IMG/VR virus record: IMGVR_UViG_3300017613_001587
Length of the DNA stretch: 64,000 bases
Reading direction: 5' to 3' (one strand)
From: a virus
Taxonomy: Duplodnaviria; Heunggongvirae; Uroviricota; Caudoviricetes
Shown: positions 1 to 64,000 of the stretch, in pieces
Layout of the letters: every line of letters starts with the position of its first letter
How positions within the stretch are numbered: position 1 is the first letter of the stretch
Made by a program: the position numbers and the translations under genes
Notes under the pieces: model-generated
Seen by the model: only the letters and a program-made list of their open reading frames with translations
What the model was told of the DNA's origin: nothing
Databases searched by the model: none

Positions 1-156
1 ATGCTGTATAGGTGATAGCATACAGTAATTCGAGGTACATCACGCACCTAGTGCGCAGTTATGTCTTCTGTAAAAAGCGACCACATTCGGCCTGTCGAGT
101 GGTAAAAGAATACAGGATAGGAGCTAACACTTGCCGAAATAGGAGTGTAATTAAAC

Positions 157-170
157 GCCCTATATAGGGC
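157..170. promoter_or_regulatory. 14-bp perfect palindrome GCCCTATATAGGGC upstream of ssb; could be an operator or -10-like element
   Basis: The palindrome is read directly in the sequence, about 20 nt upstream of the ssb ribosome-binding site. Confidence 0.3.
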
Positions 171-188
171 ACAAGAGGAGGCCATATC

Positions 189-791
189 ATGGCTAAATTG
201 AATAAAGTGCAGTTGATCGGACACCTGGGAGCCAAACCCGAACTGAAGCTGACCAACACCAACCAGGTACCGGTGGTGAACCTTCGTGTCGCAACGAACG
301 AGGGCTGGACGGATAAGACCACCGGCCAGAAGATAGAAGCCACCACCTGGCATACGGTTGTTTGCTTCAAAGGGCTGGCACAGACTGTGGCACAGTACCT
401 GGATAAGGGCCGTCAGGTCTACATCGAGGGCCGTCTGCAGATCAGGCCGTACATGGGTCAGGCCAAGGATGCCAATGGGCAGCCGATCCTGATGACCAAC
501 GGACAGCCGCTCCTGGTGCAGAAGTATGCGTCCGAGATCGTGGCGTTCGACGTCCAGTTCCTGGGCAAGAACCCCAACACCACTGCCTACCCGCAGGCCA
601 ACATGGCTGTTAATCCGGCCGCTCCTGTGGCTGGTGTTCCGGCAGTAGCTCCGGTCGCCGCACCTGCTGTTGCTGCGCCTGTTGTCCCGGTAGCTGCTCC
701 GGTAGCTGCTCCGGTAGCTGCTCCGGCCGCCGCCGTCGCTCCGGGTGGATTCGTTCAGCCGGTCGAGGTGATTCCGCCTGCTGGTGTGTAG
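189..791 (+). CDS. ssb: single-stranded DNA-binding protein (SSB)
   Basis: The N-terminal OB-fold closely matches E. coli SSB (NKVxLxGxLGxxPE..ATxExWxDKxTG..TxWHxVVxFxxLA..KGxQVYIEGxL). The C-terminus is an Ala/Pro/Val-rich linker ending PGGFVQPVEVIPPAGV. GGAGG precedes the ATG. Confidence 0.85.
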   Translation: MAKLNKVQLIGHLGAKPELKLTNTNQVPVVNLRVATNEGWTDKTTGQKIEATTWHTVVCFKGLAQTVAQYLDKGRQVYIEGRLQIRPYMGQAKDANGQPILMTNGQPLLVQKYASEIVAFDVQFLGKNPNTTAYPQANMAVNPAAPVAGVPAVAPVAAPAVAAPVVPVAAPVAAPVAAPAAAVAPGGFVQPVEVIPPAGV

Positions 792-817
792 TAGCCACTA
801 GTACCATCTACTGATGG

Positions 818-840
818 GTGGGGGACTTCGGTCCCCCATT
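818..840 (+). terminator. GC-rich hairpin (TGGGGGAC-TTCG-GTCCCCCA) after ssb
   Basis: A perfect inverted repeat sits immediately downstream of the ssb stop codon. The following T-tract is weak. Confidence 0.35.
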
Positions 841-903
841 AAAGTACATTGCAGAGTCCAAAGTCTCTGCGTTTATTAACCCTAACCCAATGGAGGTATT
901 ACA

Positions 904-1242
904 ATGGTAGAACTTTACAAGATGGACTGCAACGGCAATTGGTATTTCTGTGATTATGGCCTTATCACCAAAACTGAGGATTACAAACTACGTGGTTATA
1001 TCGTACGTAGGGCTGTGCCCAATACACAGCGCAGAGCCATGCCTCAGAGAGGCCGTATTGATGTTGTTCACCGGGTCAAGAAGGTTGGCTTTGTGGAGCG
1101 CTTCGTTAACGATTGTAAACACAATGTCAAGATCTTCAAGGAGATCGGTGATATGTTCTTCGGTGGTTTCAAGACCAAACGCAGCAAGGCGAAAGATGCT
1201 GCTATGTATTTCGCCTCAAAAGCCGCTATGGTGGCTGCGTAA
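904..1242 (+). CDS. hypothetical protein
   Basis: ORF track plus co-directional packing. Confidence 0.45.
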   Translation: MVELYKMDCNGNWYFCDYGLITKTEDYKLRGYIVRRAVPNTQRRAMPQRGRIDVVHRVKKVGFVERFVNDCKHNVKIFKEIGDMFFGGFKTKRSKAKDAAMYFASKAAMVAA

Positions 1243-1261
1243 TTCGTATGGAGGTGATCCA

Positions 1262-1621
1262 ATGCTGAATCAGAAAGGTTTTACCCTGATTGAGATGATC
1301 GCCGTGCTTATTATCCTTGGTATTGTTGGTACTATAGCCGCAGTCAAGATCACGAGCTTTGACTCACATGCTTCTAACAAGGTGGTGGATATAGCCATCG
1401 AGGAGCTTAACACACGTGAGAAGCTTGTATGGTCTAATGGCAAGCTGGCCGGTGTCATTGATATCAAGAAATATGTACGTGAGAATATCGATTGGGACAT
1501 TGGCAATGGAACCTCGGTTAGCGAAACATCAATAACCGTGAATGGTGAAACGGTACCTGTGAATCGTACCGAGCCCACCAGAGTTGAACCTGGATACTGG
1601 GAGAGACGAGATGGTGTATAA
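1262..1621 (+). CDS. type IV pilin-like / pseudopilin protein with a prepilin N-terminal cleavage-methylation motif
   Basis: Internal ATG after GGAGGTG. The N-terminus reads MLNQKG|FTLIEMIAVLIILGIVGTIAAV, i.e. a short leader ending in Gly, then Phe, Glu at +5 and a hydrophobic helix. Confidence 0.6.
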   Translation: MLNQKGFTLIEMIAVLIILGIVGTIAAVKITSFDSHASNKVVDIAIEELNTREKLVWSNGKLAGVIDIKKYVRENIDWDIGNGTSVSETSITVNGETVPVNRTEPTRVEPGYWERRDGV

Positions 1622-1883
1622 CAACCTGGATGGTGCTGGTATTTACCGACAAGATGCTATTCTTGGTCCGTTTCCCGAAACTGAACCTAAAGACAAGCCC
1701 CTCGCTCCTCAAATAGAGGAAGTCAGGGCGATTAGAGGTGCTGACGGTGAGACCTACGTCAACGTCAATGATCTGGCTGATGGGATGAAGAAGATTGCGT
1801 TCAATTCTAGTTGTACCTCACTAAGCGTACTCAGATTCATCAGTATTGTTAACCAACACCTGCAAGGAGGTGGTCATGAGTAG
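1611..1883 (+). CDS. hypothetical protein
   Basis: Internal ATG after a GGGAGAGACGAG ribosome-binding site; it overlaps the stop of the pilin gene. Confidence 0.4.
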   Translation: MVYNNLDGAGIYRQDAILGPFPETEPKDKPLAPQIEEVRAIRGADGETYVNVNDLADGMKKIAFNSSCTSLSVLRFISIVNQHLQGGGHE

Positions 1884-2322
1884 ACACACTGTATGCTACT
1901 GCCAGCAAGAGATCATGTCTCAGTGCGCCGCGCCCAGCCAGGCTGAATCGGTTGCGTGCCATTTTTATGAGAAAGCCCAACATGCGGAGCGATGCATGTA
2001 TTTTGTTTTTGATAAATTCTGTGATTCATACAAAGCACAGTCTTTCGGGTATGCTCCCCCAGACAACGACCGTGATGATGACTATGACCAACTACTCGAT
2101 CTCGATGATTTCATCGAAACGGAAGAGGTTGCTCAGAAGAGTTGCCATAATTGTATCTTGTACGCATGCTCACATGTGGTACATGAGAACAATCAGGCAC
2201 AGGGGCGTGGTGGACTCACTTACAATGACCTGATCAACATCGCGTGTAATTGTGAGGATTATGACGATGAGGCTACCATGAGGGCTAAAACTAACCTATC
2301 ACTGAGGGGGATACAACCATGA
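1876..2322 (+). CDS. hypothetical Cys-rich acidic protein
   Basis: ATG after GGAGGTGGTC. Several CxxC-like cysteine pairs. Confidence 0.45.
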   Translation: MSRHTVCYCQQEIMSQCAAPSQAESVACHFYEKAQHAERCMYFVFDKFCDSYKAQSFGYAPPDNDRDDDYDQLLDLDDFIETEEVAQKSCHNCILYACSHVVHENNQAQGRGGLTYNDLINIACNCEDYDDEATMRAKTNLSLRGIQP

Positions 2323-2480
2323 ATGAGATTGAGATCATCGTTCTCATTATAACTATCATCTCGTGGTTCTTTATGTTTATCAAATACCGCGAGCGACACA
2401 CTGCTATTCAGTGGAACCTGGCCCCAGTCGGCATCGGCTTTACCAGCTGTCTGTGGATTGCTCTATTCTTCGGAGGTTAA
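2319..2480 (+). CDS. small membrane protein (53 aa)
   Basis: ATGA overlap with the upstream stop; one predicted transmembrane helix. Confidence 0.35.
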   Translation: MNEIEIIVLIITIISWFFMFIKYRERHTAIQWNLAPVGIGFTSCLWIALFFGG

Positions 2481-2483
2481 GCC

Positions 2484-2648
2484 ATGACTACCATGGAGAT
2501 AGTTGTACGACGACCGGCCGACCACCACAAGGGGCCGAAGGAAATTGTGCGCATACCGTATGGTGAAGGTGTGCCTGCTGGCATCATTATAGGTAAAGAT
2601 GCCGTAATCACTATCGAGACGAAAGGAGAAGGGTCCAATGGCGTTTAA
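2484..2648 (+). CDS. small hypothetical protein (54 aa)
   Basis: ATG 3 nt after the preceding stop, with GGAGG upstream. Confidence 0.3.
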   Translation: MTTMEIVVRRPADHHKGPKEIVRIPYGEGVPAGIIIGKDAVITIETKGEGSNGV

Positions 2649-3018
2649 TCCAAGGGATAGTAAACCGACAAAGGTAGACCGCCCTGATATCAGCACAACA
2701 GGGAAACCTGGAAGAATACTCACTCAACTTCAGAGGATAGAGGGAGAGGTTAAGGGGGAACTGTCGTATAGAGGTAAACCTACACTCAAGACCCCACCTC
2801 CTATCACCAAACCCCTCGGTGAGAGGCGTAAGTATTACATCGAGTGGTGGAAGATAGGTACTGACAACGCCCTCATTGAATCAGGTGAGTTCCACACTGC
2901 TAATATCAAGAACTTTGCCCGTAAGTTCCTTGCCACTGGTAAGTATACGTTAGTGTATCTGCGGCGAGAGGTGGATGGCAAGGTGCTCCAAGACCGGAGG
3001 TCGACACTGAGACGATAG
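2638..3018 (+). CDS. hypothetical protein
   Basis: ORF track; overlaps the previous stop. Confidence 0.45.
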   Translation: MAFNPRDSKPTKVDRPDISTTGKPGRILTQLQRIEGEVKGELSYRGKPTLKTPPPITKPLGERRKYYIEWWKIGTDNALIESGEFHTANIKNFARKFLATGKYTLVYLRREVDGKVLQDRRSTLRR

Positions 3019-3075
3019 CTGATCCAGTGCTTCATCAGCCAACGATTAACCTTTGAACTGGCGGAGGTAATTAAC

Positions 3076-3363
3076 ATGCCAAAAGAACATTCCCCATACT
3101 TTCGGACACGTGTGTCCGTTGTCAAATTGGGAGCTCTGACTGAGGAGCTGTCCAAACTCGGCCGTGAAATCTGGATCAACATGGCCGGTAAGAGTACGGT
3201 GAGGCTCATGGAAGGTGCTCAAGGCACGATCATGGGCCCCATGCCCAACTGGAAGGCTCGCTGGATTCTTGAGGAGATGCTCAAGTGGGAGCGCAAGAAA
3301 CAGTATGCCAAGAACGTTGCTGTTAACGTGGTGAAGAAGGGTAGACTCTTTGTCACAGCCTAA
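3076..3363 (+). CDS. hypothetical protein
   Basis: ATG after GGAGGTAATTAAC. Confidence 0.45.
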   Translation: MPKEHSPYFRTRVSVVKLGALTEELSKLGREIWINMAGKSTVRLMEGAQGTIMGPMPNWKARWILEEMLKWERKKQYAKNVAVNVVKKGRLFVTA

Positions 3364-3614
3364 CCTAACGCTAACACGCACAGAGCACCCAGTGCAAACA
3401 GCGTTTCTCTTTACTGTTTTTTTGGTGAATGAGGAGCAAGCCAGGGAGTAGCAAAATCCACCCACCAAGCAGGGCCACGCTTCAGGATATACCTGAGGGT
3501 CTGGTTCTGTTCTGGTCCTGGTCTGTCTGTTTCTCTTTGACCGGGTTTCTGGGCGGGGTCTGGGTGGCCGCGTCCAGAGTTATCGATAACTTCAACTTAC
3601 GTAGGAGGTGCCTA

Positions 3615-5255
3615 ATGGCAGAAGCAACAAAACAAGCAGTAGCGTCAACCGAGAAAGCCACAAACGTGGAAGCTGCGGACTTCGAACTTACCAAGACGGG
3701 CGTGATGATCATCGGTTCCAGCCTGATCGGCGAGAAGCTGACAGGATTGGTCATCGAGATGCTCAAGGCCTTACCCGAGGCTCAACTGGCCTGTATCGAG
3801 TTCCGCAACGACAACTATCCGCAGGATGCCGATGGCCCCGTGTTTGCCATGGCGTTCGCCGACACCCATTCCTTCGCGGTTAACCTGGAGCACTGCTGGC
3901 ATCGTGCCTGTGTGAAGGCAGCCAAGGGTGAGGAGCCGTTGGGGTTCCTGGGTATGCTGTGGACCAACCTACTCTCCGCAGTCGGGCATGAGCTCGATCA
4001 CCTGATGATGGCGGAGATGGATCGCCCTGAGTATGAGAAGCTGCGCGGTGATGAGGCAGGGCAAAAGGCACTGGAAGACTCGGCAGATGAGACAGCACGT
4101 CAGGAGATCTTGCGCCTGGCACGTCTGGTCGACACCGAGATCCCCACACCTGATCAATTCGGCTGGTTCGGCACCAAGATCATGGCCCTGTTCACCACCG
4201 ATTCCACGAAAGACCTGGATTGGGTGAAGAAGCTCCAGAAGGACATGGAGTCCGGCATCATCTATGACGAGGGGGAGAACAAGACCTGTGATTCCTTCCG
4301 TCAGTTCGTACAGCTGGCTCATGACCCGGACAAGAGCACAGGCAACTGGGATCAGGCCGTGCAGTATGTCAACCTGACCGCGGAGCTGGAGAATGGTGAG
4401 ACCATCGAGATCAAGGCCGATGCCGTACCAGTCGTGGACGTGGCCGAAGAGATCGTGCAGAAAGAGGAGCCGATCGAGATGGTTGCTGATCATGCATCCG
4501 GTATGTTCGTCGGTGCCGGTGATGGGCCTGAGGCTGAGACTGTCATCGATCAGCCGGAAGCTCCGCAACCTGAAGCCGTGGTCGTTGGTAATCCGGTAGA
4601 AGCTGCCGCCGCTGGTATGGTAGCTGCTGTCGCCGGTGTCCAGGAAGTACCACTGCCTGAGACTGTGATCGCTGAGCAGGCCAACAACGTACCACCTGCC
4701 CCTGCTGCTCCGGCCACCACGTATGAGCCCAACAACGTGGACATGTCCATGATGCCTGCTATCACCGAGGCCCTGTGGAAAACGCTGTATGCGCATGTGT
4801 ATGGCAAATGTGGGTGGCAACAGAACCCGCAGACGGGCCGCTTCTTCTTCGCCAATCCGGCCGCTATCCTGGAGTTCGTATCAATCCAGCACATCATTGA
4901 CCACTTCGGCTGTCAGAACTTCATCATGGAGTGTGATGGTCAGAGTGCAGTAGGCGCCAGCCTCGAAGGCATTTCCTGTGCCACGGGTCAAGTCAAAGGC
5001 CACATCTCCAGTAAGCAGGGCCTGCCGATGTACACGATCTACCTGAACATCAATGGCCAACGCATCAAGCGTTCGTTCGTCCCTCAGAACCCTGAGAAGA
5101 TGAACGCTCAAAACGCCTATTCCAACCCCGCCCTGGAAGCCCAGCGTGGACACATGATCGCATGGGTGTACAAGGGTGAAGGCGACGGCAAACCTGACTT
5201 CAAGGACCGTTGCGCCGCGAAGATCAAGGATAACGCCTACGAGATTATTCAGTAA
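3615..5255 (+). CDS. large acidic hypothetical protein with an HExxH (zincin-like) motif
   Basis: ATG after GTAGGAGGTG. Contains GHELDHLMM. A long acidic, Pro/Ala/Val-rich central region is followed by a Cys/His-containing C-terminal domain. Confidence 0.55.
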   Translation: MAEATKQAVASTEKATNVEAADFELTKTGVMIIGSSLIGEKLTGLVIEMLKALPEAQLACIEFRNDNYPQDADGPVFAMAFADTHSFAVNLEHCWHRACVKAAKGEEPLGFLGMLWTNLLSAVGHELDHLMMAEMDRPEYEKLRGDEAGQKALEDSADETARQEILRLARLVDTEIPTPDQFGWFGTKIMALFTTDSTKDLDWVKKLQKDMESGIIYDEGENKTCDSFRQFVQLAHDPDKSTGNWDQAVQYVNLTAELENGETIEIKADAVPVVDVAEEIVQKEEPIEMVADHASGMFVGAGDGPEAETVIDQPEAPQPEAVVVGNPVEAAAAGMVAAVAGVQEVPLPETVIAEQANNVPPAPAAPATTYEPNNVDMSMMPAITEALWKTLYAHVYGKCGWQQNPQTGRFFFANPAAILEFVSIQHIIDHFGCQNFIMECDGQSAVGASLEGISCATGQVKGHISSKQGLPMYTIYLNINGQRIKRSFVPQNPEKMNAQNAYSNPALEAQRGHMIAWVYKGEGDGKPDFKDRCAAKIKDNAYEIIQ

Positions 5256-5545
5256 TGACGAGTCTCAAGGGCATTGTCATCAGCCGTAGTGCCGAGCTGA
5301 CGATACGCCTCTCATCAGGCGCTAGGGTTCGCATCCCCAGGCAGAAAGACTTACGTCTGGGTGATGCGGTGTATATCTGCTATGATTACACGCAGATGGT
5401 CGTCCGTGAAGTATGGACGGAAGTTGAGTATCTGGCAGAGGAGGACAGCGCGGGTGCTCCTGTCGAATGGGAGACTGAGCCACGGGGTCTGGATGTTCTG
5501 GATCTGGCGGCTGACCCAACGCTGTGTTCTGGTGTTTCTCTTTAA
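5255..5545 (+). CDS. hypothetical protein
   Basis: ATGA overlap with the upstream stop. Confidence 0.4.
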   Translation: MTSLKGIVISRSAELTIRLSSGARVRIPRQKDLRLGDAVYICYDYTQMVVREVWTEVEYLAEEDSAGAPVEWETEPRGLDVLDLAADPTLCSGVSL

Positions 5546-5662
5546 CTGGTTTTCTGGGCGGGTTGCTGGGGATGTCCCGGCTGCCCGTCTATACCCTAAG
5601 GTGTGCCCGTCGCACCAACAAACGGCCGCATGTGGCCACAACTACCTTATAAGGAGGTCCCT

Positions 5663-6442
5663 ATGAGTGGATCAGCAAGAAGTCTGCAGATGAGTTTTTT
5701 CAGTGGCATGAGAGTTGCGAGCACCAGCTATACGCCCGCACACAGCAAGAATGGCAAAAACATCAGCGCCAAACTGGTCGTGAACGCCTTCATGAACATC
5801 GCGTCCCGCGCCAATGCCGGTGAAGGCCGCAACGAAGCCGTCCCGTTCACCATCTGGGGGAAACTGGCGGATATCTGCGCCAAGAGCATGTCGCCGGGCA
5901 AAGAGTTCAATTGCTTCGCCCAACTGCATGTGTACAACGGCCGTGTGTTCATGCCGTCCGGTGTCGCAGGCCAGCCCGGCCAGCAGATCAACGATTCCAC
6001 CGGTCAGCCCGTCCTTACCAAGAAGTTCAGCTATACCATCACCATGCTGACCTTCGGTGAGGAGTCCAACAAGCACATCCTGAATGAGATCCAGGCAGGT
6101 GTGCGTCCGGCCGACTGGAACGTGGCGGGTAGCCAGGGTTCGCTGGTGTGGAAAGAGACCCTGAAAGCGCGTCAGGCCATTCAGTATGATCCGGCCCACC
6201 TGACCTTCGGGTATGCCCGTGTGTATCAGCCGCAAGGCGCCGGTATCGGTGCGTATATCCAAGGCACCGCTCCGGGCGTAGCCCCGACGACCATGGGCCC
6301 GGCTGTTGACACGACCGCTGCCGTAGCCGCGACGTTCGCAGGTGTTCAGCCTGCCCCGACCGTTGCCGCTCCTGTAGCCCCTGTAGCGACCCCTGCCCCG
6401 GCAATTCAGCCCGGTGGGTTTGTCGTTCCGTCCGGCGTGTAG
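5663..6442 (+). CDS. divergent SSB-like OB-fold paralog
   Basis: AAGGAGG 6 nt before the ATG. An SSB-like core (VPFTIWGKLAD..GKEF..LHVYNGRVF..) is followed by an Ala/Pro/Val-rich tail ending QPGGFVVPSGV, the same tail motif as ssb at 189-791. Confidence 0.45.
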   Translation: MSGSARSLQMSFFSGMRVASTSYTPAHSKNGKNISAKLVVNAFMNIASRANAGEGRNEAVPFTIWGKLADICAKSMSPGKEFNCFAQLHVYNGRVFMPSGVAGQPGQQINDSTGQPVLTKKFSYTITMLTFGEESNKHILNEIQAGVRPADWNVAGSQGSLVWKETLKARQAIQYDPAHLTFGYARVYQPQGAGIGAYIQGTAPGVAPTTMGPAVDTTAAVAATFAGVQPAPTVAAPVAPVATPAPAIQPGGFVVPSGV

Positions 6443-6473
6443 TCTAGCGCCATAACCTAGCCTCGGTAGGGTG

Positions 6474-6505
6474 CCCCAAGTGGGTGTCCCACCGGGGTTT
6501 TTTTG
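6474..6505 (+). terminator. rho-independent terminator
   Basis: GC hairpin (CCCC..GTGGG-TGT-CCCAC..GGGG) followed by TTTTTTT. Confidence 0.55.
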
Positions 6506-6664
6506 TATTTGTAGGAGAAATACCGTGTTTATTTTGATGTTCGGGCGGGGTAAACCGGTGTCGTTTGCTATTGTGTACTCTGGGACTTGCTGTGCTCTCT
6601 TTTGTCTGCGCCATGGTCTGCTCTATGACCGCGTTGTTTTGTACACTAGTAGAGTAGTATTATA

Positions 6665-6856
6665 CTATTGTAGATCTTCCTTTAGCTTAGCTAGCATTAG
6701 CTCATGTCTGTTCATCAGCTTGACTAACGCTGGATATATGCTAATTGTGAGTTCTATTGTACTGGCACGCGACAATCCCATCTCATTGGATAGAGTGTCT
6801 AAGTCATCAAGGAACTCCTGGGTACATCTCATTTGGAACTTCTTATCTTTTGTCAT
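6665..6856 (-). CDS. ribbon-helix-helix (CopG/Arc/MetJ-like) transcriptional regulator
   Basis: The only convincing minus-strand gene. KKFQMRCTQEFLDDLDTLSNEMGLSRASTIELTI fits the RHH strand-helix-helix consensus. Its start codon lies inside a TGTCATGACA palindrome. An alternative upstream start would be at 6892. Confidence 0.55.
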   Translation of the reverse strand: MTKDKKFQMRCTQEFLDDLDTLSNEMGLSRASTIELTISIYPALVKLMNRHELMLAKLKEDLQ

Positions 6857-6966
6857 GACATATTTCCTTATTTGTATGGACATATTTGTCATGACAAATG
6901 TATTGTCATTACATTTAGTTTGTCATGACATTTTTGTACTGACAGGTTCTTTTTTCTGTCATGACA
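6851..6966. promoter_or_regulatory. four copies of the 10-bp palindrome TGTCATGACA (6851, 6887, 6921, 6957) in an AT-rich divergent control region
   Basis: Exact repeats are seen in the sequence. Further copies occur at 7559 and 8432. They sit upstream of the minus-strand RHH gene and within a TATAAT-rich region. Confidence 0.5.
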
Positions 6967-7086
6967 CTAATATAAGCACTATTTGGGGTTTGTCAAGCCC
7001 TAGACCGTATTTATTTGCTAATAACCACTATGCTATGCTATAATAGTATAGTATATATACTACTATTCTAATAGGTTAGGAACGAA

Positions 7087-7425
7087 ATGGCTAAATTCTT
7101 TAGTAATGACTCGACAACTGAAGCGAAAAGTCGTAAATGGGCTCAATATAACGATTTTTCGAGCGAAATCGATCATTTAGTGGCTCAATGGAAGGATAAA
7201 TCAACAAAAAAGCCTAAAAACGCCCAAAGTACCGTAAAAACAGCTAAAAACCCTTGTGGAGAGGTAGTTTTGGACAGTTTTTCTTATTTGAGAGCCTCTG
7301 GAGAGCCTATGAAAGCACCTGACTCAACACCTAATCCTAACGAGGCATTTAGGCGACTAAAGTATGGAAAGACGAGTGTTACCGAGTTCTTACGGCTGGC
7401 TAAGGAGACAGGAGATAAACTATAA
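7087..7425 (+). CDS. hypothetical protein with a PNPNEAFRRLK motif
   Basis: ATG after TAGGAACGAA, preceded by TATAAT-containing TAGTATAG repeats. Confidence 0.45.
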   Translation: MAKFFSNDSTTEAKSRKWAQYNDFSSEIDHLVAQWKDKSTKKPKNAQSTVKTAKNPCGEVVLDSFSYLRASGEPMKAPDSTPNPNEAFRRLKYGKTSVTEFLRLAKETGDKL

Positions 7426-7432
7426 TACTATT

Positions 7433-7446
7433 CTATCGATCGATAG
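7433..7446. repeat. 14-bp perfect palindrome CTATCGATCGATAG
   Basis: Seen directly, just after the 7087-7425 stop; related TCGATCGA half-sites follow. Confidence 0.3.
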
Positions 7447-7619
7447 GCAAATCGATGCGTCGAATGTGTGTTCGATCGAGTCCCTGGAATATGTCATTAC
7501 AATAGTATAATAGTATAGTAGTATAGAAATAGTAGTGTAGTATGTATCATGGTCAATTTGTCATGACATTATGCATAGTACAGTATTATTTTGTACATAC
7601 AAATAGAGGAGGATAGACT

Positions 7620-7757
7620 ATGTCAGAAGACTATACCGATGAGGTAGAGCAGTATGAAGCTGAAGGTGAGTACTATAGGGATCAAGGTGGAGATGAGGAG
7701 TTAGAACTGGTGCCTTTAGGTTGGGAAAGGTGGCGTTGTCAGTATATAGGGTATTGA
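7620..7757 (+). CDS. small acidic protein (45 aa)
   Basis: AGAGGAGGATAGACT-ATG; not in the ORF track because it is under 60 aa. Confidence 0.4.
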   Translation: MSEDYTDEVEQYEAEGEYYRDQGGDEELELVPLGWERWRCQYIGY

Positions 7758-7831
7758 TGTATGTTATATACTGGATTCGGATACAGCTTCTTCGCGCGCG
7801 AGAACAAAATACTCAATAACATGGAGGTGTT

Positions 7832-8107
7832 ATGATAACCAGTAATATACTCATAAAAGCAAAAACAAGGGATGATCTGATCAGAGCGCTGGAACAGATA
7901 TTAGATGAGACTAAAAGAACAGCTGAGGTTAGTAAAGCATACAACTGTAATGTTATAACAGAAGATGCACCCTTCAGCTTAATCATGGACACTGTAGAAG
8001 CTCGTTGTGATCATATGGTAGGGGGACGGTGTTCTCATGAAGATTATCCCGACGGGTTCTTACTTGATACACTCTGTGGTACTGATGAGTGTCCACTAGT
8101 TAAATAG
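7832..8107 (+). CDS. hypothetical protein
   Basis: ATGGAGGTGTTATG upstream. Confidence 0.45.
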   Translation: MITSNILIKAKTRDDLIRALEQILDETKRTAEVSKAYNCNVITEDAPFSLIMDTVEARCDHMVGGRCSHEDYPDGFLLDTLCGTDECPLVK

Positions 8108-8140
8108 TATAGTATAACAGTAGTATAGGAGGTATACACC

Positions 8141-8404
8141 ATGGGTTACAATAACGATGTAATAGACTCAGATAACGAGGAGGAAGAGCGCCTAACTAGA
8201 CCGTTTCTTATTCATGTACGTTTCCTTAAATCTCCTGCTTATCTTGGTTACCGTTTCACGAGCAAGAACACATGGATGGTAGATGCTACCGGCGAAGAAG
8301 AGGCTATGGATAAGCTGGAGGTACACCTGAGGTCATTCCTGATAGATGAGCCTGAAGTAGGCGACCACATGATGCTGGATATGTCCAGCGTAACTATTCT
8401 ATAG
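8141..8404 (+). CDS. hypothetical protein
   Basis: CAGTAGTATAGGAGGTAT upstream box. Confidence 0.45.
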   Translation: MGYNNDVIDSDNEEEERLTRPFLIHVRFLKSPAYLGYRFTSKNTWMVDATGEEEAMDKLEVHLRSFLIDEPEVGDHMMLDMSSVTIL

Positions 8405-8435
8405 TATTATATTACAGTAGTATAGGAGGTATGTC

Positions 8436-8600
8436 ATGACAAAGACTCAGTATAGTATGTATAAAGCTATGTTATCATTGGATAGTGATATGCCTAAAAG
8501 TGTTAGGTTAGCTGGTGAGGTGTCCAGTAGGTTTATCATAGGTGTGGCTGCTATTCTGATTGCTGAGAAGTTGTTATATGTTATAATAGATCTACTGTAG
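8436..8600 (+). CDS. small membrane protein (54 aa)
   Basis: The same CAGTAGTATAGGAGGTAT box lies upstream; the start overlaps a TGTCATGACA palindrome. Confidence 0.35.
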   Translation: MTKTQYSMYKAMLSLDSDMPKSVRLAGEVSSRFIIGVAAILIAEKLLYVIIDLL

Positions 8601-8659
8601 ATCCAGGTAATGTTCTTCGCGCTCGGCTTCGAATTGCCCTATAATATGGAGGTGTTATC

Positions 8660-8821
8660 ATGATTAAGGTCAAAGCAGTACTACAGGTCAGTACAGAGGT
8701 AGTGATGATCGAGACCTGGAAGCTGTACCTGCTCGTAGGTGGAGCATTTGCTTACGGTCTGTACTTTGCTTCCTGTGTTATGACAGGGGGTTATGGACTA
8801 ATGCCAATGTTATTTGGATAA
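8660..8821 (+). CDS. small membrane protein (53 aa)
   Basis: ATGGAGGTGTTATC-ATG. Confidence 0.35.
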   Translation: MIKVKAVLQVSTEVVMIETWKLYLLVGGAFAYGLYFASCVMTGGYGLMPMLFG

Positions 8822-8831
8822 AAGGTGCACC

Positions 8832-8948
8832 ATGAAACAATCAACAAAGGATAAGCTTGAGGATATACTAGCATTTATCATAGCATTTGCTATATTTGGC
8901 GGCATGGTGTTAGTGTGTGCTTTTGGTGGTATAATCATGACACATTAG
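8832..8948 (+). CDS. small membrane protein (38 aa)
   Basis: AAAGGTGCACC-ATG; hydrophobic. Confidence 0.3.
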   Translation: MKQSTKDKLEDILAFIIAFAIFGGMVLVCAFGGIIMTH

Positions 8949-8956
8949 GGGGGTGT

Positions 8957-9208
8957 ATGGACATAGAGAAAGAGGTCATCAAACAGATAGCAGCAGGCAT
9001 ACAGAAGGCTAGAGAAGCTGGCGTTGTATGTGGTGATGCTATGGACATCAGAATACGTACTGATTCCACGCCAGTTGTTAATGGTAGGACAGGCAGGTCA
9101 AAACGACTGTACCTTTTTATTACCAAGGAACCTTACCCCACCAAGGCGTACAGGTGGATCAGACAACGGGACAGGGAGTTCCTCAAGTTCCATAAGTGCT
9201 ATCATTAG
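8957..9208 (+). CDS. hypothetical protein
   Basis: Internal ATG of the ORF at 8915. Confidence 0.4.
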   Translation: MDIEKEVIKQIAAGIQKAREAGVVCGDAMDIRIRTDSTPVVNGRTGRSKRLYLFITKEPYPTKAYRWIRQRDREFLKFHKCYH

Positions 9209-9219
9209 GAGGTGTTATC

Positions 9220-9438
9220 ATGAGTGAAGTATGTCAGTGTAAGGATACGGATCATACCGTGTCTATTTGTGTAGGACAGTGTAAGGAGTCTATTGCACAG
9301 GCCGCTAGATGGTTCATTATGTTAAGAGATCATTGTGAACACCATAAAGACGAGCTGTGTCAGATACCGGTATCGAAGGATGTACCTGCTGGTATACTGG
9401 TCTGTAAGATACACAACTGTCCCTTACTGGAGGTATAA
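9220..9438 (+). CDS. hypothetical Cys/His-rich protein
   Basis: TAGGAGGTGTTATC-ATG. Confidence 0.45.
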   Translation: MSEVCQCKDTDHTVSICVGQCKESIAQAARWFIMLRDHCEHHKDELCQIPVSKDVPAGILVCKIHNCPLLEV

Positions 9439-9439
9439 T

Positions 9440-9691
9440 ATGGCAGCAAGTAGACGGACTATCAGAGAATGGCTTGAGAAGGGTAAGAAGATGGGCGCTA
9501 CGCATGTTGTTATAGCGTTAGATACCTATGATTATGACAATTATCCTGTATATGTCATGCCCGGCGGAAAGGGCGCAGAATTCGAGGCCAAGAGAATACA
9601 GGCAGGCAACATGCAATCAGTGGATGAAGTGTATGACCTGTCAATGGATATAGACGAACAGATGTCGCTACCACGCGTCTGGAATACATAA
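9440..9691 (+). CDS. hypothetical protein
   Basis: GGAGGTATAAT-ATG. Confidence 0.45.
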   Translation: MAASRRTIREWLEKGKKMGATHVVIALDTYDYDNYPVYVMPGGKGAEFEAKRIQAGNMQSVDEVYDLSMDIDEQMSLPRVWNT

Positions 9692-9718
9692 TATTACAAC
9701 ACGTTAGGAGGTGTTAGT

Positions 9719-9940
9719 ATGGGGCAACGTTTAGAATTCTTTTGTGATGAGTGTGGTGAAACAGTTGATGAGGAGAACAAGCTCAACGATGCCTGGCGTA
9801 CAACAGTACTCGGGACTCAGATCAAACTCACACCACAACCAACGGTAAAGGGTGGCAAGATGTGCTATACCTGCCTGAGGAAGAAGGCTATTGAAGCTGC
9901 CAAAGGCCTAATCAGTTGGTTCGAACAGAACGAGATCTAG
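9719..9940 (+). CDS. zinc-ribbon protein
   Basis: TAGGAGGTGTTAGT-ATG; CDEC..C..C pairs. Confidence 0.45.
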   Translation: MGQRLEFFCDECGETVDEENKLNDAWRTTVLGTQIKLTPQPTVKGGKMCYTCLRKKAIEAAKGLISWFEQNEI

Positions 9941-9950
9941 GAGGTATAAC

Positions 9951-10256
9951 ATGGTAGAATCTCTGTCAATGGCGCCGGTTCCTAAACCAGCGTTTTCAAA
10001 ATGTCCTAACTGTCTGAATATTACATTTGATGACAGGAGAAAGTCCTGTATCTCATGTGAATACGACCAGGCACAAGACCCTAACTACGGTAGTAATGAT
10101 AACAGGGATGTGATAGAACTGATACCGAGTGGATTCGAGTGGTTATGTCCTCAGTGTGGAGGAATAGAGCAATGTGCTCACATTCCCAGTACCCCGGATC
10201 TTACCTGTCAGTCCTGCGGTGCTAACTACAAGAACGGCGGGGCAGTAGGTTTCTAA
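9951..10256 (+). CDS. zinc-ribbon protein, tandem paralog A
   Basis: Shares the PDLTCQSCGANYKNGG block with the next gene. Confidence 0.45.
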   Translation: MVESLSMAPVPKPAFSKCPNCLNITFDDRRKSCISCEYDQAQDPNYGSNDNRDVIELIPSGFEWLCPQCGGIEQCAHIPSTPDLTCQSCGANYKNGGAVGF

Positions 10257-10277
10257 ACAAGAGAATGGAGGTGTATT

Positions 10278-10640
10278 TTGGATAACAGACCAGTCATAAA
10301 GATAGAGGAAAAGGATAGTGATTTCTATTGGTTCTGCCCGGAGTGTAAAGCCAGGAACGAGGAAGTAATTGTTCCAGGCACACCTGATCTCACCTGTCAG
10401 GCATGCGGTGCCAACTACAAAAACGGTGGTAGCGCCATAGATATAGATCTCGACTTGGAGTTCAACAGGATCAAGCTGTCCAGGCGAGAGAACAGAGACA
10501 GATGGGAAGTCCTCAGAGATGAGTGTCCTCTCAGAAGATTGGCACCTGCCAAAGCGGCTTCCATCACAATCAGGTGCGCAGTGGATGGCGGAGAGATACC
10601 GACCCACTACTGTATTTACAACGTTTGCCCAAAGGTTTAG
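10278..10640 (+). CDS. zinc-ribbon protein, tandem paralog B (TTG start)
   Basis: GGAGGTG then TTG; contains PDLTCQACGANYKNGG. Confidence 0.45.
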   Translation: MDNRPVIKIEEKDSDFYWFCPECKARNEEVIVPGTPDLTCQACGANYKNGGSAIDIDLDLEFNRIKLSRRENRDRWEVLRDECPLRRLAPAKAASITIRCAVDGGEIPTHYCIYNVCPKV

Positions 10641-10650
10641 GAGGTGTATA

Positions 10651-10827
10651 ATGAGTCCTACTCATGATGAGGTGCCGTTAATGCAGTGCAACACGTGTGG
10701 CAGTGAGGTACCACCTGATCAGATCAAGGAGAGAGATCCTCTGTACGAGGTTAAGATACTCCTTATTGGTATTGTTATCGGTGGGTTCGCACGTATGCTG
10801 TTCACGTGGTTTCAAGTCAGTATGTAG
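10651..10827 (+). CDS. small membrane/zinc-ribbon protein
   Basis: TAGGAGGTGTATA-ATG. Confidence 0.4.
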   Translation: MSPTHDEVPLMQCNTCGSEVPPDQIKERDPLYEVKILLIGIVIGGFARMLFTWFQVSM

Positions 10828-10838
10828 GGAGGTATACC

Positions 10839-10961
10839 ATGAAGATACAGTCATGGGAGGATATCATGCGCGAGGCTAAGGCCAAGGAAACCAAGCGCAA
10901 GAAGCTACTGGCCAAGCGCGGGCGTGATCAATTCAAACGTAAGAACAGGAGGTTATCGTGA
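10839..10961 (+). CDS. small basic protein (40 aa)
   Basis: GGGAGGTATACC-ATG. Confidence 0.3.
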   Translation: MKIQSWEDIMREAKAKETKRKKLLAKRGRDQFKRKNRRLS

Positions 10962-11077
10962 GAAAAGGCCAGATGTTCGTGGCACAGGAAAAGGTCAGGC
11001 GAAAGATGCTCACCATGCTAATGATAGGCATTGCCATTGGTGGCGTATTTGTCCTGATATTACAATCATATAAATAG
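10958..11077 (+). CDS. small membrane protein (39 aa, GTG start)
   Basis: AGGAGGTTATC-GTG overlapping the previous stop. Confidence 0.3.
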   Translation: MRKGQMFVAQEKVRRKMLTMLMIGIAIGGVFVLILQSYK

Positions 11078-11087
11078 GAGGTGTATT

Positions 11088-11363
11088 ATGGTAGTTTTAG
11101 TGGCATTATTCTATATCTATTGTATCATTGGTACGTTGATCGGATTCATTCAGATGTGGGCAGGCAACTGGCCCAAGTACACGGTACATGAGGACACCGT
11201 CGGTGGCCTGGCCTCATTCAAGACTGTAGACCTGGAGTATTCCCTGTATTTCTTCCTGTTATGCGGACCCCTGTTCTGGGTATGCTACGGGTTTTACAAG
11301 TTCTTTAGCTGGGTCAGCAGCTTGGTAGAAGAGGATAAAGACGATGACAAGGGACCCAAATAA
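11088..11363 (+). CDS. membrane protein
   Basis: TAGGAGGTGTATT-ATG; two transmembrane helices. Confidence 0.45.
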   Translation: MVVLVALFYIYCIIGTLIGFIQMWAGNWPKYTVHEDTVGGLASFKTVDLEYSLYFFLLCGPLFWVCYGFYKFFSWVSSLVEEDKDDDKGPK

Positions 11364-11547
11364 AGCGTTTAAGCATCGTAAACATCCATACGCCTCGCCC
11401 CGTCCCTATCAGAAAGCCCTGGTAATACGGTGTGATAGAGAGGGGTGTGGCTTCAAGATGAAGATCTCACGCAGCAGATGGCTTGATAAAGACTACGCTA
11501 TTAAATGTCCCCGCTGCATGCGTACAGACTTCTGGACTCCACTGTAA
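11344..11547 (+). CDS. zinc-ribbon protein with an N-terminal DPNKAFKHRK motif
   Basis: Overlaps the end of the upstream gene; CDREGC..CPRC. Confidence 0.45.
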   Translation: MTRDPNKAFKHRKHPYASPRPYQKALVIRCDREGCGFKMKISRSRWLDKDYAIKCPRCMRTDFWTPL

Positions 11548-11559
11548 GGAGGTGTAATC

Positions 11560-11796
11560 ATGGCAGATGCCATTGATATCATGAAAGAGGTGGCACGGAC
11601 TGTCATCCGCGAAGAACTGAGGCTTCAGGTTAAGCGAGAGGATAGCTCGGACACCGATAAGTTCTCCATAACGATGATGTTATGGGGTGAACCAATAGGT
11701 GAATCTGTGCTTATCGAGTTGTCATCCATGTGGGAACAGGACGACCTGCTGTATGACCTGGAACTTGTCCAAAAGATCATGGTCGTTGACAAGTGA
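11560..11796 (+). CDS. hypothetical protein
   Basis: AAGGAGGTGTAATC-ATG. Confidence 0.45.
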   Translation: MADAIDIMKEVARTVIREELRLQVKREDSSDTDKFSITMMLWGEPIGESVLIELSSMWEQDDLLYDLELVQKIMVVDK

Positions 11797-11804
11797 TTCG
11801 GAGT

Positions 11805-11990
11805 GTGATTCAGGTGTAATGGGCAGTGTAATCCTATTACACCTTATTACACTACTGTATTGTTTTATTACACGAGAAACTACCGAAAAAACCGCTAAAA
11901 AACGGAGAAAAAACGCTAAACTATAAATACGTGTAATAATTGGGCATATTTAGGGTACAAATTACACCCTAAGTACCTGGAATTACGCGT
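11805..11990. promoter_or_regulatory. intergenic region with at least 7 copies of the heptamer ATTACAC/GTGTAAT in both orientations
   Basis: The repeats are read directly in a roughly 200-bp noncoding gap. Confidence 0.4.
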
Positions 11991-12003
11991 AAAGGAGGTT
12001 CTA

Positions 12004-12264
12004 ATGCCTGTTTATGTTGCAAAAGACTACGACGGGTACCCCATAGACGTGGTGTTAACACAGTCAGAACAGTTAGCACATGCCTACTGGCATGGTAAGG
12101 GAGTAGTAGCTCACAGTGTGTCCATATTGTCAGACAATGACCTGGCCGACCACCCGACTGGTGTTCTGCCTATACTCTCGACCAGAGAAACAGAGATCAC
12201 ACCGTTTGGTTTAACCAGGCCGCGCAAGGTGATCATGGTGAGGAAGAGTCATGGACCTGTGTGA
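12004..12264 (+). CDS. hypothetical protein
   Basis: AAAGGAGGTTCTA-ATG. Confidence 0.45.
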   Translation: MPVYVAKDYDGYPIDVVLTQSEQLAHAYWHGKGVVAHSVSILSDNDLADHPTGVLPILSTRETEITPFGLTRPRKVIMVRKSHGPV

Positions 12265-12344
12265 TGTAATGCTGCTGGGCTGCGGCATTGATAATGACCT
12301 GTTGGAAGATATACTTGATACTATGTTATTCATAGGAGACAAAC

Positions 12345-12950
12345 ATGATACACATACTGAACAAGTTCCAACCGAATCCGTACCAGGGCATGGAAGTGGA
12401 CACAACGTCCAGGGGGAATAACAAGGACCTTAGCCCATTCTACTTAGGTCCGCTTCAAGCATGGGACGGACGTATCGTCCAAAATGTAGAGAATTACTGG
12501 CAGTACTCCAAGGTGTATAAGGAGCATGTCATCCCACCACAAAGTCCTCTCAAGGCTAATGATCCGATGTTCTGGGAACCACACCCACACTACTTTGCAT
12601 GGCGTAATGCTGGCTGGTCCAAGAAGAGAGCTGATCGATACCCCATGGGTAAAGGAGCCAAGCCTCTGTACTCGTATTACAATGAATACCACCTCGATTA
12701 CATAACAGCCCGCAAGCAGATCTACATCCCTGCCTATGCCACATGTGTCATCAAGACACAAAGCTACCGTATGCTGTACGATGCTGTAATGGCAGGTCAG
12801 GACATTGTCCTTCGTGATTTCGATGGGTATGATTATGCCACCATGGGTATGACGCTCACTGAAGTTGTGAATAATCCTAAGAAGACCATGGGCCATGCGT
12901 TTGTACTGGCCATGCTGTTAACCGGTACCATAAACGAGTGTCTGAAATAG
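12345..12950 (+). CDS. hypothetical protein; weak resemblance to NADAR/YbiA-like (DUF1768)
   Basis: SPFYLGPL..WDGR..VENYWQYSKV pattern; low confidence. Confidence 0.4.
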   Translation: MIHILNKFQPNPYQGMEVDTTSRGNNKDLSPFYLGPLQAWDGRIVQNVENYWQYSKVYKEHVIPPQSPLKANDPMFWEPHPHYFAWRNAGWSKKRADRYPMGKGAKPLYSYYNEYHLDYITARKQIYIPAYATCVIKTQSYRMLYDAVMAGQDIVLRDFDGYDYATMGMTLTEVVNNPKKTMGHAFVLAMLLTGTINECLK

Positions 12951-12960
12951 GAGGTGTTAC

Positions 12961-13170
12961 ATGGCAAATGTAGTACAGCTGGGGCAGACAGAGTCAGTCC
13001 GGGCTCTGCATCGTTTCATTCTATTACAGAATAAGGGATTAGCCCCAAAGCAGATACGTGAGAAAATAGGTAATGCACAATACAACCTTGCCGAGGGTGA
13101 AATGATCTCACGTGCAGGTGATCCTAAACGGTTTGATCCTGCAACTGGCAACTTCGTTATCTGGCCATAA
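12961..13170 (+). CDS. hypothetical protein, possible HTH
   Basis: TAGGAGGTGTTAC-ATG. Confidence 0.4.
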   Translation: MANVVQLGQTESVRALHRFILLQNKGLAPKQIREKIGNAQYNLAEGEMISRAGDPKRFDPATGNFVIWP

Positions 13171-13181
13171 GGAGGCGCTTT

Positions 13182-13358
13182 ATGGATAACTTTGACACGA
13201 TGCTGTACGTACTGATAGCTATATCCTCACTGTTCTCATTTATGTTGTATACAGGACAGTTTGCACTGATCAAGAGGACATTAGCCTTCAGTTTCGTAGG
13301 AACTGTCTTAATCACACCTGTGTGGCTGTTGGAAGTAGCGCAGGTGATAACACTGTGA
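13182..13358 (+). CDS. small membrane protein (58 aa)
   Basis: TAAGGAGGCGCTTT-ATG. Confidence 0.35.
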   Translation: MDNFDTMLYVLIAISSLFSFMLYTGQFALIKRTLAFSFVGTVLITPVWLLEVAQVITL

Positions 13359-13594
13359 GAGGTGTAGTAATGGTATTATTATACATATATATTATCTTAG
13401 GTTTTATGTGGACATTATTCTTTACCGGTGTCTTTGTGATCAAAGCAGTCAAGTGGCATGCCGACCCAGAGAACTCTGGCTGGGACTGGCTTAGTGTCGG
13501 TGCTTTGGTGGGTTTGTTCTTAATATCTGGGATACTCTGGCCGTGGAGTACCTACTATAACTTACCATATATGATAAGGGAGATGACGTCATGA
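13322..13594 (+). CDS. membrane protein
   Basis: ORF track; two transmembrane helices. Confidence 0.4.
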   Translation: MAVGSSAGDNTVRGVVMVLLYIYIILGFMWTLFFTGVFVIKAVKWHADPENSGWDWLSVGALVGLFLISGILWPWSTYYNLPYMIREMTS

Positions 13595-13872
13595 GCAATC
13601 GTGAATACACCAAGGTTGTTGATGAGAGTGACTTCGAGGGCGCAACACCAGTGTTCTCGTGTAATGACTGTGGTGCACATGGAGAAGACCCACGTGAAAT
13701 AGAGCACCATCCAACCTGTACTCCTGGCGATAGTAAGAAGTGGGAGGATTTCTATGAAGCTGCTAACGCCGAGGAAGAAGCCTACGACAATGAGGCACGA
13801 CGTCATTGTGAACAGTGCGTTGACATACAGCAGATAGGACCTGACGCCTGTTGTGGGTGCTGTGGGAGGTAG
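13591..13872 (+). CDS. hypothetical Cys-rich protein
   Basis: ATGA overlap with the upstream stop. Confidence 0.45.
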   Translation: MSNREYTKVVDESDFEGATPVFSCNDCGAHGEDPREIEHHPTCTPGDSKKWEDFYEAANAEEEAYDNEARRHCEQCVDIQQIGPDACCGCCGR

Positions 13873-14063
13873 CCATGCGAGACTTATGGTTATTTGTAAT
13901 AGTAACGCTGTTAGGTGCAGTGTTGCTTTTTATGGGCATTATCACTCCGCCTGAGAGGATGTTCTACAGACCTGATCCAATGCAGTATGAGGTTGTAAGG
14001 ACTTGGGGTGTCAAGTCCAATGGACATGTAGGTTGGATCACAACCATTAGACCAAGGAGGTAA
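13851..14063 (+). CDS. membrane protein
   Basis: ORF track; transmembrane helix. Confidence 0.4.
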   Translation: MWVLWEVAMRDLWLFVIVTLLGAVLLFMGIITPPERMFYRPDPMQYEVVRTWGVKSNGHVGWITTIRPRR

Positions 14064-14067
14064 CACC

Positions 14068-14481
14068 ATGTTAGATATGAAACATAAGAACATCGGAGCA
14101 ACAGTTAGTATGCTTAATATGATTCATGAACTCACTCCCGGCGACGAACTGCCGATAGAGATCACCAAACTGTTCATGGCAGAGTCAGACGACTGTGATC
14201 ACAAGCACGAGACTGGTCAGTGTACATTCCATGCCGAAGAGGACCTGACCAAGGGTGATTCCTTCACCACATTCAAGTGCTGTATTGGTGAGTGCCCGCT
14301 AGGTCCGTTGGTGGACGGGGAGTTTAAAGCTACTGCTAACAGCATAGATCTGAGCGATACATTCATCGGCCCGTGCTCAGGCTGTGGTGGGAGCGTCACT
14401 CAGAGCAACTGTGCGCATGTGGATGATCATCACCAAGTGTGCCAGTCCTGCTTCGATGAGAAGGAGAAAATGAAGTCATGA
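14068..14481 (+). CDS. hypothetical Cys-rich protein
   Basis: GGAGGTAACACC-ATG. Confidence 0.45.
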   Translation: MLDMKHKNIGATVSMLNMIHELTPGDELPIEITKLFMAESDDCDHKHETGQCTFHAEEDLTKGDSFTTFKCCIGECPLGPLVDGEFKATANSIDLSDTFIGPCSGCGGSVTQSNCAHVDDHHQVCQSCFDEKEKMKS

Positions 14482-14762
14482 TGAGCTTACCCCAATGGGA
14501 CATACACGCAGACATTCGTAAGCGTAGACACGAAATAGAGGAGTATCAGATAGCTGAGGCGTGGGTGTATGGATCACTTGAACCCAGTACGGATAAGAGA
14601 AATCCAGGATGCTGGCGTCTCATTGGTAGTGAAGTGACTCTGGTACTGAGCCCCAAGAAGGACTTCATCATAACGATGTATCCTAATAAACATAGAGATA
14701 GACTAACTGCCGAGCGGATAGCTAATGCTGTATCAATTGGAGCTACCCGCTGGGAGGATTAA
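14478..14762 (+). CDS. hypothetical protein
   Basis: ATGA overlap with the upstream stop. Confidence 0.45.
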   Translation: MMSLPQWDIHADIRKRRHEIEEYQIAEAWVYGSLEPSTDKRNPGCWRLIGSEVTLVLSPKKDFIITMYPNKHRDRLTAERIANAVSIGATRWED

Positions 14763-14775
14763 GGAGGTATACACC

Positions 14776-15108
14776 ATGCGTAAAGTTATTAATGAACCAG
14801 GTTTTTGGATGATGGTATTCACCTTACTCATGCTGGCCATGTTCCTATTTGCACCCAGCAATGGTGACTGTGCCTCACCAGTCAAGGGACCGGCGGTGAG
14901 ATACATGGTGGAGGTAGAAAAGTATCATGACTCTGGGTGGCAGGTTGGTGGAGATATGAGTGATGTTAAATGGAAGATGAGATACCACCATTACGTACAG
15001 ACTCCCGGTAAGTTGCCTGTACTGGTGCTTACCACGGATGAACCACCTAACCTGGCAACACTTATCCAATCATTGCACATCTTCCACCAAGGAGGAACTG
15101 CCAAATGA
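14776..15108 (+). CDS. membrane protein
   Basis: AAGGAGGTATACACC-ATG. Confidence 0.45.
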   Translation: MRKVINEPGFWMMVFTLLMLAMFLFAPSNGDCASPVKGPAVRYMVEVEKYHDSGWQVGGDMSDVKWKMRYHHYVQTPGKLPVLVLTTDEPPNLATLIQSLHIFHQGGTAK

Positions 15109-15296
15109 GTGCTGATATAATTGATCTTGCTATCAAGCGGGACAACAAACCACTAACAGATCTTACTGATCCGTGCAGTATCTGTGATGATAAGCCCGGT
15201 TGCACCACCACATGCAAGCGCGCCAATGCTTGGTGGGATCAGTTTACTGTAGCATTCAAACGTCGAGCCGTAATCAACAAACTAGGAGGTAAATAG
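15105..15296 (+). CDS. hypothetical protein
   Basis: ATGA overlap with the upstream stop. Confidence 0.4.
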   Translation: MSADIIDLAIKRDNKPLTDLTDPCSICDDKPGCTTTCKRANAWWDQFTVAFKRRAVINKLGGK

Positions 15297-15298
15297 TC

Positions 15299-15505
15299 AT
15301 GGGTAATCATCTATCTGATAGTGATAGGCAAGGGCTGAAGATAGGGGGGAAGCGTAAGACTGAGTTGTACCAACCACCACGAAAGATACGCTTCGGTGCC
15401 CTGAAGCCGGTCGAGACACGTAAGAAAGACAGACGTGTGGCCATCAACTCCTATGTAGACCCAGCGATGGAGAGGAGAAGCGGACATGACAGACGACGTG
15501 GGTAA
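15299..15505 (+). CDS. hypothetical basic protein
   Basis: AGGAGGTAAATAGTC-ATG. Confidence 0.4.
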   Translation: MGNHLSDSDRQGLKIGGKRKTELYQPPRKIRFGALKPVETRKKDRRVAINSYVDPAMERRSGHDRRRG

Positions 15506-15800
15506 TGATGAATTGAATGCAGGCTGGCACCGCTACCCTGAGTACTGGCCTGCTTTGGAACTGGCACTCAATGCTGGTGTTGGTAAACTAGAGATCCATG
15601 ACGCCATCTATAGTGAGGAATACGATAAATGGTTTGTGGAACTGACTGATACCGGCGGAGATTTCGCAGGCGGATATTACTATGACTGCGGCTTTCAACT
15701 TGAAGGTGGACTTATACGTAGCTGCTTCAAAGCTATAAAGGAGGGAATTACACAATGGATACCGACGGAAACTGCAACACCGGATCTCCCGACAAACTGA
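15486..15800 (+). CDS. hypothetical protein
   Basis: ORF track. Confidence 0.45.
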   Translation: MTDDVGNDELNAGWHRYPEYWPALELALNAGVGKLEIHDAIYSEEYDKWFVELTDTGGDFAGGYYYDCGFQLEGGLIRSCFKAIKEGITQWIPTETATPDLPTN

Positions 15801-16036
15801 TTAGTGTAGGAAGTGATGCCAAGACGTTGAAAGAAGTCACTTCTGGTCTTTACGGTGCTCAGAACCGTATAGTTAACTGGGTGAAGGCAGATGTGAGGAA
15901 AGGATTGCTTGGCGCCGAAGAACATGCCACGCTCGAGGCCATCTGCAAGAGTCTGCTGGATGGCATCGCCTATCTGGAGCATGTGGATAGAACCATAACC
16001 ACGTTTCATAAAGAATTCTGGAATGAACTAAAGTAG
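15755..16036 (+). CDS. hypothetical protein
   Basis: AAGGAGGGAATTACACA-ATG. Confidence 0.4.
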   Translation: MDTDGNCNTGSPDKLISVGSDAKTLKEVTSGLYGAQNRIVNWVKADVRKGLLGAEEHATLEAICKSLLDGIAYLEHVDRTITTFHKEFWNELK

Positions 16037-16060
16037 ACTCTATTCATAGGAGGTATCGCT

Positions 16061-16288
16061 ATGTTTAGACGAACCAGGGAATGTTGTAGCTTCATATGCA
16101 GTGACCCATGGGGTTGCTTAGAGCTAGTTAAACTAGTCAGTGGTGTTCTGGTCTGTTTTCTGCTCGGGGCTGTGTACTATAGCCTACTGGCATTATTTGA
16201 GAAGGCCACTGGAAAGGATTATTTACTACGTGGAACCGAACAAAGCGTTCAGGATAAAGCGCCGGAAGATCGGCAGGAAGAAGTGTAG
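16061..16288 (+). CDS. small membrane protein whose 3' part overlaps 16140-16529 in another frame
   Basis: ATAGGAGGTATCGCT-ATG; transmembrane helix. Confidence 0.4.
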   Translation: MFRRTRECCSFICSDPWGCLELVKLVSGVLVCFLLGAVYYSLLALFEKATGKDYLLRGTEQSVQDKAPEDRQEEV

Positions 16289-16529
16289 AGTATGTGGCCG
16301 TACCTGGGAACAGTCTGTATCCACATGTCTGTGTGGTAATGAGACAGCATGGATTAGCCAGGATAAAGTTAAGCTAGGATCTTCTCATATTTGGGAATGT
16401 AAGACGTGTGGTAGTAAGAAGGTCCTTCTTGGCACCACACTTGATGGCCATCAATGGCTACAAAACCATCCAGACTGTCCCAACTGCGGCCATGGCCGAA
16501 GCGCTAAAGATTACGATTGCATATCATAA
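16140..16529 (+). CDS. zinc-ribbon protein with an EPNKAFRIKRRK motif; the true start is probably internal
   Basis: The motif and four CxxC pairs are in this frame. Confidence 0.4.
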   Translation: MVFWSVFCSGLCTIAYWHYLRRPLERIIYYVEPNKAFRIKRRKIGRKKCRVCGRTWEQSVSTCLCGNETAWISQDKVKLGSSHIWECKTCGSKKVLLGTTLDGHQWLQNHPDCPNCGHGRSAKDYDCIS

Positions 16530-16538
16530 GGAGGTGCT

Positions 16539-17006
16539 ATGTTTTCAGTTGATCAGTATGTTTACCAACCAGGGGCAAAGCTGTTGCCACTGAACCGTTT
16601 TGTATTTCTGTATGAACAGCTCTACCAACGTGGGGTTGACTTGTTCAATGAGTTCAACCCCTGTGATGTGAAAGACGGTAAATGCATGGGCCTTAGCCAT
16701 GACTTCTGCTGTTCAGGCTGTGAACATTTATCAAAAGATGGCTGCACCACCAGCTCTCTATGGTGTAAACTATGGGTCTGTGGCGATATCGCCTCTAAGT
16801 TCGGACGCCCCCATAAAGACAAACCGCATGAGTTTTGGACCAGATTGCAGGTACTTAAGTCTGAATTCAGGACACTGAGCCGCGGACGGGCAGGCAGGTA
16901 CAACATGGAAGAGACAATCAAAAGTATCTATGGTCATAAGGAGTACGATGAATGGAAGACTACAGAAGTCTCATCGCCCGGCAAATCCTCGCAGTACGCA
17001 AGCTGA
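16539..17006 (+). CDS. hypothetical Cys-rich protein
   Basis: TAAGGAGGTGCT-ATG. Confidence 0.45.
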   Translation: MFSVDQYVYQPGAKLLPLNRFVFLYEQLYQRGVDLFNEFNPCDVKDGKCMGLSHDFCCSGCEHLSKDGCTTSSLWCKLWVCGDIASKFGRPHKDKPHEFWTRLQVLKSEFRTLSRGRAGRYNMEETIKSIYGHKEYDEWKTTEVSSPGKSSQYAS

Positions 17007-17137
17007 TATTAGAAGCGAGGTACTATAAGTATGATAGAGCTGACTGGGAGGAAGACTATTCGGAAGGGAGATTATATCTCGCCGAGGTAAACCTGAAGAA
17101 CGCTCAAGACATGCTTAAATACTTACAGGAGTAGCCT

Positions 17138-17356
17138 ATGGCAGATCAAAGGGATCAGATAGTTAAGACTAAAGCAGCTCATGCAGCCTTGATGGTGAAG
17201 GTTGGAGAGCTACAGACTCGGTTTGTTAAACTTGGTTGTCGATATCGAAATCAGTTCAACACACTCTGCGAACACCCACGGCATATGATGAAGAAGTACC
17301 CACAACATCAGCCGTCGCCACCACAATGTTCGACGGAGAACTGTCCGAGGAACTAA
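17138..17356 (+). CDS. hypothetical protein
   Basis: CAGGAGTAGCCT-ATG. Confidence 0.4.
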   Translation: MADQRDQIVKTKAAHAALMVKVGELQTRFVKLGCRYRNQFNTLCEHPRHMMKKYPQHQPSPPQCSTENCPRN

Positions 17357-17384
17357 TCATTCTAACCACCGTAGGAGGTGTAGT

Positions 17385-17825
17385 ATGTACAATTATAAGA
17401 AAAGAGTTAGACGTACCATTCTGCTGTACATTTTCATCCTGTTCTGTGCGGGATTAACCTTTCTCAGCCTGGCCTTAACTGCTGAGGCAGGTAGTTATAA
17501 ACCGCCCAGTAAGGAGTACCAGGCCGCTATGGTCCTGTGGTATACAGATGAGGGTTTGCCTCAAAACGCATTCATTGTGGATGCTGCCTATGTCCATATT
17601 CTTGGCGAGCGCAATATAGTAATTGATCGGAACCCTGACGGTGCGGGGGTAGATCAGATCCTTTTAGGTGGTATGGTTGATATCCAGTACTTTGGATATA
17701 AGCAAGTATTCTCGAATGTTGGCGGCAAGTGGGTGGTCAAGGAGAAGTTTAATAAATTCGCCTTGGAGTTCAAACGTGTAGCAGGTGATCATCTTAAGTT
17801 TCGTAAAGATGATCGTACGCAGTAA
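17385..17825 (+). CDS. membrane-anchored/secreted hypothetical protein
   Basis: GTAGGAGGTGTAGT-ATG; N-terminal transmembrane/signal segment. Confidence 0.45.
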   Translation: MYNYKKRVRRTILLYIFILFCAGLTFLSLALTAEAGSYKPPSKEYQAAMVLWYTDEGLPQNAFIVDAAYVHILGERNIVIDRNPDGAGVDQILLGGMVDIQYFGYKQVFSNVGGKWVVKEKFNKFALEFKRVAGDHLKFRKDDRTQ

Positions 17826-17833
17826 TGTATGCT

Positions 17834-17860
17834 ATGGGGCGGGGCGTGTCCCTGCCCCAT
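17834..17860 (+). terminator. GC hairpin (ATGGGGC..GCCCCAT)
   Basis: Inverted repeat after a stop; no strong T-tract. Confidence 0.3.
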
Positions 17861-17885
17861 AACTTTCGATAATTAAAGGAGATTC

Positions 17886-18191
17886 GTGATGGAATCTAGA
17901 CTAAGGTACCGTGATATACCGTGGGGGGTGGCATTCTGTGTGCTGCCAGGTAAGATCATCGGTAGGTGTGTAATTGATCCATGCGTCAGGTTTAGCGTGA
18001 GCTGGAAGCGAATTATGATGCGGTGGCTTCAAAGACTGCTTATATTTACGATAGTTATAGTAGTCGTCGGCCTCTTGCTCTTTGGGATCGATGCTCTGAC
18101 ACAAGGGGAGTTCTTTGGTTGGCTGCTGCATATATGGCATCAGGTATCACCACCACCGGACACTACTGACGTTGTACTGAGGCCACATTAA
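17886..18191 (+). CDS. membrane protein
   Basis: AAAGGAGATTCGTG-ATG. Confidence 0.4.
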   Translation: MMESRLRYRDIPWGVAFCVLPGKIIGRCVIDPCVRFSVSWKRIMMRWLQRLLIFTIVIVVVGLLLFGIDALTQGEFFGWLLHIWHQVSPPPDTTDVVLRPH

Positions 18192-18529
18192 TGAATAATA
18201 GGAAATTAATACGGAAACTTACAGGCTCATACCTGATTAGGTGTAAGTACTGGGTGGTATGTGGTAGGGAACATTGTATGCATTACGAACCGCATACTCC
18301 CGTTGCCAATCATTGTATCCTTATGAGCCCTGTTAAATACTGTGGCGCAGTGGGAGGGTTTGTCCACGATATCCCCCTGAGTGAGATAGACTCAAATTAT
18401 CAATGTGATCCGAATCTTGCGTTCAAGGCTAAGGTGGACGCTGACAACAGGAGGACCAAAAAGTACGAACAGGCAATGAACAAACGACGGCACCCAGCAG
18501 GGTGGGATGATAGTGATGACTACTTCTAA
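18191..18529 (+). CDS. hypothetical protein with a DPNLAFKAK motif
   Basis: ATGA overlap with the upstream stop. Confidence 0.45.
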   Translation: MNNRKLIRKLTGSYLIRCKYWVVCGREHCMHYEPHTPVANHCILMSPVKYCGAVGGFVHDIPLSEIDSNYQCDPNLAFKAKVDADNRRTKKYEQAMNKRRHPAGWDDSDDYF

Positions 18530-18538
18530 GGAGGCTGT

Positions 18539-19090
18539 ATGACAACAGCATGTTTTACAGGACATCGCAAGATAGGTGCAAACTATTACAATCGCCATAA
18601 TCCCTCACCGGAGTGGCACACGTTGCAGCAGTACATGAACCAGATCGTACAAGGTATGTGCGGTTCACCATACCAGGTGGATCATTACATCAGTGGCCTG
18701 GCAATAGGAGTAGACATGCTGGGGGCTGAGTGTGTAGCCTACGTACGTAGCTTTCTGAAAACACAGGTAAATCTTACCGGCGCCATGCCCTTCCCCTCGC
18801 AGCCCAATAGGTGGCCGGAGCCCACTCGTAATCACTGGGACGATGTGTGTCAGCTATGCAACAAGGTAGTAGCTGTATCAGCTGACCCGTATTCGCCGCA
18901 GAAGATGCAGATCCGTAATCAATGGATGGTGGATCAGTCTCATTATGTCATAGCTGTATGGAATGGTGTAAAGAAAGGCGGTACCTGGAACTGTATGCAA
19001 TATGCCCTGAGTCAAGGCAAATCAGTGCTTATACTCCAACAGACACATGGGGTGTGGGACTGTAAATGGGCAGTAGGAGATCAATCGTGA
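18539..19090 (+). CDS. SLOG-superfamily YpsA/DUF1273-like protein
   Basis: TGHR..ISGLAIGVDMLGAE..LTGAMPFPSQPNRW..YSPQKMQIRNQWMVDQSHYVIAVWNG.KKGGT parallels the block order of B. subtilis YpsA. Confidence 0.5.
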   Translation: MTTACFTGHRKIGANYYNRHNPSPEWHTLQQYMNQIVQGMCGSPYQVDHYISGLAIGVDMLGAECVAYVRSFLKTQVNLTGAMPFPSQPNRWPEPTRNHWDDVCQLCNKVVAVSADPYSPQKMQIRNQWMVDQSHYVIAVWNGVKKGGTWNCMQYALSQGKSVLILQQTHGVWDCKWAVGDQS

Positions 19091-19410
19091 ATATTCTAAC
19101 ATTCGAACATAACATAGGATTTAAAGAATTAGAGCGTCAGCTCTATGATGCATGCCACATGACTACACCCTTAGGCTTACCCGCTTTGTTTCACTTCGAG
19201 GGTTCTATCGAGAAGAAGGTTATCATGTGTATGTATCCGAATAAACTGGCAGATCTGATTCATAAGAATTTAGGTGTGTTTGCTGACCGGGGATGGACTG
19301 CTGTAATGCACATCGATGAGGTAGGTTTTACTCACGTCTTCTTCGGAAAGAATGAGGGTGTGTTAGAACTACCTGACGTATTCAATCAACCAATAGCAGG
19401 AACTTGTTAA
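19087..19410 (+). CDS. hypothetical protein (GTG start)
   Basis: GTAGGAGATCAATC-GTG. Confidence 0.4.
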   Translation: MNILTFEHNIGFKELERQLYDACHMTTPLGLPALFHFEGSIEKKVIMCMYPNKLADLIHKNLGVFADRGWTAVMHIDEVGFTHVFFGKNEGVLELPDVFNQPIAGTC

Positions 19411-19670
19411 TGTATTTAGCCAAAATGAGTGGCTCCTTAGTGGAGCCTGGTACTACGATCGAGATAACTGGTGTTGATGACTTTAAGTGTGAAGTGCTGG
19501 CTGTTCACCCAGAGCACTTCGACATAAAGTGGCTGCTGGGTGAGAACAAAGGTAAAGTCGACAAACTACCGTTCTCTATATTTGGTCATGATGCGGTGTC
19601 GGTGTTCGAGGTTAAGGATAGCACATCGGAACCTAATAAAGCATGGTTATATAAGAGGATGACGGAGTGA
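19404..19670 (+). CDS. member of a small paralogous family (C-terminal EPNKAW)
   Basis: ORF track. Confidence 0.45.
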   Translation: MLMYLAKMSGSLVEPGTTIEITGVDDFKCEVLAVHPEHFDIKWLLGENKGKVDKLPFSIFGHDAVSVFEVKDSTSEPNKAWLYKRMTE

Positions 19671-20053
19671 GTATGACAACTAGCAGTAATTATTATTTTG
19701 AAACAACCTGGTCAAGCGATAACTTAGTGAATGTGAGTGAGATGCAGAAGGATGCTACCATTATAGACACTAAAGCTCCGCATGAGGAGTGGTCTGATGT
19801 AGTGAAAGCATCTTTTAATGGTGTAAGCTATCAATTAGAGGACGTAGTATCTCTCATTAAACACGAAGACAATACCTTCGCTAGGATAATTGAGTTTGGT
19901 CCAATTGAGGCTACTCTACGTATTGTAGGAACTGGTAAGTTAATCAGAGAGCATTATGCGTACTTCGAACACATTGACCATAGACGTCTGGCTAAAGTCA
20001 GGCTAAATCCTAACGAGGCATTTAGACATCGGAAGAAGAAGAGGAGGTTCTGA
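19667..20053 (+). CDS. hypothetical protein ending NPNEAFRHRKKKRRF
   Basis: ATGA overlap with the upstream stop. Confidence 0.45.
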   Translation: MSMTTSSNYYFETTWSSDNLVNVSEMQKDATIIDTKAPHEEWSDVVKASFNGVSYQLEDVVSLIKHEDNTFARIIEFGPIEATLRIVGTGKLIREHYAYFEHIDHRRLAKVRLNPNEAFRHRKKKRRF

Positions 20054-20280
20054 TGTGGTATTATGATCCGTTCATTATGAGTGCTCTAACATTCGGTTTT
20101 GTTGGAGGATTTGCTGCTGCCTGTGGATCATGGGCAGCCAGTAGAAGACGCTCCTTCATAGCAAAGTTCTTCATGCTCTGTCTTGCTCTGAGTCTGGGCG
20201 GTGCAACATTTACTCTGGTCTTCGGATGGTTATTAAACAACGGGGAGGTATTCCAATCATGGATTTCGACAACATTATAG
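20053..20280 (+). CDS. membrane protein
   Basis: Two transmembrane helices. Confidence 0.4.
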   Translation: MWYYDPFIMSALTFGFVGGFAAACGSWAASRRRSFIAKFFMLCLALSLGGATFTLVFGWLLNNGEVFQSWISTTL

Positions 20281-20471
20281 TAATATTACTATGGCTAATC
20301 ACAGCCAAGTGGACGGTAGGAGCTGGTTACGGCATCTATCTCTTGCGTAATAACCCAGGTCCATGGGATTGGAAAGACACATGGATGGTAGGTCCATTAT
20401 TCTGGGCAGGCTACGGTCTGGGAAGAGGTGTTAAATGGTGTATGACACGTATCCGGTCGGCACGGTCGTAA
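20259..20471 (+). CDS. membrane protein
   Basis: GGGGAGGTATTCCAATC-ATG. Confidence 0.4.
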   Translation: MDFDNIIVILLWLITAKWTVGAGYGIYLLRNNPGPWDWKDTWMVGPLFWAGYGLGRGVKWCMTRIRSARS

Positions 20472-20710
20472 AAGTAAAAAAGCGTATGTCTCAGCCCAGC
20501 AATTGGAATGAAGACATGTTCAATGATATAGCTGGCATGACGCTCAAGGTAGTCAGTAATAGTATGGAAACTATAACATCGGGCCGTAAATACATATATA
20601 CTCTCGAAGGTTATAGGTGGTCTTGGCGTCATATAGACCTCAAACTGGTCAAAGCGGCTGAACTAGAGCCGAACTTAGCATTTAGGATTAAAAAGCATGG
20701 ACGTAGATGA
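20435..20710 (+). CDS. paralog-family protein (YPVGTVVKV..SNWNEDM; C-terminal EPNLAFRIKKHGRR)
   Basis: Aligns with 20697-20987 and 44175-44534. Confidence 0.45.
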   Translation: MVYDTYPVGTVVKVKKRMSQPSNWNEDMFNDIAGMTLKVVSNSMETITSGRKYIYTLEGYRWSWRHIDLKLVKAAELEPNLAFRIKKHGRR

Positions 20711-20987
20711 AATATACCCCGGTCAAATAGTCAGAATCATTGAATGGGAGTATCGTCCCGAACACTGGTCTGAAGATATGGATGGCTGGCAGGGAGAGGT
20801 AGTCACCATTGGCAAGATATACGATGATGAAGAAATCTATATCGAGGATGATAGCCGGGAGTGGCAATGGTACCCAGAGGACTTCGAACCTTACCACATG
20901 ATACCAGCAGATAATCCTAACATGCGCTATAAAGTTCACAAGCATGAGGCAAGAATGCGTGAACTCAGAGGAGTATTGAAGAAATGA
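20697..20987 (+). CDS. paralog-family protein (YPGQIVRII..EHWSEDM; C-terminal NPNMRYKVHKH)
   Basis: Aligns with 20435-20710. Confidence 0.45.
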   Translation: MDVDEIYPGQIVRIIEWEYRPEHWSEDMDGWQGEVVTIGKIYDDEEIYIEDDSREWQWYPEDFEPYHMIPADNPNMRYKVHKHEARMRELRGVLKK

Positions 20988-21181
20988 CAAAACCAGCTGA
21001 AGGTAGCACCAAAGGAGAACTGAGCAGGCCTTTCGAACCGTTCTACAGTAACAGGCTGCCTGTAGGTACTCCATGTGATATAATCAACGAAGACGAAGAT
21101 AGATACATCGTGAAGTTCCCTGGTGTGGTCGGTTATTCAGGTTCCTTCCATATCAAAAAGAGTTCTGTAAATGTTAGTTAA
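20984..21181 (+). CDS. hypothetical protein
   Basis: ATGA overlap with the upstream stop. Confidence 0.4.
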   Translation: MTKPAEGSTKGELSRPFEPFYSNRLPVGTPCDIINEDEDRYIVKFPGVVGYSGSFHIKKSSVNVS

Positions 21182-21256
21182 TCACCCTGTTGGTTTCTCT
21201 GAGACCGGCTGGTGAGCCGCTACGTGCGGCCAAATCCAAGAAAAGGAGATTGAGTC

Positions 21257-21697
21257 ATGAAATTCAGAACAAAGTTAATGTCGGCCATCGTCGTCCTGTG
21301 TGCGTTGTCCTTTACCGCAGGCCTGTGTATCAATGAAGGACTTGCTGCTGAGCAGAAAGGCCTGAAAGTACTCGGTAAGATTAATGTCAAGGCTGGAACC
21401 CAGTTGGAAGGTATCGTCATGGTTGGCCAGGCCTCTACTGGCTTCATGTTTGTAGCCTTCGAGGATACAACTATCTATATCTTGGAGAAGATCGCTCCGG
21501 TTGCCGGAAGCCACAATGGCGGATACATGGCCGATTCTGATGGGTTTCCCCACAATTGCCCGACGCACGGCTTGGAGCCGATGGGGCCTGGAATCATTCT
21601 CATCCCACAGCAGCTCGTCGACGATGGTACGGTTGAAGTCATGCTTTTTGAGCAGGGTATGCCCAACGCCGGTGATGGGAGTACCAATGGCGGATGA
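21257..21697 (+). CDS. secreted protein with a signal peptide
   Basis: AAAAGGAGATTGAGTC-ATG; N-terminal hydrophobic signal MKFRTKLMSAIVVLCALSFTAGLC. Confidence 0.45.
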   Translation: MKFRTKLMSAIVVLCALSFTAGLCINEGLAAEQKGLKVLGKINVKAGTQLEGIVMVGQASTGFMFVAFEDTTIYILEKIAPVAGSHNGGYMADSDGFPHNCPTHGLEPMGPGIILIPQQLVDDGTVEVMLFEQGMPNAGDGSTNGG

Positions 21698-21869
21698 ACT
21701 GCCGAACCCAAACGAACTGTTTAAGGACCATCCGGGACAAACACTAGAGCCGCCTTGGGAGCCGTTCTGGGACTGCATTAGTTTTGCCTCGGATGACTGT
21801 CCTCAGGACTGTGATAATTGTGACGCACCTAAGGACACTATTGATCTATTATGTGAAGCCAAGTGGTAA
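21687..21869 (+). CDS. small Cys-rich protein starting MADELPNPNELFK
   Basis: GGGAGTACCA-ATG. Confidence 0.35.
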   Translation: MADELPNPNELFKDHPGQTLEPPWEPFWDCISFASDDCPQDCDNCDAPKDTIDLLCEAKW

Positions 21870-21872
21870 ACC

Positions 21873-22118
21873 ATGCCCCCGTATTATTACTATAACACCC
21901 TCAATAACAAAGTATCCACCTCTGTCCCTATTAGTATGTGTGGCAAGAATGGGCCTATGTCTATGTGCTCTGCTGCTTCCATAGAGGATCAGCATGGATG
22001 TAAATACCATGAAGATGCTACCGTAAGGGACTGCTGTTTGTGGTATTTAGAGGATTTTTCGGGTGCTTGTGGTAATCCGTGGGCACAAGCGGGCATTGAA
22101 AAGCCCAAAGGAGACTGA
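21873..22118 (+). CDS. hypothetical Cys-rich protein
   Basis: ORF track. Confidence 0.4.
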   Translation: MPPYYYYNTLNNKVSTSVPISMCGKNGPMSMCSAASIEDQHGCKYHEDATVRDCCLWYLEDFSGACGNPWAQAGIEKPKGD

Positions 22119-22119
22119 T

Positions 22120-22461
22120 ATGAATAAAGAAGAAACCATCGATATGAGTCGTTATGCCCTGTCAGAAGAGATTCACGAAAAATGTGTAGGTTGCGACAGA
22201 GTGTTCGATTATACACCTGGAGAGGGTATGATCGTTTCACAAAAGTGTCTTGCCTATATCCGTCCTGCCATGTGGTGGGAGGAGAAACCTGTTGCCCTGG
22301 CACCTACCCTGGTGCGTTCCCAAGCCAACCCGAAAGGTGTGCTTCAAGACCTGCCTGTCAAGGAATTCAAATGTCCTCTGGCGTCCCATGTTCAGAGTGC
22401 AGCCCAAGTTTCCGGCGAAAAGAAGCGGGTTGGTCAGCAGAAACAGAAGAAGAAGGGGTAA
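22120..22461 (+). CDS. hypothetical protein
   Basis: AAGGAGACTGAT-ATG. Confidence 0.45.
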   Translation: MNKEETIDMSRYALSEEIHEKCVGCDRVFDYTPGEGMIVSQKCLAYIRPAMWWEEKPVALAPTLVRSQANPKGVLQDLPVKEFKCPLASHVQSAAQVSGEKKRVGQQKQKKKG

Positions 22462-22464
22462 ACT

Positions 22465-22659
22465 ATGGCACGAGATCCTATGGAAGACAGGCTGGAAGCC
22501 CAAGAGATTATGAAAGAGATGCAGATATGTCCCCACTGTAAGGAGGTGGGGGCATGTGGGTGTCCTAACCCTAACGCACCTGATGATATTGACACCGATC
22601 CACGATTCGGTACCACGAAAGATGGCCGTCCTGTGGAGAAAGGAATCGATACGACATGA
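22465..22659 (+). CDS. hypothetical Cys-rich protein
   Basis: ORF track. Confidence 0.4.
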   Translation: MARDPMEDRLEAQEIMKEMQICPHCKEVGACGCPNPNAPDDIDTDPRFGTTKDGRPVEKGIDTT

Positions 22660-23084
22660 ATCCTACTGTCCATTTCATTGTAACATGTGATGGCGGCAGT
22701 ATAGACAATCATGATAAGGCCGTAGAGTCTCGTGGTTATGGCTCTTTCATAATTGAGATGCAGGGCCGCCCTGGTAAGCTCTCTACACAGCGCGATTTTG
22801 GTGCCGGAGTGACTAACAATGAGGCAGAGTACATGGCCTTCATATCTGCTCTGGACCATATATCCGATGCGTTCAAGTCTACAGGCACTGACCTGAAGAC
22901 TGTAGAGATAACAGTTAACTCTGATTCACAACTGATGATACGTCAGTTGGTTGGTACCAACAAAGTTCATGCTCCAAACCTGATACCCCTGGCTGATCAA
23001 GCTAAGAAGCTCATGGATCGTTTTCACCGGGTCAGCTTCAACCGTATTTCTGGTGATAAGATGAAGGAAATTATCGGACACTGA
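22656..23084 (+). CDS. rnhA: ribonuclease H (RNase HI-like)
   Basis: VHFIVTCDGGSIDNHDK..GVTNNEAEYMAFISAL..VEITVNSDSQLMIRQL matches the RNase H DxD/TNNxAEYxA/DS pattern. Confidence 0.7.
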   Translation: MNPTVHFIVTCDGGSIDNHDKAVESRGYGSFIIEMQGRPGKLSTQRDFGAGVTNNEAEYMAFISALDHISDAFKSTGTDLKTVEITVNSDSQLMIRQLVGTNKVHAPNLIPLADQAKKLMDRFHRVSFNRISGDKMKEIIGH

Positions 23085-23095
23085 AGGAGGTACCG

Positions 23096-23290
23096 TTGCT
23101 CGTTTCCTATGATTACCGTTGGTGCCCTGTTTGTGATTCTGAAACCCACCACACAATATTTAAAGACAGACTTGTTTGTAATGCCTGTCACACGCACGAG
23201 GAGGTGCAAGAATGGCAGAAATCAACGAAGAACAACACGACAAAGCCAAAGAAGTGCTCGCCCTCGCAGAGGCAGGCCGTTCGCCTCTAG
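23096..23290 (+). CDS. small zinc-ribbon protein
   Basis: CPVCD..CNAC; overlaps the next gene. Confidence 0.3.
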   Translation: MLVSYDYRWCPVCDSETHHTIFKDRLVCNACHTHEEVQEWQKSTKNNTTKPKKCSPSQRQAVRL

Positions 23291-23499
23291 CTCAAGCTAT
23301 GTTAGAGGATGAATCGGTTAGGCTGGCTTCACAAAACAGATCCAAGGCCTACATAGACAAATGTGAGGCAGAGAAAGACGATATGCCTGCCTGGATGTGG
23401 AACCTGCTGTATTTTATACTGGGGATGCTGTTCTGTATGTCCGAACCGGCAATGTTCAACCTAGTCTGGAACATAATCAAGGCCCAAAACGGGGGATAA
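23212..23499 (+). CDS. hypothetical protein with a C-terminal transmembrane helix
   Basis: GAGGAGGTGCAAGA-ATG. Confidence 0.45.
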   Translation: MAEINEEQHDKAKEVLALAEAGRSPLAQAMLEDESVRLASQNRSKAYIDKCEAEKDDMPAWMWNLLYFILGMLFCMSEPAMFNLVWNIIKAQNGG

Positions 23500-23503
23500 C
23501 ACG

Positions 23504-23653
23504 ATGGGTGAGCTTGTCCCATTTGAAACATTTAAGCAGCGCAAAGAACGGCAAGACGCTGCAAAAGAGATGGCTAAGAGGCGTGCTAGTATACGACGCC
23601 TCCTCGGCTATGCTGAAAAACACGACTGGGAGAAAGACGATGACGAAAGCTGA
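23504..23653 (+). CDS. small basic protein (49 aa)
   Basis: GGGGGATAACACG-ATG. Confidence 0.3.
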   Translation: MGELVPFETFKQRKERQDAAKEMAKRRASIRRLLGYAEKHDWEKDDDES

Positions 23654-23957
23654 AGGTATAGCCTGTGCAGCGGTTATGATACCGTTCATGACTGGACTGA
23701 TGATATTCCTCAGCACTATAATCTCCCATTCACTATCTAAATTCTGGTGGTGGGAAAAGGTGATGATTTGGTGGTGGGGAGATTGGTTTCCTCACACCGA
23801 CGAATCATTCGATGACCGGCTGATTAGCACCTGTACCATAGTTGGTGTATGTATGATGCTGGTACCTATAGTAGTAGTATATCTTTATACTGCATATGAG
23901 GGTATAACTGTATACAACTACATTACCGCTTCCTGGCAGGAGATTAGTAATAGATGA
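23640..23957 (+). CDS. membrane protein
   Basis: ATGA overlap; several transmembrane helices. Confidence 0.4.
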   Translation: MTKAEGIACAAVMIPFMTGLMIFLSTIISHSLSKFWWWEKVMIWWWGDWFPHTDESFDDRLISTCTIVGVCMMLVPIVVVYLYTAYEGITVYNYITASWQEISNR

Positions 23958-24469
23958 CTAAATGGTTTACCGCTGATCAACATTTCTATCACCGCAAGAT
24001 CATAGAGTACTGCAACCGTCCGTTTAAGAGTGAGAAACACATGCGGAATACACTCATCAATAACTTTAATGATGTAGTCCGTAAGGATGATCAGACTTTC
24101 ATCCTGGGAGACGCGGCTATGTTGGGTGGTTCCCAGTGGGAGCGCCTGCGCGGTGTTATTCAAAAGCTCAACGGTACCAAACATCTGATCTATGGCAATC
24201 ACGATGAACTCAGATGGCAACGATACATAGATGTCGGATTCACCACAACCCACTCCGCTCTATGGTTAGACGAAGGAGGTCACCACATAGTCATGGCTCA
24301 TGACCCAAGTGTATACTGTACTCTTGCGCCTGGTACTATATTTCTTCATGGTCATATACACACCTTGTACAAATCAATTCCCGATAAAAGAGTGGTGAAT
24401 GTTGGGGTAGATATGTGGAACTACTGCCCTGTCAATCTGGAACAAATCTTTAAGGAGCTCGGTTTATGA
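23954..24469 (+). CDS. calcineurin-like metallophosphoesterase
   Basis: FTADQHFYH..GDAAM..GNHD..HGHIH are the canonical metallophosphatase motifs. Confidence 0.7.
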   Translation: MTKWFTADQHFYHRKIIEYCNRPFKSEKHMRNTLINNFNDVVRKDDQTFILGDAAMLGGSQWERLRGVIQKLNGTKHLIYGNHDELRWQRYIDVGFTTTHSALWLDEGGHHIVMAHDPSVYCTLAPGTIFLHGHIHTLYKSIPDKRVVNVGVDMWNYCPVNLEQIFKELGL

Positions 24470-24657
24470 GAAACTGTGATACCAAGTGCGAAAGACGTGC
24501 CTTTGCGTCTGTTATAAAAGTTTTCTGTATCATTGTTAGTATTGCATGTGTGGTTTATACTTGCTCTGTCTTGGTGTAAATCTGGTTCTGGGGTTTCTCC
24601 TGACCGTGTTTTTGGGCGGCTTCTGGCCGTCTGCCATTCAAAAGAGGAGGGGTTGCA

Positions 24658-25194
24658 ATGCCCAAAAGATATTTACTGCTGCTTTTTGCCGCGGTTCTGT
24701 TGGCTACCACTGGTTGTGCTAGAAATGCGATTATTAACGTCGATGGCATGCCTATATCCAATCATGAGTATAACCTAACGAATGAGGAAACTGGCATTCG
24801 TGCAGTGTTCGTTCTTACGAGGTACTATCGTGAGTATGAGGGCAAAGAATATATCGTTAAGCCCGAATTCCTAGATGCTCTGAAGTATCAGCGTATAGAC
24901 CCTGAGAAGTTCGACGACCTAATCCTCCACCTCAAGGTTGTAAACCTTAAACGGAAGTATTTCTCCGTATCCTGGGAGGTTAGCGGACCCGGCGAGGCTG
25001 ATCAGGCCCTTGGCCACATGTACAGCGGGAAGTTGAGTCGTAAAGACTTCTACGTCAAATTGCCGCTGAGCAAACCTGGCGAAGTTAGCTACACGTTGAA
25101 CATCAGAGATTTCGATGGAGACGACCTGTATAGCTTACCGCTGATGCGGTACAAGGTGAAAGGGGGTGTCGAAACCAACCGGCAGGAGCCTTAA
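24658..25194 (+). CDS. lipoprotein
   Basis: MPKRYLLLLFAAVLLATTGC contains a lipobox. Confidence 0.5.
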   Translation: MPKRYLLLLFAAVLLATTGCARNAIINVDGMPISNHEYNLTNEETGIRAVFVLTRYYREYEGKEYIVKPEFLDALKYQRIDPEKFDDLILHLKVVNLKRKYFSVSWEVSGPGEADQALGHMYSGKLSRKDFYVKLPLSKPGEVSYTLNIRDFDGDDLYSLPLMRYKVKGGVETNRQEP

Positions 25195-25279
25195 GGGGTG
25201 TGTGCTTTGCCCGCCACACAACATATGTCAACATTTTAACTTATTCGAATAACTTAAACTTTAACAGGAGACTAATATC

Positions 25280-26236
25280 ATGAAACGCATTTTTATTCTT
25301 TCGATCGCAGTTCTTTTCGCTCTTTCCGTCCCGGCCATGGCCTGCTTTGGCCCCAGCTGTGAAGACAACGTCAACTCCAGTGTTTCCGGCGCCTTTACCG
25401 GTTATGATTCCGATGGCTTCAGCAAAGACAACGGCCTCCAAGGGGCCTCCGCATTTGCCGATGGTGCCGGTTCCGGTGAGTTCAATGCTTATTCCGAAGG
25501 CGATAAATTCGCTCATACCAGCGGTTTTGGTCATGGCGGAGCTGACCCTGAAGTTGGCGGCGCTCGTGGCAAACACTGGGTAGCCGTAGGGGCCAAGTCC
25601 TCTGCTGGTTCCGTGGCCGGTGCTTTTGCTGCTAATGATGGCGGATACCGCGAAGCTTATGCAGCCACTTACGGTGGTGTGTATCAGAATAACAGCGCCT
25701 ATACCACAGACGGCCCTGGCAACTTCGCTTCGGGCGGCAATGAGAGCGGCGCCAATTATTTCAACGATGATGGTGAGTCTTACGACGGCACCACAATTCG
25801 CAGAACTTATTACAAAGGCAACCTCTATGGTTGGGGCCGCCTGAATCCCTGGAATTATGGTTCCTATCTTGACACCATCTGCTTTCCCGGATCGGTTGGT
25901 GCTTTGTCCATGGGCGGAGCGCATACCGCCGGTGGAACTGTCGTCTACTCCAGAGATTATGGCAACACTGCCATTTCTTTTGGTGCGACCGGCAACTACG
26001 CCATGGGTAATGATGGTGTCTGGGGTAATGGTTTCATGGAAACCGGTTCCTTCGTATCTGATGGAATGTCCGGTGCCCAAGCCTACACCAGCGGTTCTTT
26101 CAATTACAGCGGCAACCACTTCGGTGGTGGCGCCACGTTCGGCGGTAGTGTATCGCATATCGGTAATGGTTCAGCCAGTGTATCGGCCAGTCATACCTCG
26201 ATCGCCACCGGCAACAATGGCGGACAGGCTGACTAA
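25280..26236 (+). CDS. secreted Gly/Ser/Ala/Asn-rich low-complexity protein
   Basis: Signal peptide MKRIFILSIAVLFALSVPAMA; the body is Gly-rich repeats. Confidence 0.5.
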   Translation: MKRIFILSIAVLFALSVPAMACFGPSCEDNVNSSVSGAFTGYDSDGFSKDNGLQGASAFADGAGSGEFNAYSEGDKFAHTSGFGHGGADPEVGGARGKHWVAVGAKSSAGSVAGAFAANDGGYREAYAATYGGVYQNNSAYTTDGPGNFASGGNESGANYFNDDGESYDGTTIRRTYYKGNLYGWGRLNPWNYGSYLDTICFPGSVGALSMGGAHTAGGTVVYSRDYGNTAISFGATGNYAMGNDGVWGNGFMETGSFVSDGMSGAQAYTSGSFNYSGNHFGGGATFGGSVSHIGNGSASVSASHTSIATGNNGGQAD

Positions 26237-26266
26237 TCCTTAACGGGATTTGATTTTTGCTTTATC

Positions 26267-26286
26267 GGGGGTCCTTCGGGGCCCCC
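26267..26286 (+). terminator. GC hairpin GGGGGTCCTTCGGGGCCCCC
   Basis: Inverted repeat between the two secreted-protein genes. Confidence 0.3.
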
Positions 26287-26333
26287 ACAACTATCACATC
26301 GAACGTAACATAAACTTATTTAGGAGAAAAACA

Positions 26334-27167
26334 ATGAAAAAGCTTCTTATTCTCGGCTCCATTGCAGTTCTGTCAATCGCCCTCATTACCCCGGCCATGG
26401 CTACTTCAACCGCCATCTCCACCAGTGAGACCAATGCCGCTGCTGAAGGTGGTGTAGGTTTTGGTGTAGTTGGTGATATCAACTCTGGTAACGTCACTAA
26501 AGTCCCCGAATCGAAGCGATATTTCGCTCCGGCCGGTGAGATCAATTACCCTGGCGCCCCGAACTTCTTCGGTGGAGCCACTCCGTCCTACATGGACCGC
26601 CTGAAGGCCAAGGACATGCTGGAATATGACCCTGAAGGTCTGACCATCAATGAATGTCTGATGCTTCGTCAGGATGACAACCTCAACGGCAAACGCATCA
26701 TGGTCCGTGAAAAATACGGATACCTGAAGAAAGACCAGCGTCTCGACAAAGACACGCCGATCCCGGTGTTCTTCGAGAAACAGGACAAACAATCGCTGGG
26801 TACCATCACCGTCGTGTCCGATGACAAGAAAAGTATCGGCCCTGACGTGTTCGCGGAAGCCATCCTTAAAGCCTGGGAACTGGGCGCAACTTCAGTTCAT
26901 GTCAAGGCTGAGGGTTTCCAGAGAGAAGTTCATAACGAAGGCGCAGGATGGGGCTTTAGCTGGACAGGTACCACGATTTCCGGCGGCCAGACCTCTGCTC
27001 ATACAGGCGTTATGGGCTTCGGTAAGTCCTGGGGACAAGCTGGATACTATGATCACCCGTTCATCGTGATCGTTGCCCTGGCTGAGAAGAACATCAAGTT
27101 TACGCCGAGCGGAAGCTCCGGTGCCAATCTTGGTATTCTGTGGAAAGACAACAACATCACCGAGTAG
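26334..27167 (+). CDS. secreted protein
   Basis: TAGGAGAAAAACA-ATG; signal peptide MKKLLILGSIAVLSIALITPAMA. Confidence 0.5.
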   Translation: MKKLLILGSIAVLSIALITPAMATSTAISTSETNAAAEGGVGFGVVGDINSGNVTKVPESKRYFAPAGEINYPGAPNFFGGATPSYMDRLKAKDMLEYDPEGLTINECLMLRQDDNLNGKRIMVREKYGYLKKDQRLDKDTPIPVFFEKQDKQSLGTITVVSDDKKSIGPDVFAEAILKAWELGATSVHVKAEGFQREVHNEGAGWGFSWTGTTISGGQTSAHTGVMGFGKSWGQAGYYDHPFIVIVALAEKNIKFTPSGSSGANLGILWKDNNITE

Positions 27168-27197
27168 TATCTACCGGTGTTGATGACTGTAAACTCT

Positions 27198-27235
27198 GGT
27201 GGGGGGAAGTTCCTCCCCCACCGGGGGTTTTTTTC
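27198..27235 (+). terminator. strong rho-independent terminator
   Basis: GGTGGGGGGAAGTTCCTCCCCCACC followed by GGGGGTTTTTTT. Confidence 0.65.
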
Positions 27236-27267
27236 AAGTATAGTTTCTTGAAGGAGGTACCACCACC

Positions 27268-27804
27268 ATGGGTTACAAACCAATACCTGAGTATGATTTT
27301 ATGTCGGCCCCATCAAACATCACCGTGGTCGGGATCGGAAAAGAAGACAAATCCGAATACCACGAGGAGAGCTGGGACAAGAAAGCAAATAAAGGCAGAA
27401 ACTTCGGTATCATGATCCACGGAGTACTGCTATGTTACCATCAAACCTTTATGGATCAGTCTTATATCAAACCCACACTGTGTTGTTTTAAGAAGAAAGA
27501 AGCGTGGGCCCTCGTTGATATGTTCATGAGACTGAACTATCCTTTCCCCTACGAAGTCTGCGAATTCACCTATGACGGCTTTGGCGGCAAAACCGAGAAA
27601 GATGTCAGGATGCCTTATAATGCCAGATTTTGCAACTGGACTGGCGACCCAGGTATTGCCTTGATGACTTGCTCTGACGGCGAAGATCGGTTTATACCCA
27701 CTTATGCCATGAAACACTCATTCTTAACTCTGCCCAACGACATGACCAGAGTCGAGGGGAGCGGACACCCTACTTTTTTCGGAGCTCCATCAACATCTGA
27801 TTAA
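27268..27804 (+). CDS. hypothetical protein
   Basis: GAAGGAGGTACCACCACC-ATG. Confidence 0.45.
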   Translation: MGYKPIPEYDFMSAPSNITVVGIGKEDKSEYHEESWDKKANKGRNFGIMIHGVLLCYHQTFMDQSYIKPTLCCFKKKEAWALVDMFMRLNYPFPYEVCEFTYDGFGGKTEKDVRMPYNARFCNWTGDPGIALMTCSDGEDRFIPTYAMKHSFLTLPNDMTRVEGSGHPTFFGAPSTSD

Positions 27805-27818
27805 GGAGGTACCACCAC

Positions 27819-28472
27819 ATGAAGTCTGTATTATCCAAACAAGATATGCAGCATGTACTTGATGATCTCCGTTCTGATTATCATGTTATGCTATCCAAAC
27901 TCTCCAATGCCGACTGCCCAGCCAAGAAAAAGCGAGATGAGAAAGGATGTTTCGATGTTATCGGTAATGGCCCCGCTCCTGTTGCAGAGAACATAGCCAA
28001 AGCTAAGAAGTTTCTGAAAAAATATAGCGGAATCAAACAACCTAAGTTCCTGGACTGTGGCTGTGGTTTTGGCAACATTATGCTGATTGCTTATAGTCTC
28101 GGCTGCCATGCATATGGCATAGACCTCAATGAGCGTGCCTTGAAATTAGCACGATTGAATAAGGACAAGGGCAATGCTTGGTGCAGCCCCAGCCAACAAT
28201 TTGTCGTGTACCGCAGGGATATCCTGACTTATAAGGATTATGGTAAGTATGATATAGTATACTACTATTGTCCTATGAGGAACGGAAAGTTGGAGAGGCA
28301 GTTTGAACAGAAAGTTGCGGATGACATGCGTGTCGGGGCAGTCATATTACCGTTCTACTCTGTAAACACATTCATGAAAGACAAAAGGTTCGTCTGCCTT
28401 TGTGATCTGTTGCAAGAGGACAAAGAAAAGGAATACTTCAGCGGTCAAGTTATGCAAAAAATAAGAGATTAG
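27819..28472 (+). CDS. class I SAM-dependent methyltransferase
   Basis: Motif I FLDCGCGFGN with a downstream acidic residue; TAAGGAGGTACCACCAC-ATG. Confidence 0.6.
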   Translation: MKSVLSKQDMQHVLDDLRSDYHVMLSKLSNADCPAKKKRDEKGCFDVIGNGPAPVAENIAKAKKFLKKYSGIKQPKFLDCGCGFGNIMLIAYSLGCHAYGIDLNERALKLARLNKDKGNAWCSPSQQFVVYRRDILTYKDYGKYDIVYYYCPMRNGKLERQFEQKVADDMRVGAVILPFYSVNTFMKDKRFVCLCDLLQEDKEKEYFSGQVMQKIRD

Positions 28473-28483
28473 GAGGTCTTACC

Positions 28484-28981
28484 ATGAAAGATCCATTGAA
28501 TATTGGCAAATCAGCCGGTACGGGCACTCCCAACATCGGCACTCCGTCTCAGAATACCATCGGCAACAAAGTCTTTGATCTGCACTTTGAGGTCGGTGTT
28601 AACCCTAACCCCATGGGTGGATTCTATGCGTTGACTATCCTTGGGCAAGGGGGTGTAAAATTCGAATCTCAGGGCACTACTCCAGCAGATGCGCTCTCAA
28701 AGATCGTTGTAGATATGGAACAGTCCAATATGTGGCAGCTTATAGTTGGTAACCCTGGCATAAATCAGTTCCCTTTTCCTGCCAATCCGAGAAATGGCAA
28801 ACCGCCTGCTGCTGTACCAGTATCGTCAACCAACAGCGCATATGACCCTAAAGCACCCAAACAACGGCCTTCGGATCTGACACAGGTGACCCACCCTGAC
28901 TGCCAGACGATGTGTCAGTCATATGAACACTTCAAAGCAGCCAAATGCAAAAGCATTTGTGGCTTCCGGGATGGTCTCTAA
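28484..28981 (+). CDS. hypothetical protein
   Basis: TTAGGAGGTCTTACC-ATG. Confidence 0.45.
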   Translation: MKDPLNIGKSAGTGTPNIGTPSQNTIGNKVFDLHFEVGVNPNPMGGFYALTILGQGGVKFESQGTTPADALSKIVVDMEQSNMWQLIVGNPGINQFPFPANPRNGKPPAAVPVSSTNSAYDPKAPKQRPSDLTQVTHPDCQTMCQSYEHFKAAKCKSICGFRDGL

Positions 28982-29337
28982 TGGATATCTATACCGCACA
29001 CTATACATACAGTGGTGAAGATCGTATGGACATCACCGTTAAGGGTAATACCTTTCCAGGCAGTGTCTTTGCCCCCAAGTGGGAGATGGTGAAAGCCCTT
29101 CAAGCCCAGAAGATCGACAACTGGGAGTACACACTCCAGTACATGGGCCTGATGGCAGAGCGATGGTTCCATACCCCCGATGCCACTAATATGGCTATAC
29201 AAACTATGACGGAGAACCGTACGTCATTAACCCTGGTTTGCTTTTGCAAGCCTCAGACATTCTGCCATAGAATACTTGCTGCCCGATTGTTAGAGAGCAT
29301 GGGGCACGGTAAATATCATGGCGAAAGATTAACTTAG
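28981..29337 (+). CDS. hypothetical protein, possibly DUF488-like
   Basis: LTLVCFCKPQTFCHRILAARLL resembles the DUF488 C..C....CHR..L signature. Confidence 0.35.
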   Translation: MDIYTAHYTYSGEDRMDITVKGNTFPGSVFAPKWEMVKALQAQKIDNWEYTLQYMGLMAERWFHTPDATNMAIQTMTENRTSLTLVCFCKPQTFCHRILAARLLESMGHGKYHGERLT

Positions 29338-29354
29338 GGAAGGAGGTGTTAGTT

Positions 29355-29759
29355 ATGAGAGAGATCGAATGCAGGAAAGGATTTACCCTGGTTGAATTGC
29401 TGATCGTTCTTGCAATTCTTGCTATACTGGGTGCTCTGTTTATCCCCATGATTGATGGAAAAGCCCACGGCGCCGAACTCGGCCAATTCCTGTTAGCTGA
29501 GGATGATACCATAGCAGAAGTGGCACATGCTGCCCAAAGTGATCCGCATCAGACACTCACTATTCTGGTGTATGCAAAAACGTGGGACGTTGAGAAGGTA
29601 GATACTCTGCTGGACAAGGCTGCGGCGGTACAGGCTAAACTGATCAGCCACAGGATACCAGTCCACCGTATTAATCTGCATCTTGCCAATGAAGGCGGCC
29701 TGAAGGAAGACGGCACTACCGCACCGGCAAGCGATGGGGTATACATCTCACTGGATTAG
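29355..29759 (+). CDS. type IV pilin-like / pseudopilin protein
   Basis: AAGGAGGTG then ATG. MREIECRKG|FTLVELLIVLAILAILGALFIP is a prepilin motif with Glu at +5. Confidence 0.55.
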   Translation: MREIECRKGFTLVELLIVLAILAILGALFIPMIDGKAHGAELGQFLLAEDDTIAEVAHAAQSDPHQTLTILVYAKTWDVEKVDTLLDKAAAVQAKLISHRIPVHRINLHLANEGGLKEDGTTAPASDGVYISLD

Positions 29760-29969
29760 AGGGCGCCGAATGCATAAGCTGGTTTCGTTGGTAACGTTCT
29801 TACTGTTATTACTGACTATTTTGTTTGGTAATTAATGTCTGTTTGAGGAGACAGAGCAAAAGAAGTTAATTTACCTAACGCCCAAGAGGCAAGGAGGTGG
29901 CTATGCAACCTGCTGGCTGTAATGGCCAGCAACCCTACGGGGTTCTAACCTTAACGAAGGGAGACACCA

Positions 29970-30152
29970 ATGACTGAATTGGTAAAAGAGATCTTGTTAT
30001 GTCTTTTCGTGCTGAGTTGCTTCGGCGGCGCAGCTGTTTTCTTTGCAAACCAAAACAACAGCAACAACACACGGCAGAAGATCGAAGAGCGCTATCAGGC
30101 TCAACGATTGGCCGATGCTGAGGAAGTAGAAGATACCCTTAACCCTTACTAA
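29970..30152 (+). CDS. small membrane protein
   Basis: AAGGGAGACACCA-ATG. Confidence 0.4.
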   Translation: MTELVKEILLCLFVLSCFGGAAVFFANQNNSNNTRQKIEERYQAQRLADAEEVEDTLNPY

Positions 30153-30216
30153 CCCTTTTCCTATTTATTATAGTGTGCCCGCCATAACCTATTAACTTTT
30201 AAACAGGAGGTTTACC

Positions 30217-30774
30217 ATGACTTTAGGTGCAAAACTCGGAATCGCAGGTGGTGGATTAGTCGCCGTTATCGCGGTGGTAATCTTTGCAATGAGCATTTCT
30301 TACCAGAACGCCTACGAGCGGATCGACCAGGACATTCAGGCTCAATACAAAAAGATTGAGTCGAACTATGAGAAGATGTCCAGGATCATCCTGCAACAGG
30401 CCGGTATCGTCAACAAGTACTCCACTGATTTCAAGGAGATCTACAAGGGGATGATGACCGGGCGTTATGGCAAGGATGGCTCGAAGGCCATGTGGCAATG
30501 GATTAAAGAGCAGAATCCGCAGATCGACGCCAGCTTGTATGCCAAGCTGATGACGACGGTGGAAGCCCAAAGGACAACCTTTGACCGGGCCCAGCAGAAG
30601 GTGTCGTCCATGGTTGCAGAATCCAACAAGATGCTGAAGGTTGCCCCTTCTTCATGGTTTGTTGATGGGGAGATCAAGGAAGCTAAGATCGTCTCGTCCT
30701 CGCAAACCAAGGTGATTGTGGAAACCGGGATCGATGATACGTCCAACGATATCTTCGGCACTGATAAGAAGTAG
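30217..30774 (+). CDS. LemA-family membrane protein
   Basis: N-terminal transmembrane helix followed by a Y..Q..Y..I.....W..I repeat pattern typical of LemA (PF04011). Confidence 0.45.
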   Translation: MTLGAKLGIAGGGLVAVIAVVIFAMSISYQNAYERIDQDIQAQYKKIESNYEKMSRIILQQAGIVNKYSTDFKEIYKGMMTGRYGKDGSKAMWQWIKEQNPQIDASLYAKLMTTVEAQRTTFDRAQQKVSSMVAESNKMLKVAPSSWFVDGEIKEAKIVSSSQTKVIVETGIDDTSNDIFGTDKK

Positions 30775-30792
30775 CAACAATCTCGGAACGTG

Positions 30793-30830
30793 GAGGTTCG
30801 ATTCCTTCCGCTGGCCCCGCTGAGGTGGTG
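30793..30830 (+). other. tRNA 3'-half-like fragment (T-arm GGAGG-TTCGATT-CCTTC plus acceptor strand)
   Basis: It contains the GGTTCGATTCC T-loop consensus, but there is no matching 5' half upstream. Confidence 0.2.
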
Positions 30831-30877
30831 GTTAATACTGATGGTACGCGTTCCATAAACTCTTTTAAGGAGGACTT

Positions 30878-31168
30878 ATGTCCGAGAAAAATTTCGTAAG
30901 TCAGCACCTTACTGGCTGGATTATGGCCGGAGTGGCCCTTGTCACTGGCTTAGTGGTGAATGGTGTTTATTCCGCCCTAATTGCCCAAGGACAGGCGTAT
31001 GCCGCGGCCAACCAAGTGGATGACTCCATGGCCAGTTGGATGTTGCATCAACAGGCGTCCTACGGGGACGTTATTCCCAACCTGATTATTGGCGGCATGG
31101 TACTCGTTATCTTTCTATGCCTTTTACCAACCATCAAACATGCCTATAAACTGGCAACAACCGACTAG
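30878..31168 (+). CDS. membrane protein
   Basis: AAGGAGGACTT-ATG. Confidence 0.45.
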   Translation: MSEKNFVSQHLTGWIMAGVALVTGLVVNGVYSALIAQGQAYAAANQVDDSMASWMLHQQASYGDVIPNLIIGGMVLVIFLCLLPTIKHAYKLATTD

Positions 31169-31204
31169 TTTTTAACTGGTCAAATCTATTAAGGAGGTTT
31201 CATT

Positions 31205-32245
31205 ATGAAACGTTTTATCCAATTCTCAATCGTATGCGTCATCGCCGTCGGTTTTCTTTCCGCCTGCGGCCCGGCCAAAGTTGAGCAGTTCGTCAACATC
31301 GAAGCCAATGAAACGGCGTTTGTCGTTCCGTTGGAAGGTGCCACATCCAATCAGGGCAAGTTCATGTCGGAAGACTATCTGAACAAGGCCAAAGTCGCCA
31401 CCAAACGGGTCAGCCTGTCGCTGCGTAAGCACAGTACCGGCCGCCTGTGGATGTCCTACAAGTGGATTCCGACCGTCAAGGTCATTAAAGTTAACCGTCA
31501 GCCGGTAACTCGTGAATGGACTGGTAAAGCCGAAACCGGTACCAATCAGGCCAATGAGGCCCTGTGGGTGGAATCTTCAGACTCCATCGGATTTGGTGTG
31601 GGTGTTAATACCACGGCCATGGTCACCGAAGAAGATGCAGCCAAGTTTCTGTATTACTTCGCAGGTAAGAATCTGGCCTATGTGGTTGATCAGAATGTCC
31701 GCGGTAAGGTTAACTCGGTTCTGTCCCGCGAATTCGCATCTCATGAGCTGGAAAAAGGCCGTAAGATGAAGAATGAGATCTTTAAGATCGCCGCCGAAGA
31801 AACCATTAAAGACTTCGCCAAGATGGGCGTGACCATCACTAACTTAGGCCTGGCCGAAGGTCTGGTTTATGCTGATACTGAGATTCAGCAGGCCATCAAT
31901 GATAAGTTCAAAGCAGAGATGGACATCCAGATTCAGGAACAAACGAATAAAGCTCAGATTCAGATCAATGAGCGGAACGTTGCCATAGCCAAAGCGGCCG
32001 CTGACCAAAGGATCAAGAAAGCCGAAGGTGATATCGCTGTCCAAAAAGCAAAGGCTGATGCGGCCAAGAAGTTCGCCGAACAGATCGATGCTCGTACCAA
32101 ACAGGTTGAGCTGGAAATCCGCCGGATGGATGCCGAAGCCCGCTTGACCTTTGCCAAGAACATCAAACCCGGTGTATTACCGGCCAACATTATGCCCGAA
32201 GGCTCCGGCTTTCTGTTCGGTATGGATACCCAGCCGACTAAATAA
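31205..32245 (+). CDS. SPFH/band-7-domain lipoprotein
   Basis: Lipobox FLSACG; the C-terminal half (AEG..Q.A..A.A..I.AEAEA) is typical of SPFH. Confidence 0.45.
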   Translation: MKRFIQFSIVCVIAVGFLSACGPAKVEQFVNIEANETAFVVPLEGATSNQGKFMSEDYLNKAKVATKRVSLSLRKHSTGRLWMSYKWIPTVKVIKVNRQPVTREWTGKAETGTNQANEALWVESSDSIGFGVGVNTTAMVTEEDAAKFLYYFAGKNLAYVVDQNVRGKVNSVLSREFASHELEKGRKMKNEIFKIAAEETIKDFAKMGVTITNLGLAEGLVYADTEIQQAINDKFKAEMDIQIQEQTNKAQIQINERNVAIAKAAADQRIKKAEGDIAVQKAKADAAKKFAEQIDARTKQVELEIRRMDAEARLTFAKNIKPGVLPANIMPEGSGFLFGMDTQPTK

Positions 32246-32278
32246 TTGCAGCAGAGCGTAGAAAGCTACTGCGTTCTC

Positions 32279-32320
32279 CTACCCCTTGCGGTGCAGGGGG
32301 TAGGGCAATAATCTTTTGAG
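32279..32320 (+). terminator. hairpin CTACCCC..GGGGTAG plus a T-rich tract
   Basis: Inverted repeat seen after the stop codon. Confidence 0.4.
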
Positions 32321-32332
32321 GAGGTGTCTACC

Positions 32333-32608
32333 ATGTCAGGAATTTTGTGGTTCGCCTTACTGATTCCTTTTATTCTTGCGGGTGTCCTCTTGGGCATCCC
32401 CAGTCTGCGCCGTCGGACCGTGTGGTGGGAAATTGCCATACCGGTTGTCGCTACTGTGCTGACTGTTGCTCTTTGCCAAATGATCGCCGTGAATTCGGCC
32501 CTGAAGGACAAGGAGTATTGGGGACACATGAGTTACACCATAACTCATGAAGAACCGGCCGCCTACGATGGCGAATGCTCCGAAACCTATGCGTGCGGTG
32601 AAACCTGA
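32333..32608 (+). CDS. N-terminal segment of a Cys-rich membrane protein; ends at an in-frame TGA (32606-32608)
   Basis: TTGAGGAGGTGTCTACC-ATG. Two transmembrane helices, then DGECSETYACGET-TGA. Confidence 0.45.
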   Translation: MSGILWFALLIPFILAGVLLGIPSLRRRTVWWEIAIPVVATVLTVALCQMIAVNSALKDKEYWGHMSYTITHEEPAAYDGECSETYACGET

Positions 32609-32791
32609 AGTGGCTCTGGAAAGAACAGGTCCTGTTCTACAAAGTACTGTACGCGATACTACCACTGCATCAAGAACGATGGACGTGCTTGCTACATAAC
32701 TGATGACCGCGGTAACACATACCGGGTTTCATATGGTAAGTATAAGGAAATCGACAAGCGGTGGAAGAATAACCAGCATACCGAGAAGAAG

Positions 32792-33610
32792 ATGAAACGC
32801 TCGGACGGTGGATACAACACCGTAGGCGATAAGTACAATCGTCCTGGTTATGGCAGCCGACATATTGTCCACTGGGATCGAATCCCTAAATCGGCAGAAC
32901 CGATTGTACGTGAATACACGTATGAGAATCGGCTTCAGACCCAATCTCACTGGGGTAAAGTTAGTGAAGAGGATAGGGTCTTATTCGATGTTCATGATTA
33001 CCCCAGCGTGCCTGGCGGTTGGAGGTTAACCTCCGTGTTAACTAACGGTCCTGCATTCCGCAAGACTGATCAGCATCTTCAATACCTGAACGCCCAACTG
33101 AATACCAACAAGGGCGGTTATAAGAAGGTGCGGCTGTGGTTATTGATTTATGCCAAACAACCGCAGGAATCCGCCGAGCTGCAACGTGCCTACTGGAAGG
33201 GTGGTAATAAGAACGAGATCACCATCATGATTGGCACGAATGAAGACAAGGCTATCACCTGGGCAGACGTCATGAGCCATACTGACGAGAGTCAGGCCCT
33301 GCTTATCAATATCAGGGACAAGCTTCTTGTTGAAATGGCTAACGGTAAGGGTGGTTATAGCGGCAAACTTACCGATGACGAGCTGTTAAAGTTTTCAACG
33401 TGGTTGGGGGATGCTGTTCAAGCCGGATATACCAAGCCCGACTTCAAACAGTACGACTACATCCAGGTGGCACCTTCAATGTTCGCCATCGTCCTGTCCT
33501 ACATCATCGTCATTCTTGTTAATATTGGCGCTGGTGCCTTCGTTATTTACAATCCATGGCAGGAAGGCGGCAACCGCCGCCGTCGGCGAAGCAACTACCG
33601 ATACCGCTAA
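32792..33610 (+). CDS. C-terminal segment of the same protein, in the same frame as 32333-32608
   Basis: The 183 nt between the TGA and this ATG has no stop and no start codon in frame. It encodes Cys-rich SGSGKNRSCSTKYCTRYYHC. There is a C-terminal transmembrane helix. Confidence 0.5.
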   Translation: MKRSDGGYNTVGDKYNRPGYGSRHIVHWDRIPKSAEPIVREYTYENRLQTQSHWGKVSEEDRVLFDVHDYPSVPGGWRLTSVLTNGPAFRKTDQHLQYLNAQLNTNKGGYKKVRLWLLIYAKQPQESAELQRAYWKGGNKNEITIMIGTNEDKAITWADVMSHTDESQALLINIRDKLLVEMANGKGGYSGKLTDDELLKFSTWLGDAVQAGYTKPDFKQYDYIQVAPSMFAIVLSYIIVILVNIGAGAFVIYNPWQEGGNRRRRRSNYRYR

Positions 33611-33663
33611 ACCAAGCTTGGGAACCTAACGGGGGCCTTCGGGCCCCCAAACGGGGGTACAGA

Positions 33664-33777
33664 ATGTTTAAAAGTAAATTCGAAGTAATCTTGTTCATTG
33701 TCTTAGCAGTCGCTGCATTCTTTATGACTGTCGGCATCAACGAGGTATTTGCTTGTATGCTGCTTGTATCTGGATAA
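33664..33777 (+). CDS. small membrane protein
   Basis: GGGGGTACAGA-ATG. Confidence 0.3.
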   Translation: MFKSKFEVILFIVLAVAAFFMTVGINEVFACMLLVSG

Positions 33778-33833
33778 AGACCACAACGGGGGTCCATCTC
33801 GGGCCTCCAAAAAAATTTTCTAAGGGGGATGGT

Positions 33834-34073
33834 ATGCAGTTACTAACTTTTATGACCTACAATCAGGCCCTCATGTGGGATCGTTTTGAGCGCATGTTTG
33901 TTATCTGTGCCGCTGTGCTTGTAATAGCAATATTCGAGATCATGGTGGGTAGTGAAACGTACCTACTTACTTCAGTGACTACGATAATTGCCCAGTTCTT
34001 AGTCCTTAAATGCTGGGTAGATATGATTATGTTAAGTCGGCCCCATGAGAACTGCTGGGCCTTTAAGGAGTAG
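33834..34073 (+). CDS. membrane protein
   Basis: TAAGGGGGATGGT-ATG. Confidence 0.4.
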   Translation: MQLLTFMTYNQALMWDRFERMFVICAAVLVIAIFEIMVGSETYLLTSVTTIIAQFLVLKCWVDMIMLSRPHENCWAFKE

Positions 34074-34075
34074 CC

Positions 34076-34246
34076 ATGATGCTGCGAGTTGAAGCTCCCC
34101 ACTACGTTGCAGGAGTCATCTTTGATGGTCCCTATGCAACACACGCTGCACCTATCTTATACTGGATAGTGAAACAGCACAAGACACTTGAATGGTGTAT
34201 AAATTACTTCAACATGAAAGGATTTAAATTCAGTGTACATCCCTAA
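34076..34246 (+). CDS. small hypothetical protein (56 aa)
   Basis: ATG 3 nt after the upstream stop. Confidence 0.3.
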   Translation: MMLRVEAPHYVAGVIFDGPYATHAAPILYWIVKQHKTLEWCINYFNMKGFKFSVHP

Positions 34247-34413
34247 ATCAAGAATGCCTGCTTTAGCCCAGATGATAGGCTTTGTACTAGATGAACATCC
34301 AGAACCCGATGAATTTTTCAGTGCTGAAGACCTGGAGCTGTTCAGACAAATCCATGACAAAACCACACTGGTACAGCAAGGCGATGCTAACTTTCTAATG
34401 ATAGAGCAATACT

Positions 34414-34698
34414 ATGGACACAAACCCGAATCAGGCATATAAAGACCGTGAGCTTAAAGGCGGCGATGGTGTGATGATGACCGAGTACCAGCGGGTTATC
34501 ATTGAGCGTCAGTGCAAAAAGCATAATATATCTCTGATGCGCCTGACTACCAGAGCCTTGGGCTATCGTAAGAAAACAGCTGATATAACCCATATCGATG
34601 CGGCCCGCTGTATCATGATGGGGGCTGTATGGGGAAACTACGTAACTGCAGGGTATGAGCCCGAAAGGAGACTCAATGTCAAGAATAGTCATGAATGA
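34414..34698 (+). CDS. hypothetical protein with an N-terminal NPNQAYKDR motif
   Basis: ORF track. Confidence 0.4.
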   Translation: MDTNPNQAYKDRELKGGDGVMMTEYQRVIIERQCKKHNISLMRLTTRALGYRKKTADITHIDAARCIMMGAVWGNYVTAGYEPERRLNVKNSHE

Positions 34699-34879
34699 TG
34701 GAACATGGACAACCGTGCTTTGTGGTAAGTGCGACCTAGCACACAAGGTGTTATCAAAACATATCAAACCCCAGTCAAACTGTCCCTACTGCGACGAGTT
34801 TATTCATCTTACCAAATTGGAGGATGACCACGCCGCGGAGAAGAAAGAAGGCTGGAAAGACTGCGCGGAGGTGTCATAA
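34655..34879 (+). CDS. zinc-ribbon protein
   Basis: CGKC..CPYC. Confidence 0.4.
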   Translation: MSPKGDSMSRIVMNDGTWTTVLCGKCDLAHKVLSKHIKPQSNCPYCDEFIHLTKLEDDHAAEKKEGWKDCAEVS

Positions 34880-36216
34880 TGATCGGAACTTACCCACGCA
34901 AAGCCAAGTACACCAAGAAGACTAAGGACTTGCTGAAACTGGACAGCGAGTATATCTCTCCTTCATACACCCGTGACTATCCGTTTATTGTTGCCCATGC
35001 TCGTGATAGAGAGGTAAGAGATATAGATTATAATTTATATCTTGATTTCGGTGCTGGTATCGCTGTTACCTCTACCGGCCACTGTCACCCTGATGTCGTG
35101 CATGCTGTCAAAGAGCAAGCTAATAACTTTCTTCATATGTCTGGCACCGATTTCTTTTACGAGAATCAGATCAAACTGGCCGAGAAGCTCCAAAAGTATT
35201 GTTCTCAAAAGATGCCGGTATTCTATGGCAACTCTGGAGCTGAGGCAGTGGAAGCTGCCATGAAGATAGCCAGATTTCATACCCAGAAGCCTGGGTTTAT
35301 TGCTTTCACCGGCGCCTTCCATGGCCGCACCATGGGCGCCCTCTCCCTGACTGCCAGCAAGGCAGTACAGAGATCACGTTATCTGCCCTTACAGCCGGTA
35401 GCACATGTCCCTTACCCTAATTGTTATGACTGCCCCCTCGGTACCAACTCCCAACGCTGCGATAGTCATGGCAGCGTATGTGTAGACTACATCGACAGTG
35501 AAGTCCTCGGCAGAGGAGCCATGCCTGCATCTGATTGTGCAGCCCTGGTTATGGAACCTATACAGGGAGAGGGCGGTTATATCGTACCGCCACCTTTTTG
35601 GTTCAATGATATCCAAGCGCTTGCTGACTCACATGACCTACTAATTATCTGTGATGAGGTACAGGCAGGTGTTGGTCGTACTGGTGAGTTTTGGGCCCAT
35701 CAGAATTTCACTGGAACTGATGGCGACATCTTCATCCCTGACATTATCTGCTCGGCTAAGGGTATAGCCTCAGGCATGCCTCTTGGCGTCATGATGGCCA
35801 GGGTAGACTTGATGTATGGCTGGAAGCCTGGCTCACATGCCTCAACGTTCGGCGGCAATCCTGTATCCTGTGCAGCTGCCCTTGCTACTATCGATGTAAT
35901 CGAGAAAGAGGGATTGATGGACAATGCTGCTGTCATGGGCGCACACCTGGGTACAATGTTAGACTTAATGTATAAGGCCTGCGGCGTAACAGATAACCCC
36001 CGAGGTATGGGGCTTATGCGTGCTATTGACGTTCTGGGAGAGAACAAAAAGGGTACTTACAGAGACCAGGTTCTGATGAGATGTTTCGAAAAAGGGCTGA
36101 TCCTGCTTGGTTGTGGTAAAAGCGGTATCAGATTTTGCCCTGCACTTAATGTCACCACGGAGGAGGTGGACACCTGTGTACGCATACTCGAGGATACAAT
36201 TAACGAGATCATTTGA
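34879..36216 (+). CDS. class-III PLP-dependent aminotransferase (ArgD/GabT family)
   Basis: GSGAEAVE..LICDEVQAGVGRTG..SAKGIASGMPLG are the class-III aminotransferase motifs. Confidence 0.8.
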   Translation: MIGTYPRKAKYTKKTKDLLKLDSEYISPSYTRDYPFIVAHARDREVRDIDYNLYLDFGAGIAVTSTGHCHPDVVHAVKEQANNFLHMSGTDFFYENQIKLAEKLQKYCSQKMPVFYGNSGAEAVEAAMKIARFHTQKPGFIAFTGAFHGRTMGALSLTASKAVQRSRYLPLQPVAHVPYPNCYDCPLGTNSQRCDSHGSVCVDYIDSEVLGRGAMPASDCAALVMEPIQGEGGYIVPPPFWFNDIQALADSHDLLIICDEVQAGVGRTGEFWAHQNFTGTDGDIFIPDIICSAKGIASGMPLGVMMARVDLMYGWKPGSHASTFGGNPVSCAAALATIDVIEKEGLMDNAAVMGAHLGTMLDLMYKACGVTDNPRGMGLMRAIDVLGENKKGTYRDQVLMRCFEKGLILLGCGKSGIRFCPALNVTTEEVDTCVRILEDTINEII

Positions 36217-36268
36217 TCGTAAGGTCCTCCTTATATTCAGTGCCATAGTACTTGATGCTTTGGCTACT

Positions 36269-36505
36269 ATGTGGCTAATGCTGGTTTATGGGTATGGAGA
36301 GGTAAACCCGGCGTTGAACTGGGTGGCTGAAAACTGGAGCCCCTCTGGCATGGCCATAGCCAAGATAGCCTGGAGCCTTGCTTTGATGTCTATTGTAATG
36401 ATACGTAAGGAATTTCACAAATATATAGACTACCTAGTCATTGGTTACTTTATACTATATACTTTTGGCTGGGCGTCGCAATTAATTTGGGAAGTTATTC
36501 GTTAG
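36269..36505 (+). CDS. membrane protein
   Basis: Internal ATG of the ORF at 36107, which begins after the aminotransferase stop. Confidence 0.35.
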   Translation: MWLMLVYGYGEVNPALNWVAENWSPSGMAIAKIAWSLALMSIVMIRKEFHKYIDYLVIGYFILYTFGWASQLIWEVIR

Positions 36506-36556
36506 ACGAATCACTTTACAGTGATTTATCTTCAATAAATAACAGGAGGTGCTTCG

Positions 36557-36832
36557 ATGGACCCGGTAAACAAATGGCTAACAGTTATCATTTTATTTAT
36601 GTGCGGTGTGTTATTCGTCGGCTGGAATGCAGCCGGATCAGGCCGTTATGAGATGGAGGTAGCGCTCGTAGACGGTGCACAGACGGTGTTTGTCCTTGAT
36701 ACTAAGGACGGCGAAGTCAAGGCACAGGTAGTAGACAGTTCGGACCTTTATAACAACACTGGTCAAGCCTATGTCCGGCCCCATAAGGTATTCGAATGGC
36801 CGAGTGGTACTCAATACGGTAGGCGGTATTAA
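36557..36832 (+). CDS. secreted/membrane hypothetical protein
   Basis: ACAGGAGGTGCTTCG-ATG. Confidence 0.45.
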   Translation: MDPVNKWLTVIILFMCGVLFVGWNAAGSGRYEMEVALVDGAQTVFVLDTKDGEVKAQVVDSSDLYNNTGQAYVRPHKVFEWPSGTQYGRRY

Positions 36833-37251
36833 TGTTCATGCATACTGAATGGTTGGATGAACAATTCTGCACTCGGTGCTTGAGGCAGACAGAGCACGTA
36901 AAGTTCAGTTACGGAGAAGAGTGCACCATCACATGTCAATTCTGTCAAACGACTACGTCCGTTGTAGAGGAAGTAGAGGAAGCCGTGAAGAAAACCTTTA
37001 CAGTAATAGCGGTAGACGAACAATACAACAACCCCAAGCGCCGTATGGTCAAAGCGGAGATACGGGTAGAGTCTATGCCGGAAAGGTTTGGTGATCAAAA
37101 CGGCAAGACGGAAGATATTATGGTGCAATATCCTGCCTATGAGGACCAACACTTCACTGCTCAAGTTACTCCTGTAATAGGGAAAGACTTCAACTTTAAA
37201 GACGCCGCCAAAATTTCACTAGCGATAAAGCAATTTATCGGAAAGGAATAG
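36832..37251 (+). CDS. zinc-ribbon-domain protein
   Basis: CTRC..C..C at the N-terminus. Preferred over the antisense ORF at 36829-37164. Confidence 0.45.
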   Translation: MFMHTEWLDEQFCTRCLRQTEHVKFSYGEECTITCQFCQTTTSVVEEVEEAVKKTFTVIAVDEQYNNPKRRMVKAEIRVESMPERFGDQNGKTEDIMVQYPAYEDQHFTAQVTPVIGKDFNFKDAAKISLAIKQFIGKE

Positions 37252-37253
37252 CC

Positions 37254-37583
37254 ATGAATCTCAGAGGCATAAGATGGCGTAGGATAATCATACCGATAGT
37301 GTTGATAGCGCTGACGGTGTTTATATACCAGGGCTGGGCTGACTACAGCCAAAGGAAAACTGCCTATGAACAGTCGAAAGGCACATGGCAGAACGCTTAT
37401 GATAATGGCGTACTAATCAAAGAGACGGTTGAGAAGAAGGTGAGTGGCAACCATATCATTGAAGTCTCATACAGGCTGTATGATACAACTGGCGACGGCA
37501 TACCTGACTTCGAGATTGTATTAAAGTGGGGCAAGCCGACCTCATGGAAATACGCCGATGAGGAAGGTAAACCTTATGGCTGA
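37254..37583 (+). CDS. membrane protein
   Basis: ORF track. Confidence 0.45.
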   Translation: MNLRGIRWRRIIIPIVLIALTVFIYQGWADYSQRKTAYEQSKGTWQNAYDNGVLIKETVEKKVSGNHIIEVSYRLYDTTGDGIPDFEIVLKWGKPTSWKYADEEGKPYG

Positions 37584-37619
37584 GGCAACGAGTGCCAATA
37601 ATCCTGGAGGGATTACAAG

Positions 37620-38099
37620 ATGACTATCCTAAATATTCTTACCGTTGGTAATGACGGCGGTGTACTGTCCACTGAAACAGTAGACCTCACGAAAGCTGAC
37701 ATTCTTTCCTCGAAAATTCAGACGTTGATTGAGGATATGAAAGACACCTGTCATCACGTCGGCGGTGTCGGTTTAGCTGCAAACCAGGTAGGTGAGACTG
37801 CTAAGTTGTTTGTATACAAAGATCCCGCACCCTTCGGCGGATTCAAAACAATTATCAATCCGGTAATTCTTGCCGGAAGGAAAGGTAAGTTTAAGAGCAA
37901 AGGTGAGGGCTGCCTGAGTTTACCTGGCAGGCGCTTCACAGTGGTAAGACAAAAACAGCTGTGGGTCAATGGCCTCGACGAGAAAGGCGAGGAGATAGAA
38001 TTCATGACCAAAAGCAAACAACTCGCCAAGATCATCCAGCACGAAGTTGACCATCTATATGGTAGAACTATAGCTGACAAGGGCAAGGAGGTTACCTAA
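37620..38099 (+). CDS. def: peptide deformylase
   Basis: All three PDF motifs are present: GVGLAANQVG, EGCLSLPG and QHEVDHLYG. Confidence 0.85.
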   Translation: MTILNILTVGNDGGVLSTETVDLTKADILSSKIQTLIEDMKDTCHHVGGVGLAANQVGETAKLFVYKDPAPFGGFKTIINPVILAGRKGKFKSKGEGCLSLPGRRFTVVRQKQLWVNGLDEKGEEIEFMTKSKQLAKIIQHEVDHLYGRTIADKGKEVT

Positions 38100-38668
38100 T
38101 GGCAACCGATCTATTTGTATTAGCAGGGTTTTCTATAACTATGGGTTTGATACTGACCGTTATGGGTCTGTCCTTCTTGAGCCAGAATCTGAAATCCCTA
38201 GAGTTCACGGATCAATGGGGAGCCAACACCACTAACCAATACTACAAGAATCCTTTCTACACGCTGAACTCCAAGTATTGGCACTACCGACCGAAGGGAG
38301 CGGTGGTGGTCACCAAAAAACAATGGGAAGACATAGAAAAGAACATAGGGATCAAGGTCACCGAGGCTAAGAAGCGCGGCCTAAAGCTAGGTAGGAAGTC
38401 CCTAATGATTGATATAGAGGACGCGATAAAAGAAAAGCAGGCCACAACATTCCCTACCAGCCCCTATGCAGTACTACAGGTAGAGTCCAGCGCCCCTATG
38501 GATGAGATCAGACAAAGATATGAATTCCTTAAAGGTATCTATGACCCGCGTAATTTTGTGGAATTGGATAAAACCTTTATCGAATTGGCTGATATTCGCT
38601 GTAAACAGCTCGACAAAGCCTGGAAAAGCATTAACTACGGTTTAACCAGTAGCAAGGGTGATATTTAA
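38099..38668 (+). CDS. membrane-anchored hypothetical protein
   Basis: ATGG overlap; N-terminal transmembrane helix. Confidence 0.45.
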   Translation: MATDLFVLAGFSITMGLILTVMGLSFLSQNLKSLEFTDQWGANTTNQYYKNPFYTLNSKYWHYRPKGAVVVTKKQWEDIEKNIGIKVTEAKKRGLKLGRKSLMIDIEDAIKEKQATTFPTSPYAVLQVESSAPMDEIRQRYEFLKGIYDPRNFVELDKTFIELADIRCKQLDKAWKSINYGLTSSKGDI

Positions 38669-39120
38669 TGCATGACGGTTATATCTCAAATCCCAGGCCA
38701 TTATGGAACGACGATGATGAGGAGACCCGTGCCCGACGTATTATGACACTAGGTAGTATTACTGGTGGTATAGTAGTAAAGGTAACAAAGAAAGGTGTCT
38801 TCTTCAACGGTTACTATGCTGGCCTACGTGAACCCAAGAAGTATGCGAACGTAAGAGAGTTCGTCTTCATGTCTTGGGATGACTTTGATAAGATGAGAGA
38901 GTCTGTTTTCCGTCGAAGACCTGTAAAGAAAAAGGTGGTAGAGCGGGAACCCGACGCTATCGATGCCAAGCCAGACAAGAAGTATCTGGCTTCCCTGCCC
39001 CAGGTCACCTTAAACGATAAAAAGTATTATATAGATATGGATAGGCAAGAGCGCCGTCCTGTCGATAACCCAGATCAGGTCTACAACTTCGAGCAACAAG
39101 CTGCTAAGATTCCTTCTTGA
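38668..39120 (+). CDS. hypothetical protein
   Basis: ATGC overlap with the upstream stop. Confidence 0.45.
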   Translation: MHDGYISNPRPLWNDDDEETRARRIMTLGSITGGIVVKVTKKGVFFNGYYAGLREPKKYANVREFVFMSWDDFDKMRESVFRRRPVKKKVVEREPDAIDAKPDKKYLASLPQVTLNDKKYYIDMDRQERRPVDNPDQVYNFEQQAAKIPS

Positions 39121-39135
39121 TAGGAGAATAACAAC

Positions 39136-39393
39136 GTGATTACTTTGTATGAATATGCCCAGACTGATTGCGGATTCATAGAGACTGGGAAACAGGAATA
39201 TGAGTACTCCTGCCCCCATTGCTACAAGGCTATAAGATGGATAAAGGGCGAGCAGCTTTCACCAGCCAACTGTCTTGGTTGCTTCGAGCAACTGATGGAT
39301 ATCAGCAGAATAGCAGCTAACGCGGATTGGCGAATACAGTATCATTTTTCGGGAGAGGTGGCAGTTATATGCGAGTCTTCAGTGCACGGATAG
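39136..39393 (+). CDS. zinc-ribbon paralog 1 of 5 (GTG start; C-terminal RIQYHF)
   Basis: CPHC..C..C. Confidence 0.4.
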   Translation: MITLYEYAQTDCGFIETGKQEYEYSCPHCYKAIRWIKGEQLSPANCLGCFEQLMDISRIAANADWRIQYHFSGEVAVICESSVHG

Positions 39394-39584
39394 AGGGAAG
39401 CTGGGCACCTCCTATAAAGGTACAATGTCCTTCCTGCAATAGGAATATTACCTTCTATACCAATCTCAATGGAAACAAATGCAAATTCTGCTGGGAAGTA
39501 TTACCTTTCCCCGCCCGAATGGCAAAAGATATTAAATTAAGGGTAGAATACCATGTTCAGACTGAAGCAGAAGAAAGTACCTAA
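39369..39584 (+). CDS. zinc-ribbon paralog 2 (C-terminal RVEYHV)
   Basis: CPSC..CKFC. Confidence 0.4.
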   Translation: MRVFSARIEGSWAPPIKVQCPSCNRNITFYTNLNGNKCKFCWEVLPFPARMAKDIKLRVEYHVQTEAEEST

Positions 39585-39750
39585 ATTGATGTACATATTA
39601 TGTAGTTGTGGTAAGGAGACCAGTTTCTCTGGAACAGCGTGTCCTATAGTGTGTCATCATTGTAGTGCAATACTTCCAGATGCTTTGGAAATTCACCGGT
39701 GCGTAAAAGAAAGATCTACATATCACCGAGATAAGGAGATATACGATTGA
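39553..39750 (+). CDS. zinc-ribbon paralog 3 (C-terminal STYHR)
   Basis: CSCG..CHHC. Confidence 0.4.
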   Translation: MFRLKQKKVPKLMYILCSCGKETSFSGTACPIVCHHCSAILPDALEIHRCVKERSTYHRDKEIYD

Positions 39751-40025
39751 TTACTGTCATCCAGAAGGAAAGATGGCAACTTGGTCCCTGGTGTTTAGCA
39801 TGTATTCAACAATCTGGCCCGGCTGACTTAATGATATGTAAGTTATGCATGGGCTACGTAGCTACTTACTGGAAATGTCCTAGCTGCCATAGGATAGACC
39901 ACTACTATGCTCATGATGAGCCAGCCGCCTGTGCTTGTGGCTTCGTCCTGCCTAGTGTGGAAGATCTCAAACACGAAAAATCAGCCAGGGTAATGTACCA
40001 AACAGCTAAGGAACTGTATGATTAA
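39747..40025 (+). CDS. zinc-ribbon paralog 4 (C-terminal RVMYQT)
   Basis: CKLC..CPSC. Confidence 0.4.
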   Translation: MITVIQKERWQLGPWCLACIQQSGPADLMICKLCMGYVATYWKCPSCHRIDHYYAHDEPAACACGFVLPSVEDLKHEKSARVMYQTAKELYD

Positions 40026-40090
40026 AGTTACTGAAGACGGGATAGAGCAAGACGAACCGATAGAGCTCTCCCAGGAAGACTTGGATTTCA

Positions 40091-40432
40091 TTGGCGAAAT
40101 GTTCGATGACTTCGCCGACCATCAAAAACATCCATTGGATCGGCCAGATAGGGAGTGGAATGCTTAGCCTACAGAGACAAGATCTACATCTGAGATCGCC
40201 GAGATGCCACGATTTTTGTAAGAACTATCGTGTAGAAGGGTGTCTCAACGATTGTAATATGCGCTTCCGTGGTATATATGAGTGTCCACACTGTTCTACT
40301 ACAGGCTGCTATTACGGGAATAATAATCCCCTCTGCTGTCCAATGTGTAAAAGACCTTTACCAGATTATTGGAAACTCGAGCGCAGTAGTGATCCCTCAG
40401 CTCGTATTACTTACCACTTAAACGACAACTGA
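40091..40432 (+). CDS. zinc-ribbon paralog 5 (C-terminal RITYHL)
   Basis: CPHC..CPMC. Confidence 0.4.
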   Translation: MAKCSMTSPTIKNIHWIGQIGSGMLSLQRQDLHLRSPRCHDFCKNYRVEGCLNDCNMRFRGIYECPHCSTTGCYYGNNNPLCCPMCKRPLPDYWKLERSSDPSARITYHLNDN

Positions 40433-40445
40433 TACAGAGGTATAA

Positions 40446-41210
40446 ATGCTTTCATTTCAATTTGCAAACTATGGATGGGGTACGTCAGCCAGTAAAGAGT
40501 TCAAATGGGTTTATACCCATCCAGATCCCAAAAATCCTGGTAAACTCGTAAACAGCAGTAAGAGTAACACCTGCCGGGAATATTTCGTCAAGAATCTCCG
40601 TTATCATATCAACCAGGGCGATGGCTTCATTCCTGAAGGCCGCCGTGCATATGCACTGGTCTCTTTTGGTATGCCGCGGAATGCATTATTCGAAGCCTGG
40701 CAAGATGCATTGAATAAAGCCGCAGAGAAGAGTATTTACATCATAAACTCTTACGAGAAGCATCATAAATGGCAGCGTACCCGGCTTTACCCGGTTAAAA
40801 CCGCTGGCGCTCCCATGGTGTTCTTTAATGGCCCAAAACGATGGACTATGTCCCCTTACCTGATGTCTATGTGGACACTTATGATTCGTATGGGGCGTAA
40901 TTCATGGTTGCCTAAGAAGCTCCTGAAAATGGGCCACGAGGAGATGGTGAAGTATATCACGAAAGCAGCTGACAATAGGGGCGGCGATGGGTATCAAGTT
41001 GCAAGATCTATACACGAATGGGACAACTTCATGGCTCTGTACAAAAAGTTGTTCGGTAACAATAATCGCAAATATCACTGGCAAGTAAGTCATCTCAATG
41101 GAAGGTCCGATAGACCTGAGGGCATCCAGAAACTCATGGATGGCACCACTGGCTACACATCACTACACAATAAGTACTATAAACTGAAAAAGGAGGCTGG
41201 TTTTAAATGA
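40446..41210 (+). CDS. hypothetical protein (254 aa)
   Basis: ORF track. Confidence 0.45.
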   Translation: MLSFQFANYGWGTSASKEFKWVYTHPDPKNPGKLVNSSKSNTCREYFVKNLRYHINQGDGFIPEGRRAYALVSFGMPRNALFEAWQDALNKAAEKSIYIINSYEKHHKWQRTRLYPVKTAGAPMVFFNGPKRWTMSPYLMSMWTLMIRMGRNSWLPKKLLKMGHEEMVKYITKAADNRGGDGYQVARSIHEWDNFMALYKKLFGNNNRKYHWQVSHLNGRSDRPEGIQKLMDGTTGYTSLHNKYYKLKKEAGFK

Positions 41211-41803
41211 AGTCACAAAAGAAGAAAAAATACACCCCGGAAGAAAGGGCGGCGATGTTCGAGCCGACTTACGTATTCGGTTATGGATCGTTGCTACTGG
41301 CTCATGGCATTAATGGACGTGGAATGAAGAAGAAGTACAAAGACTCCGATCTGATACCTTGCACCCTTAACGGATTTGCAAGGTCAATGTGTGGATTCTT
41401 TGGCGGTCGGAACTTCTACGGCCTGCTGGAAAATAAAAAGGCCAGTTGTAATGGTGTCATATTCAAGATTCACGACTGGTATGACTACCGCTCGTTTCTA
41501 TACAGCGAAGGTGCCACTTCCGGCTACCGCCAGCATCGGACCTACTGGCCTATTCGCGTGACCACAAAGATCACCGGCTGTAAGAAGCCCACAGGCCATC
41601 GCGTCATGACACTGCTCTGTAAGGAAGATAAGGCCAACGTGGGCAGAGTCGAGAAAAGCTACATACATCTCTGTCATGAAGGCGCCAAACTCTGGGGCGC
41701 GGAATTCGAACAAACTTTTCTGCAGACCGGCGGTATCCCTTACGCCAAGAAGGGTAAGGAGATGAAGGCAATCGCCAAGGAGCATAACATTAAAACGTGG
41801 TAG
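41207..41803 (+). CDS. gamma-glutamyl cyclotransferase-like (GGCT/AIG2 fold) protein
   Basis: YVFGYGSLL..NGFAR..NGVIFKI..SEGATSGYRQ follows the GGCT YxxGSNL..GY.R..G.vy.I..EG..Y.R pattern. Confidence 0.5.
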   Translation: MKSQKKKKYTPEERAAMFEPTYVFGYGSLLLAHGINGRGMKKKYKDSDLIPCTLNGFARSMCGFFGGRNFYGLLENKKASCNGVIFKIHDWYDYRSFLYSEGATSGYRQHRTYWPIRVTTKITGCKKPTGHRVMTLLCKEDKANVGRVEKSYIHLCHEGAKLWGAEFEQTFLQTGGIPYAKKGKEMKAIAKEHNIKTW

Positions 41804-41812
41804 GAGGCCACC

Positions 41813-41986
41813 ATGGAAAGAACAGTCCAAGACCACATGTTAAGAGCCGCCGAGGAGGAAGTTTCCAAGGGAGTATGTCCTGAATATTGGCGGTTAGCGG
41901 GCGAAAGAGAGACCAGTCGGGAGGCTGATCTTGCTGAGGCCCTCACTCTACACGATTTCCCGTGTCAGAGCTATTTCCAGGCGTAA
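41813..41986 (+). CDS. small hypothetical protein (57 aa)
   Basis: GTAGGAGGCCACC-ATG. Confidence 0.35.
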   Translation: MERTVQDHMLRAAEEEVSKGVCPEYWRLAGERETSREADLAEALTLHDFPCQSYFQA

Positions 41987-42025
41987 TGGGCGCATAGTAC
42001 CCTAAATATAAGGAGGCCGTATAAT

Positions 42026-42910
42026 ATGGCAATTAGATCAAAAGTAGGACTCGAGGCGGAGTTCTTACTCATCAACGCTAAGGGTGAGATTATCATTCCG
42101 CCGTCGTCATGGGACCGTGATGGCTTCCCTCTACTCGGAGAAATCCGGGGTAAAGAGGGTGAAACCGTCGCCGAAACAGTAACCAACTTCCGCGCCAAAG
42201 AGATGGAGATCATCGAGGATATGCGTAGAGGACATTCCATGCGGATGTCTGATCTCGAGATGATCAAACTCGCTTTGTACAAGAAGGCCAATAAGGAAGT
42301 CAACTGGGCTGAGAAAGAAGCCGACATGGGTAAGATCAGGAACATCCATGGCGTAGATATTGAAGGGTTCTCAGATCAAGTTGTTAAAGGCAACAAGATC
42401 CAGGGTATTCGGATCAGCTGCGGCCTTCACATTCATTTCTCCTGCAGTGAGGACATTGACTATGATTATGAGCAGGAGCAGTATGAGCAGGTTATACTGC
42501 CGATCGGTATGGGTGATACCGGTATCTTCGTGGCCCAGCACAATGACATGGACACGCACGAAGAGCTGCCTTTGTCCCCACAGCAACTACTGGCTAAAGA
42601 GCTGCTCAGCCCGACTCTGTACTTGTACCGCCGTAAAGGGTATAAGAAGGAGAAGAACTTCAAGCTCAACGCCAGCCGCCTTAACAAGCCCGCTATTGAG
42701 TTCATCGTAGCCGCGCTTGATAAGGAGTTCTTCGAAAGATTTGCTCCACCGAAGGCGGATCGAACCAAATATCGCCAACCCGGATTCTTCGAACTCAAAC
42801 CGTATGGTTTTGAATATCGCAGTCTCCCGGCCAATGCTCAGGTTATGGAAGCTTTACCGGAGATCACCAGAAAGGCATTCGACCTGATCGAGGAGATCAA
42901 TGAGTACTAG
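42026..42910 (+). CDS. GCS2/YbdK-family carboxylate-amine ligase (gamma-glutamyl-cysteine-ligase-like amidoligase)
   Basis: N-terminal VGLEAEFLLIN plus GLHIHFS, which are characteristic GCS2 blocks. Confidence 0.55.
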   Translation: MAIRSKVGLEAEFLLINAKGEIIIPPSSWDRDGFPLLGEIRGKEGETVAETVTNFRAKEMEIIEDMRRGHSMRMSDLEMIKLALYKKANKEVNWAEKEADMGKIRNIHGVDIEGFSDQVVKGNKIQGIRISCGLHIHFSCSEDIDYDYEQEQYEQVILPIGMGDTGIFVAQHNDMDTHEELPLSPQQLLAKELLSPTLYLYRRKGYKKEKNFKLNASRLNKPAIEFIVAALDKEFFERFAPPKADRTKYRQPGFFELKPYGFEYRSLPANAQVMEALPEITRKAFDLIEEINEY

Positions 42911-43088
42911 TTACGAACGCACTATTCAATACGACTCAGGGAAGGACTCCGTGTTCAACGAGAATGCGGAGTCTCTCACTGAGGCACTCGACCGAGAGTT
43001 GAAATTTATTGGGAACCAGCGGACTACTAACAGTAGAAAGCTAGTGTCAATACATATAAAGGTGAGAGATGTCAACAGAGCAGCTTAA
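42900..43088 (+). CDS. hypothetical protein
   Basis: ORF track. Confidence 0.35.
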   Translation: MSTSYERTIQYDSGKDSVFNENAESLTEALDRELKFIGNQRTTNSRKLVSIHIKVRDVNRAA

Positions 43089-43239
43089 ATATAAGGTAAC
43101 CACATATAATATTGCGGGCGGGTCTATGACCTGCCAGCTCACTGCCGACAAAATCACCGACGCTCTTGACCATGAACTCGACTGGTGCCATAAACACCAC
43201 AAAAAGATAGAAGCCATCGAGGTCAAACAGATAAAGTAA
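43069..43239 (+). CDS. small hypothetical protein (56 aa)
   Basis: AAGGTGAGAG-ATG. Confidence 0.3.
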   Translation: MSTEQLKYKVTTYNIAGGSMTCQLTADKITDALDHELDWCHKHHKKIEAIEVKQIK

Positions 43240-43251
43240 GGAGGTCCCACC

Positions 43252-43404
43252 ATGTCCGAATTCAAAGAAGAACACATCATCAGTGCATTCAAGCGGTGTG
43301 TCAAGGAACTTAAGGCGGATCATATGTATGTCGATTCCAGCCTCGAAATTGACAAGCGCGGGAATGTAATCATATCAATCAGAGCCGATAACGAGCCTCG
43401 ATGA
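43252..43404 (+). CDS. small hypothetical protein (50 aa)
   Basis: AAGGAGGTCCCACC-ATG. Confidence 0.35.
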   Translation: MSEFKEEHIISAFKRCVKELKADHMYVDSSLEIDKRGNVIISIRADNEPR

Positions 43405-43634
43405 AATCCTCTAGATTTTACCAAACCTGTCTGCAGTTGATAGGGTCTGTTGGTGAGATCATCCTATTCCTCTGCGGTTTTTTCCTAGGCAAGGAAATGT
43501 TCGTGACTGCTCTTATTTTTCTTATTATCCGTATCGTTCATAAAATTATCATTTCCGAGCTTATGTACCGTAGATCTATTGTTGTCGTAAGGGAGGAGGT
43601 TAAACCGGATGTTCAGAATGAACCCTGCCGTTAG
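43401..43634 (+). CDS. membrane protein
   Basis: ORF track. Confidence 0.4.
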   Translation: MKSSRFYQTCLQLIGSVGEIILFLCGFFLGKEMFVTALIFLIIRIVHKIIISELMYRRSIVVVREEVKPDVQNEPCR

Positions 43635-44106
43635 ACAATACCTAATACATAGTTATCTATACTATGAGCTGAATGAGTCTGTTATTTCGGATCATGAATA
43701 TGATCAACTGTGCGTCGAACTGCTAAAGTCTGACGTTGACCATCCTCTGGTTGACAAGGGAAACTTAGAGGCTGGGACTGGTTATAATATAAAGGACTAC
43801 CCGAAGGATATTATAGAGGAAGCTAAAAAGCTCCTCAAGAGTGCCCCTAAACCTGCCGCTGGCACCGATCCTTATGAAAAGAAGCCGTTGATATTCACCG
43901 GTGAACCGGGTGAGACCTATATACTGCTGGGGATGTACATAGACTTCGGTTATGCCAAGGAAAGAGACAGGCAGGATGAGATAAGAACAGAGCTCCAAAA
44001 GCGTTGGGACTCAAAAGACGCCGGTCATCGGGCTTCATTCCAGAAGTACTTCGATTCTTGGGACGAAGGCCTGGAAAGGTTTAAATTAAATGGAAAGAGC
44101 ACCTGA
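43609..44106 (+). CDS. hypothetical protein whose N-terminus resembles the NMN-binding Ia domain of NAD-dependent DNA ligase
   Basis: AVRQYLIHSYLYYELNESVISDHEYDQLCVELLK can be compared with the LigA Ia HxYxYYVxDxPxISDxEYDxLxxEL pattern. Confidence 0.4.
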   Translation: MFRMNPAVRQYLIHSYLYYELNESVISDHEYDQLCVELLKSDVDHPLVDKGNLEAGTGYNIKDYPKDIIEEAKKLLKSAPKPAAGTDPYEKKPLIFTGEPGETYILLGMYIDFGYAKERDRQDEIRTELQKRWDSKDAGHRASFQKYFDSWDEGLERFKLNGKST

Positions 44107-44174
44107 TCACGTACCATGTGAAGCTAAGATCTGCAAGAACTACAAAGACTATGCCAAGGGGTGTGTCTATATAG

Positions 44175-44534
44175 ATGTTGCAATCAACAGCCGCGGCAAA
44201 TGCAAGTTCTTCGCCAGAAAAAAACCATACCCGAGGACTAAAAAGCGTGGGCAATAAGACCATAGATATACCTCTAGATGTGGGAGATACAGTCATGATA
44301 AGGAAGTATGCTGTTAATCCTGGCTTCTGGGATACTCAATATCAAATGTACAAGCTTGCAGAATTGGGCGAGCTCCATAAAATTGCACACGTAAGAAACC
44401 CAGATAGACTCTTGTTAGAGGGGTCACAGTGGGTGTGGCGCCGTAAAGACCTCGTACTGCTTGTCAAAAGAAAGGGAAGCTTTAGAGATCCTAACCGAGC
44501 CTTTATGGCAGCGAAGGGACTAGGCAAACGATGA
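44175..44534 (+). CDS. paralog-family protein (VGDTVMIRKY..W..; C-terminal DPNRAFMAAKGLGKR)
   Basis: Aligns with 20435 and 20697; the start is uncertain. Confidence 0.4.
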   Translation: MLQSTAAANASSSPEKNHTRGLKSVGNKTIDIPLDVGDTVMIRKYAVNPGFWDTQYQMYKLAELGELHKIAHVRNPDRLLLEGSQWVWRRKDLVLLVKRKGSFRDPNRAFMAAKGLGKR

Positions 44535-44761
44535 ATCATCTACAAAACGCCGTAATGAAATGCTATCACCAGTACAAAAGACACTGGGCTGGGTATTTAA
44601 TCCCTAAAGAGATATTAGCACTAAGGGATATCGGCATAAAATGTAGGGATGATTACATCGATGTAGCCATATACTGGAAGAGAAAAGGCTGGAATAATGG
44701 TCGATGGTTTTATTTTGACGCAAACAAAAAATTCGAAAGGTTAAAAGGAGTACGTAAATAA
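44531..44761 (+). CDS. hypothetical protein
   Basis: ATGA overlap with the upstream stop. Confidence 0.4.
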   Translation: MNHLQNAVMKCYHQYKRHWAGYLIPKEILALRDIGIKCRDDYIDVAIYWKRKGWNNGRWFYFDANKKFERLKGVRK

Positions 44762-45300
44762 TGCCTTGTCTATTAGATAAAGATCAGCCACTTCGCGTGC
44801 AAACCTCTAAAGGTGGAGTCATTCACGCTGGGGATTATCATATATTCGGCGGTTATACTTCGTGGAATAGCCTTACTGGCAAGAAAAATATTCCAAGAGA
44901 AGAAGACGTCCGTACGGCCTGCTCCTGGAAAAGAGTATCCAAGAGCAAAATCGTGTCCAATAAGAAACCCATCACCTGCAAGAACTGCATGAAGAAGATC
45001 GGGATGGTAGAGGGACCTGTATTCCCAGATCGTTTCGTGGTTCGTAGAAAAGACACTGGTGAGTTCTTTAAGAATACCCGAAGCCGTTGCTCTGTATGGG
45101 CCGATGATCTCACTGATGCCTGGTTTTATAAGCGTCGTGGTGATGCCATGCGGAAGATAAAACGAGTACGTTATGTCGACAGAGACGGCGTAGCACACGA
45201 CTGTAGCCTTTTTGATGCCAGAAGGCTGGGGTACAAACGTGAAGTATACGAGGACCCCAACATGGAGATCAAGAAGATCAGAATAACATTGGAAGATTAA
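44761..45300 (+). CDS. hypothetical protein (ITCKNC block shared with 45502-45960)
   Basis: ORF track. Confidence 0.45.
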   Translation: MPCLLDKDQPLRVQTSKGGVIHAGDYHIFGGYTSWNSLTGKKNIPREEDVRTACSWKRVSKSKIVSNKKPITCKNCMKKIGMVEGPVFPDRFVVRRKDTGEFFKNTRSRCSVWADDLTDAWFYKRRGDAMRKIKRVRYVDRDGVAHDCSLFDARRLGYKREVYEDPNMEIKKIRITLED

Positions 45301-45305
45301 TACAT

Positions 45306-45393
45306 GCCCCCGTAGCTCAGTGGAAGGCTAACGCCGCAGAGCATAGGACTTCTAATCCTTGTGCCGCAGGTTCGAATCCTGCCGGGGGTACCA
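45306..45393 (+). tRNA. tRNA-Arg(TCT)-like with a 10-nt insertion (mini-hairpin GGCTAACGCC) in the D-loop; CCA is encoded
   Basis: The cloverleaf was built by hand. The acceptor GCCCCCG/CGGGGGT and T-arm GCAGG-TTCGAAT-CCTGC are identical to the next tRNA. The anticodon loop is CTTCTAA. The D-loop is 20 nt. Confidence 0.55.
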
Positions 45394-45406
45394 CTTTCTA
45401 AAGTAT

Positions 45407-45484
45407 GCCCCCGTAGCTCAGTGGATACAGAGCGCTCGGCTACGAACCGAGAGGTCGCAGGTTCGAATCCTGCCGGGGGTACCA
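45407..45484 (+). tRNA. tRNA-Arg(ACG)
   Basis: Canonical 78-nt cloverleaf with D-stem GCTC/GAGC, anticodon loop CTACGAA and T-loop TTCGAAT; ACCA at the 3' end. Confidence 0.8.
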
Positions 45485-45501
45485 CAAAGGAGGGACCACA
45501 G

Positions 45502-45960
45502 GTGTATTGCAAATTACAAAGTGCTGATCACTCATTCAGAGTAATGCCTGACGGCGGTGAAAAGGTACATGCTGCCAGAAAAAGTCATAACAGTTTCATA
45601 ACTGCCTGTGGACATTATGGCGATATGTATTGGATAAAGCTTCGCAGGACGGCCGAAATAACCTGCAAAACTTGCCAACGGGCGCTCGCCTTCGAGACCA
45701 AACCACAAGACGATAAACGGTATGTTATATACGATACGACTACCAAGCTGTATTTTCTTCGCCGAGACGGCGCCGGTTTGTGGATTGAGGAAGCTTTCGG
45801 CGCCAGTCGTTGGCGCAACTACGATACTGCTGAGGCTACCAGAGGAGAAATCCTAAGTCATAGAGCATGGGGCTCTAAACTGACAGTACCCGACTATATC
45901 GATAAGTACGGAGGTAACCTGGTAGTTAAAAAGGCCAAAATCATCATCGAAATATTATAA
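45502..45960 (+). CDS. hypothetical protein (GTG start downstream of the tRNAs)
   Basis: AGGAGGGACCACAG-GTG. The N-terminal part of the track ORF at 45361 is the tRNA sequence, not protein. Confidence 0.45.
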   Translation: MYCKLQSADHSFRVMPDGGEKVHAARKSHNSFITACGHYGDMYWIKLRRTAEITCKTCQRALAFETKPQDDKRYVIYDTTTKLYFLRRDGAGLWIEEAFGASRWRNYDTAEATRGEILSHRAWGSKLTVPDYIDKYGGNLVVKKAKIIIEIL

Positions 45961-45972
45961 GGAGGTATTATC

Positions 45973-46113
45973 ATGTTAAAATGGAGAAAAGCGTGGTGGT
46001 GGAGAGACGAAGAAGACGGTAAACTCTATCTACACCCCATACTGGCGATTGGCACCCTGGCGTTAACAATGCCGATCATATGGTTTATTCTGGACGCTGC
46101 ACTTGGCAAATAA
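45973..46113 (+). CDS. small membrane protein (46 aa)
   Basis: TAAGGAGGTATTATC-ATG. Confidence 0.35.
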   Translation: MLKWRKAWWWRDEEDGKLYLHPILAIGTLALTMPIIWFILDAALGK

Positions 46114-46131
46114 CATTATGAGGGAGGTGTC

Positions 46132-46296
46132 ATGAGTAAACTAATTTACGCCATTATCATAACGTTATTGATCGGCCTCATTCCTATCATACCCTATGAA
46201 GAAGAGATTCAACATGGGGTGACCATCATCGAACACAAGTCAATAGCCGAGTGGACATACACAAGGTATACGGATGTCCAATCACAAAGCAAGTAA
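46132..46296 (+). CDS. small membrane protein (54 aa)
   Basis: GAGGGAGGTGTC-ATG. Confidence 0.35.
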   Translation: MSKLIYAIIITLLIGLIPIIPYEEEIQHGVTIIEHKSIAEWTYTRYTDVQSQSK

Positions 46297-46301
46297 TACA
46301 C

Positions 46302-46387
46302 GGAGAGGCTGGGTAAGAGTGAACCCAAGGGACTGTAAATCCCCCGTCTAGCGGCTGTGGAGGTGCAAATTCCTCCCTTCTCCACCA
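46302..46387 (+). tRNA. tRNA-Tyr(GTA)-like element with a long variable arm but an atypical 8-nt T-loop (TGCAAATT)
   Basis: Folded by hand: acceptor GGAGAGG/CTTCTCC (one G-U pair), D-stem GGGT/ACCC, anticodon loop CTGTAAA as in bacterial tRNA-Tyr, a 14-nt variable arm starting CGTC, then ACCA at the 3' end. Confidence 0.4.
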
Positions 46388-46404
46388 GCTAAGGAGCCAC
46401 CACC

Positions 46405-46896
46405 ATGGGTAAAAAGAAAGAAGAAAACAAGCTGTGGTTGATAGTATGGTATGACGGTGATTCAGATGATGAGCCGAAATACATCCCTCATCGTATATCC
46501 TGTGCATATCTGGACACATCACACTCAGACTGGAAGTACGTTAGCTTTCCGAACCGTGCGGGTATAATGGGTAAATGGAAACGTTGTGAATGGATGGGAG
46601 AATGCCTGCCGCTGGATTATCTATTCGAAGGCGTTGATAGGCATTGGAAAGGCCTGGAAGGTATGAAGGTAGAGGAACTAATTGACATAACTCCCTATCT
46701 AATTGCCGATGACATTGATTCTCTCGAGAGGGGTATCACTCGTGAACAGGAAGAGTTGGCCAAGATTAAGCTTTTTCAGGCTGAACTGAAGCTCTGTAAA
46801 TACCCAGACTGCGTTAACCACCATCTGTCCGCAGATACCTACTGCACTAATGGTTGTGGCTGGGACCACGAAGATTACCTAAGACTTCATAAGTAA
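46405..46896 (+). CDS. hypothetical protein
   Basis: TAAGGAGCCACCACC-ATG. Confidence 0.45.
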   Translation: MGKKKEENKLWLIVWYDGDSDDEPKYIPHRISCAYLDTSHSDWKYVSFPNRAGIMGKWKRCEWMGECLPLDYLFEGVDRHWKGLEGMKVEELIDITPYLIADDIDSLERGITREQEELAKIKLFQAELKLCKYPDCVNHHLSADTYCTNGCGWDHEDYLRLHK

Positions 46897-46908
46897 GGAG
46901 GTACCACC

Positions 46909-47235
46909 ATGTTTGGACGTAAGAAGAGACCCAAGAAGGCCAAGGTCAAGAGGAACAAGAAGGTACGTTGCTGGTTGATCACGGTCGGCGGCTATGATGA
47001 ATTCCATGCTCCGCCATACACGGCACAAACGGTAGCCCTTGAACTACCGAAGAAGCAGACACCGGTGGACTGGTTTACCAGCCACCCAAAGGCCTTCTGT
47101 CGCTTTGAATTTGAGGCCACAATTCTGTACGGCTTCTGGGAAATCACCGCGGAGCAGTATGCGAATTACTACCGGAAGAACGAACAACAGAAGTCGAACA
47201 ATATAGACGCTGAAAAAGGAGGCAAGCAGTCATGA
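46909..47235 (+). CDS. hypothetical basic protein
   Basis: TAAGGAGGTACCACC-ATG. Confidence 0.45.
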   Translation: MFGRKKRPKKAKVKRNKKVRCWLITVGGYDEFHAPPYTAQTVALELPKKQTPVDWFTSHPKAFCRFEFEATILYGFWEITAEQYANYYRKNEQQKSNNIDAEKGGKQS

Positions 47236-47663
47236 CCAATTACAGACCTAAACTCACCATCAGTGAAACCGCTAACCCGAAGTTGGGTGCATGGTTTTTC
47301 TTTGGAATCCCTGTTTTGGTTCTCATCCTAAGCCTGAGATTCCCGTTCTTTCAACATGTATTTACCTTTGGCACGTTTCTCCTGACCGTCCTAATGGCAA
47401 TGGGCTGCAGTGCGGCGTACGATGACAAGAAAAAGAACGTCGAACGAGTACGGCCGAAGCCCGAGAACCGGTTCAATCCGCCGAAGTGGTTCAAACCTAC
47501 GTTCTTTATTGCCATGATCGCTCTGTCAGCTGGACTACGGCTGGGCTGGTATCTGGTACCACTGTGCTGGATTGTCATTTGGATTTGTATCGAATCAATA
47601 GCCTCACACGTCCGCGCTGGCTACCCCAAGGAGGATAAGGATGAAGAAGATAATAATTCGTAG
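47232..47663 (+). CDS. membrane protein
   Basis: ATGA overlap; four transmembrane helices. Confidence 0.45.
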   Translation: MTNYRPKLTISETANPKLGAWFFFGIPVLVLILSLRFPFFQHVFTFGTFLLTVLMAMGCSAAYDDKKKNVERVRPKPENRFNPPKWFKPTFFIAMIALSAGLRLGWYLVPLCWIVIWICIESIASHVRAGYPKEDKDEEDNNS

Positions 47664-47811
47664 TTCCCCGTCCATTGTCTGCCCGGCCAACAAAAGGGTT
47701 CGCCTATTGAGTCAGTGCGAAAGTTGTGATGCCTTCAAGGGCTACCATAATGAATTGGCCAAAGACGGTAAGATACCCCGCGCTGTTAAATGCGAGGTGG
47801 ATGAATACTAA
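47641..47811 (+). CDS. small zinc-ribbon-like protein (56 aa)
   Basis: CAAGGAGGATAAGG-ATG inside the end of the previous gene. Confidence 0.4.
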   Translation: MKKIIIRSSPSIVCPANKRVRLLSQCESCDAFKGYHNELAKDGKIPRAVKCEVDEY

Positions 47812-47885
47812 CCTATATACCAGGGAAAGCGTCGCCCAAAACGTACGGCTTCCACTGCGGATATAAGCCCGAGACAGAAGCTGCC

Positions 47886-48176
47886 TTGGCCTACATGAGG
47901 CCTTGGAGTAGGTGCAATCCCTACCCCTGGTACCAATCTAAAGGTGATATCGTGTTTAAAATAACTCTAACAGAAGGGATACACGCTCATAAATGTGTGG
48001 AGTGCGGTCGTCTAATACGATATGACCATTACAATGTTACTTCCTGTCAATACTGTAAAGCAACTCAGCGATTTCGTACCGAGTCTGGAAAGACTTCCTG
48101 CCCGTTATATTTCATTATGGATGTCGCCCCGATCTGGCGCATCATGTATCAGAAGGAGAACGTCAACGTTAAATAG
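47886..48176 (+). CDS. zinc-ribbon protein; the start may be the internal GTG near 47949
   Basis: CVECG..CQYC. Confidence 0.4.
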   Translation: MAYMRPWSRCNPYPWYQSKGDIVFKITLTEGIHAHKCVECGRLIRYDHYNVTSCQYCKATQRFRTESGKTSCPLYFIMDVAPIWRIMYQKENVNVK

Positions 48177-48184
48177 GAGGGCCT

Positions 48185-48373
48185 GTGACTGTCAAACTTA
48201 AAAGAATACTATTCGTTAAGTGGGCTCACTTCAAACTATCTCTATGCTTTAAGGCCCAAGAACGTCGTCAGAGGCATAGGATGCTAACCCAAGCCCGTCA
48301 TTACAATTTCCTGGTAGCAAAACGAGGACACGGAGTGTACCGCTCTGTGGTTCTAAACGGCCGTAGATATTAA
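48185..48373 (+). CDS. small basic protein (GTG start)
   Basis: TAGGAGGGCCT-GTG. Confidence 0.3.
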   Translation: MTVKLKRILFVKWAHFKLSLCFKAQERRQRHRMLTQARHYNFLVAKRGHGVYRSVVLNGRRY

Positions 48374-48387
48374 GGAGGTAAACCACT

Positions 48388-48570
48388 ATGTCGAAAGGAA
48401 TTCAAGCAAAAACTAAACTTCTTAGACAAGTAGAGGAAAGCATTGAAATATGCGAGAACTACCGTGGTACAAAGCCGGACTACTACATAGACCATTGGCA
48501 AGACAAACATATTCTACTACTTGCTCTAAAGAAGACACTAACAGGAGGTAAACCACCATGCAATACCTGA
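48388..48570 (+). CDS. hypothetical protein
   Basis: TAAGGAGGTAAACCACT-ATG. Confidence 0.4.
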   Translation: MSKGIQAKTKLLRQVEESIEICENYRGTKPDYYIDHWQDKHILLLALKKTLTGGKPPCNT

Positions 48571-49322
48571 AAGACTATTTTAAAGACTGGAACTTGTGGG
48601 ATTGGAGCTGGGTTGTCATAGCTTCATTTGTTGGAACCTGGTTAGGACTCAAGTGGGGTGATCCCACTAACCCATGGTACACAGCACTCAGCATTGGTAC
48701 TATGCTGACCGGCCTCTGGTGTGTCATTCTCGTGGCCAAAGGACGTATCTTCAACTATTACCTGGGTGTACTCAACGTGCTTGGATACGCCTACATCGCC
48801 TATGGATATCAGCTCTACGGCGAAGTGCAGCTTAACCTACTGTACTATCTCCCGATGCAGTTCGTAGGGCTATATATCTGGATGAAGAACAAAGACGTTA
48901 GCATACCTGATAAGATCAGAGTAAAGTTCTTGAATAATGGCAACCGATTCTTCGTGGCAGTTGCTTCTGCAACAGCTGTTGTAGGCTACGGTAACTGGTT
49001 GGGGTATCTAGGTGATCCTTTACCTTTTCTGGATGCTACCTCTACTATGCTCTCCATCATCGCCATGATCCTGATGGCCTGGAGATACATGGAGCAGTGG
49101 ATACTGTGGATAGTAGTAGATATAGTATCAGTATGGATGTGGTGGCTTACCATAGATGCTCATGGTAATAGAGATATTACTATGTTAGTCATGTGGATCG
49201 CTTTCCTCATCAATGCTGTCTACGGTTTCATCATGTGGGTCAAGATGTATCAAGAGCAGTGTGCTTTGGATGCTCTGGATGGTGCTCTACAACCTGATTG
49301 GACAAACCGCCATGGCAACTAA
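48558..49322 (+). CDS. pnuC: PnuC-family nicotinamide riboside transporter
   Basis: A 7-8 transmembrane-helix protein with Trp/Tyr-rich motifs (W..W..NPW...; WILWIVVDIVSVWMWW) characteristic of PnuC. Confidence 0.65.
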   Translation: MQYLKDYFKDWNLWDWSWVVIASFVGTWLGLKWGDPTNPWYTALSIGTMLTGLWCVILVAKGRIFNYYLGVLNVLGYAYIAYGYQLYGEVQLNLLYYLPMQFVGLYIWMKNKDVSIPDKIRVKFLNNGNRFFVAVASATAVVGYGNWLGYLGDPLPFLDATSTMLSIIAMILMAWRYMEQWILWIVVDIVSVWMWWLTIDAHGNRDITMLVMWIAFLINAVYGFIMWVKMYQEQCALDALDGALQPDWTNRHGN

Positions 49323-49470
49323 GGATACATTAAAACTAATGGTGCTCCCCAAGGCGGGAGTACCATTTGGTGAGTGGGAGTTCGTCTGGGTCACTAAGGA
49401 CGAGCTCAAAACCTATCAACAACGTGGATACAAACGCGCCAGAAAGGTGAAAGAGAGAGATTATGCTTAA
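49312..49470 (+). CDS. small hypothetical protein
   Basis: Internal ATG overlapping the end of pnuC; weak ribosome-binding site. Confidence 0.25.
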   Translation: MATKDTLKLMVLPKAGVPFGEWEFVWVTKDELKTYQQRGYKRARKVKERDYA

Positions 49471-49843
49471 CTTAGGGCAGGTAGTCTACGATCTAACCAA
49501 TAAAAGGGTTCTGATCTTTGGTGGCATATCAATGCTCCAGAATCAAGAATCAGGTAAATGTCATACCGAAATCAACTTCTTGACGGAAGATCTTGAGCAG
49601 TTGAACTACGGTAAAGACAACCCGACTCCTTTTAAGTATAGGAACTTCGCTGTCGTCGACGGTAAGATCCCATGTGGTGATTTTATGACGGCAGCCGAAC
49701 TCACAGGGCATTTCTTTGGTAATGTAAACTTTGATCTGGCCCTTCAGATAACCGAGAACGTCGAGGCCGTCAAGAGGACCTTCGAGATGGCCAAAGCATT
49801 AACCCCGCCAGAACCGATAGAGGAGGTAGATAGTAATGGCTGA
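49463..49843 (+). CDS. hypothetical protein
   Basis: ORF track. Confidence 0.45.
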   Translation: MLNLGQVVYDLTNKRVLIFGGISMLQNQESGKCHTEINFLTEDLEQLNYGKDNPTPFKYRNFAVVDGKIPCGDFMTAAELTGHFFGNVNFDLALQITENVEAVKRTFEMAKALTPPEPIEEVDSNG

Positions 49844-50018
49844 AAGAGCATGTGGTACATGTAAGGCTGATGAAACATGGTGCTGGATGTTTGTATATAA
49901 CGAGGATGAAAAGAAGTGTCCGTGTGCACATTGTGATAAGAACGACGACTGTGAAGACGTCTTTGGCGACGACGATGCTGAAGGGTGTGCGAAATTCGCA
50001 GCCGCATGGGAGGATTAA
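49836..50018 (+). CDS. small Cys-rich acidic protein
   Basis: ATGG overlap with the upstream stop. Confidence 0.4.
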   Translation: MAERACGTCKADETWCWMFVYNEDEKKCPCAHCDKNDDCEDVFGDDDAEGCAKFAAAWED

Positions 50019-50019
50019 T

Positions 50020-50328
50020 ATGCACCCAGGACTGATAAGGTTAATAGCCTTAGGGACAGTATTCGGCGGTTGGGCAGCCACTGTTGTAGGTGGTTATCTG
50101 CGCGGCCTCAAGCAAACAGAGGGAGGATCTAAAGTGATCACAAGAACGATGTATCATGAGACTAAGGAAGGGGTACATGTACTTGAGTTCCCCGAACTTG
50201 AAACCATTAACCTGGCCGATCCTGAAATTCAAGCACACGCTATCAAGTGGGGGCTGGCTGTTGGTATACCCGGCGGTGAGATTCTCTTCAAAAAGGATGC
50301 TCGCTTCGTCGCAACGGGAGGTAAGTGA
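50020..50328 (+). CDS. membrane-anchored hypothetical protein
   Basis: GGGAGGATTAAT-ATG. Confidence 0.4.
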   Translation: MHPGLIRLIALGTVFGGWAATVVGGYLRGLKQTEGGSKVITRTMYHETKEGVHVLEFPELETINLADPEIQAHAIKWGLAVGIPGGEILFKKDARFVATGGK

Positions 50329-50567
50329 TGAACAAACTGATATCTGGAAAGCTTTTAGTCATCGCCTTAGCAGGCGTCCGGCGCATCGCTGAGAAAGAAG
50401 GCCATGATTTCATGGAACTGGTCGCTAGATCCACCAATAACAAGATGACCCTCGAGGCTATCGAGGAGGCCATCGATGCCTTTGAGGAAACCGGCGGCGA
50501 GGACAACCCCGAAAAGTTCCTTGAATACTTGGAGAAAAACTCCAGTAAGGGAGGAGGATTATCATGA
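50325..50567 (+). CDS. hypothetical protein
   Basis: ATGA overlap with the upstream stop. Confidence 0.4.
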   Translation: MMNKLISGKLLVIALAGVRRIAEKEGHDFMELVARSTNNKMTLEAIEEAIDAFEETGGEDNPEKFLEYLEKNSSKGGGLS

Positions 50568-50755
50568 CGCTCGTTATTATCGCTCTTATGTGTGTTAGTG
50601 TTTTCTGTTTTTACGCAGGCCGTAAATCCGGCGAAACCTCGGGATATTGGAAAGGCCGCGGTACAGGCTGGAAAGACTGTGAGGACATGGTCATTAAACG
50701 CATGGTCGAACACGGCTATGACAAAGAGAAGGTCTGGGAGGATTTAATTCAATGA
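50564..50755 (+). CDS. small membrane protein
   Basis: ATGA overlap with the upstream stop. Confidence 0.4.
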   Translation: MTLVIIALMCVSVFCFYAGRKSGETSGYWKGRGTGWKDCEDMVIKRMVEHGYDKEKVWEDLIQ

Positions 50756-50973
50756 AGAAGACCGGATTCAACGATTATGATAAACAGCGGGAGATCCTCA
50801 AGCGAGTTGAGCTGGAAGAGTATAGATTACGCTGCATTGCAGTTAACATCTGCCCCTGGTGTGGTGAGGATCTTAAGGATATAGAGGCTCTCAGTTCACA
50901 TTTTTGTACGCTGTCCTGCCCCACCAAAAACTGCGAAGGTGCTGAGAGGATAAGAAAGTCTAACCGAGGTTAG
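50752..50973 (+). CDS. zinc-ribbon protein
   Basis: CPWCG..C..C. Confidence 0.4.
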   Translation: MKKTGFNDYDKQREILKRVELEEYRLRCIAVNICPWCGEDLKDIEALSSHFCTLSCPTKNCEGAERIRKSNRG

Positions 50974-50983
50974 GAGGTAAACC

Positions 50984-52060
50984 ATGTACAATATTGGAGT
51001 TGTACCCGGCAAGTTTTTTCCACCACATAGAGGACACCTCAATCAGATCATTCGTGCGGCCACACAATGTAAAAAAGTATATGTAGTGGTATCTGATAAT
51101 GAGGACTTGGCATTGGACAAGTGCCGTAAGGACAACCTACCATTCATTCCTATCAAAACCCGAGCACTCTGGCTATCACTGGAGCTTCAGGGCATAGACC
51201 ACATCGAAGTATTGATGCTGGACGAGACCGGTATTCCTGCCTATCCTGATGGTAGTGTACAATGGTGTCAGATGCTCAGAACACTAATCGCCAACACAAT
51301 ACCTGGCGCCAGTAAGATAGATGTCATATTTGGCGGAGAAACTGAATACCAGGATACATATATGAAGCATATGCCTGGTACCGAGTATGATGTTTATGAC
51401 TACAAGCGTAGCCGTTATCCTGTCAGTGGTACTGAAGTACGTCTGGACTATCTTAAACACTGGGACTATATTCTTGGATCTGCCAGGGGATTCTTTGCCC
51501 GGCGGATACTCGTCACTGGTACTGAAAGCTGTGCCAAAAGCACGCTGGTTAAGTATTTAGCCAAGATCTTCCATACGTCCTGGTCAGAAGAGTACGGTAG
51601 GTACTATTCAGCAGATTATCTGGGAGGAAACGAGGATCTGTTTCAATTAGATGATTTCACACGTGTTGCCCGCATACAAGAGGCTCAGGATGAAGAGGCT
51701 CTGAAGAGTGCTAACCGGATCTGTTTCTTTGATTCCGATGCGGTGGTCACTCAATACTACTGCCATCTCTATACTGGCAGCCAGAACCCTCTGATTGAGA
51801 CGCACGTCAATCCTCAGAAGTACGATCTGGTCCTTATGATGGGCCCAACAGTTGGCTGGGTAGCGGATGGACTTCGCTTCAAGGGTGAGCAGGCGGATAG
51901 GGAGAGGCTGCATAAGAAACTGTTGTATATGTATCTTGACCGCGGCTTCAAGGATAAAATCATCGAGATCAACGATGACAACTATTCTGCTCGTTTAGCC
52001 AGAGCTACTGATTATGCTGATAAACTGGTGGCTGATCGTAAGTACATGAGCCGCTACTGA
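50984..52060 (+). CDS. nadR: NadR-like bifunctional NMN adenylyltransferase / ribosylnicotinamide kinase (no HTH domain)
   Basis: N-terminal GKFFPPHRGH (the nucleotidyltransferase HxGH motif) and C-terminal VTGTESCAKSTL P-loop, as in NadR. Confidence 0.7.
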   Translation: MYNIGVVPGKFFPPHRGHLNQIIRAATQCKKVYVVVSDNEDLALDKCRKDNLPFIPIKTRALWLSLELQGIDHIEVLMLDETGIPAYPDGSVQWCQMLRTLIANTIPGASKIDVIFGGETEYQDTYMKHMPGTEYDVYDYKRSRYPVSGTEVRLDYLKHWDYILGSARGFFARRILVTGTESCAKSTLVKYLAKIFHTSWSEEYGRYYSADYLGGNEDLFQLDDFTRVARIQEAQDEEALKSANRICFFDSDAVVTQYYCHLYTGSQNPLIETHVNPQKYDLVLMMGPTVGWVADGLRFKGEQADRERLHKKLLYMYLDRGFKDKIIEINDDNYSARLARATDYADKLVADRKYMSRY

Positions 52061-52069
52061 GGAGGAACA

Positions 52070-52273
52070 ATGGCAAATAATGAACCGCTATTAGAATCCA
52101 TAACGCACGGTCTTATGAACAATAAGGCCCCATTCGTATACACTGAGGCTGCTGCTCAACCAACTGATCCGCAGAGAAAGAAGATCGGTGTGGCGGCCTT
52201 TCAACTGACTGGTATATGTGTCTATCTGTATGAAGACGGTACCTGGGAGTGGCAAGACACAACTGGAGGATAG
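52070..52273 (+). CDS. hypothetical protein
   Basis: TGAGGAGGAACA-ATG. Confidence 0.4.
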   Translation: MANNEPLLESITHGLMNNKAPFVYTEAAAQPTDPQRKKIGVAAFQLTGICVYLYEDGTWEWQDTTGG

Positions 52274-52274
52274 T

Positions 52275-52535
52275 ATGAAGAAGTTAATTGCTGTATTGTT
52301 AATCCTATTGGTGCTGGCTGCAACACCAGCAGCTGCAAAAGTCTATCTTGTGGTAGCAACACTGGCTAACACCGGTGTCTCATCGTTTACCTTTGATTAT
52401 CATGAGGTAGAGGATATGGATCAGTGCCTGCGTATAGTAGATCGTGCTAAGATCAGTGTAGCGCAGGGCGGAGATGCCGAAGCGTCCATTGCAATTTACT
52501 GTGCGCCGGATAAAAGGGAGAAAGATCTTGACTGA
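52275..52535 (+). CDS. secreted protein with a signal peptide
   Basis: MKKLIAVLLILLVLAATPAAA. Confidence 0.4.
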   Translation: MKKLIAVLLILLVLAATPAAAKVYLVVATLANTGVSSFTFDYHEVEDMDQCLRIVDRAKISVAQGGDAEASIAIYCAPDKREKDLD

Positions 52536-52962
52536 ATATAAACTTGATGAGACGCCGTACCTGACGATAGATGCCATCATTGAGTACAATCGCAAGCTCA
52601 TCATTATCGAGCGTATGCATGACCCTCTGGGCTTAGCCTGGGTAGGTGGCTTCGTCGACCCAGGTGAAACCTGCAAACAGGCAGTGATCAGAGAGTGCGG
52701 TGAGGAAGTCAACCTTAAGGTAGATGTGATTGACCTTATAGGTATCTATGATGATCCTGAACGTGACCCACGAGGTCACCTGGTATCTATTGCTTATCTG
52801 TGCAAGGCTGTGGCGGGCACTCCGCGGCCTCAGGATGCAGAGGTTAAGAAGATTCATCAGGTCTCATTGGATGAAGCCTTGAAACTACATATGATAGCTG
52901 ACCATAGCCAGATGTTACTGGATGCTCTGGAACTGGCCGTGTTCGACAGGAGGCGGATATGA
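52528..52962 (+). CDS. Nudix hydrolase (ADP-ribose pyrophosphatase-like)
   Basis: Nudix box GGFVDPGETCKQAVIRECGEEVNL (GX5EX7REUXEEXGU). The start is uncertain: TTG at 52528 after AAGGGAG, or ATG at 52474. Confidence 0.7.
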   Translation: MTEYKLDETPYLTIDAIIEYNRKLIIIERMHDPLGLAWVGGFVDPGETCKQAVIRECGEEVNLKVDVIDLIGIYDDPERDPRGHLVSIAYLCKAVAGTPRPQDAEVKKIHQVSLDEALKLHMIADHSQMLLDALELAVFDRRRI

Positions 52963-53303
52963 CGGACGAAGAGAAAGAACTGGTTATTGAGAAGCTGCTG
53001 GAGTCCACTGAGATCAGAAAGATCTACGATACTTACATCATCAAAAGTATCCCGTTTGAGACCTGGGTCCGCGACACAACTGATCGTCTCTTAGCCCCAG
53101 CGCCAAACGTCGTGATAGATGCGGATGAAGTATTAGCCAAGGTAATGGGGGATAATAATGATGAAGGTTTTGCTATGATATACGGCACTTGTAAATACTG
53201 TGGTGAAACCGTAGACGACGATAACCTGGCCGAATTGGCCACCGAAGACATGGGTTTGATGTGCGAGCCCTGTTTCAATGAGAAGGAGGTGGGATCATCG
53301 TGA
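52959..53303 (+). CDS. hypothetical acidic protein
   Basis: ATGA overlap with the upstream stop. Confidence 0.45.
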   Translation: MTDEEKELVIEKLLESTEIRKIYDTYIIKSIPFETWVRDTTDRLLAPAPNVVIDADEVLAKVMGDNNDEGFAMIYGTCKYCGETVDDDNLAELATEDMGLMCEPCFNEKEVGSS

Positions 53304-53554
53304 GAGCACCAAACGCTAAACCAGAGCGGAATCGTATGATGCTCAGGCTGGCCATGAGAGGTTACAACTGTAAACAAATATCAAGTGTTTATGGATGTTC
53401 CAGTGGTAATGTGTTTGTTATAGTACGCCGTGAAGGAAATAAAATACTCCAGCCGCTTCGAGATGCCGAGATGAGTGGTATCAAACACAATCTAACTGTA
53501 AGTGAGCTTCGTAAGTTCAGAAACTATATCTTAGGGGAGTTACTCGATGATTAA
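53300..53554 (+). CDS. HTH DNA-binding protein (LuxR / sigma-region-4-like)
   Basis: ERNRMMLRLAMRGYNCKQISSVYGCSSGNVFVIVRR. Confidence 0.4.
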   Translation: MRAPNAKPERNRMMLRLAMRGYNCKQISSVYGCSSGNVFVIVRREGNKILQPLRDAEMSGIKHNLTVSELRKFRNYILGELLDD

Positions 53555-53987
53555 ACTTGGACTCGACCTACACGGCGTGATTGATGCTGCACCTAAGTTC
53601 TTTTCCACTATGGCAGGTCAGATGATAGACCGGGGACATGAGATCTATATTATTACTGGCCGTGAGGACTGTGAGGAGCTGAGGAGAGAGCTTAACGCAT
53701 GCAACATGGACTATAATGGTATACTATCTATTACTACCTATCAAAAGGGTCAGGGCGTTCCTATATCGTACCTTGATGGGCGGCTATCTCAGCCGATGAT
53801 GGACCCACAAATATGGAACCCGACAAAGGCTATGCTGTGCGCCACGGCGGGTATCGACATTATGATCGATGATTCCTCATTATATGAACCCTTCTTCAGG
53901 GACATTAAGACACAGTACATCGTTTATTCCGCTACCGTTATGGAGTGGCTAAACTTTATGTTTTATTGTGGAGGAACACAATTATGA
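53547..53987 (+). CDS. HAD-like hydrolase with an atypical motif I (DLHGV in place of DxDGx)
   Basis: LGLDLHGVID..IITG..MIDDS. Confidence 0.35.
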   Translation: MIKLGLDLHGVIDAAPKFFSTMAGQMIDRGHEIYIITGREDCEELRRELNACNMDYNGILSITTYQKGQGVPISYLDGRLSQPMMDPQIWNPTKAMLCATAGIDIMIDDSSLYEPFFRDIKTQYIVYSATVMEWLNFMFYCGGTQL

Positions 53988-54532
53988 AAAAGGTACTGAT
54001 TGTTGTTGACATGTTAAACGACTTCTGTCATCCGAATGGCGTTCTTGCCAAGTCCATCATAACCGATGAGCTCTATGCCCAGCCTATCCTGAAAAACGTG
54101 GTAGGGCTAGTGGAGATGTTCAGAGGCCAAGGCCTGCCCATCATATGGCTGGCTGATGCTCATGCCGAGGATGACAAAGAATTCGATCGTTTCCCAAAAC
54201 ATGCTGTTAAAGGCACCTGGGGAGCTGAAATCATCGGCGAACTCGGCCCTAAATACGTTGAGAGATCTTCGTCCGAGCTTGTCATCCCTAAAACACGCTA
54301 CAGCGGCTTCTTTGGCACCGACTTGGAATACCAACTGAGTCGACTTGCTCCAGCTGCCGTGGAAGTATGTGGTGTGTGTACCAGCATCTGCGTGATGGAC
54401 ACCGTAGGTGGGCTGGCCAACCGGGATTATGACATTCACGTTGATAAGTCCTGTGTTGCGGATTTTGACCCCGCAGGACATGAGGCTGCTCTGGCACGTA
54501 TGACCAATTTATACGGCGCTACGGTCGTCTAA
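53984..54532 (+). CDS. pncA: isochorismatase-family hydrolase, probably nicotinamidase PncA
   Basis: VLIVVDMLNDF..K.RYSGF..T.L...L..VEVCGVCTSICV is the cysteine-hydrolase fold. It sits immediately upstream of pncB. Confidence 0.6.
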   Translation: MKKVLIVVDMLNDFCHPNGVLAKSIITDELYAQPILKNVVGLVEMFRGQGLPIIWLADAHAEDDKEFDRFPKHAVKGTWGAEIIGELGPKYVERSSSELVIPKTRYSGFFGTDLEYQLSRLAPAAVEVCGVCTSICVMDTVGGLANRDYDIHVDKSCVADFDPAGHEAALARMTNLYGATVV

Positions 54533-54546
54533 GGAGGCTACAGACC

Positions 54547-55749
54547 ATGATTAAGAGTCTACTTGATACCGACTTTTATATCCTAACCATGATGCAGGCG
54601 ATATTCCATCGCTACACGAACGTCGACACCAAGTTCGAGTTTAAATGGCGGAACTGGGATGATATGCATTTCAATATCAAACTGGATGATTTTATCGGCC
54701 GCCTGAAGAAACGCCTGGATGCTCTATGTGAGCTCAGGATCACCAAGAATGAGATAGAGTTCCTGAAGACAGTTCCATTCTTTAAGGATGACTTTATCGA
54801 ATACCTGCGGCTGTTTCAACTTAACCGCGGGTACATTCATCCCTATAACCGGGACGGGCAGCTGGCCATTGATATTCACGGCCCGCTGTTGAATGTCATT
54901 CCGTTTGAGGTGCCGGTACTTGCCACTGTCAGTCAGTTATATACCAGCAGCAACGGCGAGATCGGTTTTAACTGGCAGAAGATGGGGCGAACTCTGCTCC
55001 GTGAGAAGCTTGACTACTTGGATTCCAATTTACATCGTGATATGAACTTCGGATTCGCGGACTTTGGTACTCGTAGGCGTGCCCACTACGATTGGCACAA
55101 AGAGCTTCTCGAAACTATCCTTAGCCATGAGCCTTGCCGTATGGTTGGTACCAGTAATGTGCATTTTGCCATGAAGTATGGTATCAAATATATCGGTACC
55201 ATGGCGCATCTTTGGTTCCAGATCCACCAGCAGTTGGGGCCCCGCCTCATAGACAGCCAACAAGCTGCTCTCCAGGCCTGGGCTAATGAGTATCGCGGTG
55301 AGCTGGGAATAGCTCTGTCAGACACACTCGGCTTTCGTACATTCCTGTGTGATTTTGACAGGTATTTTGCTTTATTATTCGATGGTTGTCGCCACGACTC
55401 TGGTGATCCGATCCGTTGGTGTGAGGCCCTCATCGATCATTACAAGAAGATGAGAATCGATCCCAAAACCAAGACGGCTGTCTTTAGCGATGGGTTGACA
55501 TTTCAGGTTGCTGTTGATTTATTCCTGAGATTTCAGAATCATATCAACACATCGTATGGTATTGGCACGTACTTGACCAATGATTGTGGCTTCAAGCCTC
55601 CACAGATTGTTATCAAGAATACGGAAACAAACGGTAAACCAACGGCCAAGATCTCTGATTCCCAGGGCAAAGGTATGTGTATGGATGATGATTTCGAGGC
55701 CTATCTCATGAAAGTCGTGGAGGAAAAGATCAATGGGTGTTATTCTTAG
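54547..55749 (+). CDS. pncB: nicotinate phosphoribosyltransferase
   Basis: Near-continuous agreement with E. coli PncB: LLDTDFY.LTMMQA, FGTRRR, VGTSN, MAH.WFQ.HQQ, QAAL.AW..EY...LGIALSD, RHDSGDP, VFSD.L, FGIGT.LT.D, KP.AKISDS.GK. Confidence 0.9.
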   Translation: MIKSLLDTDFYILTMMQAIFHRYTNVDTKFEFKWRNWDDMHFNIKLDDFIGRLKKRLDALCELRITKNEIEFLKTVPFFKDDFIEYLRLFQLNRGYIHPYNRDGQLAIDIHGPLLNVIPFEVPVLATVSQLYTSSNGEIGFNWQKMGRTLLREKLDYLDSNLHRDMNFGFADFGTRRRAHYDWHKELLETILSHEPCRMVGTSNVHFAMKYGIKYIGTMAHLWFQIHQQLGPRLIDSQQAALQAWANEYRGELGIALSDTLGFRTFLCDFDRYFALLFDGCRHDSGDPIRWCEALIDHYKKMRIDPKTKTAVFSDGLTFQVAVDLFLRFQNHINTSYGIGTYLTNDCGFKPPQIVIKNTETNGKPTAKISDSQGKGMCMDDDFEAYLMKVVEEKINGCYS

Positions 55750-56653
55750 CGAGATAGTTTCACATGATGTTGATCTCAGAGAGATTTACAATAACGCTAT
55801 AGTCGGGGGTTGTGCTTATCTCAAGGCCAACCCCCTTGTCAGGACACTGATCCTGGGATTCTCTGGTGGTATAGACAGCCTCGTGACCGGCATACTGGCC
55901 CGAGCCGTGGTCGATAAGATGAATAAGAGGGAAGATCACCCTCATGATTACCGCCTTATTGGCTACAGTCTACCCATCATTACCAATGAACAGGACGAGA
56001 TCTATCGAGCCAAGGCTGCCGGTGAAGTTCTTTGTGATCACTTCAGCGAAGTCGATTTATCCAAAGCTTTTATGTCTATATTACCTATCGTGGACAATTC
56101 ATTGTTCTACGAACTTTATGGCCATGAAGCTCCACGTCCCTTAAGCGCACGAATCCGTGGCGGTAATATCAAAGCCAGGCTTCGGATGATGCACCTATAC
56201 GATAAGGCCAGTAAGTATAATGGTATGGTCTTGTCAACAGACAACTACACCGAGTATCTTTTGGGCTTCTGGACACTGCACGGTGATGTGGGTGACTTCG
56301 GCTTCATTCAGGAACTGTGGAAGACCGAGGTCTATGCTCTAGCTGAGTGGATAGGTTGGTCAGAGATGAATCTCCCTGTAATTGAGGAAACACTCGAGGC
56401 CAACGCTACTGACGGTTTAGGTGTATCCAGCGGTGATTTGGCTCAGATATTGCCAGACTGGGAAGGCTCAAGCCGGGATGGGTATGCAGAGGTTGATAGA
56501 CTACTACGTATCTGGGTTAATGGTGAGCTGGATGATGAATGGTTCGATGAGATTCATGAGAGTCCGGTCATCAAACGTCATCGGGCTTCTGCATTTAAAC
56601 GCAATAATCCAGCAAACTTGGACAAACTTCAGCTTATAGGACTCCTTGGTTAA
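55733..56653 (+). CDS. nadE: NH3-dependent NAD+ synthetase
   Basis: PP-loop SGGIDS, the GGN.KAR.RM..LY block and TDN..E...GF.T..GD, as in NadE. Confidence 0.85.
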   Translation: MGVILSEIVSHDVDLREIYNNAIVGGCAYLKANPLVRTLILGFSGGIDSLVTGILARAVVDKMNKREDHPHDYRLIGYSLPIITNEQDEIYRAKAAGEVLCDHFSEVDLSKAFMSILPIVDNSLFYELYGHEAPRPLSARIRGGNIKARLRMMHLYDKASKYNGMVLSTDNYTEYLLGFWTLHGDVGDFGFIQELWKTEVYALAEWIGWSEMNLPVIEETLEANATDGLGVSSGDLAQILPDWEGSSRDGYAEVDRLLRIWVNGELDDEWFDEIHESPVIKRHRASAFKRNNPANLDKLQLIGLLG

Positions 56654-56972
56654 TGTTATGAGAACGACGGTTCACGGTAAAAAGAGAATAAGAAAGCGAA
56701 TCGGGATCAAAAAGAAAGCCGTGGATAGGATGCGAGACGCTGCTTTTAGTAAGGGTGTGACTCACGCCCAGGCCAAAGGCCGTCTTTCCAGGTACTTTGA
56801 TAAACTATTCTTAGAACACGAAACTTGTAATAATATCCGAATGTATGCCAACTATGTTTGGATTTTTGCCGGTGAGACGCTCATTACAGTTTATCCAATA
56901 CCAACCAACCTGAAGAACAGCGCCATAGGTGCCCAAAGAAGGGAGAAAAATCGTGATATCGATAAAAGGTAA
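56646..56972 (+). CDS. hypothetical basic protein
   Basis: ORF track; overlaps the rtcB start. Confidence 0.4.
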   Translation: MVNVMRTTVHGKKRIRKRIGIKKKAVDRMRDAAFSKGVTHAQAKGRLSRYFDKLFLEHETCNNIRMYANYVWIFAGETLITVYPIPTNLKNSAIGAQRREKNRDIDKR

Positions 56973-57186
56973 GTATTCAACAGCGCATATCATGGTGGAT
57001 GATCCTAACCATGTTGTAGATCAAGACGAATATAAACAGATCCTTGAATTTGTCAACTGCCATGTTTTTGTCAATGATTCTCGAATCATGCCTGATTATC
57101 ATTATGGTAAAGGATGTGTTATTGGGTTCACCATGCCCATGACACCTCAGGTTATACCTAATATAGTCGGCGTCGATATTGGCTGA
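56929..57186 (+). CDS. rtcB: RtcB RNA ligase, N-terminal segment, ending at an in-frame TGA
   Basis: MPDYHYGKGCVIG..IVGVDIG-TGA aligns with E. coli RtcB MPDVHLGKGSTIG..AVGVDIG-C78-GM. Confidence 0.75.
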   Translation: MPKEGRKIVISIKGKYSTAHIMVDDPNHVVDQDEYKQILEFVNCHVFVNDSRIMPDYHYGKGCVIGFTMPMTPQVIPNIVGVDIG

Positions 57187-57189
57187 ACT

Positions 57190-58290
57190 ATGCTCTATGT
57201 GAGCTTCCAGAAGTTTCTGGATTTCGATAAAGCACAATGGCTGGTGATAGATCGACAAATTCGTAAACGCATCCCTATGGCACAAAAACATCGAGCCAAT
57301 CCGGCGTACAATAATTTCCATTCTGATTTTCCATGGGGCATAGCAACACTTCAACAGCAGGTTTTTACGTCCAAACTTAACAAGATGTTTGGTACAGATT
57401 ATAAAGGGGTAGATTACAACCCCAAATGGTTCTTTGACCTGTGTGAACGCGTAAACTGTAATCCCACAACAGCCGTTAATTCAATAGGTTCTCTGGGTGG
57501 GGGTAATCATTTCATTGAGTTCAGCAATTCAGAACAGACGGGCAACACTGGCGTAACTATCCATTCTGGTTCAAGAAATCTGGGTCTGAAGATTGCCAAC
57601 TACTGGCAGAGAAAAGCAGTAGCCAACCTGAAGCATCGATACCAGGTTGATTTCCAGAACACTATCAAGGAGATCAAAGCTACTCAGCCCCAGGAGAAGT
57701 GGGATAAACTCATCAAAGCTGCTAAACTGCCGCCTACTAAGACTGGCCTGGAGTATCTCGAAGGTGAGGACTGGTACGGTTACCTTCATGAGATGAATTT
57801 TGCCCAGATCTATGCCCAGGAAAACGTCGCTACTATGGCGTCTGTCATCCTGACCACTCTGAATCTACCAGCGGCGTTGATGATGTCGCCGGACAACGTG
57901 CATACCACACATAATTATATCAGCTTTGAGGACTTTATTGTCCGTAAAGGAGCTGTTCGTTCTATAAAGGGTGAAAAAATGCTGATTCCCTTTAATATGG
58001 AAGATGGTATCTTGATATGCGAAGGTAAGAGCAACGAAGAGTGGTACCAGTCGGCTCCGCACGGTGCGGGGCGTCTATTCGGCCGTGGTGAGATGAAGCG
58101 AGACTCGTCGATCAGCACCAAGGCCATCAAGAAACGGATGCAAGATAAAGGCCTTATCACCAGCGTAGTTCCAAAAGATGAGGTTAAAGAAGCCTACAAA
58201 GACCCTGCATTCATTGAGGGGGCGATTGCTCCTACTGCGACTATCGTTGATCGGCTTAAACCTATCATAACATTGAAGGCTAAAGACTAA
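57190..58290 (+). CDS. rtcB: RtcB RNA ligase, C-terminal segment, in the same frame
   Basis: SLGGGNHFIE, IHSGSRNLG and APHGAGR are the RtcB active-site motifs. Confidence 0.8.
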   Translation: MLYVSFQKFLDFDKAQWLVIDRQIRKRIPMAQKHRANPAYNNFHSDFPWGIATLQQQVFTSKLNKMFGTDYKGVDYNPKWFFDLCERVNCNPTTAVNSIGSLGGGNHFIEFSNSEQTGNTGVTIHSGSRNLGLKIANYWQRKAVANLKHRYQVDFQNTIKEIKATQPQEKWDKLIKAAKLPPTKTGLEYLEGEDWYGYLHEMNFAQIYAQENVATMASVILTTLNLPAALMMSPDNVHTTHNYISFEDFIVRKGAVRSIKGEKMLIPFNMEDGILICEGKSNEEWYQSAPHGAGRLFGRGEMKRDSSISTKAIKKRMQDKGLITSVVPKDEVKEAYKDPAFIEGAIAPTATIVDRLKPIITLKAKD

Positions 58291-58526
58291 TGAACGGATC
58301 AATAACCAAACTCAGCCGGAACAAGAACGATCTGCGAACTAAAAGTATGAAAGGGACATTCAAGGACGTGCCGGAAGTCGGCAGTCGATTTGTCATCTTC
58401 GGAGAATCCCTTACACCGGGCGGTTCTCTTCGCATGATCTCCACCAGTATCGTACAGGCCGTAGAAGTGCTTGATGACGGCTGGAAGATACAAACTGAGA
58501 ACACTAAATATAAAATAGCACTTTAG
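58290..58526 (+). CDS. hypothetical protein
   Basis: ATGA overlap with the upstream stop. Confidence 0.45.
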   Translation: MNGSITKLSRNKNDLRTKSMKGTFKDVPEVGSRFVIFGESLTPGGSLRMISTSIVQAVEVLDDGWKIQTENTKYKIAL

Positions 58527-58536
58527 GAGGTGCAAC

Positions 58537-58926
58537 ATGGGTGTCAACATCGGCTCCTACATGGATTATGTTGATGAGGAAGACCGACGTGATTTCTTTG
58601 AAAATTGGGAATCCGCATTCGAGGATATGGGGGTAGATAAAGTATTATATTGTTCGTGTAGTTATTGGGGTTATGGTGGTAGTCTAGAGATAGATATACT
58701 ACTAAAGGATGGCCGTGTCATGTCTTATGACTATGCCTTCGACTCCTGCTGTGATCGTCTTGACTATTCTTCCGACCAGAAGGATATTGATGATGATATC
58801 ATGCAGCATGCGACTTTCTTCGATAACTTAGCCCAGTATGACTCCTGGGTAGATATGCTACCCAAAGACCCGTACGATGATGTCGATGAAAATAATCGTA
58901 AGAACGCTAAATTAAAGCGTGCTTAG
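58537..58926 (+). CDS. hypothetical acidic protein
   Basis: TAGGAGGTGCAAC-ATG. Confidence 0.45.
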   Translation: MGVNIGSYMDYVDEEDRRDFFENWESAFEDMGVDKVLYCSCSYWGYGGSLEIDILLKDGRVMSYDYAFDSCCDRLDYSSDQKDIDDDIMQHATFFDNLAQYDSWVDMLPKDPYDDVDENNRKNAKLKRA

Positions 58927-58938
58927 AGGAGGTAGACC

Positions 58939-59202
58939 ATGTCTGAATTTAAAAACGTAAAGCCCGTCGCTGGCGGGAAGGTACACAAGGTAGGACGCTG
59001 GGATGCCTACACCGGAGTAGAACTAATGAAAGGTGAAGGACACCCAGATTACGGGCAAGTTGGTAGAGCCTGTGAAAAGTTTCACAATCCTTATAAGGTA
59101 GACTTGGGTGGTTGGTTTGGCCCGTTCATGAAAACCGATGAACCCATTACCTGCGGCAACTGTCTGAAGATGTACTGGCCGGACGGGAGGGGACGTGTCT
59201 GA
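58939..59202 (+). CDS. hypothetical protein
   Basis: TAGAGGAGGTAGACC-ATG. Confidence 0.45.
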   Translation: MSEFKNVKPVAGGKVHKVGRWDAYTGVELMKGEGHPDYGQVGRACEKFHNPYKVDLGGWFGPFMKTDEPITCGNCLKMYWPDGRGRV

Positions 59203-59518
59203 TAAAAAATTCAAAGGGTTCGATAGTACCAGCTGTAAGCATGTCGATATGGAGGATGCTTCCTGTAAAATAAACAAAGGTTGCGGCTCCGGCGGCGCGT
59301 ACTGTCGACCCATATGGACAGACACACACTGCTACAGCCTTGAAAAGCCCAACAATACTCAACTTGCTGAATTTGGTCGGCGAATCTATGCCCACAATGA
59401 CACTATAGTTTGTCGACAAGAAGACGGTAAATGTTGGCAGCTAACGGTTGGCGATTACCAAGGCGTAATCCCTGAGGAAGAGCTGATCTTTATCAAGAAA
59501 GCTCTTTTATCCGATTAG
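59195..59518 (+). CDS. hypothetical Cys-rich protein
   Basis: ORF track. Confidence 0.45.
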   Translation: MSDKKFKGFDSTSCKHVDMEDASCKINKGCGSGGAYCRPIWTDTHCYSLEKPNNTQLAEFGRRIYAHNDTIVCRQEDGKCWQLTVGDYQGVIPEEELIFIKKALLSD

Positions 59519-59558
59519 GAGGAAGTGTGAAATATAAATACAAATTTAAGGATGATTA

Positions 59559-59789
59559 ATGGAAGTTGGCGACGAGGTTATAAGCCTGGGCGATCACTGG
59601 ATGAGACCTGATGTCCAAGGCACAATTCTGAACATCAAGAGTAGTGGCTCAGTTCTGGTCAGATGGCATACCGGGCAGGCCGGAGCACTACTTCCCAGAA
59701 GCCTCTATCATTCACAGAGGGATATAGCGTTAAACAGCGACTGGCAAACAAACCCAAACATTGTATTTAGACGGAGGAAACTAAAATGA
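59559..59789 (+). CDS. hypothetical protein
   Basis: ORF track. Confidence 0.4.
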   Translation: MEVGDEVISLGDHWMRPDVQGTILNIKSSGSVLVRWHTGQAGALLPRSLYHSQRDIALNSDWQTNPNIVFRRRKLK

Positions 59790-60283
59790 AAATACTTGCC
59801 GCTTTGAAGAAGATCAAGCACCTCGATCGTAAGATTGAGAAGAAACTTAAACTGATTGCCAAATACTGCTCGGTGATCATGGAACCAAACGATGAAGATC
59901 CCATATACAATGAAGATGACGTCCAGGGGATGATTCAGGCCATCGGGGATATGTCAACGGAAAAAGCAGCCATTCGGTCTGCTCTCCACCGCACCAATGT
60001 CCGCACCAAGGTGCTGTTCCAAAAGAAGGAATGTTCGATAGATGAACTTCTCCTGTTCCAGAACGTTGTCTTACCAGCAAAGATGAGTACACTAACGGTC
60101 CTGAGACGTAAAGAAAAGGGTCGTGGGTTTGGCAACTCAGACAGTAAAGATGCCTATGTCCTCAACCAATACGATCCGCGGAAACGCGACCGGGACATTG
60201 AGAAGCTGGAAGATCTCATGCATGAACTTGATGAGCTTCTGGATGGACTCAACATCGAGACCGACGTAGTCGGCCTGGATTAA
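59786..60283 (+). CDS. hypothetical coiled-coil protein
   Basis: ATGA overlap with the upstream stop. Confidence 0.45.
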   Translation: MKILAALKKIKHLDRKIEKKLKLIAKYCSVIMEPNDEDPIYNEDDVQGMIQAIGDMSTEKAAIRSALHRTNVRTKVLFQKKECSIDELLLFQNVVLPAKMSTLTVLRRKEKGRGFGNSDSKDAYVLNQYDPRKRDRDIEKLEDLMHELDELLDGLNIETDVVGLD

Positions 60284-60509
60284 CAATTTACCCCTGCATG
60301 TTCGACGATAAAATCGATAAAAATCGGCAGCTTCAATGAGGCTGGACTACCAGCAAGTGCCTGGTTAATGGTCAATGGTTAATGATCTAAGGCATATGGC
60401 TAATCTCACAAATGAAAATCCTGGGATTAGGTTATGGGTTAGCTGCTGTACTCCCTTCGGTCCTACCTGGGCTGTCGGATGTGCGAGGGGTCCATTTTGG
60501 AGGTGTACC

Positions 60510-60707
60510 ATGGTAGAAGTTGGATGGGATAAAAGTTATAATATAGATATAAGGGGTGTCTCAGGCACTACTGTATTTCACATGAAAGAGGCACTTAAGA
60601 AATACCTCGCCACTATCCCGATGCCCTCTGATGACGATGTTGTTGCAGAGCTCGAGAATGTCATGGATACGTGTAATTACATAATCGAAGATGATGAGGG
60701 GGATTAA
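60510..60707 (+). CDS. hypothetical protein
   Basis: TTGGAGGTGTACC-ATG. Confidence 0.4.
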   Translation: MVEVGWDKSYNIDIRGVSGTTVFHMKEALKKYLATIPMPSDDDVVAELENVMDTCNYIIEDDEGD

Positions 60708-60709
60708 CC

Positions 60710-60949
60710 ATGGCAAGACCAGGATTTCCAGTACCTGAAGACGTAGTTCCATCCGGCAGCGGTCAACGTGGCTGGATTAACTGTGTATTCTATGGTGAAA
60801 CTGTAGACGGAGTAGCTGCTAAACGTAGTGAATACTTCGCTAAATATCCACCACAAGGCTATGACACTCATTCTCCTGATGGGGCTATTGCAAGACACCC
60901 GGACGGTTATTACTATATCAAGATTAGAAGATGGTCAACGTGTGATTGA
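60710..60949 (+). CDS. hypothetical protein
   Basis: ORF track. Confidence 0.4.
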   Translation: MARPGFPVPEDVVPSGSGQRGWINCVFYGETVDGVAAKRSEYFAKYPPQGYDTHSPDGAIARHPDGYYYIKIRRWSTCD

Positions 60950-60950
60950 T

Positions 60951-61181
60951 ATGCCGTACCAATTTAATATGTGGGGCCAGAACTGGTGGCAACAACAACA
61001 GAATAAAAAGAAGAAAGCTATGGAATGGAAACCTCCCGAGAAATGCACCTTCTGTGGTAAAAAGATTGAAGACGGGGACTTTTTTCATGCCGGTTATGAC
61101 CGCCATATGATATATTCCGAAGTTTGTGACCATATCCGCTGTTATCAGTGGTTAGAACATAAGGTAAGGAGGAAGAAATGA
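60951..61181 (+). CDS. zinc-binding hypothetical protein
   Basis: Internal ATG right after the upstream stop; CTFCG..C..C. Confidence 0.35.
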   Translation: MPYQFNMWGQNWWQQQQNKKKKAMEWKPPEKCTFCGKKIEDGDFFHAGYDRHMIYSEVCDHIRCYQWLEHKVRRKK

Positions 61182-61738
61182 CCAATCTGCCTGTCCCAAC
61201 CAACGCTGTTAAATCTCACATCAAATTACGCCGCGCACAACCTATGGATGCCATGATCTGTCTCATTCTGTCGTTAGGTCTTGTGGCACTGTTGGTTAAA
61301 CCACTCGCCGACTGTGAAATGCTTATGTGGTGGTGGATGCCTTTCTGTGTCATAAATCTCATTTATATCCTGGACGGCCTGAAGAAAGGCAAAAAAGGTG
61401 ATCCCAGCAACGCCCTGCTTATCACTATGGGACCAATACCATTCTATTTCTGGGTTATGATAACTGTCTGGCGTAAATACCATGTCTACAAGAAGGGCGG
61501 TTATGGTTGGACGCTCCAAAAGCTGGAAAAAGAGCTGATGTCTCGGAATCTCGGCCAGGGGATTGACTTCGACTTTCCGCCCAAACATTACCGTAAAGTG
61601 AAGAGACTGCTCAAAGCTTGTAAACTCACTTTTGATCAAATCCTCGACGAAGACTGGGCCAAAGCTACAAACACGCCCTTCTGTATGAGCATAACCGATA
61701 CGCCCGAGAACATGGCATTAAGGGAGGCAAGAAGATAA
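61178..61738 (+). CDS. membrane protein
   Basis: ATGA overlap; three to four transmembrane helices. Confidence 0.45.
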   Translation: MTNLPVPTNAVKSHIKLRRAQPMDAMICLILSLGLVALLVKPLADCEMLMWWWMPFCVINLIYILDGLKKGKKGDPSNALLITMGPIPFYFWVMITVWRKYHVYKKGGYGWTLQKLEKELMSRNLGQGIDFDFPPKHYRKVKRLLKACKLTFDQILDEDWAKATNTPFCMSITDTPENMALREARR

Positions 61739-62091
61739 TGTCTGGAAAGAAAAAAAGTGTTGTTATAAGCTACGCTGGAACTCGTTTATTGCTTGAAACA
61801 ATTGTAGGTTATGTCGGTGTATATCTAGACGCTTCATCAAAAGCCACTCGATATGGCATCAAGTTCTATATTAGAAGTGGGGAAATCATCGAGGCTTTGG
61901 GCGACGATAAGCTTTCTCGAAATAATCTTTTAGAGTTCTTAGACAAACATTTCGATGCAGTTCATTTCGAAGCCTATATGTGTAACGTCTGTATACATGA
62001 GGAAGCCCGAGATGACTGTTACCAAAATCGAGATCAGTGTGGACACTGGGGGAATAGACAGCACTTTAAGAGGAAAGAATCAGATGCCTAA
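61738..62091 (+). CDS. hypothetical protein
   Basis: ATGT overlap with the upstream stop. Confidence 0.45.
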   Translation: MSGKKKSVVISYAGTRLLLETIVGYVGVYLDASSKATRYGIKFYIRSGEIIEALGDDKLSRNNLLEFLDKHFDAVHFEAYMCNVCIHEEARDDCYQNRDQCGHWGNRQHFKRKESDA

Positions 62092-62248
62092 CTATCAAGT
62101 AACATTCGTGTCCGCCGAAGTCATGTCTGTACGCCGCAAATTCGGTGAAACCATTGGTGAAGTTATCGACAAAACCATCGACGAAGAAACTCGTGACTGG
62201 GTGGGGGAAATCGAAGCGGTGGAACTTGTGCATGTGGAGGACAAATGA
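62084..62248 (+). CDS. small hypothetical protein
   Basis: AAGAGGAAAGAATCAG-ATG. Confidence 0.35.
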   Translation: MPNYQVTFVSAEVMSVRRKFGETIGEVIDKTIDEETRDWVGEIEAVELVHVEDK

Positions 62249-62433
62249 GACCTGTCAGACGGTGGTTTTATACCGTACGGTGTAGGGAGGGCAGTTCCAG
62301 CTCTGTACGGAGCTTGTCTGCGCCCTCAATGTCTGAAATAATTGACTATGCTGCCAAGTTATATTTTAAAACCTGGAAGAAATGGCCTGATGTGATAGAG
62401 GCTGAGCGGAAAAGCGATTACACTTTTAATTAG
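62245..62433 (+). CDS. hypothetical protein
   Basis: ATGA overlap with the upstream stop. Confidence 0.35.
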   Translation: MRPVRRWFYTVRCREGSSSSVRSLSAPSMSEIIDYAAKLYFKTWKKWPDVIEAERKSDYTFN

Positions 62434-62445
62434 GAGGAAAGTTCC

Positions 62446-63222
62446 ATGTTCCAAAAGACTGTATTTGAACTTAACGACGGTTCTAGTGCGCCGGATTATA
62501 GTGGTTTCAACTTTGGCGCTGCTCAGGAACCTAAAGACGGGAAGATTAAGTTGGTATCAGGAACTCATACTTGCCGCGAAGGGTTGTTCCATAACATGCG
62601 CAGCCGTATTAATCAGAGTACGGATAATCAACCCACTGATAGGATGCGTATGATCTTCCGGTGGTATGCTGGCCAAGCCAACCGCGCTTCTGAAATAGCG
62701 AGGAGCGAGGAGTGGGCTCTGAGATCTGTATCTGTACTGCGTGCTTTTGACCAGTGTGCAGGTTGGCCACTCACTCGAGTCTACAAACTGGATGTAGGCA
62801 GCAATAGTGCCTGGCTCGGTGCATATTATTACTGGAGCTCCAGGCGTTGGATGAAGGCCTCGTATCTGGTGTCCCTGTATGTTCTCCTGGTGCGTATGTG
62901 TAAAGATGAACGTATCACCGGTTTCAAGAATATGGATGATCTGGTCAAGCTGATGGCGAAGATTCAGAAATCCGGCACTAACCTGAAGAACGACCATAAC
63001 TACGTCATGACTTCCGTGCCCTACTGGAAAGCCATTATGAAGGGTTATCCCAAATTGTTTCGCAAGCGTAAAATGCCTTATTACTGGGATACCAGCAGAA
63101 TCGGCGGCGGTTCCGGCGGCTCAGAAGGCATCCAATATTTGTGCAACGGCGACACCTCATACACTGAAGTGCGGGAGGAGCTGTTGAAAATCAAGGCGGA
63201 CCTCGATAAGAAAAAGAAATAG
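62446..63222 (+). CDS. hypothetical protein (258 aa)
   Basis: TTAGGAGGAAAGTTCC-ATG. Confidence 0.45.
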   Translation: MFQKTVFELNDGSSAPDYSGFNFGAAQEPKDGKIKLVSGTHTCREGLFHNMRSRINQSTDNQPTDRMRMIFRWYAGQANRASEIARSEEWALRSVSVLRAFDQCAGWPLTRVYKLDVGSNSAWLGAYYYWSSRRWMKASYLVSLYVLLVRMCKDERITGFKNMDDLVKLMAKIQKSGTNLKNDHNYVMTSVPYWKAIMKGYPKLFRKRKMPYYWDTSRIGGGSGGSEGIQYLCNGDTSYTEVREELLKIKADLDKKKK

Positions 63223-63250
63223 GTCCATAACTCCAAGGAGGTACCATATC

Positions 63251-63952
63251 ATGACCGAGAAACAGAAAACCTTACCCTGTAACATTCCATCAACTAAGGT
63301 TGACGAGATCAAAGCCAAAGCCATCCTGAAGAGCGACGACAACTATATGGTGCGTTATCTTCGCAACGAGCCGACTGTTGCCCTGGCTCGTGTCCCAGCC
63401 CGAAACGCGGATGGCGGCCTGCTCGCAGATGCTCCGGCAGTGCGCAAGAAAGTCATCTGTGCCGGTATTCCATTTGCCAGCATGATCGCGTTCGTACATG
63501 ACCATAAGCTCCTGATTGGCTGGTCCAAGCGGATCGGGGATCGGCAACTGGTGGAGACCCAGGAGCTCCACAGCCTATTCCGAGGTCTGCTTGAGGAATC
63601 AAAGGGTGTATCCGAGGAAAGTGAAGACTATAAGGATATGTTCAATGTTTTCTCAACCCGGCTGGTCAACTTCTTGGCAGGACAATCCCCCAAAGAGATC
63701 GAGATCTCATTCTCGAAAACCGGCGGGAAAACTGCTGCCATCATTCGTGGTCTTCATGACACGATTTCCATTAAGGGCAATGCTATCGAGTCCGAAGCGT
63801 CGGGCCCGGTGCCACATGACATTGCCAGAAACCTTGGCTGGTTTATCGAATTAGCCGAGAGAACCTACGGCCAAAAGGCTGCGAATGTAGCCTACCCGGA
63901 AAACCTCCCAGCCAAAGCTGAAGAGCCGGAATCCGCGGTTGCCGTGGTGTGA
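63251..63952 (+). CDS. hypothetical protein (233 aa)
   Basis: CAAGGAGGTACCATATC-ATG. Confidence 0.45.
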   Translation: MTEKQKTLPCNIPSTKVDEIKAKAILKSDDNYMVRYLRNEPTVALARVPARNADGGLLADAPAVRKKVICAGIPFASMIAFVHDHKLLIGWSKRIGDRQLVETQELHSLFRGLLEESKGVSEESEDYKDMFNVFSTRLVNFLAGQSPKEIEISFSKTGGKTAAIIRGLHDTISIKGNAIESEASGPVPHDIARNLGWFIELAERTYGQKAANVAYPENLPAKAEEPESAVAVV

Positions 63953-63969
63953 TTAGAGGAGGGCTCAAC

Positions 63970-64000
63970 ATGAGCCAGAATTTGAAAGCTTTATTGCGGG
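63970..64000 (+). CDS. 5' end of the next gene (partial)
   Basis: AGAGGAGGGCTCAAC-ATG runs off the window. Confidence 0.3.
   Translation, partial: MSQNLKALLR

Follow-up and report, generated by a model that had tools for sequence, protein, structure and literature searches.

Why do a dozen small proteins of one phage genome carry the same short peptide, is that peptide a genuine shared element, and what might it do? The window examined here, by which we mean the whole 64,000-nucleotide stretch of IMG/VR record IMGVR_UViG_3300017613_001587 (Caudoviricetes) that was analysed, was said in a first-pass annotation to encode the peptide (D/E)PNxAF(K/R), followed by a basic tail, in at least 11 small proteins. 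All 11 listed sites were found with the quoted residues (P codons at nt 7336, 11356, 16236, 18410, 19632, 20009, 20669, 20916, 21708, 34426 and 44490), together with a twelfth that was absent from that list: NPNIVFRRRKLK, followed by a stop, with its P codon at 59754 in gene 59559-59789. Written as [D/N/E]-P-N-x-[A/L/V]-[F/Y/W]-[K/R]-x-basic-basic, the motif has 12 copies in the window, all in coding frames of the + strand, against an expectation of about 0.9. The copies are as follows, with scores from the position matrix described below.

7333..7365, + strand: NPNEAFRRLKY in gene 7087-7425, internal, 30 residues short of the C-terminus; matrix score 17.9.
11353..11385, + strand: DPNKAFKHRKH in zinc-ribbon protein 11344-11547, three residues past the start Met; matrix score 25.3.
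16233..16265, + strand: EPNKAFRIKRR in ORF 16140-16529, a multi-zinc-ribbon protein; matrix score 23.0.
18407..18439, + strand: DPNLAFKAKVD in gene 18191-18529, internal, after a Cys-rich domain.
19629..19661, + strand: EPNKAWLYKRM at the C-terminus of gene 19404/19410-19670, whose stop overlaps the next start.
20006..20038, + strand: NPNEAFRHRKK at the C-terminus of gene 19667/19673-20053; matrix score 21.2.
20666..20698, + strand: EPNLAFRIKKH, C-terminal in gene 20435-20710, which encodes a Mind-bomb-repeat-like SH3 barrel (subfamily A).
20913..20945, + strand: NPNMRYKVHKH, close to the C-terminus in gene 20697-20987, which encodes a Mind-bomb-repeat-like SH3 barrel (subfamily B); matrix score 30.6.
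21705..21737, + strand: NPNELFKDHPG in gene 21687-21869, a Cys-rich protein, six residues past the start Met.
34423..34455, + strand: NPNQAYKDREL in gene 34414-34698, three residues past the start Met.
44487..44519, + strand: DPNRAFMAAKG, C-terminal in gene 44175-44534, which encodes a Mind-bomb-repeat-like SH3 barrel (subfamily C).
59751..59783, + strand: NPNIVFRRRKL, C-terminal in gene 59559-59789, which encodes a small MIB/HERC2-like barrel; matrix score 26.1.

This recurrence far exceeds what composition would give. When the 148 proteins of the + strand gene set were shuffled internally, PNx[ALRV][FWY] was expected 0.89 times and observed 11 times, a count reached in none of 2,000 shuffles, and PNxAF was expected 0.10 times and observed seven times. 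In a six-frame control, [DEN]PN..[FWY] occurred 12 times in the window's long + strand ORFs and once on the three minus frames. A position matrix trained on 88 sites, all from outside the window, recovered 11 window sites with scores of 8.9-30.6 (null count over threshold 0.33); the site at 21708 lies outside the gene set that the matrix scanned, hence 11 recoveries rather than 12. Codon third positions differ freely between copies (CCT/CCA/CCG, AAC/AAT, GCA/GCG/GCC, TTT/TTC), which bears out the earlier claim that conservation is at the level of the peptide. A repeat or gene-boundary signal in the DNA itself can be rejected, since third positions vary and every copy reads P-N-x-x-aromatic in its coding frame. 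Across 118 unique sites, chosen by a pattern that requires P, N and the aromatic, so that these three positions are no evidence in themselves, D, N or E precedes Pro in 117, with F as the aromatic in 86 and Y in 28; Pro and Asn show no variation in family alignment A3. The motif has no match in Pfam, in NCBIfam or among named PHROG families, in keeping with the earlier reader's inability to match it to a described motif. The shared peptide tail is thus real and undescribed, and its consensus is [D/N>E]-P-N-[L/I/V/M]-[A>L/V]-[F>Y>W]-[R/K]-x-[K/R/H]-[K/R]-[R/H/K].

Six of the 12 window copies lie at the extreme C-terminus, two are internal and three or four are N-terminal, depending on where ORF 16140-16529 starts: its copy is N-terminal only if translation begins at the GTG at 16230. 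This ORF was left uncalled by the source's gene caller and overlaps the end of 16061-16288, and gene 21687-21869 was called as a 60-aa gene. The first-pass annotation had placed three N-terminal copies in genes overlapping the preceding one, which is true of 11344-11547 (a 20-nt overlap with the end of 11088-11363, and its own GAGGA ribosome-binding site) and wrong for 34414, which has no overlap with the gene upstream. In C-terminal carriers the final 10 residues contain 4.5 K/R, compared with 1.58 in the other 142 proteins (Mann-Whitney p = 1.4e-4), and most motif carriers are net basic. At 11356, 16236 and 7336 the N-terminal or internal copies have the basic run with no start nearby downstream, so the tail is not merely a by-product of purine-rich ribosome-binding sites. 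Some copies immediately follow the Met of zinc-ribbon and other small proteins, one occupies the domain junction of the L019 fusion (barrel, motif, zinc ribbon), and the tandem fusion P0004 has the tail on its last domain only. Because it can stand at either terminus, at a domain junction or only at the chain end in fusions, the motif is a portable terminal peptide module of about 11-15 residues.

Most window copies, nine of 12, fall within 7.3-21.7 kb, in a long array of tiny genes that adjoins replication and metabolic genes. Divergent sigma-70-like promoters, by consensus matches only, lie at 6969-7044, directly before gene 7087, the first gene past that divergent region; promoter-like matches in the region number 42 against 34.6 (sd 6.7) in shuffled sequence, a total not above expectation. 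On these consensus matches, the array is apparently one of sigma-70-driven early genes.

The motif is also conserved in related phages, on which the earlier interpretation had been made to depend. Five diverged related contigs, which were located through the barrels and, like all relatives, are metagenomic, carry 5-9 copies each; with the window (134 kb in all) they hold 47 copies in long + strand ORFs and one on minus frames. Orthologues in these contigs are 40-66% identical and retain the motif. For gene 18191 (whole-protein identity 48-60%), L017 retains the stretch DSNYQCDPNLAFKAK, and the L013 and L020 orthologues retain CDPNLAFKAK. Those of 19404 retain DPNQAFLIKRL or NPNQAFLLKRL (L017 and L020), the L017 orthologue of 21687 has an identical NPNELFKDHPG, the L013 orthologue of 34414 starts LNPNQAYKNRSRG, and an orthologue-like L020 counterpart of 11344 reads MDPNRAFKYRN... 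and then a zinc ribbon. For 19667, motif-masked BLAST found an orthologue in L013, and a likely one in L020 was seen by eye. A profile search of 1.84 billion proteins turned up some 70 clusters of proteins, 76-130 aa long, that bear this tail (74 matches at E <= 1e-3, five of them at E <= 1e-10), the tail being present in 71 of 73 short matches. Four distant YpsA-bearing jumbo-phage loci had no motif copy in coding frames. The module recurs within a single clade of uncultured large phages and is restricted to it.

The carriers had been called unrelated. Once the motif is masked, at least 18 families are indeed distinct by BLAST, but several carriers share barrel ancestry. Genes 20435, 20697 and 44175 encode members of a single HMM-detectable family of Mind-bomb-repeat-like SH3 barrels, of which this tail is the hallmark (44175 scores 72 bits against the family profile), and 59559 falls in a MIB/HERC2-like barrel family with remote homology to the first. 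Similarity to the two domains with which Mind bomb, a eukaryotic ligase, binds its substrates is thus detectable in four of the 12 window carriers; another two look like small barrels by eye only, among them 19404, whose body is beta-rich and barrel-like and has no detectable relationship to the Mind-bomb-like family. The Pfam matches themselves are low: for SH3_15 (PF18346), 20697 scored 15.8 bits (E 0.018) against a gathering threshold of 24 bits, and only two of 62 family members matched (best E 4.5e-4), but in fold these proteins match the MIB1 REP domain; for MIB_HERC2 (PF06701), a single sequence reached 18.6 bits, under the 33.5-bit cut-off. The motif-free profile A8 matches the MZM domain of MIB1 (E 6.2e-5) and HECTD1 (E 0.04), and nine of its 11 outside matches still bear the tail. 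The motif is the signature C-terminal tail of two remotely related, uncurated small SH3-type barrel families, whose nearest known relatives are the Mind bomb REP (SH3_15) and MIB/HERC2 domains. Tail-less barrel relatives also occur (P0054, P0064, P0072, P0115 and P0116). In eukaryotes the Mind bomb domains belong to a large E3 ligase and lack a P-N-x-A-F basic tail, whereas the phage proteins are single-domain, 76-130 aa long and under Pfam thresholds.

AlphaFold2 models give the tail as a helix of moderate confidence (pLDDT about 71, dropping to 53). In the six barrel-like window carriers a predicted basic helix begins at the motif, 5-10 residues past the barrel (at Pro79 in 20435). By prediction, the motif caps and opens a short alpha-helix that is mostly basic; in 20697 the barrel is very acidic (net -18) and the basic helix longer.

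As to function, we tentatively favour, at a probability of about 0.4, a short linear docking tag for one shared protein partner. The P-N-x-x-aromatic core, aided by the flanking basic residues, would bind one conserved partner in the infected cell, so that fast-diverging small binder domains might all be tethered to the same hub, each variable domain bringing its own target specificity. Docking is suggested by analogy, since peptide binding is the known job of the nearest barrel relatives: in MIB1, the REP and MZM domains recognise short boxes within the tails of Notch ligands (PMC11887331). A specific core, rather than charge alone, is argued for by the orthologues that retain NPNELFKDHPG and NPNQAYK without a polybasic run, and by a motif as conserved as the barrel or more so (identity 0.64 against 0.38 in subfamily A). 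The C-terminal hub-docking peptide of FtsZ, D-I-P-x-F-L-R-K (consensus D-[IV]-P-x-[FY]-L-[RK]), becomes helical on binding several partners. The phage tag has the same order of acidic or Asx residue, Pro, aromatic and basic residue at the extreme terminus, which is a resemblance only: an FtsZ-type peptide is rejected, as three residues lie between Pro and the aromatic here and one in FtsZ, and the Asn that always comes after Pro here is missing in FtsZ.

It is possible, if less so, that the partner is a nucleic acid or other polyanion, given the net basic charge of most carriers and the frequency with which zinc ribbons and SH3/KOW-type barrels interact with nucleic acids. A capped basic helix would then anchor the small barrels and zinc ribbons to DNA or RNA in the style of an AT-hook or arginine-rich motif, the aromatic stacking or wedging and Lys/Arg touching phosphates. 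Like those motifs, the module is small, autonomous, basic and found on either end of unrelated proteins. However, the conserved NPNELFKDHPG and NPNQAYKDRE have no polybasic run and keep the P-N-x-x-aromatic core, the subfamily B barrel has a net charge of -18, and a strict Asx-Pro-Asn-x-x-aromatic exceeds electrostatic need. An AT-hook proper is rejected, there being no G-R-P core in the consensus over 118 sites; Pro, Asn and the aromatic are invariant here instead (Pro and Asn in A3), and some conserved copies are not polybasic.

Rather unlikely is an address system run by the phage clade itself, with the tag as ligand of the Mind-bomb-like barrels or another clade-specific receptor and a dozen or more early proteins joined through multivalent tag-barrel contacts into one complex or compartment; if true, it would bring eukaryote-like SH3-and-peptide wiring logic to a bacterial virus. 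That the peptide specifically binds the phage's own barrels, in cis as autoinhibition or in trans as a multivalent network with tag-only proteins, we think improbable. The barrels' nearest relatives are domains that bind peptides, an Asn of the N-box bound by the MIB1 MZM domain is critical (PMC11887331), P21, W24, W64 and D68 are near-invariant surface-type residues across the barrel family, and tag and barrels occur together in all six genome fragments; yet that co-occurrence is by construction, as contigs were located through barrels, the 19404 family has no detectable relationship to them, and AlphaFold2 gives a helix rather than a bound extended peptide.

There is little likelihood that the tail is a virion (capsid) targeting signal by which small anti-defence proteins would be loaded into the head and injected together with the DNA. 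The design recalls the internal proteins of T-even phages, in which a short terminal peptide, the capsid targeting sequence, is the sole common feature of diverse, fast-evolving small proteins (PMC3012670), and a basic tail would fit packing beside DNA. Against this, the T4-type placement is N-terminal, and here six of 12 copies are C-terminal and two internal, in a sequence without similarity. The nine copies in the apparently early array behind sigma-70-like promoters count mildly against capsid loading, and no structural genes were seen in the window or 10 kb beyond. The T-even signal is removed by the prohead protease.

A terminal degron or protease adaptor-tether, which would shorten the lifetime of early proteins or deliver bound targets for degradation, is likewise doubtful. 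The tail is a short, basic and exposed terminal peptide that occurs at either end of early small proteins and accompanies barrels that resemble substrate-recognition modules of a ubiquitin ligase; precedents of this type are the basic C-terminal ClpX-recognition tail of MuA and the ClpX-binding tail of SspB. However, its sequence matches no known degron, the window yielded no phage protease, and the internal copies (7087 and 18191) and that at the L019 fusion junction are not terminal.

A purely structural role, with a helix N-cap and a Phe packed on its own domain repeated through paralogue descent, is very improbable: Asx-Pro is a classic helix N-cap, the predicted helix begins at Pro and many carriers are diverged barrels of possibly common ancestry, but the motif directly follows Met in zinc-ribbon proteins, the inner barrel of P0004 and other barrels do without it, and capping leaves the invariant Asn at the second helix position unexplained.

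Small early phage proteins are mostly orphans; here 12 in one genome, and dozens in relatives, bear one tag. The two uncurated Mind-bomb-like SH3 barrel families defined in phages link a eukaryotic peptide-recognition fold to viral host-takeover genes. The tag may serve as a fusion handle, a single partner-finding result could give context to many orphan genes simultaneously, and it could reveal a hub on which the phage clade depends.

A six-frame search of the window for P-N-x-x-aromatic recovered all 11 sites listed in the first-pass annotation, with residues exactly as quoted there, and added a twelfth absent from that list (NPNIVFRRRKLK followed directly by a stop codon, nt 59754). The annotation had allowed that the peptide might be no commoner than in a shuffled proteome; instead, when residues were shuffled within each protein of a greedy set of 148 plus-strand window proteins, PNx[ALRV][FWY] was observed 11 times against 0.89 expected (none of 2000 shuffles reached 11) and PNxAF seven times against 0.10, so the motif is far commoner than composition predicts. 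Long plus-strand ORFs contain 12 matches to the stricter [DEN]PN..[FWY], the three minus frames only one. A position matrix trained on 88 sites, all from outside the window, recovered 11 window sites and nothing else (null count above threshold 0.33), site 21708 being outside the scanned gene set. As previously claimed, conservation lies at the level of the peptide, because the Pro, Asn, Ala and Phe codons vary from copy to copy; a DNA-level repeat is ruled out, as the copies differ at synonymous sites and the motif is specific to the coding frame. The case that the motif is real and under selection is strong. Collected by a pattern demanding Pro, Asn and an aromatic residue, 118 unique sites give the consensus [D56/N50/E11]-P-N-[L/I/V/M]-[A51/L/V]-[F86/Y28/W4]-[R/K]-x-[K/R/H]-[K75/R25]-[R/H/K], exemplified by ELEPNLAFRIKKHGRR and NPNEAFRHRKKKRRF.

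Five diverged related contigs, reached through members of the barrel family described below, have a gene order in common with the window (YpsA, DUF6811, RNase H, DUF488-N3a, prepilin-type protein, NADAR), with orthologues only 40–66% identical at the protein level. The motif occurs seven times in L013, five in L015, nine in L017, six in L019 and eight in L020, always in long plus-strand ORFs and never on the other strand. Orthologues keep it: CDPNLAFKAK is found in all orthologues of the 18191 family (with DSNYQCDPNLAFKAK in that of L017), NPNELFKDHPG in the 21687 family and NPNQAYK in the 34414 family. The annotation's second concern, that the motif might not be conserved in related phages, is thus removed. 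Four distant jumbo-phage loci having only YpsA in common hold no coding copies.

About half of the proteins behind the 118 sites end 10–16 residues past the Pro. In a second class the motif directly follows the initiator Met, usually ahead of zinc ribbons:

Gene 11344: MTRDPNKAF
Gene 34414: MDTNPNQAY
Gene 21687: MADELPNPNELF
Contig L019: MDPNRVFKRGK
Contig L020: MDPNRAFKYRN
Contig L017: MNPNDKFRH
ORF 16140-16529: (M)EPNKAF, a possible copy, N-terminal only if the start is GTG 16230

The last of these ORFs, uncalled by the source's gene caller, is clearly coding and multi-zinc-ribbon, with several CxxC pairs; it overlaps the 3′ end of gene 16061-16288 and has candidate starts at GTG 16140 or GTG 16230. 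Nothing supports the idea that the N-terminal copies extend the upstream gene by frameshifting: they have their own start codons, 11344 and 21687 have good ribosome-binding sites, and in L017 there is no overlap between the orthologue of 21687 and its neighbour. In the near-identical variant contig L002, an indel relative to window 21333-21355 changes the call for gene 21257-21697, directly upstream of 21687, from 146 aa to 92 aa.

As a terminal module, the motif is autonomous. When it was masked, 33 carriers from four genome fragments fell into at least 18 BLAST-distinct groups. A fusion of two barrels (P0004, subfamily A typified by 20435 and subfamily B by 20697) keeps the tail only at its very end, and an L019 fusion runs from a MIB/HERC2-like barrel through NNPNAAFQRSKSAKK to a zinc ribbon. 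Some barrels lack the tail (P0054, P0064, P0072, P0115 and P0116), so that the fold can do without it. Compared among orthologues, the motif is at least as well conserved as the domain (identity 0.64 vs 0.38 in subfamily A, 0.42 vs 0.28 across the whole family).

By eye, the six C-terminal carriers (19404, 19667, 20435, 20697, 44175 and 59559) have the look of small beta-barrels. A profile of the six, searched against 1.84 billion representative proteins, gave 74 matches at E ≤ 1e-3 and five at E ≤ 1e-10, nearly all of 76–130 aa and all metagenomic without protein names; 71 of 73 short matches carry [D/N/E]-P-N-x-x-[F/Y/W] plus a basic tail, directly after a conserved core, P.HW...M....G..VTI...W.W..D[LF]. 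A motif-free profile, used as an unbiased check on this association, found the tail 5–12 residues past the domain in nine of 11 outside matches, the two most distant lacking it. No named family in Pfam, NCBIfam or PHROGs covers the barrel carriers, no close or named relatives were found in GenBank phages, IMG/VR, GTDB genomes, Pfam, NCBIfam or named PHROGs, and a viral structure library returned only unnamed small barrels. Three alignments (A1, A3 and A5) were too diverse for scanning loci. A model from a six-sequence alignment was poor (pLDDT 54); a confident AlphaFold2 model from 62 sequences (pLDDT 87) predicted a barrel at residues 1–73 and a helix at 79–89.

The nearest fold relatives of these barrels are the REP (Pfam SH3_15) and MIB/HERC2 domains of Mind bomb; the REP and MZM (MIB/HERC2) domains of MIB1 bind short peptide boxes within the tails of Notch ligands (PMC11887331). 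A second carrier family, comprising 59559 and relatives in all five diverged contigs, matches the MIB1 MIB/HERC2 domain at E 6.2e-5 when trimmed of the motif. Both types of Mind bomb peptide-binding domain thus appear to have phage counterparts here, both tail-bearing. The earlier description of the carriers as unrelated small proteins holds only in part: BLAST links 20435 to 20697 over their full length and to the C-terminal 34 residues of 44175, and the 59559 family aligns with the first barrel family (hhalign probability 84%), whereas no relationship to the Mind-bomb-like barrels could be detected for the 19404 family.

A nucleotide comparison with GenBank phages gave no match for the window, which looks like the non-structural portion of a large phage that is novel. 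The 20435 protein is confined to four JGI contigs, reaching 108.5 kb and ~99.9% identical to the window. Coding is almost wholly on the plus strand, in densely packed small genes with almost no PHROGs matches; products include an SSB, a YpsA/SLOG protein, RNase H, RtcB and peptide deformylase. The interval 6443-7086 looks like a regulatory region, bounded by gene 7087, the first motif carrier:

6480-6498: terminator-like hairpin
6665-6892, minus strand: ORF that, read by eye, looks like a ribbon-helix-helix-like repressor
6969-6996, minus strand: sigma-70-like promoter match
7015-7044, plus strand: sigma-70-like promoter match, facing away from the preceding one

The divergent pair (6969-7044), flanked by the minus-strand ORF and gene 7087, comprises the two best promoter-like matches of the 6.3–24.5 kb stretch, where the total is not above expectation (42 vs 34.6 shuffled, sd 6.7). 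As consensus matches, they suggest that the 7–24 kb array, holding nine of the 12 motif copies, may be an early operon.

Several other features of the window were recorded. A full, complete-looking NAD+ salvage block at 48558-56653 (PnuC-like transporter, NadR-like nucleotidyltransferase/AAA_28, isochorismatase-type nicotinamidase, NAPRTase and NAD synthase) is probably a counter-measure against NAD-depleting host defences; outside the block the window encodes a NUDIX protein and another whose NAD-binding domain is DNA-ligase-like, and a NADAR gene was seen only in related contigs (L013, L015). RtcB (56929-58290) is interrupted by a single in-frame TGA at 57184-57186 (NIVGVDIG-stop-TMLY), at the position of its conserved metal-binding Cys (GVDIGCGM), with a small hairpin (CCAGA-AGTT-TCTGG, 57207-57220) 21 nt downstream; the TGA could be selenocysteine, other recoding or the mark of a pseudogene, and no tRNA-Sec was found in the window. 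Two tandem tRNAs (45306-45484) do not differ in their acceptor and T arms. The first (45306-45390; anticodon UCU, D loop insertion of ~13–15 nt) was missed by ARAGORN, although the Rfam tRNA model gives it 60.9 bits; the second is tRNA-Arg(ACG). The SSB (189-791) and protein 5603-6442, which lacks a Pfam SSB match, have a similar Ala/Pro/Val-rich C-terminal stretch ending GGFV.P....P.GV (53% identity over 51 residues) that may be a phage-specific partner-binding tail. Prepilin-type N-terminal methylation motifs in 950-1621 and 29346-29759, kept in L013, mark pseudopilin-like proteins, an unusual phage cargo. Paralogue pairs comprise adjacent zinc-ribbon proteins (9951-10256 and 10278-10640; common PDLTCQxCGANYKNGG, 55% identity over 51 residues) and two proteins of 254–258 aa without assigned function (40446-41210 and 62446-63222; 28% identity, E 1e-24).

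Each of the six C-terminal carriers either overlaps the start of the next gene or abuts it, and their Lys/Arg codons hold GGAG-like strings. The ribosome-binding site of the following gene thus accounts for the basic tail in part but not sufficiently: the last ten residues of C-terminal carriers contain 4.5 K/R on average, compared with 1.58 in other proteins (p = 1.4e-4), and a basic run is also present in the copies at 11356, 16236 and 7336, which have no start codon nearby downstream.

Our preferred reading, to which we assign a probability of roughly 40%, is that the motif would serve for docking, as a short linear motif that one common partner recognises; it draws on the terminal position, the autonomy, the tight core and the survival of P-N-x-x-aromatic-K in variants kept among orthologues although the polybasic run is lost. 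The carriers would then have an adaptor-like design, a variable binder domain on a constant tether, which is plausible by analogy because the attached domains are fast-diverging small binders whose relatives bind peptides. Basic residues, zinc ribbons and KOW/Tudor-like folds would suit a tail that binds nucleic acid or another polyanion, but conserved variants lack the basic run and the subfamily B barrel has a charge of −18, leaving this a distinctly weaker candidate. Capsid targeting in the style of T-even internal proteins is improbable, given the mostly C-terminal position and the early-looking gene context, and we hold two further readings to be just as improbable, namely a degron or protease tether and a ligand that the phage's own barrels would bind. 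That the motif is purely a structural helix cap is very doubtful, even with the modelled helix beginning at the motif Pro (pLDDT ~71, dropping to 53 at its end).

T-even internal proteins have only the capsid targeting sequence in common (PMC3012670). That T4 sequence is the nearest conceptual precedent, a short terminal peptide as the sole common feature of diverse small phage proteins. In sequence pattern the motif loosely resembles hub-docking tails such as the FtsZ C-terminal peptide, with different spacing. Membership in known classes cannot be claimed, because the phage barrels score below Pfam thresholds, the position differs from that of the T4 sequence and the motif has no AT-hook core; the annotation had matched it to nothing described, and we too found no matching described motif or curated family. 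Terminal tags common to diverse small viral proteins are of a kind already known; this one is carried largely by two uncurated phage protein families, and there is a clear experimental route from motif to partner.

Follow-up and report, generated by a model that had tools for sequence, protein, structure and literature searches.

In Escherichia coli fdhF, the in-frame UGA140 lies at a Cys-equivalent position, and the hairpin that directs its decoding is located within the coding region directly after the codon. The first G of its apical loop is at +19, and a bulged U in the upper stem is required for the binding of E. coli SelB. As a rule, the stem of a bacterial SECIS is 6-8 bp long, and a conserved G in its loop lies about 20 nt past the UGA (PMC4605307). 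Based on a conserved in-frame TGA, Cys-containing homologs and a bacterial SECIS with an apical G, selenoprotein families have been predicted from metagenomes, and the criteria for new bacterial selenoproteins have been published (PMC1976440, the Zhang and Gladyshev approach). The viral selenoproteins in a 2021 review are poxvirus glutathione peroxidases, those of molluscum contagiosum and fowlpox viruses (PMC8310308). These are virus-encoded genes in which the UGA is read as Sec by host machinery. They belong to eukaryotic viruses, carry eukaryotic-type SECIS elements, of which the fowlpox one is situated inside the coding region, and are host-captured genes. Phage genes seemingly broken by a stop codon are also found in Lak and crAss-like phages (code 15 or code 4), in which the reassignment of the codon extends over the whole genome or the late genes. 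Lak phages are known for stop-codon recoding. No phage-encoded selenoprotein emerged from our literature searches, and neither the phrog_2087 membrane protein nor the RtcB protein described below was found there as a selenoprotein.

The gene studied here belongs to an uncultured large phage and lies in a 64,000-nucleotide stretch of Caudoviricetes DNA (IMG/VR record IMGVR_UViG_3300017613_001587; the whole analysed stretch is called the window). It extends from 32333 to 33610 on the plus strand and is complete, with one in-frame UGA (32606-32608) at codon 92, the predicted selenocysteine codon of a 425-aa membrane protein of the phrog_2087 family. The gene most likely encodes a selenoprotein because the conserved in-frame UGA is accompanied by a bacterial-type SECIS hairpin. 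With a probability of roughly 0.8, we read 32333-33610 as a single phage gene in which this UGA would be decoded as selenocysteine by SelB and Sec-tRNA(Sec) of the bacterial host; we infer both the identity of the inserted residue and the host origin of the machinery. As in fdhF, the UGA is at a Cys-equivalent position and the hairpin is within the coding region directly after it, but the gene is phage-borne and its membrane protein is unrelated to the fdhF product. In contrast with the poxvirus case, a bacterial SelB-type element would act in a phage-specific phrog_2087 protein and in RtcB. The evidence is of the same type as that for the metagenome-predicted families, and taken jointly it qualifies the gene under the published criteria for new bacterial selenoproteins; what differs is the genomic context, which is viral. 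Unlike in the Lak and crAss-like phages, TGA is still a frequent stop codon here, and only two Cys-equivalent positions appear to be recoded.

Conservation of the in-frame UGA and its Cys counterparts

The frame starts at ATG 32333, is interrupted only by the TGA and then stays open up to the TAA at 33608-33610, as the initial annotation had it. Direct reading of the sequence places a Shine-Dalgarno-like GAGGAGG (32318-32324, plus strand) 8 nt 5' of this ATG, and the alignment with homologs, which begin with MSGILWF, is consistent with it as the start. In a PHROG profile search, residues 5-405 matched positions 3-353 of the 360 positions of phrog_2087 (E=1.1e-33), a phage membrane protein family without an assigned function. 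At least 15 continuous full-length homologs of 420-430 aa were found at 65-76% identity (about 70%), and tblastn alignments were unbroken in genomes of Lak, Tenacibaculum and Ackermannviridae phages and of phage G. The continuity of homologs, one of the checks proposed with the initial annotation, was thereby established by profile, translated and full-length comparison. The homolog of Serratia phage phiMAM1 is recorded as two CDS with a gap between them; this is an annotation artefact, the ORF being continuous and carrying Cys. The joined 425-aa protein matched no Pfam family at E<=1, and its C-terminal part matched none at E<=10. No match to GenBank phages was returned by megablast of 28000-38000, and scans of IMG/VR and GTDB genomes gave relatives only at <=31% identity, which is unusable for codon-level comparison.

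The same sequence was recovered in three assemblies of this phage. At the DNA level, TGA occupies the same codon in six diverged lineages (the window, L002, L003, L089, L092 and L172), among which synonymous sites are saturated (pS 0.6-0.9). Ten clusters of N-terminal fragments (90% identity) terminate precisely at the UGA codon. The following 61 codons (32609-32791, plus strand) reach to ATG 32792, the first start codon downstream. It had been claimed that this 183-nt gap lacks a stop as well as any ATG, GTG or TTG in frame, and we found zero of each. The pN of these codons was 0.10-0.22 versus a pS of 0.57-0.93, and purifying selection acts on them as it does on the coding sequence to either side and on the remainder of the gene. 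At the level of codon comparison, these data show that the UGA is conserved and that the downstream codons are translated in the same protein.

What, then, occupies the UGA position in homologs that have no UGA? A Cys codon (TGT or TGC) is present there in P0017, P0019, P0021, P0023 and P0026 and in phiMAM1, which answers a second check proposed at the outset. In other lineages, TGA is found at two other conserved Cys positions (two TGAs in L094, and L173-175). The alignment shows a UGA/Cys correspondence across the phrog_2087 family. When RtcB is included, there are four UGA sites in two unrelated proteins, each replacing a conserved Cys, and all UGA sites have A at +4.

The hairpin downstream of the UGA

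The perfect SECIS-like hairpin AGAACAG-GTC-CTGTTCT occupies 32622-32638 of the plus strand, with 32622-32628 paired with 32632-32638 over 6-7 bp, and it begins 13 nt past the UGA, exactly as first described. Its apical GGUC(C) at 32628-32632 puts the loop G at +20/+21, so that a 7-bp stem and the position of the G reproduce the geometry of the bacterial rule (PMC4605307). The likeness to fdhF in loop and spacing, also claimed initially, held when the fdhF element was verified in 5419 E. coli genomes. Both elements have an apical CA-GGUC loop closed by A-U, ACA-GGUC(C/A)-UGU in the phage and GCA-GGUC-UGC in fdhF, with the first loop G at +20 and +19, respectively. The spacer between UGA and hairpin is 13 nt in the phage versus 11 nt in fdhF. 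The phage stem pairs perfectly over 6-7 bp and lacks the bulged U of fdhF, no bulge being present in any of the six sequences, and it has no long lower stem. On opening of the closing G-C pair, the phage loop becomes 5 nt (GGUCC or GGUCA), which also differs from fdhF.

Comparison among lineages revealed that 97.6% of the hairpin cells were paired, versus 17-48% in slid controls. Compensatory changes on both sides were found in two pairs of the hairpin and involve synonymous substitution in a Cys codon for one pair and in a Ser codon for the other; the covariation comes from six sequences only, and the observed values were reached by 17 of 500 shuffles. In the same columns, 6-7 of 7 positions are paired in the UGA forms versus 3-4 of 7 in the Cys forms. 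The loop G's lie at +19 to +21 in each of three distinct hairpins, which belong to three separate UGA sites. Within the window, perfect hairpins of 7 bp or more that begin 8-22 nt downstream are found at 0.4% of positions, and the base rate of such hairpins is 0.4-1.9%; the observation exceeds chance expectation. The alignments show a hairpin that is conserved and covarying, and that is lost in the Cys forms.

The single-sequence folding energy of 32622-32638 was not significant (z = -0.25 to -0.87), and neither were those of the UGA-form hairpins against shuffled sequence (z from +0.23 to -2.38); the case for the hairpin accordingly relies on comparison between lineages, and thermodynamics was not counted as evidence. 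All the computational checks proposed with the initial annotation favoured it, save the comparison with SECIS covariance models. An Rfam E-value search of 32560-32720 returned no SECIS family, only a chance match to Plant_U3 on the opposite strand (E=1.4). This result carries little weight because a 17-nt hairpin is too information-poor to attain significance with covariance models.

A second UGA in RtcB and other ways of decoding

The gene of RtcB, on the plus strand at about 56953-58290, has a predicted Sec codon of its own, UGA at 57184-57186. The joined RtcB protein matches Pfam RtcB end to end (E=8.6e-48). The UGA takes the place of the metal-ligand Cys of the VGVDIG-C-xM motif; full-length homologs have Cys at this position, and in the alignment the UGA-encoded residue falls on the DINCG Cys of 2epg. 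The TGA is conserved in L176-L179. A candidate SECIS hairpin, UCCAGA-AGUU-UCUGGA (57206-57221, plus strand), follows 19 nt past the UGA and is invariant, synonymous sites included, in four distinct UGA forms. The amino acids are the same in the Cys form L216, but its Leu codon is TTA rather than CTG, and its stem is weaker. This hairpin departs from that of 32333-33610 in its AGUU loop, its longer spacing and its G at +27. At the level of sequence, RtcB bears the same signature as 32333-33610, namely a UGA at a conserved Cys, Cys homologs and a downstream hairpin.

A conserved UGA, translated downstream codons and a conserved hairpin would also fit a programmed readthrough signal, in which the UGA is infrequently read by a near-cognate standard tRNA (that of Trp, Cys or Arg) and the hairpin serves as a stimulator rather than as a SelB-binding SECIS. 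The A at +4 of every site could be a context signal for such readthrough. It would also agree with the result that tRNA-Sec, SelA, SelB and SelD were not found in the window plus 10 kb beyond (74 kb of the 108.5-kb contig), as searched with tRNA and Rfam scans, precomputed Pfam labels for the 10-kb extension and a partial scan of the window proteins. We nevertheless consider readthrough improbable, since all four UGA sites sit at conserved Cys positions of two unrelated proteins, Trp or Arg at the metal-ligand Cys of RtcB would probably inactivate the enzyme, and the hairpin has exactly the geometry of a SECIS. We know of no established case of hairpin-stimulated readthrough as a bacterial mechanism.

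Decoding of the UGA without SelB, by an opal suppressor tRNA of the phage or its host (for instance a tRNA-Cys with a UCA anticodon), would fit the UGA/Cys correspondence too, in the case of a Cys suppressor. The phage does carry tRNA genes, and the 74 kb examined fall short of the 108.5-kb contig by about 34 kb and perhaps of the genome by more. No suppressor or Sec tRNA was detected by ARAGORN and Rfam in the window, L213 and 16 related loci; the tRNAs found were Arg(ACG), Arg(UCU) and Pro(UGG), with two tRNA-Ser in L172, and an Rfam scan of the window at gathering thresholds gave two tRNAs and nothing else. A general suppressor would moreover read through about one third of the phage genes, those that end in TGA, and it leaves unexplained both the selection for a hairpin at fixed distance and the loss of the hairpin in Cys forms. 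We regard this explanation as still less probable than readthrough.

Gene callers split 32333-33610 at the TGA in every assembly examined, as would be correct if the TGA were a real stop that separates a 91-aa two-helix peptide from a 272-aa protein starting at ATG 32792, or if the gene were a pseudogene or contained a sequencing error. A purine-rich stretch does precede ATG 32792. This reading is very improbable and is contradicted by the comparative data: the 61 codons between TGA and ATG 32792 are under strong purifying selection and lack a start codon, many homologs have Ile in place of the Met at 32792, and the homologs are single genes. The identical TGA in six lineages and several samples excludes a sequencing error or a recent pseudogene.

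Genome-wide reassignment of UGA (to Trp as in code 4 or to Gly as in code 25), which the presence of family relatives in Lak phages might bring to mind, is the least credible of all and is contradicted by stop-codon usage, as TGA terminates 26 of the 75 plus-strand ORFs of at least 100 aa in the window (TAA 31, TAG 18), among them genes complete by Pfam, for example the aminotransferase at 34879-36216, no coherent gene lengthening is seen on a qualitative reading with TGA as sense, and the only two in-frame TGAs of the window with convincing coding on both sides, 32606 and 57184, are at Cys and not at Trp or Gly positions. Further in-frame TGAs were sought in the window and in seven related loci, and only the two known genes came up. 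The preference of the initial annotation for local recoding over a global code change is borne out by these counts.

The predicted selenoprotein and its context

If the UGA is decoded as selenocysteine, the hairpin would present its GGUC(N) loop some 20 nt past the codon, the loop would be bound by SelB, which, competing with RF2, would bring Sec-tRNA(Sec) to the A site, and translation would run on to the TAA after Sec insertion. The product would be a three-pass membrane protein, its extracytoplasmic part consisting of a Cys-stapled beta-hairpin stalk, with Sec at the tip, and a domain of TPM fold. The membrane topology is that predicted by the positive-inside rule. Two N-terminal transmembrane helices (32342-32491, about residues 4-23 and 33-53, with an Arg-rich loop between them) and a C-terminal helix followed by an Arg-rich cytoplasmic tail (33473-33607), all on the plus strand, are recognizable in the sequence and agree with helices 2-20, 30-56 and 380-403 in the AlphaFold model of the Cys homolog P0017. 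The N- and C-terminal membrane helices of the initial annotation were thus recovered.

The Cys-rich segment, ECSETYACGET-U-SGSGKNRSCSTKYCTRYYHC... (32573-32689, plus strand), corresponds in the P0017 model to beta strands 75-92 and 99-115 joined by an SGSGAN turn. Alignment and model together point to a long beta-hairpin that a ladder of Cys and Sec staples together, with a probable rather than an observed pairing register. The CxxxU motif proposed earlier is present in the sequence, but the model suggests that the likely partner of Sec is the Cys nine residues downstream and not the Cys four residues upstream. In the Cys homologs, the Cys at the UGA position most likely forms a disulfide with the Cys nine residues downstream, and the Sec form would therefore make a selenylsulfide; the bonding partner of Sec and any redox role are conjectured from this arrangement.

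The extracytoplasmic alpha/beta domain (33030-33450, approximate limits, plus strand) has the TPM (PF04536) fold. It is comparable to that of bacterial TPM-domain membrane proteins (TLP18.3 / Psb32 / MOLO-1 fold; BA41, Rhom172, PG_0361). The phage protein differs from them in having no sequence-level Pfam match, two additional N-terminal helices and the long Cys/Sec-stapled stalk.

The two genes together probably provide the first evidence for bacteriophage-encoded selenoproteins, with a clade of large sediment phages using host SelB and tRNA-Sec for at least two proteins, the TPM-domain protein and RtcB. If so, the former would be an envelope-spanning protein, and in the latter Sec would replace a metal-binding Cys of the RNA ligase. 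Repeated exchange between Sec and Cys would have affected several positions of the Cys ladder, and the two UGAs of L094, at positions predicted to bond together, would give a natural diselenide. Two selenoprotein families would be added, one of them an RtcB with Sec at its catalytic metal site, which bears on the known oxidation sensitivity of RtcB. SelB/SECIS-dependent phage genes would show that phages are able to use the host machinery for the 21st amino acid. The Sec trait is patchy among bacteria, and the host range and fitness of such phages would depend on it and on selenium availability. As gene callers split such genes, similar cases may be overlooked in other viromes. Because its loop is fdhF-like, the phage element lends itself to direct tests with E. 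coli reporters.

The gene lies downstream of what had been called a LemA/SPFH-lipoprotein module. We rejected the LemA label of the upstream gene, which has no Pfam LemA match even at E<=10; the SPFH part of the description persists as a sub-threshold Band_7 match only, and PHROGs assign the upstream gene to virion structural proteins.

A conserved in-frame UGA within one gene

The frame that opens with the ATG at 32333, with GAGGAGG read in the sequence just upstream (32318-32324), meets a TGA at 32606-32608 and then runs without another stop to the terminal TAA at 33608-33610, all on the + strand. The first start codon past the TGA is the ATG at 32792, and the 61 codons before it contain no ATG, GTG or TTG. 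The initial annotation had described this layout and the hairpin behind the TGA as they stand in the sequence. The source is an uncultured large phage (a contig of 102-108 kb, JGI sample 3300017527), for which no close relative was found among GenBank phages, IMG/VR or GTDB genomes. The joined 425-aa product gave an end-to-end match to the phage family phrog_2087 (residues 5-405, E=1e-33). Searches with tblastn found continuous homologs in Lak megaphages, Tenacibaculum phages, Ackermannviridae, phage G and others, and the protein database contained at least 15 full-length homologs of 420-430 aa with 65-76% identity. The question of whether homologs are continuous was thus answered in the same way by profile, tblastn and protein database, and on these comparisons 32333-33610 is one gene.

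Several database homologs are shortened to about 272 aa, and their contigs contain the same 91-codon ORF, the TGA and then a 183-nt gap. At the DNA level, the TGA occupies exactly this codon in six lineages with 56-81% amino-acid identity among them: the window (L001), L002, L003-L008/L093 (16 contigs from several samples), L089/L090, L092 and L172. A search with the N-terminal fragment returned ten 90%-identity clusters, all ending in CG(E/Q/T)(T/S) directly ahead of the UGA codon; the DNA-level check of the stop codon covered six of the ten. Synonymous sites are saturated between lineages (pS of 0.57-0.93), whereas pN stays at 0.10-0.22 over the 61 codons that follow the UGA, no different from the flanking coding sequence. 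The conserved TGA and the low pN against saturated pS therefore exclude a sequencing error, a pseudogene and two independent genes. The low pN also bears out the earlier view of the gap as coding, and the 61 codons are translated as part of the gene. The Met at 32792 is replaced by Ile in many homologs.

Cysteine at the UGA position and a SECIS-like hairpin

Homologs with the same loop type have Cys (TGT or TGC) at the UGA position, as the initial annotation had proposed to look for: ETCSGSGANRSCS in the homologous protein P0017, and likewise P0019, P0021, P0023, P0026 and Serratia phage phiMAM1. L094, a relative with 50% identity known from one contig only, has two in-frame TGAs five codons apart (L094:1647-1649 and 1662-1664; CGET-U-TKNS-U-TTNYC), the second of which stands in place of the motif's next Cys. 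In the L173-L175 lineage, at about 42% identity, the TGA stands at a different conserved Cys (YDDE-U-SETY; L173:9830-9832). Selenoproteins are classically recognised by repeated UGA/Cys interchange at conserved Cys positions (criteria in PMC1976440). The phiMAM1 locus (L215, JX878496.1, about 4000-5086) was considered as a further recoded split, being annotated in GenBank as MAM_007 and MAM_006 with an unannotated gap; its frame is continuous with Cys at the equivalent position, and the split was rejected as a gene-calling artefact.

The perfect hairpin AGAACAG-GTC-CTGTTCT (32622-32638, + strand) starts 13 nt after the UGA. Across the six sequences that have UGA at this site, 97.6% of the cells in its seven pairs are paired, as compared with 17-48% when the 3' partner is slid by 1-3 columns, and 17 of 500 shuffles reached the observed values. 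Two pairs show compensatory change of both partners (A-U to C-G and A-U to G-C); in each, the change on the 5' arm alters an amino acid and its 3' partner changes synonymously (Ser TCT to TCG; Cys TGT to TGC). In the hairpin region the Arg codon AGG is invariant, and five of the six sequences have TCC as the next Ser codon. In L172 this codon is TCA, which opens the closing G-C pair; the loop is therefore GGUC plus one nucleotide, closed by A-U. The same columns in Cys forms have only 3-4 of the 7 positions paired and loops of ATC, AAT or CTC. The other UGA sites have other hairpins, UGUACC-AGGUG-GGUACA in L094, one hairpin 3' of the second UGA, and UGUCUG-CGGGA-CAGACA in L173, starting 11 nt downstream of the UGA, and in every case the loop G's lie at +19 to +21. 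A perfect hairpin starts 8-22 nt after a random window position in 0.4% of cases for a stem of at least 7 bp and in 1.9% for at least 6 bp.

A bacterial SECIS has been generalised as a 6-8 bp stem whose loop has a conserved G some 20 nt downstream of the UGA (PMC4605307), and the window hairpin fits this rule in stem size and loop G distance. The fdhF-type spacing and GGUC loop suggested initially were borne out against fdhF of 5,419 E. coli genomes, where the UGA is followed by 11 nt and GGUUGCA-GGUC-UGCACC with the loop starting at +19. The window has 13 nt, AGAACA-GGUCC-UGUUCU and a loop at +20; the bulged U of the E. coli stem is absent. The proposed comparison with SECIS models gave no match, Rfam reporting none for the hairpin region. 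The SECIS-like reading of the hairpin stands on conserved pairing, compensatory changes and fdhF-like loop and spacing, but folding z-scores of the individual sequences are unremarkable. In its sequence pattern the element behaves like a bacterial SECIS. In three lineages RNAfold favours an alternative fold in which UGAAC, containing the UGA itself, pairs with GUUCG of the 3' arm (L002:304-336, L089:2566-2598, L172:9911-9943), a pairing that is impossible in the window, L003 and L092.

In a plain count, A stands at +4 after every candidate Sec UGA at five independent sites (window 32609 and 57187; L094, L173, L176-L179). Ser after such a UGA is written AGT, not TCN, and in Cys forms T takes the corresponding place (TCT or TCA). 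A at +4 may be a context requirement for a Sec UGA.

Decoding of the UGA and a second candidate in RtcB

Only one other in-frame TGA in the window has credible coding on both sides, and related loci gave no further ones. It lies at 57184-57186 in the RtcB gene (about 56953-58290, + strand; Pfam E=8.6e-48 across the joined protein), probably the other UGA gene of the initial annotation. The codon falls within VGVDIG-U-TM, at a conserved metal-ligand Cys: full-length homologs read VGVDIG-C-NM, and in alignment with T. thermophilus RtcB (PDB 2epg) the U stands against the Cys of DINCG. The split at this codon recurs in at least 14 clusters of close homologs. DNA of L176-L179 confirmed the TGA, which is kept in at least four lineages examined in this way. 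TTC CAG AAG TTT CTG GAT TTC is invariant in the UGA forms, synonymous sites included, and forms the hairpin UCCAGA-AGUU-UCUGGA (57206-57221, + strand) 19 nt after the UGA. A Cys form that encodes the same amino acids has Leu as TTA, which weakens the stem. RtcB has Cys in the L003 and L173 lineages, and the L173 contig also carries the membrane-protein UGA; the two genes have therefore exchanged Sec and Cys independently. RtcB is thus a second candidate phage selenoprotein. In the literature searched, of incomplete coverage, neither RtcB nor the phrog_2087 family was reported as a selenoprotein, and viral selenoproteins were described for poxviruses only, so that an earlier description elsewhere is possible. 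Directly upstream of RtcB lies an NAD-salvage cluster (50984-56653), an arrangement kept in L176-L179, with a NadR-like protein (50984-52060; AAA_28 and a sub-threshold cytidylyltransferase-like match), an isochorismatase-family protein (by the precomputed Pfam label of its counterpart in the related contig L213), NAPRTase (54547-55749) and NAD synthase (55733-56653).

SelB/SECIS-directed Sec insertion by the host machinery is the best explanation, with a probability of about 0.82. The conserved UGA, the Cys homologs and the conserved hairpin favour Sec recoding, one of the two kinds of local recoding first proposed; the host SelB/SECIS system would insert Sec at the UGA, and by analogy the mechanism would be the known bacterial one. 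Near-cognate readthrough of the UGA is improbable and leaves unexplained why UGA is found at Cys positions only, one of them a metal ligand. A general opal suppressor, somewhat less probable still, is incompatible with the selected hairpin and with frequent TGA stops: + strand ORFs of at least 100 aa in the window end in TAA (31), TGA (26) and TAG (18). No UCA anticodon was found among the tRNAs detected by ARAGORN and Rfam in the window and a 10-kb extension, together 74 kb of the contig. These are tRNA-Arg(ACG) (45407-45481), tRNA-Arg(UCU) (45306-45390, + strand) and, in the extension, tRNA-Pro(UGG). The tRNA-Arg(UCU), missed by ARAGORN (Rfam 60.9 bits), has the anticodon loop CUUCUAA (Arg, AGA), a 15-nt D-loop insertion and acceptor and T arms almost identical to those of the adjoining tRNA-Arg(ACG). 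A real stop, a split gene or an error is contradicted by the comparative data and very improbable. Genome-wide reassignment of UGA, contradicted by the stop-codon usage, has the smallest chance; the 26 TGA-ended ORFs and only two coding in-frame TGAs uphold the earlier preference for local recoding, and this is not a change of code.

Predicted structure and neighbouring genes

The AlphaFold model of the Cys homolog P0017 (pLDDT 95.4, pTM 0.85, 101-sequence alignment) combines a pair of N-terminal helices with long beta-hairpins, an alpha/beta domain and one helix at the C-terminus. Segments rich in Arg separate the two N-terminal helices and follow the C-terminal one, from which, by the positive-inside rule, we infer an extracytoplasmic location for the stalk and the TPM domain. 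Cys 81, 87 and 91 are on strand 75-92 and Cys 100, 105 and 111 on the antiparallel strand 99-115, and the strand register points to a ladder with the rungs 91-100, 87-105 and 81-111. On this register Sec would pair with the Cys of RSCS in a predicted selenylsulfide, and the two UGAs of the single L094 contig, for which a bond across the tip of the hairpin is predicted, would give a diselenide.

Of the LemA / SPFH-lipoprotein module placed upstream initially, the lipoprotein was confirmed, the 346-aa neighbour (31205-32245) having a PHROG "lipoprotein" match; SPFH is weak, with Band_7/SPFH sub-threshold only, and LemA fell away, the gene at 30217-30774 having no Pfam match to it and matching phrog_1383 "virion structural protein". 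Because the recoded protein has the TPM fold and TPM genes often adjoin LemA in bacteria, a remote relationship of that gene to LemA is conceivable. A GC-rich hairpin, GGGGGCC-TTCG-GGCCCCC (33633-33650), stands 23 nt past the TAA and is terminator-like without a clear T run; a similar stem, TACCCC...GGGGTA, lies ahead of the gene at 32280-32302.

Follow-up and report, generated by a model that had tools for sequence, protein, structure and literature searches.

The window, by which we mean the whole 64-kb stretch of phage DNA that was analysed, presents a module region of four predicted ORFs, all on the + strand and positioned as a first-pass annotation of this DNA had proposed (Table 1). Each of the four genes is preceded by a Shine-Dalgarno site, which for the 57-aa ORF consists of AGGAGG located 6 nt before the ATG. 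The stop codon of the 254-aa gene and the start codon of the GGCT-like gene overlap as ATGA, and the same 4-nt overlap was found at two related loci (L006 and L023). The GGCT-like and ligase genes are separated by ~220 nt. A scan of the region for promoters and terminators returned counts no higher than those obtained in shuffles.

Table 1. Coordinates of the module genes and of associated features in the window.
Feature	Coordinates	Strand	Remarks
254-aa gene, family A4	40446..41210	+	GS/GCL-like predicted fold
GGCT-like gene, 198 aa	41207..41803	+	ChaC/GGACT-like gamma-glutamyl cyclotransferase candidate
57-aa ORF	41813..41986	+	Strong Shine-Dalgarno site
Ligase gene, 294 aa, family A1	42026..42910	+	Predicted GS/GCL-fold carboxylate-amine ligase
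Second A4 paralogue, 258 aa	62446..63222	+	A4 HMM E=3e-74
Partner ORF of second A4 paralogue, 233 aa	63251-63952		Conserved pair with 62446..63222
Five tandem paralogous zinc-ribbon mini-protein ORFs	39136..40432	+	Directly 5' of the trio (254-aa, GGCT-like and ligase genes)
Class-III aminotransferase	34879-36216		Pfam Aminotran_3, E=1.9e-103

The 57-aa ORF matched no family of Pfam, PHROGs, NCBIfam or PADLOC. It shares only an 18-residue C-terminal match with a 40-aa ORF of L006, and the corresponding gap of L008 and L023 contains no ORF. It may be a fourth member of the module, although this membership is uncertain because of its poor conservation. Alignment of the five mini-proteins revealed a shared CPxC...CxxC...RxxYH pattern. 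Using an HMM, we detected zinc-ribbon arrays of 4-8 copies 5' of ligase or A4 genes in L002/L025, L026, L006/L022, L113 and L114, and no array in L001, L030, L039 or L043; such arrays adjoin a YcaO gene twice. Synteny between the array and the module extends to several phages, and a functional tie of the two is only a candidate one.

The ligase and its relatives

The first-pass annotation had described the 294-aa product as a GCS2-like carboxylate-amine ligase, based on two motifs that are indeed present: VGLEAEFLL (residues 7-15) and GLHIHFS (residues 133-139). Across 40 homologues, the residues G8, E10, E12, E39, R41, H135, H137, E263 and R265 were found to be invariant, and the catalytic residues are all among those conserved. 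The motifs quoted for this protein and for the GGCT-like protein do not represent chance matches, since key residues in them are invariant across the alignments of homologues. The structure model presents a confident glutamine-synthetase/GCL (GS/GCL) fold, with the exception of a low-confidence, variable insert of ~60 residues (roughly residues 160-200), and its barrel strands carry the acidic, His and Arg residues of the catalytic site. In structural alignment to GCS2/YbdK and gamma-glutamylcysteine ligases the window ligase is 9-16% identical, and searches of the PDB with the single sequence or with a 40-sequence profile returned no sequence match. On the strength of this model, we assign the 294-aa product to the ATP-dependent carboxylate-amine ligases with a GS/GCL fold.

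The GCS2 identity itself was not recovered. We rejected membership of this family as no match to PF04107 was found in Pfam at E<=1. Proteins of the GCS2/YbdK family (PF04107; PDB 1tt4) and gamma-glutamylcysteine ligases are 354-729 aa long, compared to 294 aa here. The sole Pfam match was to PF14395, with a score of 11.7 bits (E=0.16) over residues 244-269 only, which falls short of the gathering score of 25 bits. When family A1 was compared to 12 PF14395-type proteins with hhalign, we obtained a probability of 95.8% (E=7.8e-9) over 205 columns with the catalytic motifs aligned, and one of 75.6% when it was compared to gp61 of Citrobacter phage CVT22 alone. The A1 HMM matches this same gp61 at E=1.8e-6, and the A1-like match of L020 is itself a PF14395 protein (59 bits). 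Both families are phage-restricted, and PF14395 (CVT22 gp61) resembles A1 in its GS/GCL fold, its acidic pair on strand 1, its Glu on strand 2, and its CG-H-x-H and E-Y-R motifs. In contrast, strand 1 reads E-A-E in the window ligase and D-P-E in PF14395, and the variable insert also sets the window ligase apart.

These profile comparisons identify A1 as a new family that is sister to the phiEco32-type COOH-NH2 ligases (PF14395). Since A1 and a true PF14395 gene share loci in distant phages, A1 is paralogous rather than orthologous to it. The fold, the invariant catalytic residues and the PF14395 homology together rescue the proposed ligase class, moving it from the GCS2 branch to the phiEco32-type branch. 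A prophage or cellular origin of the family was rejected, with 12 MAG contigs only, from unrelated phyla, and 0 isolate genomes. A ~950-aa ORF with a ligase-like C-terminus in L110 contained no Pfam domain and provided no clue to a fusion.

The GGCT-like protein and the A4 family

The 198-aa protein contains the motifs YVFGYGSLL (residues 22-30) and SEGATSGYRQHR (residues 99-110). All elements of the gamma-glutamyl cyclotransferase signature that had been quoted for this gene are present, although their order had been given incorrectly, as EG precedes GY.R. All 27 homologues retain F24-G25-Y26-G27-S28-L29 and E101. E101 lies 75 residues past Y26, a spacing that corresponds to those of human GGCT (Y22/E98) and GGACT (Y7/E82). 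ChaC (PF04752), GGACT/AIG2 (PF06094) and BtrG likewise present a YGSL-type motif followed by a Glu ~75 residues further on. The Pfam ChaC profile scored 19.7 bits against the 198-aa protein (E=9.7e-4), just under its cut-off of 21 bits. Below-threshold matches were observed for ChaC in 17 of the 27 family members (best E=9.7e-4) and for GGACT in four (best E 0.0072), and none of the 27 matched AIG2_2. The family had no match in NCBIfam. No window protein matched PF06094 or PF13772 in the Pfam search, so that the strict profile searches by which the first-pass annotation had asked to be judged came out negative for both the ligase and the GGCT-like protein. The GGCT identity nonetheless finds support in the invariant FGYGSL and E101 and in the sub-threshold ChaC and GGACT matches, and two of the 53 homologues that we found (P0157 and P0158), all of which are metagenomic, are named gamma-glutamylcyclotransferase by NCBI. 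We consider the 198-aa protein to be a candidate gamma-glutamyl cyclotransferase of the GGCT fold. The family also possesses a conserved Lys-rich N-terminal extension and a C-terminal EFLxTGG...W extension; to our knowledge, neither occurs in the reference GGCT-fold families.

The 254-aa gene had been listed as a mere unknown. It is indeed unannotated, but its place as a component coupled to the GGCT gene and adjoining the ligase had been overlooked. It belongs to a large unannotated family of 431 clusters, A4, whose alignment displays no conserved acidic/His set on the strands and no conserved nucleotide and metal site; Cys43-Arg44-Glu45 are invariant. The structure model of the 254-aa protein resembles the GS fold, and the protein has no sequence similarity to the ligase. 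A fold search of BFVD with this model yielded a single borderline match, to an uncharacterised protein. In distant phages, A4 genes adjoin GS-fold ligases of either family (A1 or PF14395). Of all components, the 254-aa gene has the tightest coupling to the GGCT gene, and it recurs beside GS-fold ligases; based on the model, its product is probably a partner that has no catalytic activity or a different one. The second A4 paralogue of the window is 28% identical to the 254-aa protein (blastp E=1e-20), and L008 possesses an orthologous pair (776-1534 and 1600-2295; 39% and 43% identity) for this paralogue and its 233-aa partner ORF. This paralogue is related to the module and lies outside the trio, and Pfam returned nothing informative for its neighbours.

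PafA and Dop are structural neighbours of the ligase model and the top neighbours of the 254-aa model, and the module resembles PafA/Dop in that two GS-fold-type proteins are co-encoded. Together with the synteny of zinc-ribbon arrays with ligase/A4 genes in several distant phages, twice beside YcaO, this resemblance could point to a pupylation-like tagging system. The ligase would then join the carboxylate of a small protein to lysine, or modify the mini-proteins, with the 254-aa protein as a Dop-like counterpart or adaptor. However, PafA and Dop keep the nucleotide site for which the 254-aa protein has no conserved equivalent, and no Pup-like modifier ending in GGQ or GGE was found in the module, where the 57-aa ORF ends in SYFQA. 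We assign a low probability to this explanation. It is also improbable, in our estimation, that the A4 proteins are enzymes of a new class whose GS fold has been remodelled, which use the invariant Cys43-Arg44-Glu45 together with Glu104 and Arg148 and which build and edit amide-linked protein tags jointly with A1 and GGCT, the upstream tandem mini-proteins being candidate targets. Were this so, phages would have their own equivalent of pupylation or of RiPP-type tailoring, which would serve in taking over the host.

Neighbourhoods in related phages

The gene order 254-aa, GGCT, ligase is conserved in the window and in L006, L008, L023 and L024, as revealed by the analysis of related phages that the first-pass annotation had recommended. 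L008 retains the trio amid completely different flanking genes. In more distant phages, the ligase loci also contain further A4 copies, as well as a genuine PF14395 ligase gene and one for a Peptidase_C26 GATase. Among 99 non-redundant loci, GGCT was found in 9 and C26 in 15, and both were found together in none. All C26 loci of at least 8 kb (12/12) also carry a PF14395-type ligase, and the pair is likewise present in the cultured phage CVT22 (E=1.4e-53 and 1.4e-26). The exclusivity of GGCT and C26 tracks phylogeny and, therefore, does not constitute a set of independent events; the fact that they never occur together fits a chemistry in which a gamma-glutamyl group is attached and removed. 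The ligase is found with neither GGCT nor C26 within ~10 kb in 20 of the 37 non-redundant loci of at least 8 kb, which indicates that a gamma-glutamyl-removing partner is not obligatory.

This last count could also suggest that the genes have no joint function and are independent auxiliary genes kept as neighbours by inherited synteny in a small clade. The Group I loci indeed represent few independent genomes, and L113 presents the 254-aa/GGCT pair with no ligase in its 8.9-kb contig. Against such independence, the trio of L008 was kept while its surroundings were replaced, the 254-aa and GGCT genes overlap, and A4 recurs beside two different GS-fold ligase families in distant phages. We view an absence of joint function as quite unlikely.

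No relative of the region (blastn) or of the three proteins (tblastn) was detected in 50,697 deposited phage genomes. Searches of the PDB gave noise only for the three families, whether run with single sequences or with profiles, and the module proteins had no match in PHROGs, NCBIfam or PADLOC. The A1 and A4 families appear to occur solely in uncultured phages, from metagenomes of sediments and aquatic habitats.

The class-III aminotransferase, whose identity was confirmed (Table 1), is located ~4.2 kb and roughly 14 ORFs upstream of the module. Its proposed membership in the same pathway did not hold: it accompanies the ligase in only 2 of the 37 non-redundant loci of at least 8 kb and L008, where the trio is kept, lacks it. 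We rejected it as a pathway member because its linkage is inconsistent. It had also been suggested that the genes serve DNA modification, in which case the ligase and GGCT would build or trim an amino-acid adduct on a modified base, with the aminotransferase providing the amine. Amidoligase and amidotransferase genes do co-associate with thymidine-hypermodification clusters on viral metagenomic contigs, and the hallmark gene set of these clusters has been defined (PMC8989533). Our inventory of the 122 ORFs of the window (Pfam E<=1e-4, PHROGs E<=1e-5), however, contained no 5-hmU DNA kinase, aGPT-Pplase, dUMP hydroxymethylase or TET/JBP. DNA hypermodification was rejected due to the absence of these hallmark genes from the 64-kb window, and together with the inconsistent aminotransferase this makes it the most improbable of the explanations considered.

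A putative gamma-glutamyl attachment and removal module

We tentatively propose, at slightly less than an even chance, that the module is a co-transcribed enzyme trio in which the ligase adds a gamma-glutamyl-type amide, GGCT removes or processes it and the 254-aa protein assists. Like its relatives, the ligase would phosphorylate a carboxylate and hand it to an amine. The donor would most likely be glutamate through its gamma-carboxyl, as suggested by the partner enzymes only, or another omega-carboxyl of this kind. An amine-bearing acceptor would thereby receive a gamma-glutamyl-type amide; candidates for this acceptor are cell-wall peptides, proteins or mini-proteins, and metabolites. From a terminal gamma-glutamyl group whose alpha-amine is free, GGCT would form 5-oxoproline by cyclisation and so release the amine. 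This step may represent editing or turnover, or else deprotection or maturation; in butirosin biosynthesis, BtrG offers a precedent for the removal of a ligase-installed gamma-glutamyl protecting group. The 254-aa protein, translationally coupled to the GGCT gene, may be a GS-fold derivative devoid of an ATP/metal site and would probably act as a specificity, scaffold or substrate-presenting subunit. Since a C26 hydrolase-type GATase partners the ligase family in distant phages, GGCT may take the gamma-glutamyl-removing role here.

Similar logic is found in the Puu pathway of E. coli, where an amine is gamma-glutamylated, processed and then relieved of its gamma-glutamyl group by enzymes that include PuuA (a GS-like ligase), PuuD (a C26 gamma-glutamyl hydrolase) and PuuE (a class-III aminotransferase). 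These classes match the wider set of our loci (GS-fold ligase, C26 and class-III aminotransferase). Unlike Puu, the window has no C26, an inconsistently linked aminotransferase and no oxidase or aldehyde dehydrogenase among its 122 ORFs. Alternatively, a GCL-like ligase and a ChaC-type glutathione degrader might rewire the low-molecular-weight thiol and cysteine pool of the host. The ligase, however, groups by sequence with PF14395 and with no GCL family, and building and breaking one gamma-glutamyl bond would be futile. This scenario, which also leaves the 254-aa partner and the C26 and second-ligase context of the relatives unexplained, has little chance of being correct.

The closest known arrangement is the podovirus 'peptidoglycan modification cassette', composed of GGCT, GATase, a gamma-glutamyl amidoligase, a COOH-NH2 ligase and ATP-grasp, which is carried by phiEco32, 7-11, PA11, tf, LUZ24, PaP3, CW02, RIO-1 and PSA-HP1 (PMC5498523, PMC11945000). 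In both the cassette and the window, a GS-fold amidoligase and a gamma-glutamyl cyclotransferase are encoded in an early/metabolic region, and both systems are known as predictions. The window carries a COOH-NH2 ligase together with GGCT, the two being highly diverged, indeed too diverged for the cassette PHROGs. The 122 ORFs of the 64-kb window include no ATP-grasp, Amidoligase_2 (PF12224) or glutamine amidotransferase, and local C26 and COOH-NH2 HMMs found no match there. In addition, the window possesses the A4 family, for which no counterpart was found in the cassette-type phage CVT22, and its phage is a large, uncultured one (contig ~102-108 kb), in contrast to the 45-77 kb of the cassette podoviruses. 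As the module is a far-diverged variant of the predicted phage amidoligase cassette, the proposed chemistry is plausible.

For the related cassette, the literature's hypothesis is a change of the cell envelope: stem-peptide precursors of peptidoglycan would gain an amino acid through the ligase, which GGCT would trim, such that superinfecting phages are excluded. Applied to the window, this is a target-specific form of our preferred trio. The PF14395 ligases that phiEco32, LUZ24, PaP3, RIO-1 and PSA-HP1 carry in this cassette (PMC5498523, PMC11945000) are homologues of the window ligase, the cassette likewise includes GGCT and GATase, and in L114 a gene for an SLT lytic transglycosylase lies a few kb from the A4/ligase cluster. 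Yet the hypothesis is itself a prediction in the literature, the window lacks the ATP-grasp, Amidoligase_2 and GATase genes, and its GGCT and ligase match none of the PHROGs to which the cassette genes belong. Moreover, as the alpha-amine of peptidoglycan D-Glu is acylated, a cyclotransferase would be limited to an added terminal gamma-Glu. We regard this target as rather unlikely.

Since 2009, annotations of numerous genomes have listed phage amidoligase/GATase/GGCT cassettes, for which proposals range from cell-wall editing to DNA hypermodification; their primary prediction is reportedly that of Iyer et al. 2009. The module described here is a minimal version, whose putative parts are a single ligase, a single enzyme for gamma-glutamyl removal and a single accessory protein. 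This minimal composition and the swap of GGCT and C26 across clades narrow the likely chemistry to gamma-glutamyl attachment and removal, and the trio constitutes a small and tractable protein set for reconstitution. Two sizeable families, the sister ligases of PF14395 and A4, are undescribed in current databases. If A4 is catalytic or defines the substrate, it would represent a new component for a whole class of phage systems.

Catalytic signatures of the ligase and the GGCT-like protein

The window is phage DNA whose gene content includes SSB, a virion structural protein, a tail-fibre protein, RtcB and one tRNA-Arg. Nearly all of its long ORFs lie on the plus strand, and it has no DNA relatives among 50,697 deposited phage genomes. 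The first-pass annotation named four ORFs, of 254, 198, 57 and 294 aa; all are present at the coordinates given there, and the motifs quoted are real and conserved across 27 homologues of the 198-aa protein and 40 of the 294-aa protein. Each gene of the module is preceded by a Shine-Dalgarno site, and the stop codon of the 254-aa gene overlaps the start codon of the GGCT-like gene (ATGA). Promoter-like and terminator-like sites were not enriched relative to shuffled sequence, which suggests that the module genes share one long transcript.

The 294-aa protein had been proposed to be a GCS2 ligase. This holds for the enzyme class at the superfamily level; membership in GCS2 itself was rejected because Pfam returned no PF04107 match. 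Its sole Pfam match is PF14395 (COOH-NH2_lig, E=0.16), and searches against PHROGs, NCBIfam and PDB sequences yielded no match. The family comprises 231 homologues, all metagenomic and none with a Pfam domain, some of them on contigs longer than 300 kb. No isolate genome carries it, and the 12 MAG contigs that do belong to unrelated phyla, a distribution typical of mis-binned phage contigs. Across 40 homologues, positions G8, E10, E12, E39, R41, H135, H137, E263 and R265 are invariant, and VGLEAEF and SCGLHIHFS are part of this invariant set. An AlphaFold2 model built from the 40 sequences was confident (pLDDT 89.7) and predicted that the intact E-x-E, E-x-R, H-x-H and E-x-R motifs are all located on beta-strands. 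This is the order in which GCL and GS carry their residues for binding metal and phosphate, which in E. coli GshA are E27, E29, E67, H150, E328 and R330. The family profile aligned to 12 PF14395-type proteins from related loci with all motifs in register (95.8% probability, E=7.8e-9, 205 columns), and its HMM matched, at E=1.8e-6, gp61 of Citrobacter phage CVT22, which is annotated as a COOH.NH2 ligase. Very probably, the 294-aa protein works as an ATP-dependent amide ligase and represents a new sister family of PF14395. In one of the related loci (L110, 1945-4794), the C-terminus of an ORF of ~950 aa weakly matches the ligase family, and its N-terminal ~740 residues present no Pfam domain.

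The GGCT assignment of the 198-aa protein likewise stands at the superfamily level, through its YGSL motif and glutamate, and fails at the profile level, where ChaC scored 19.7 bits for a cut-off of 21. ChaC was touched by 17 of the 27 family members and GGACT by four, all below threshold. The motif FGYGSL (24-29) and E101 are invariant in the 27 homologues; E101 lies 75 residues downstream of YGSL, the same spacing as in human GGCT and GGACT. Two homologues were named gamma-glutamylcyclotransferase by NCBI's pipeline. Judging from this signature, the protein would possess the GGCT fold and activity. With 53 homologues, its family is small and spans a much narrower range than that of the ligase.

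GGCT and C26 are mutually exclusive across related loci

We fetched 114 related loci and searched their ORFs with an HMM of each family. In Group I, where ligases are at least 65% identical, the order 254-aa gene, GGCT, ligase is found in the window, L006, L008, L023 and L024, with a 4-nt overlap between the first two genes in the window, L006 and L023. The trio is kept in L008 even though the upstream 10 kb are entirely different (glycosyltransferase, deacetylase, OmpA). L113 presents an overlapping 254-aa/GGCT pair without a ligase on its 8.9-kb contig. In Group II (L001, L030, L039 and L043; ligase 45-52% identical), two to three 254-aa-family paralogues follow the ligase, and after them come a bona fide PF14395 ligase (33 bits) and, last, a Peptidase_C26 GATase. 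In Group III (ligase ~30% identical), the PF14395 ligase and C26 pair is located a few kb from the ligase. Cultured phage CVT22 carries this same pair (E=1.4e-53 and 1.4e-26).

GGCT was found in 9 of the 99 non-redundant loci, C26 in 15 and both in none; the locus groups track phylogeny, and these counts do not represent independent events. In 20 of the 37 loci that span 8 kb or more, neither gene accompanies the ligase. All GGCT loci in this size range also contain a member of the 254-aa family. The family recurs next to GS-fold ligases as well, and in L114 three paralogues lie directly upstream of a PF14395 ligase.

The 254-aa gene, passed over as unknown in the first-pass annotation, proved to be the most informative of the module. 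A word-indexed search returned 11 homologues, and an exhaustive HMMER search returned 431 cluster representatives (E<=1e-3). None of 70 diverse members matched a Pfam family, and at the sequence level hhalign detected no resemblance to the two ligase families (0.1% and 2.3%). Only C43, R44, W133 and G226 are invariant, with E45, E104, W109, S141, L145, R148 and L230 conserved in at least 90%; the strand-borne acidic and histidine set of GS-fold ligases is absent. In a weak, non-significant alignment to PF14395 proteins, the motif FFxGSxRWxxSPY falls on the ligase strand EYRxxSNxWLxSP with Glu and Arg replaced, a suggestive correspondence. We read the protein as a derivative of the GS fold that lacks the active site of the ligases. 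It may act as a non-catalytic partner, or its site may have been remodelled.

Genomic surroundings of the module

The aminotransferase is a genuine class-III enzyme, best matching the acetylornithine aminotransferase family of NCBIfam (517 bits vs a cut-off of 552). The proposal that it belongs to the module's pathway is unsupported: it lies ~4.2 kb upstream, with ~14 ORFs between (peptide deformylase, the DnaJ-like protein and five zinc-ribbon ORFs among others), accompanies the module in 2 of 37 non-redundant loci (the window and the L006 lineage) and is absent from L008.

Zinc-ribbon arrays of 4-8 copies also occur upstream of ligase or 254-aa-family genes in L002/L025, L026, L006/L022, L113 and L114. 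A YcaO-family gene adjoins them in two distant phages (L002, 486-1793; L114, 541-1689), which hints at peptide tailoring of these mini-proteins; the window contains no YcaO. The Pfam inventory of the window further includes a YpsA SLOG domain, DUF488-N3a, an RNase-H-like RVT_3, a methyltransferase, two pilin-like N_methyl motif proteins and one isochorismatase-family ORF.

Coordinates of the module and of other features of the window
Feature	Position	Remarks
Opposite-strand ORFs, 318 aa (+) and 305 aa (-)	25241-26236	Almost complete overlap; no Pfam match for the + product
Class-III aminotransferase	34879-36216	
Peptide deformylase, then 189-aa protein with faint DnaJ match	37620-38668	Block with next ORF syntenic in L006/L022; parts recurring in L025, L026
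150-aa ORF	38668-39120	
Five tandem paralogous zinc-ribbon ORFs, 65-113 aa	39136-40432	CPxC...CxxC...RxxYH; two with E[IL]YD ending
254-aa gene	40446-41210	
GGCT-like gene	41207-41803	
Ligase gene	42026-42910	
Stand-alone Nlig-Ia protein, 165 aa	43609-44106	Only the N-terminal Ia (NAD+-binding) domain of NAD-dependent DNA ligase (Pfam E=2.9e-14); conserved beside module in L005
199-aa GTG-start ORF	45361-45960	True start probably downstream of tRNA-Arg
tRNA-Arg (ACG)	45407-45484	Inside 5' part of 199-aa ORF
NAD salvage (Preiss-Handler) set	48558-56653	Near-complete
PnuC NMN transporter	48558-49322	
NadR-like NMN adenylyltransferase/AAA_28	50984-52060	
NUDIX	52474-52962	
NAPRTase	54547-55749	
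NAD synthase	55733-56653	
RtcB-family RNA ligase	57190-58290	One of two in window (Pfam RtcB, 2/122 ORFs); split RtcB also in L001
258-aa paralogue of 254-aa family and 233-aa protein	62446-63952	Conserved pair, also in L008/L101; no family match for 233-aa protein

Relation to known amidoligase cassettes

Podoviruses carry a cluster of GGCT, GATase, a gamma-glutamyl amidoligase, a second amidoligase (COOH-NH2 ligase) and an ATP-grasp enzyme, which was named a putative peptidoglycan modification cassette that could block superinfection (PMC5498523 section 16; PMC11945000). It is found in phiEco32, 7-11, PA11, tf, MR299-2, LUZ24, PaP3, CW02, RIO-1 and PSA-HP1, and both sources cite Iyer et al. 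2009 and Hardies et al. 2013 (PMC5498523; PMC11945000). Secondary-metabolite synthesis is another role mentioned (PMC10580990), and co-association with thymidine-hypermodification clusters has been reported (PMC8989533). We found no experimental test of the cassette in the literature searched. The module shares two enzyme classes with this cassette, whereas the window lacks its ATP-grasp, Amidoligase_2 and GATase genes; the module is too diverged to match the PHROG families that annotate the cassette, and the 254-aa family is an addition of the window without counterpart in CVT22.

We propose that the ligase would form a gamma-glutamyl-type amide on an amine acceptor and that the GGCT-like enzyme would take off the terminal gamma-glutamyl group as 5-oxoproline, in a deprotection or maturation step or an editing step. 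C26 may be the hydrolytic equivalent of GGCT in other clades, and the 254-aa protein may act as a specificity or scaffold subunit. Alternatively, the genes might act on the cell wall, on glutathione, in protein tagging or in DNA modification, or have no joint function; hallmarks of DNA hypermodification are absent within the 64-kb window. An amidoligase and GGCT pair in a phage is a known, prediction-only system that will not astonish the specialist. What is new is a module built from two protein families described in no database, whose minimal architecture, GGCT/C26 swap and new accessory family make a 15-year-old question more tractable.
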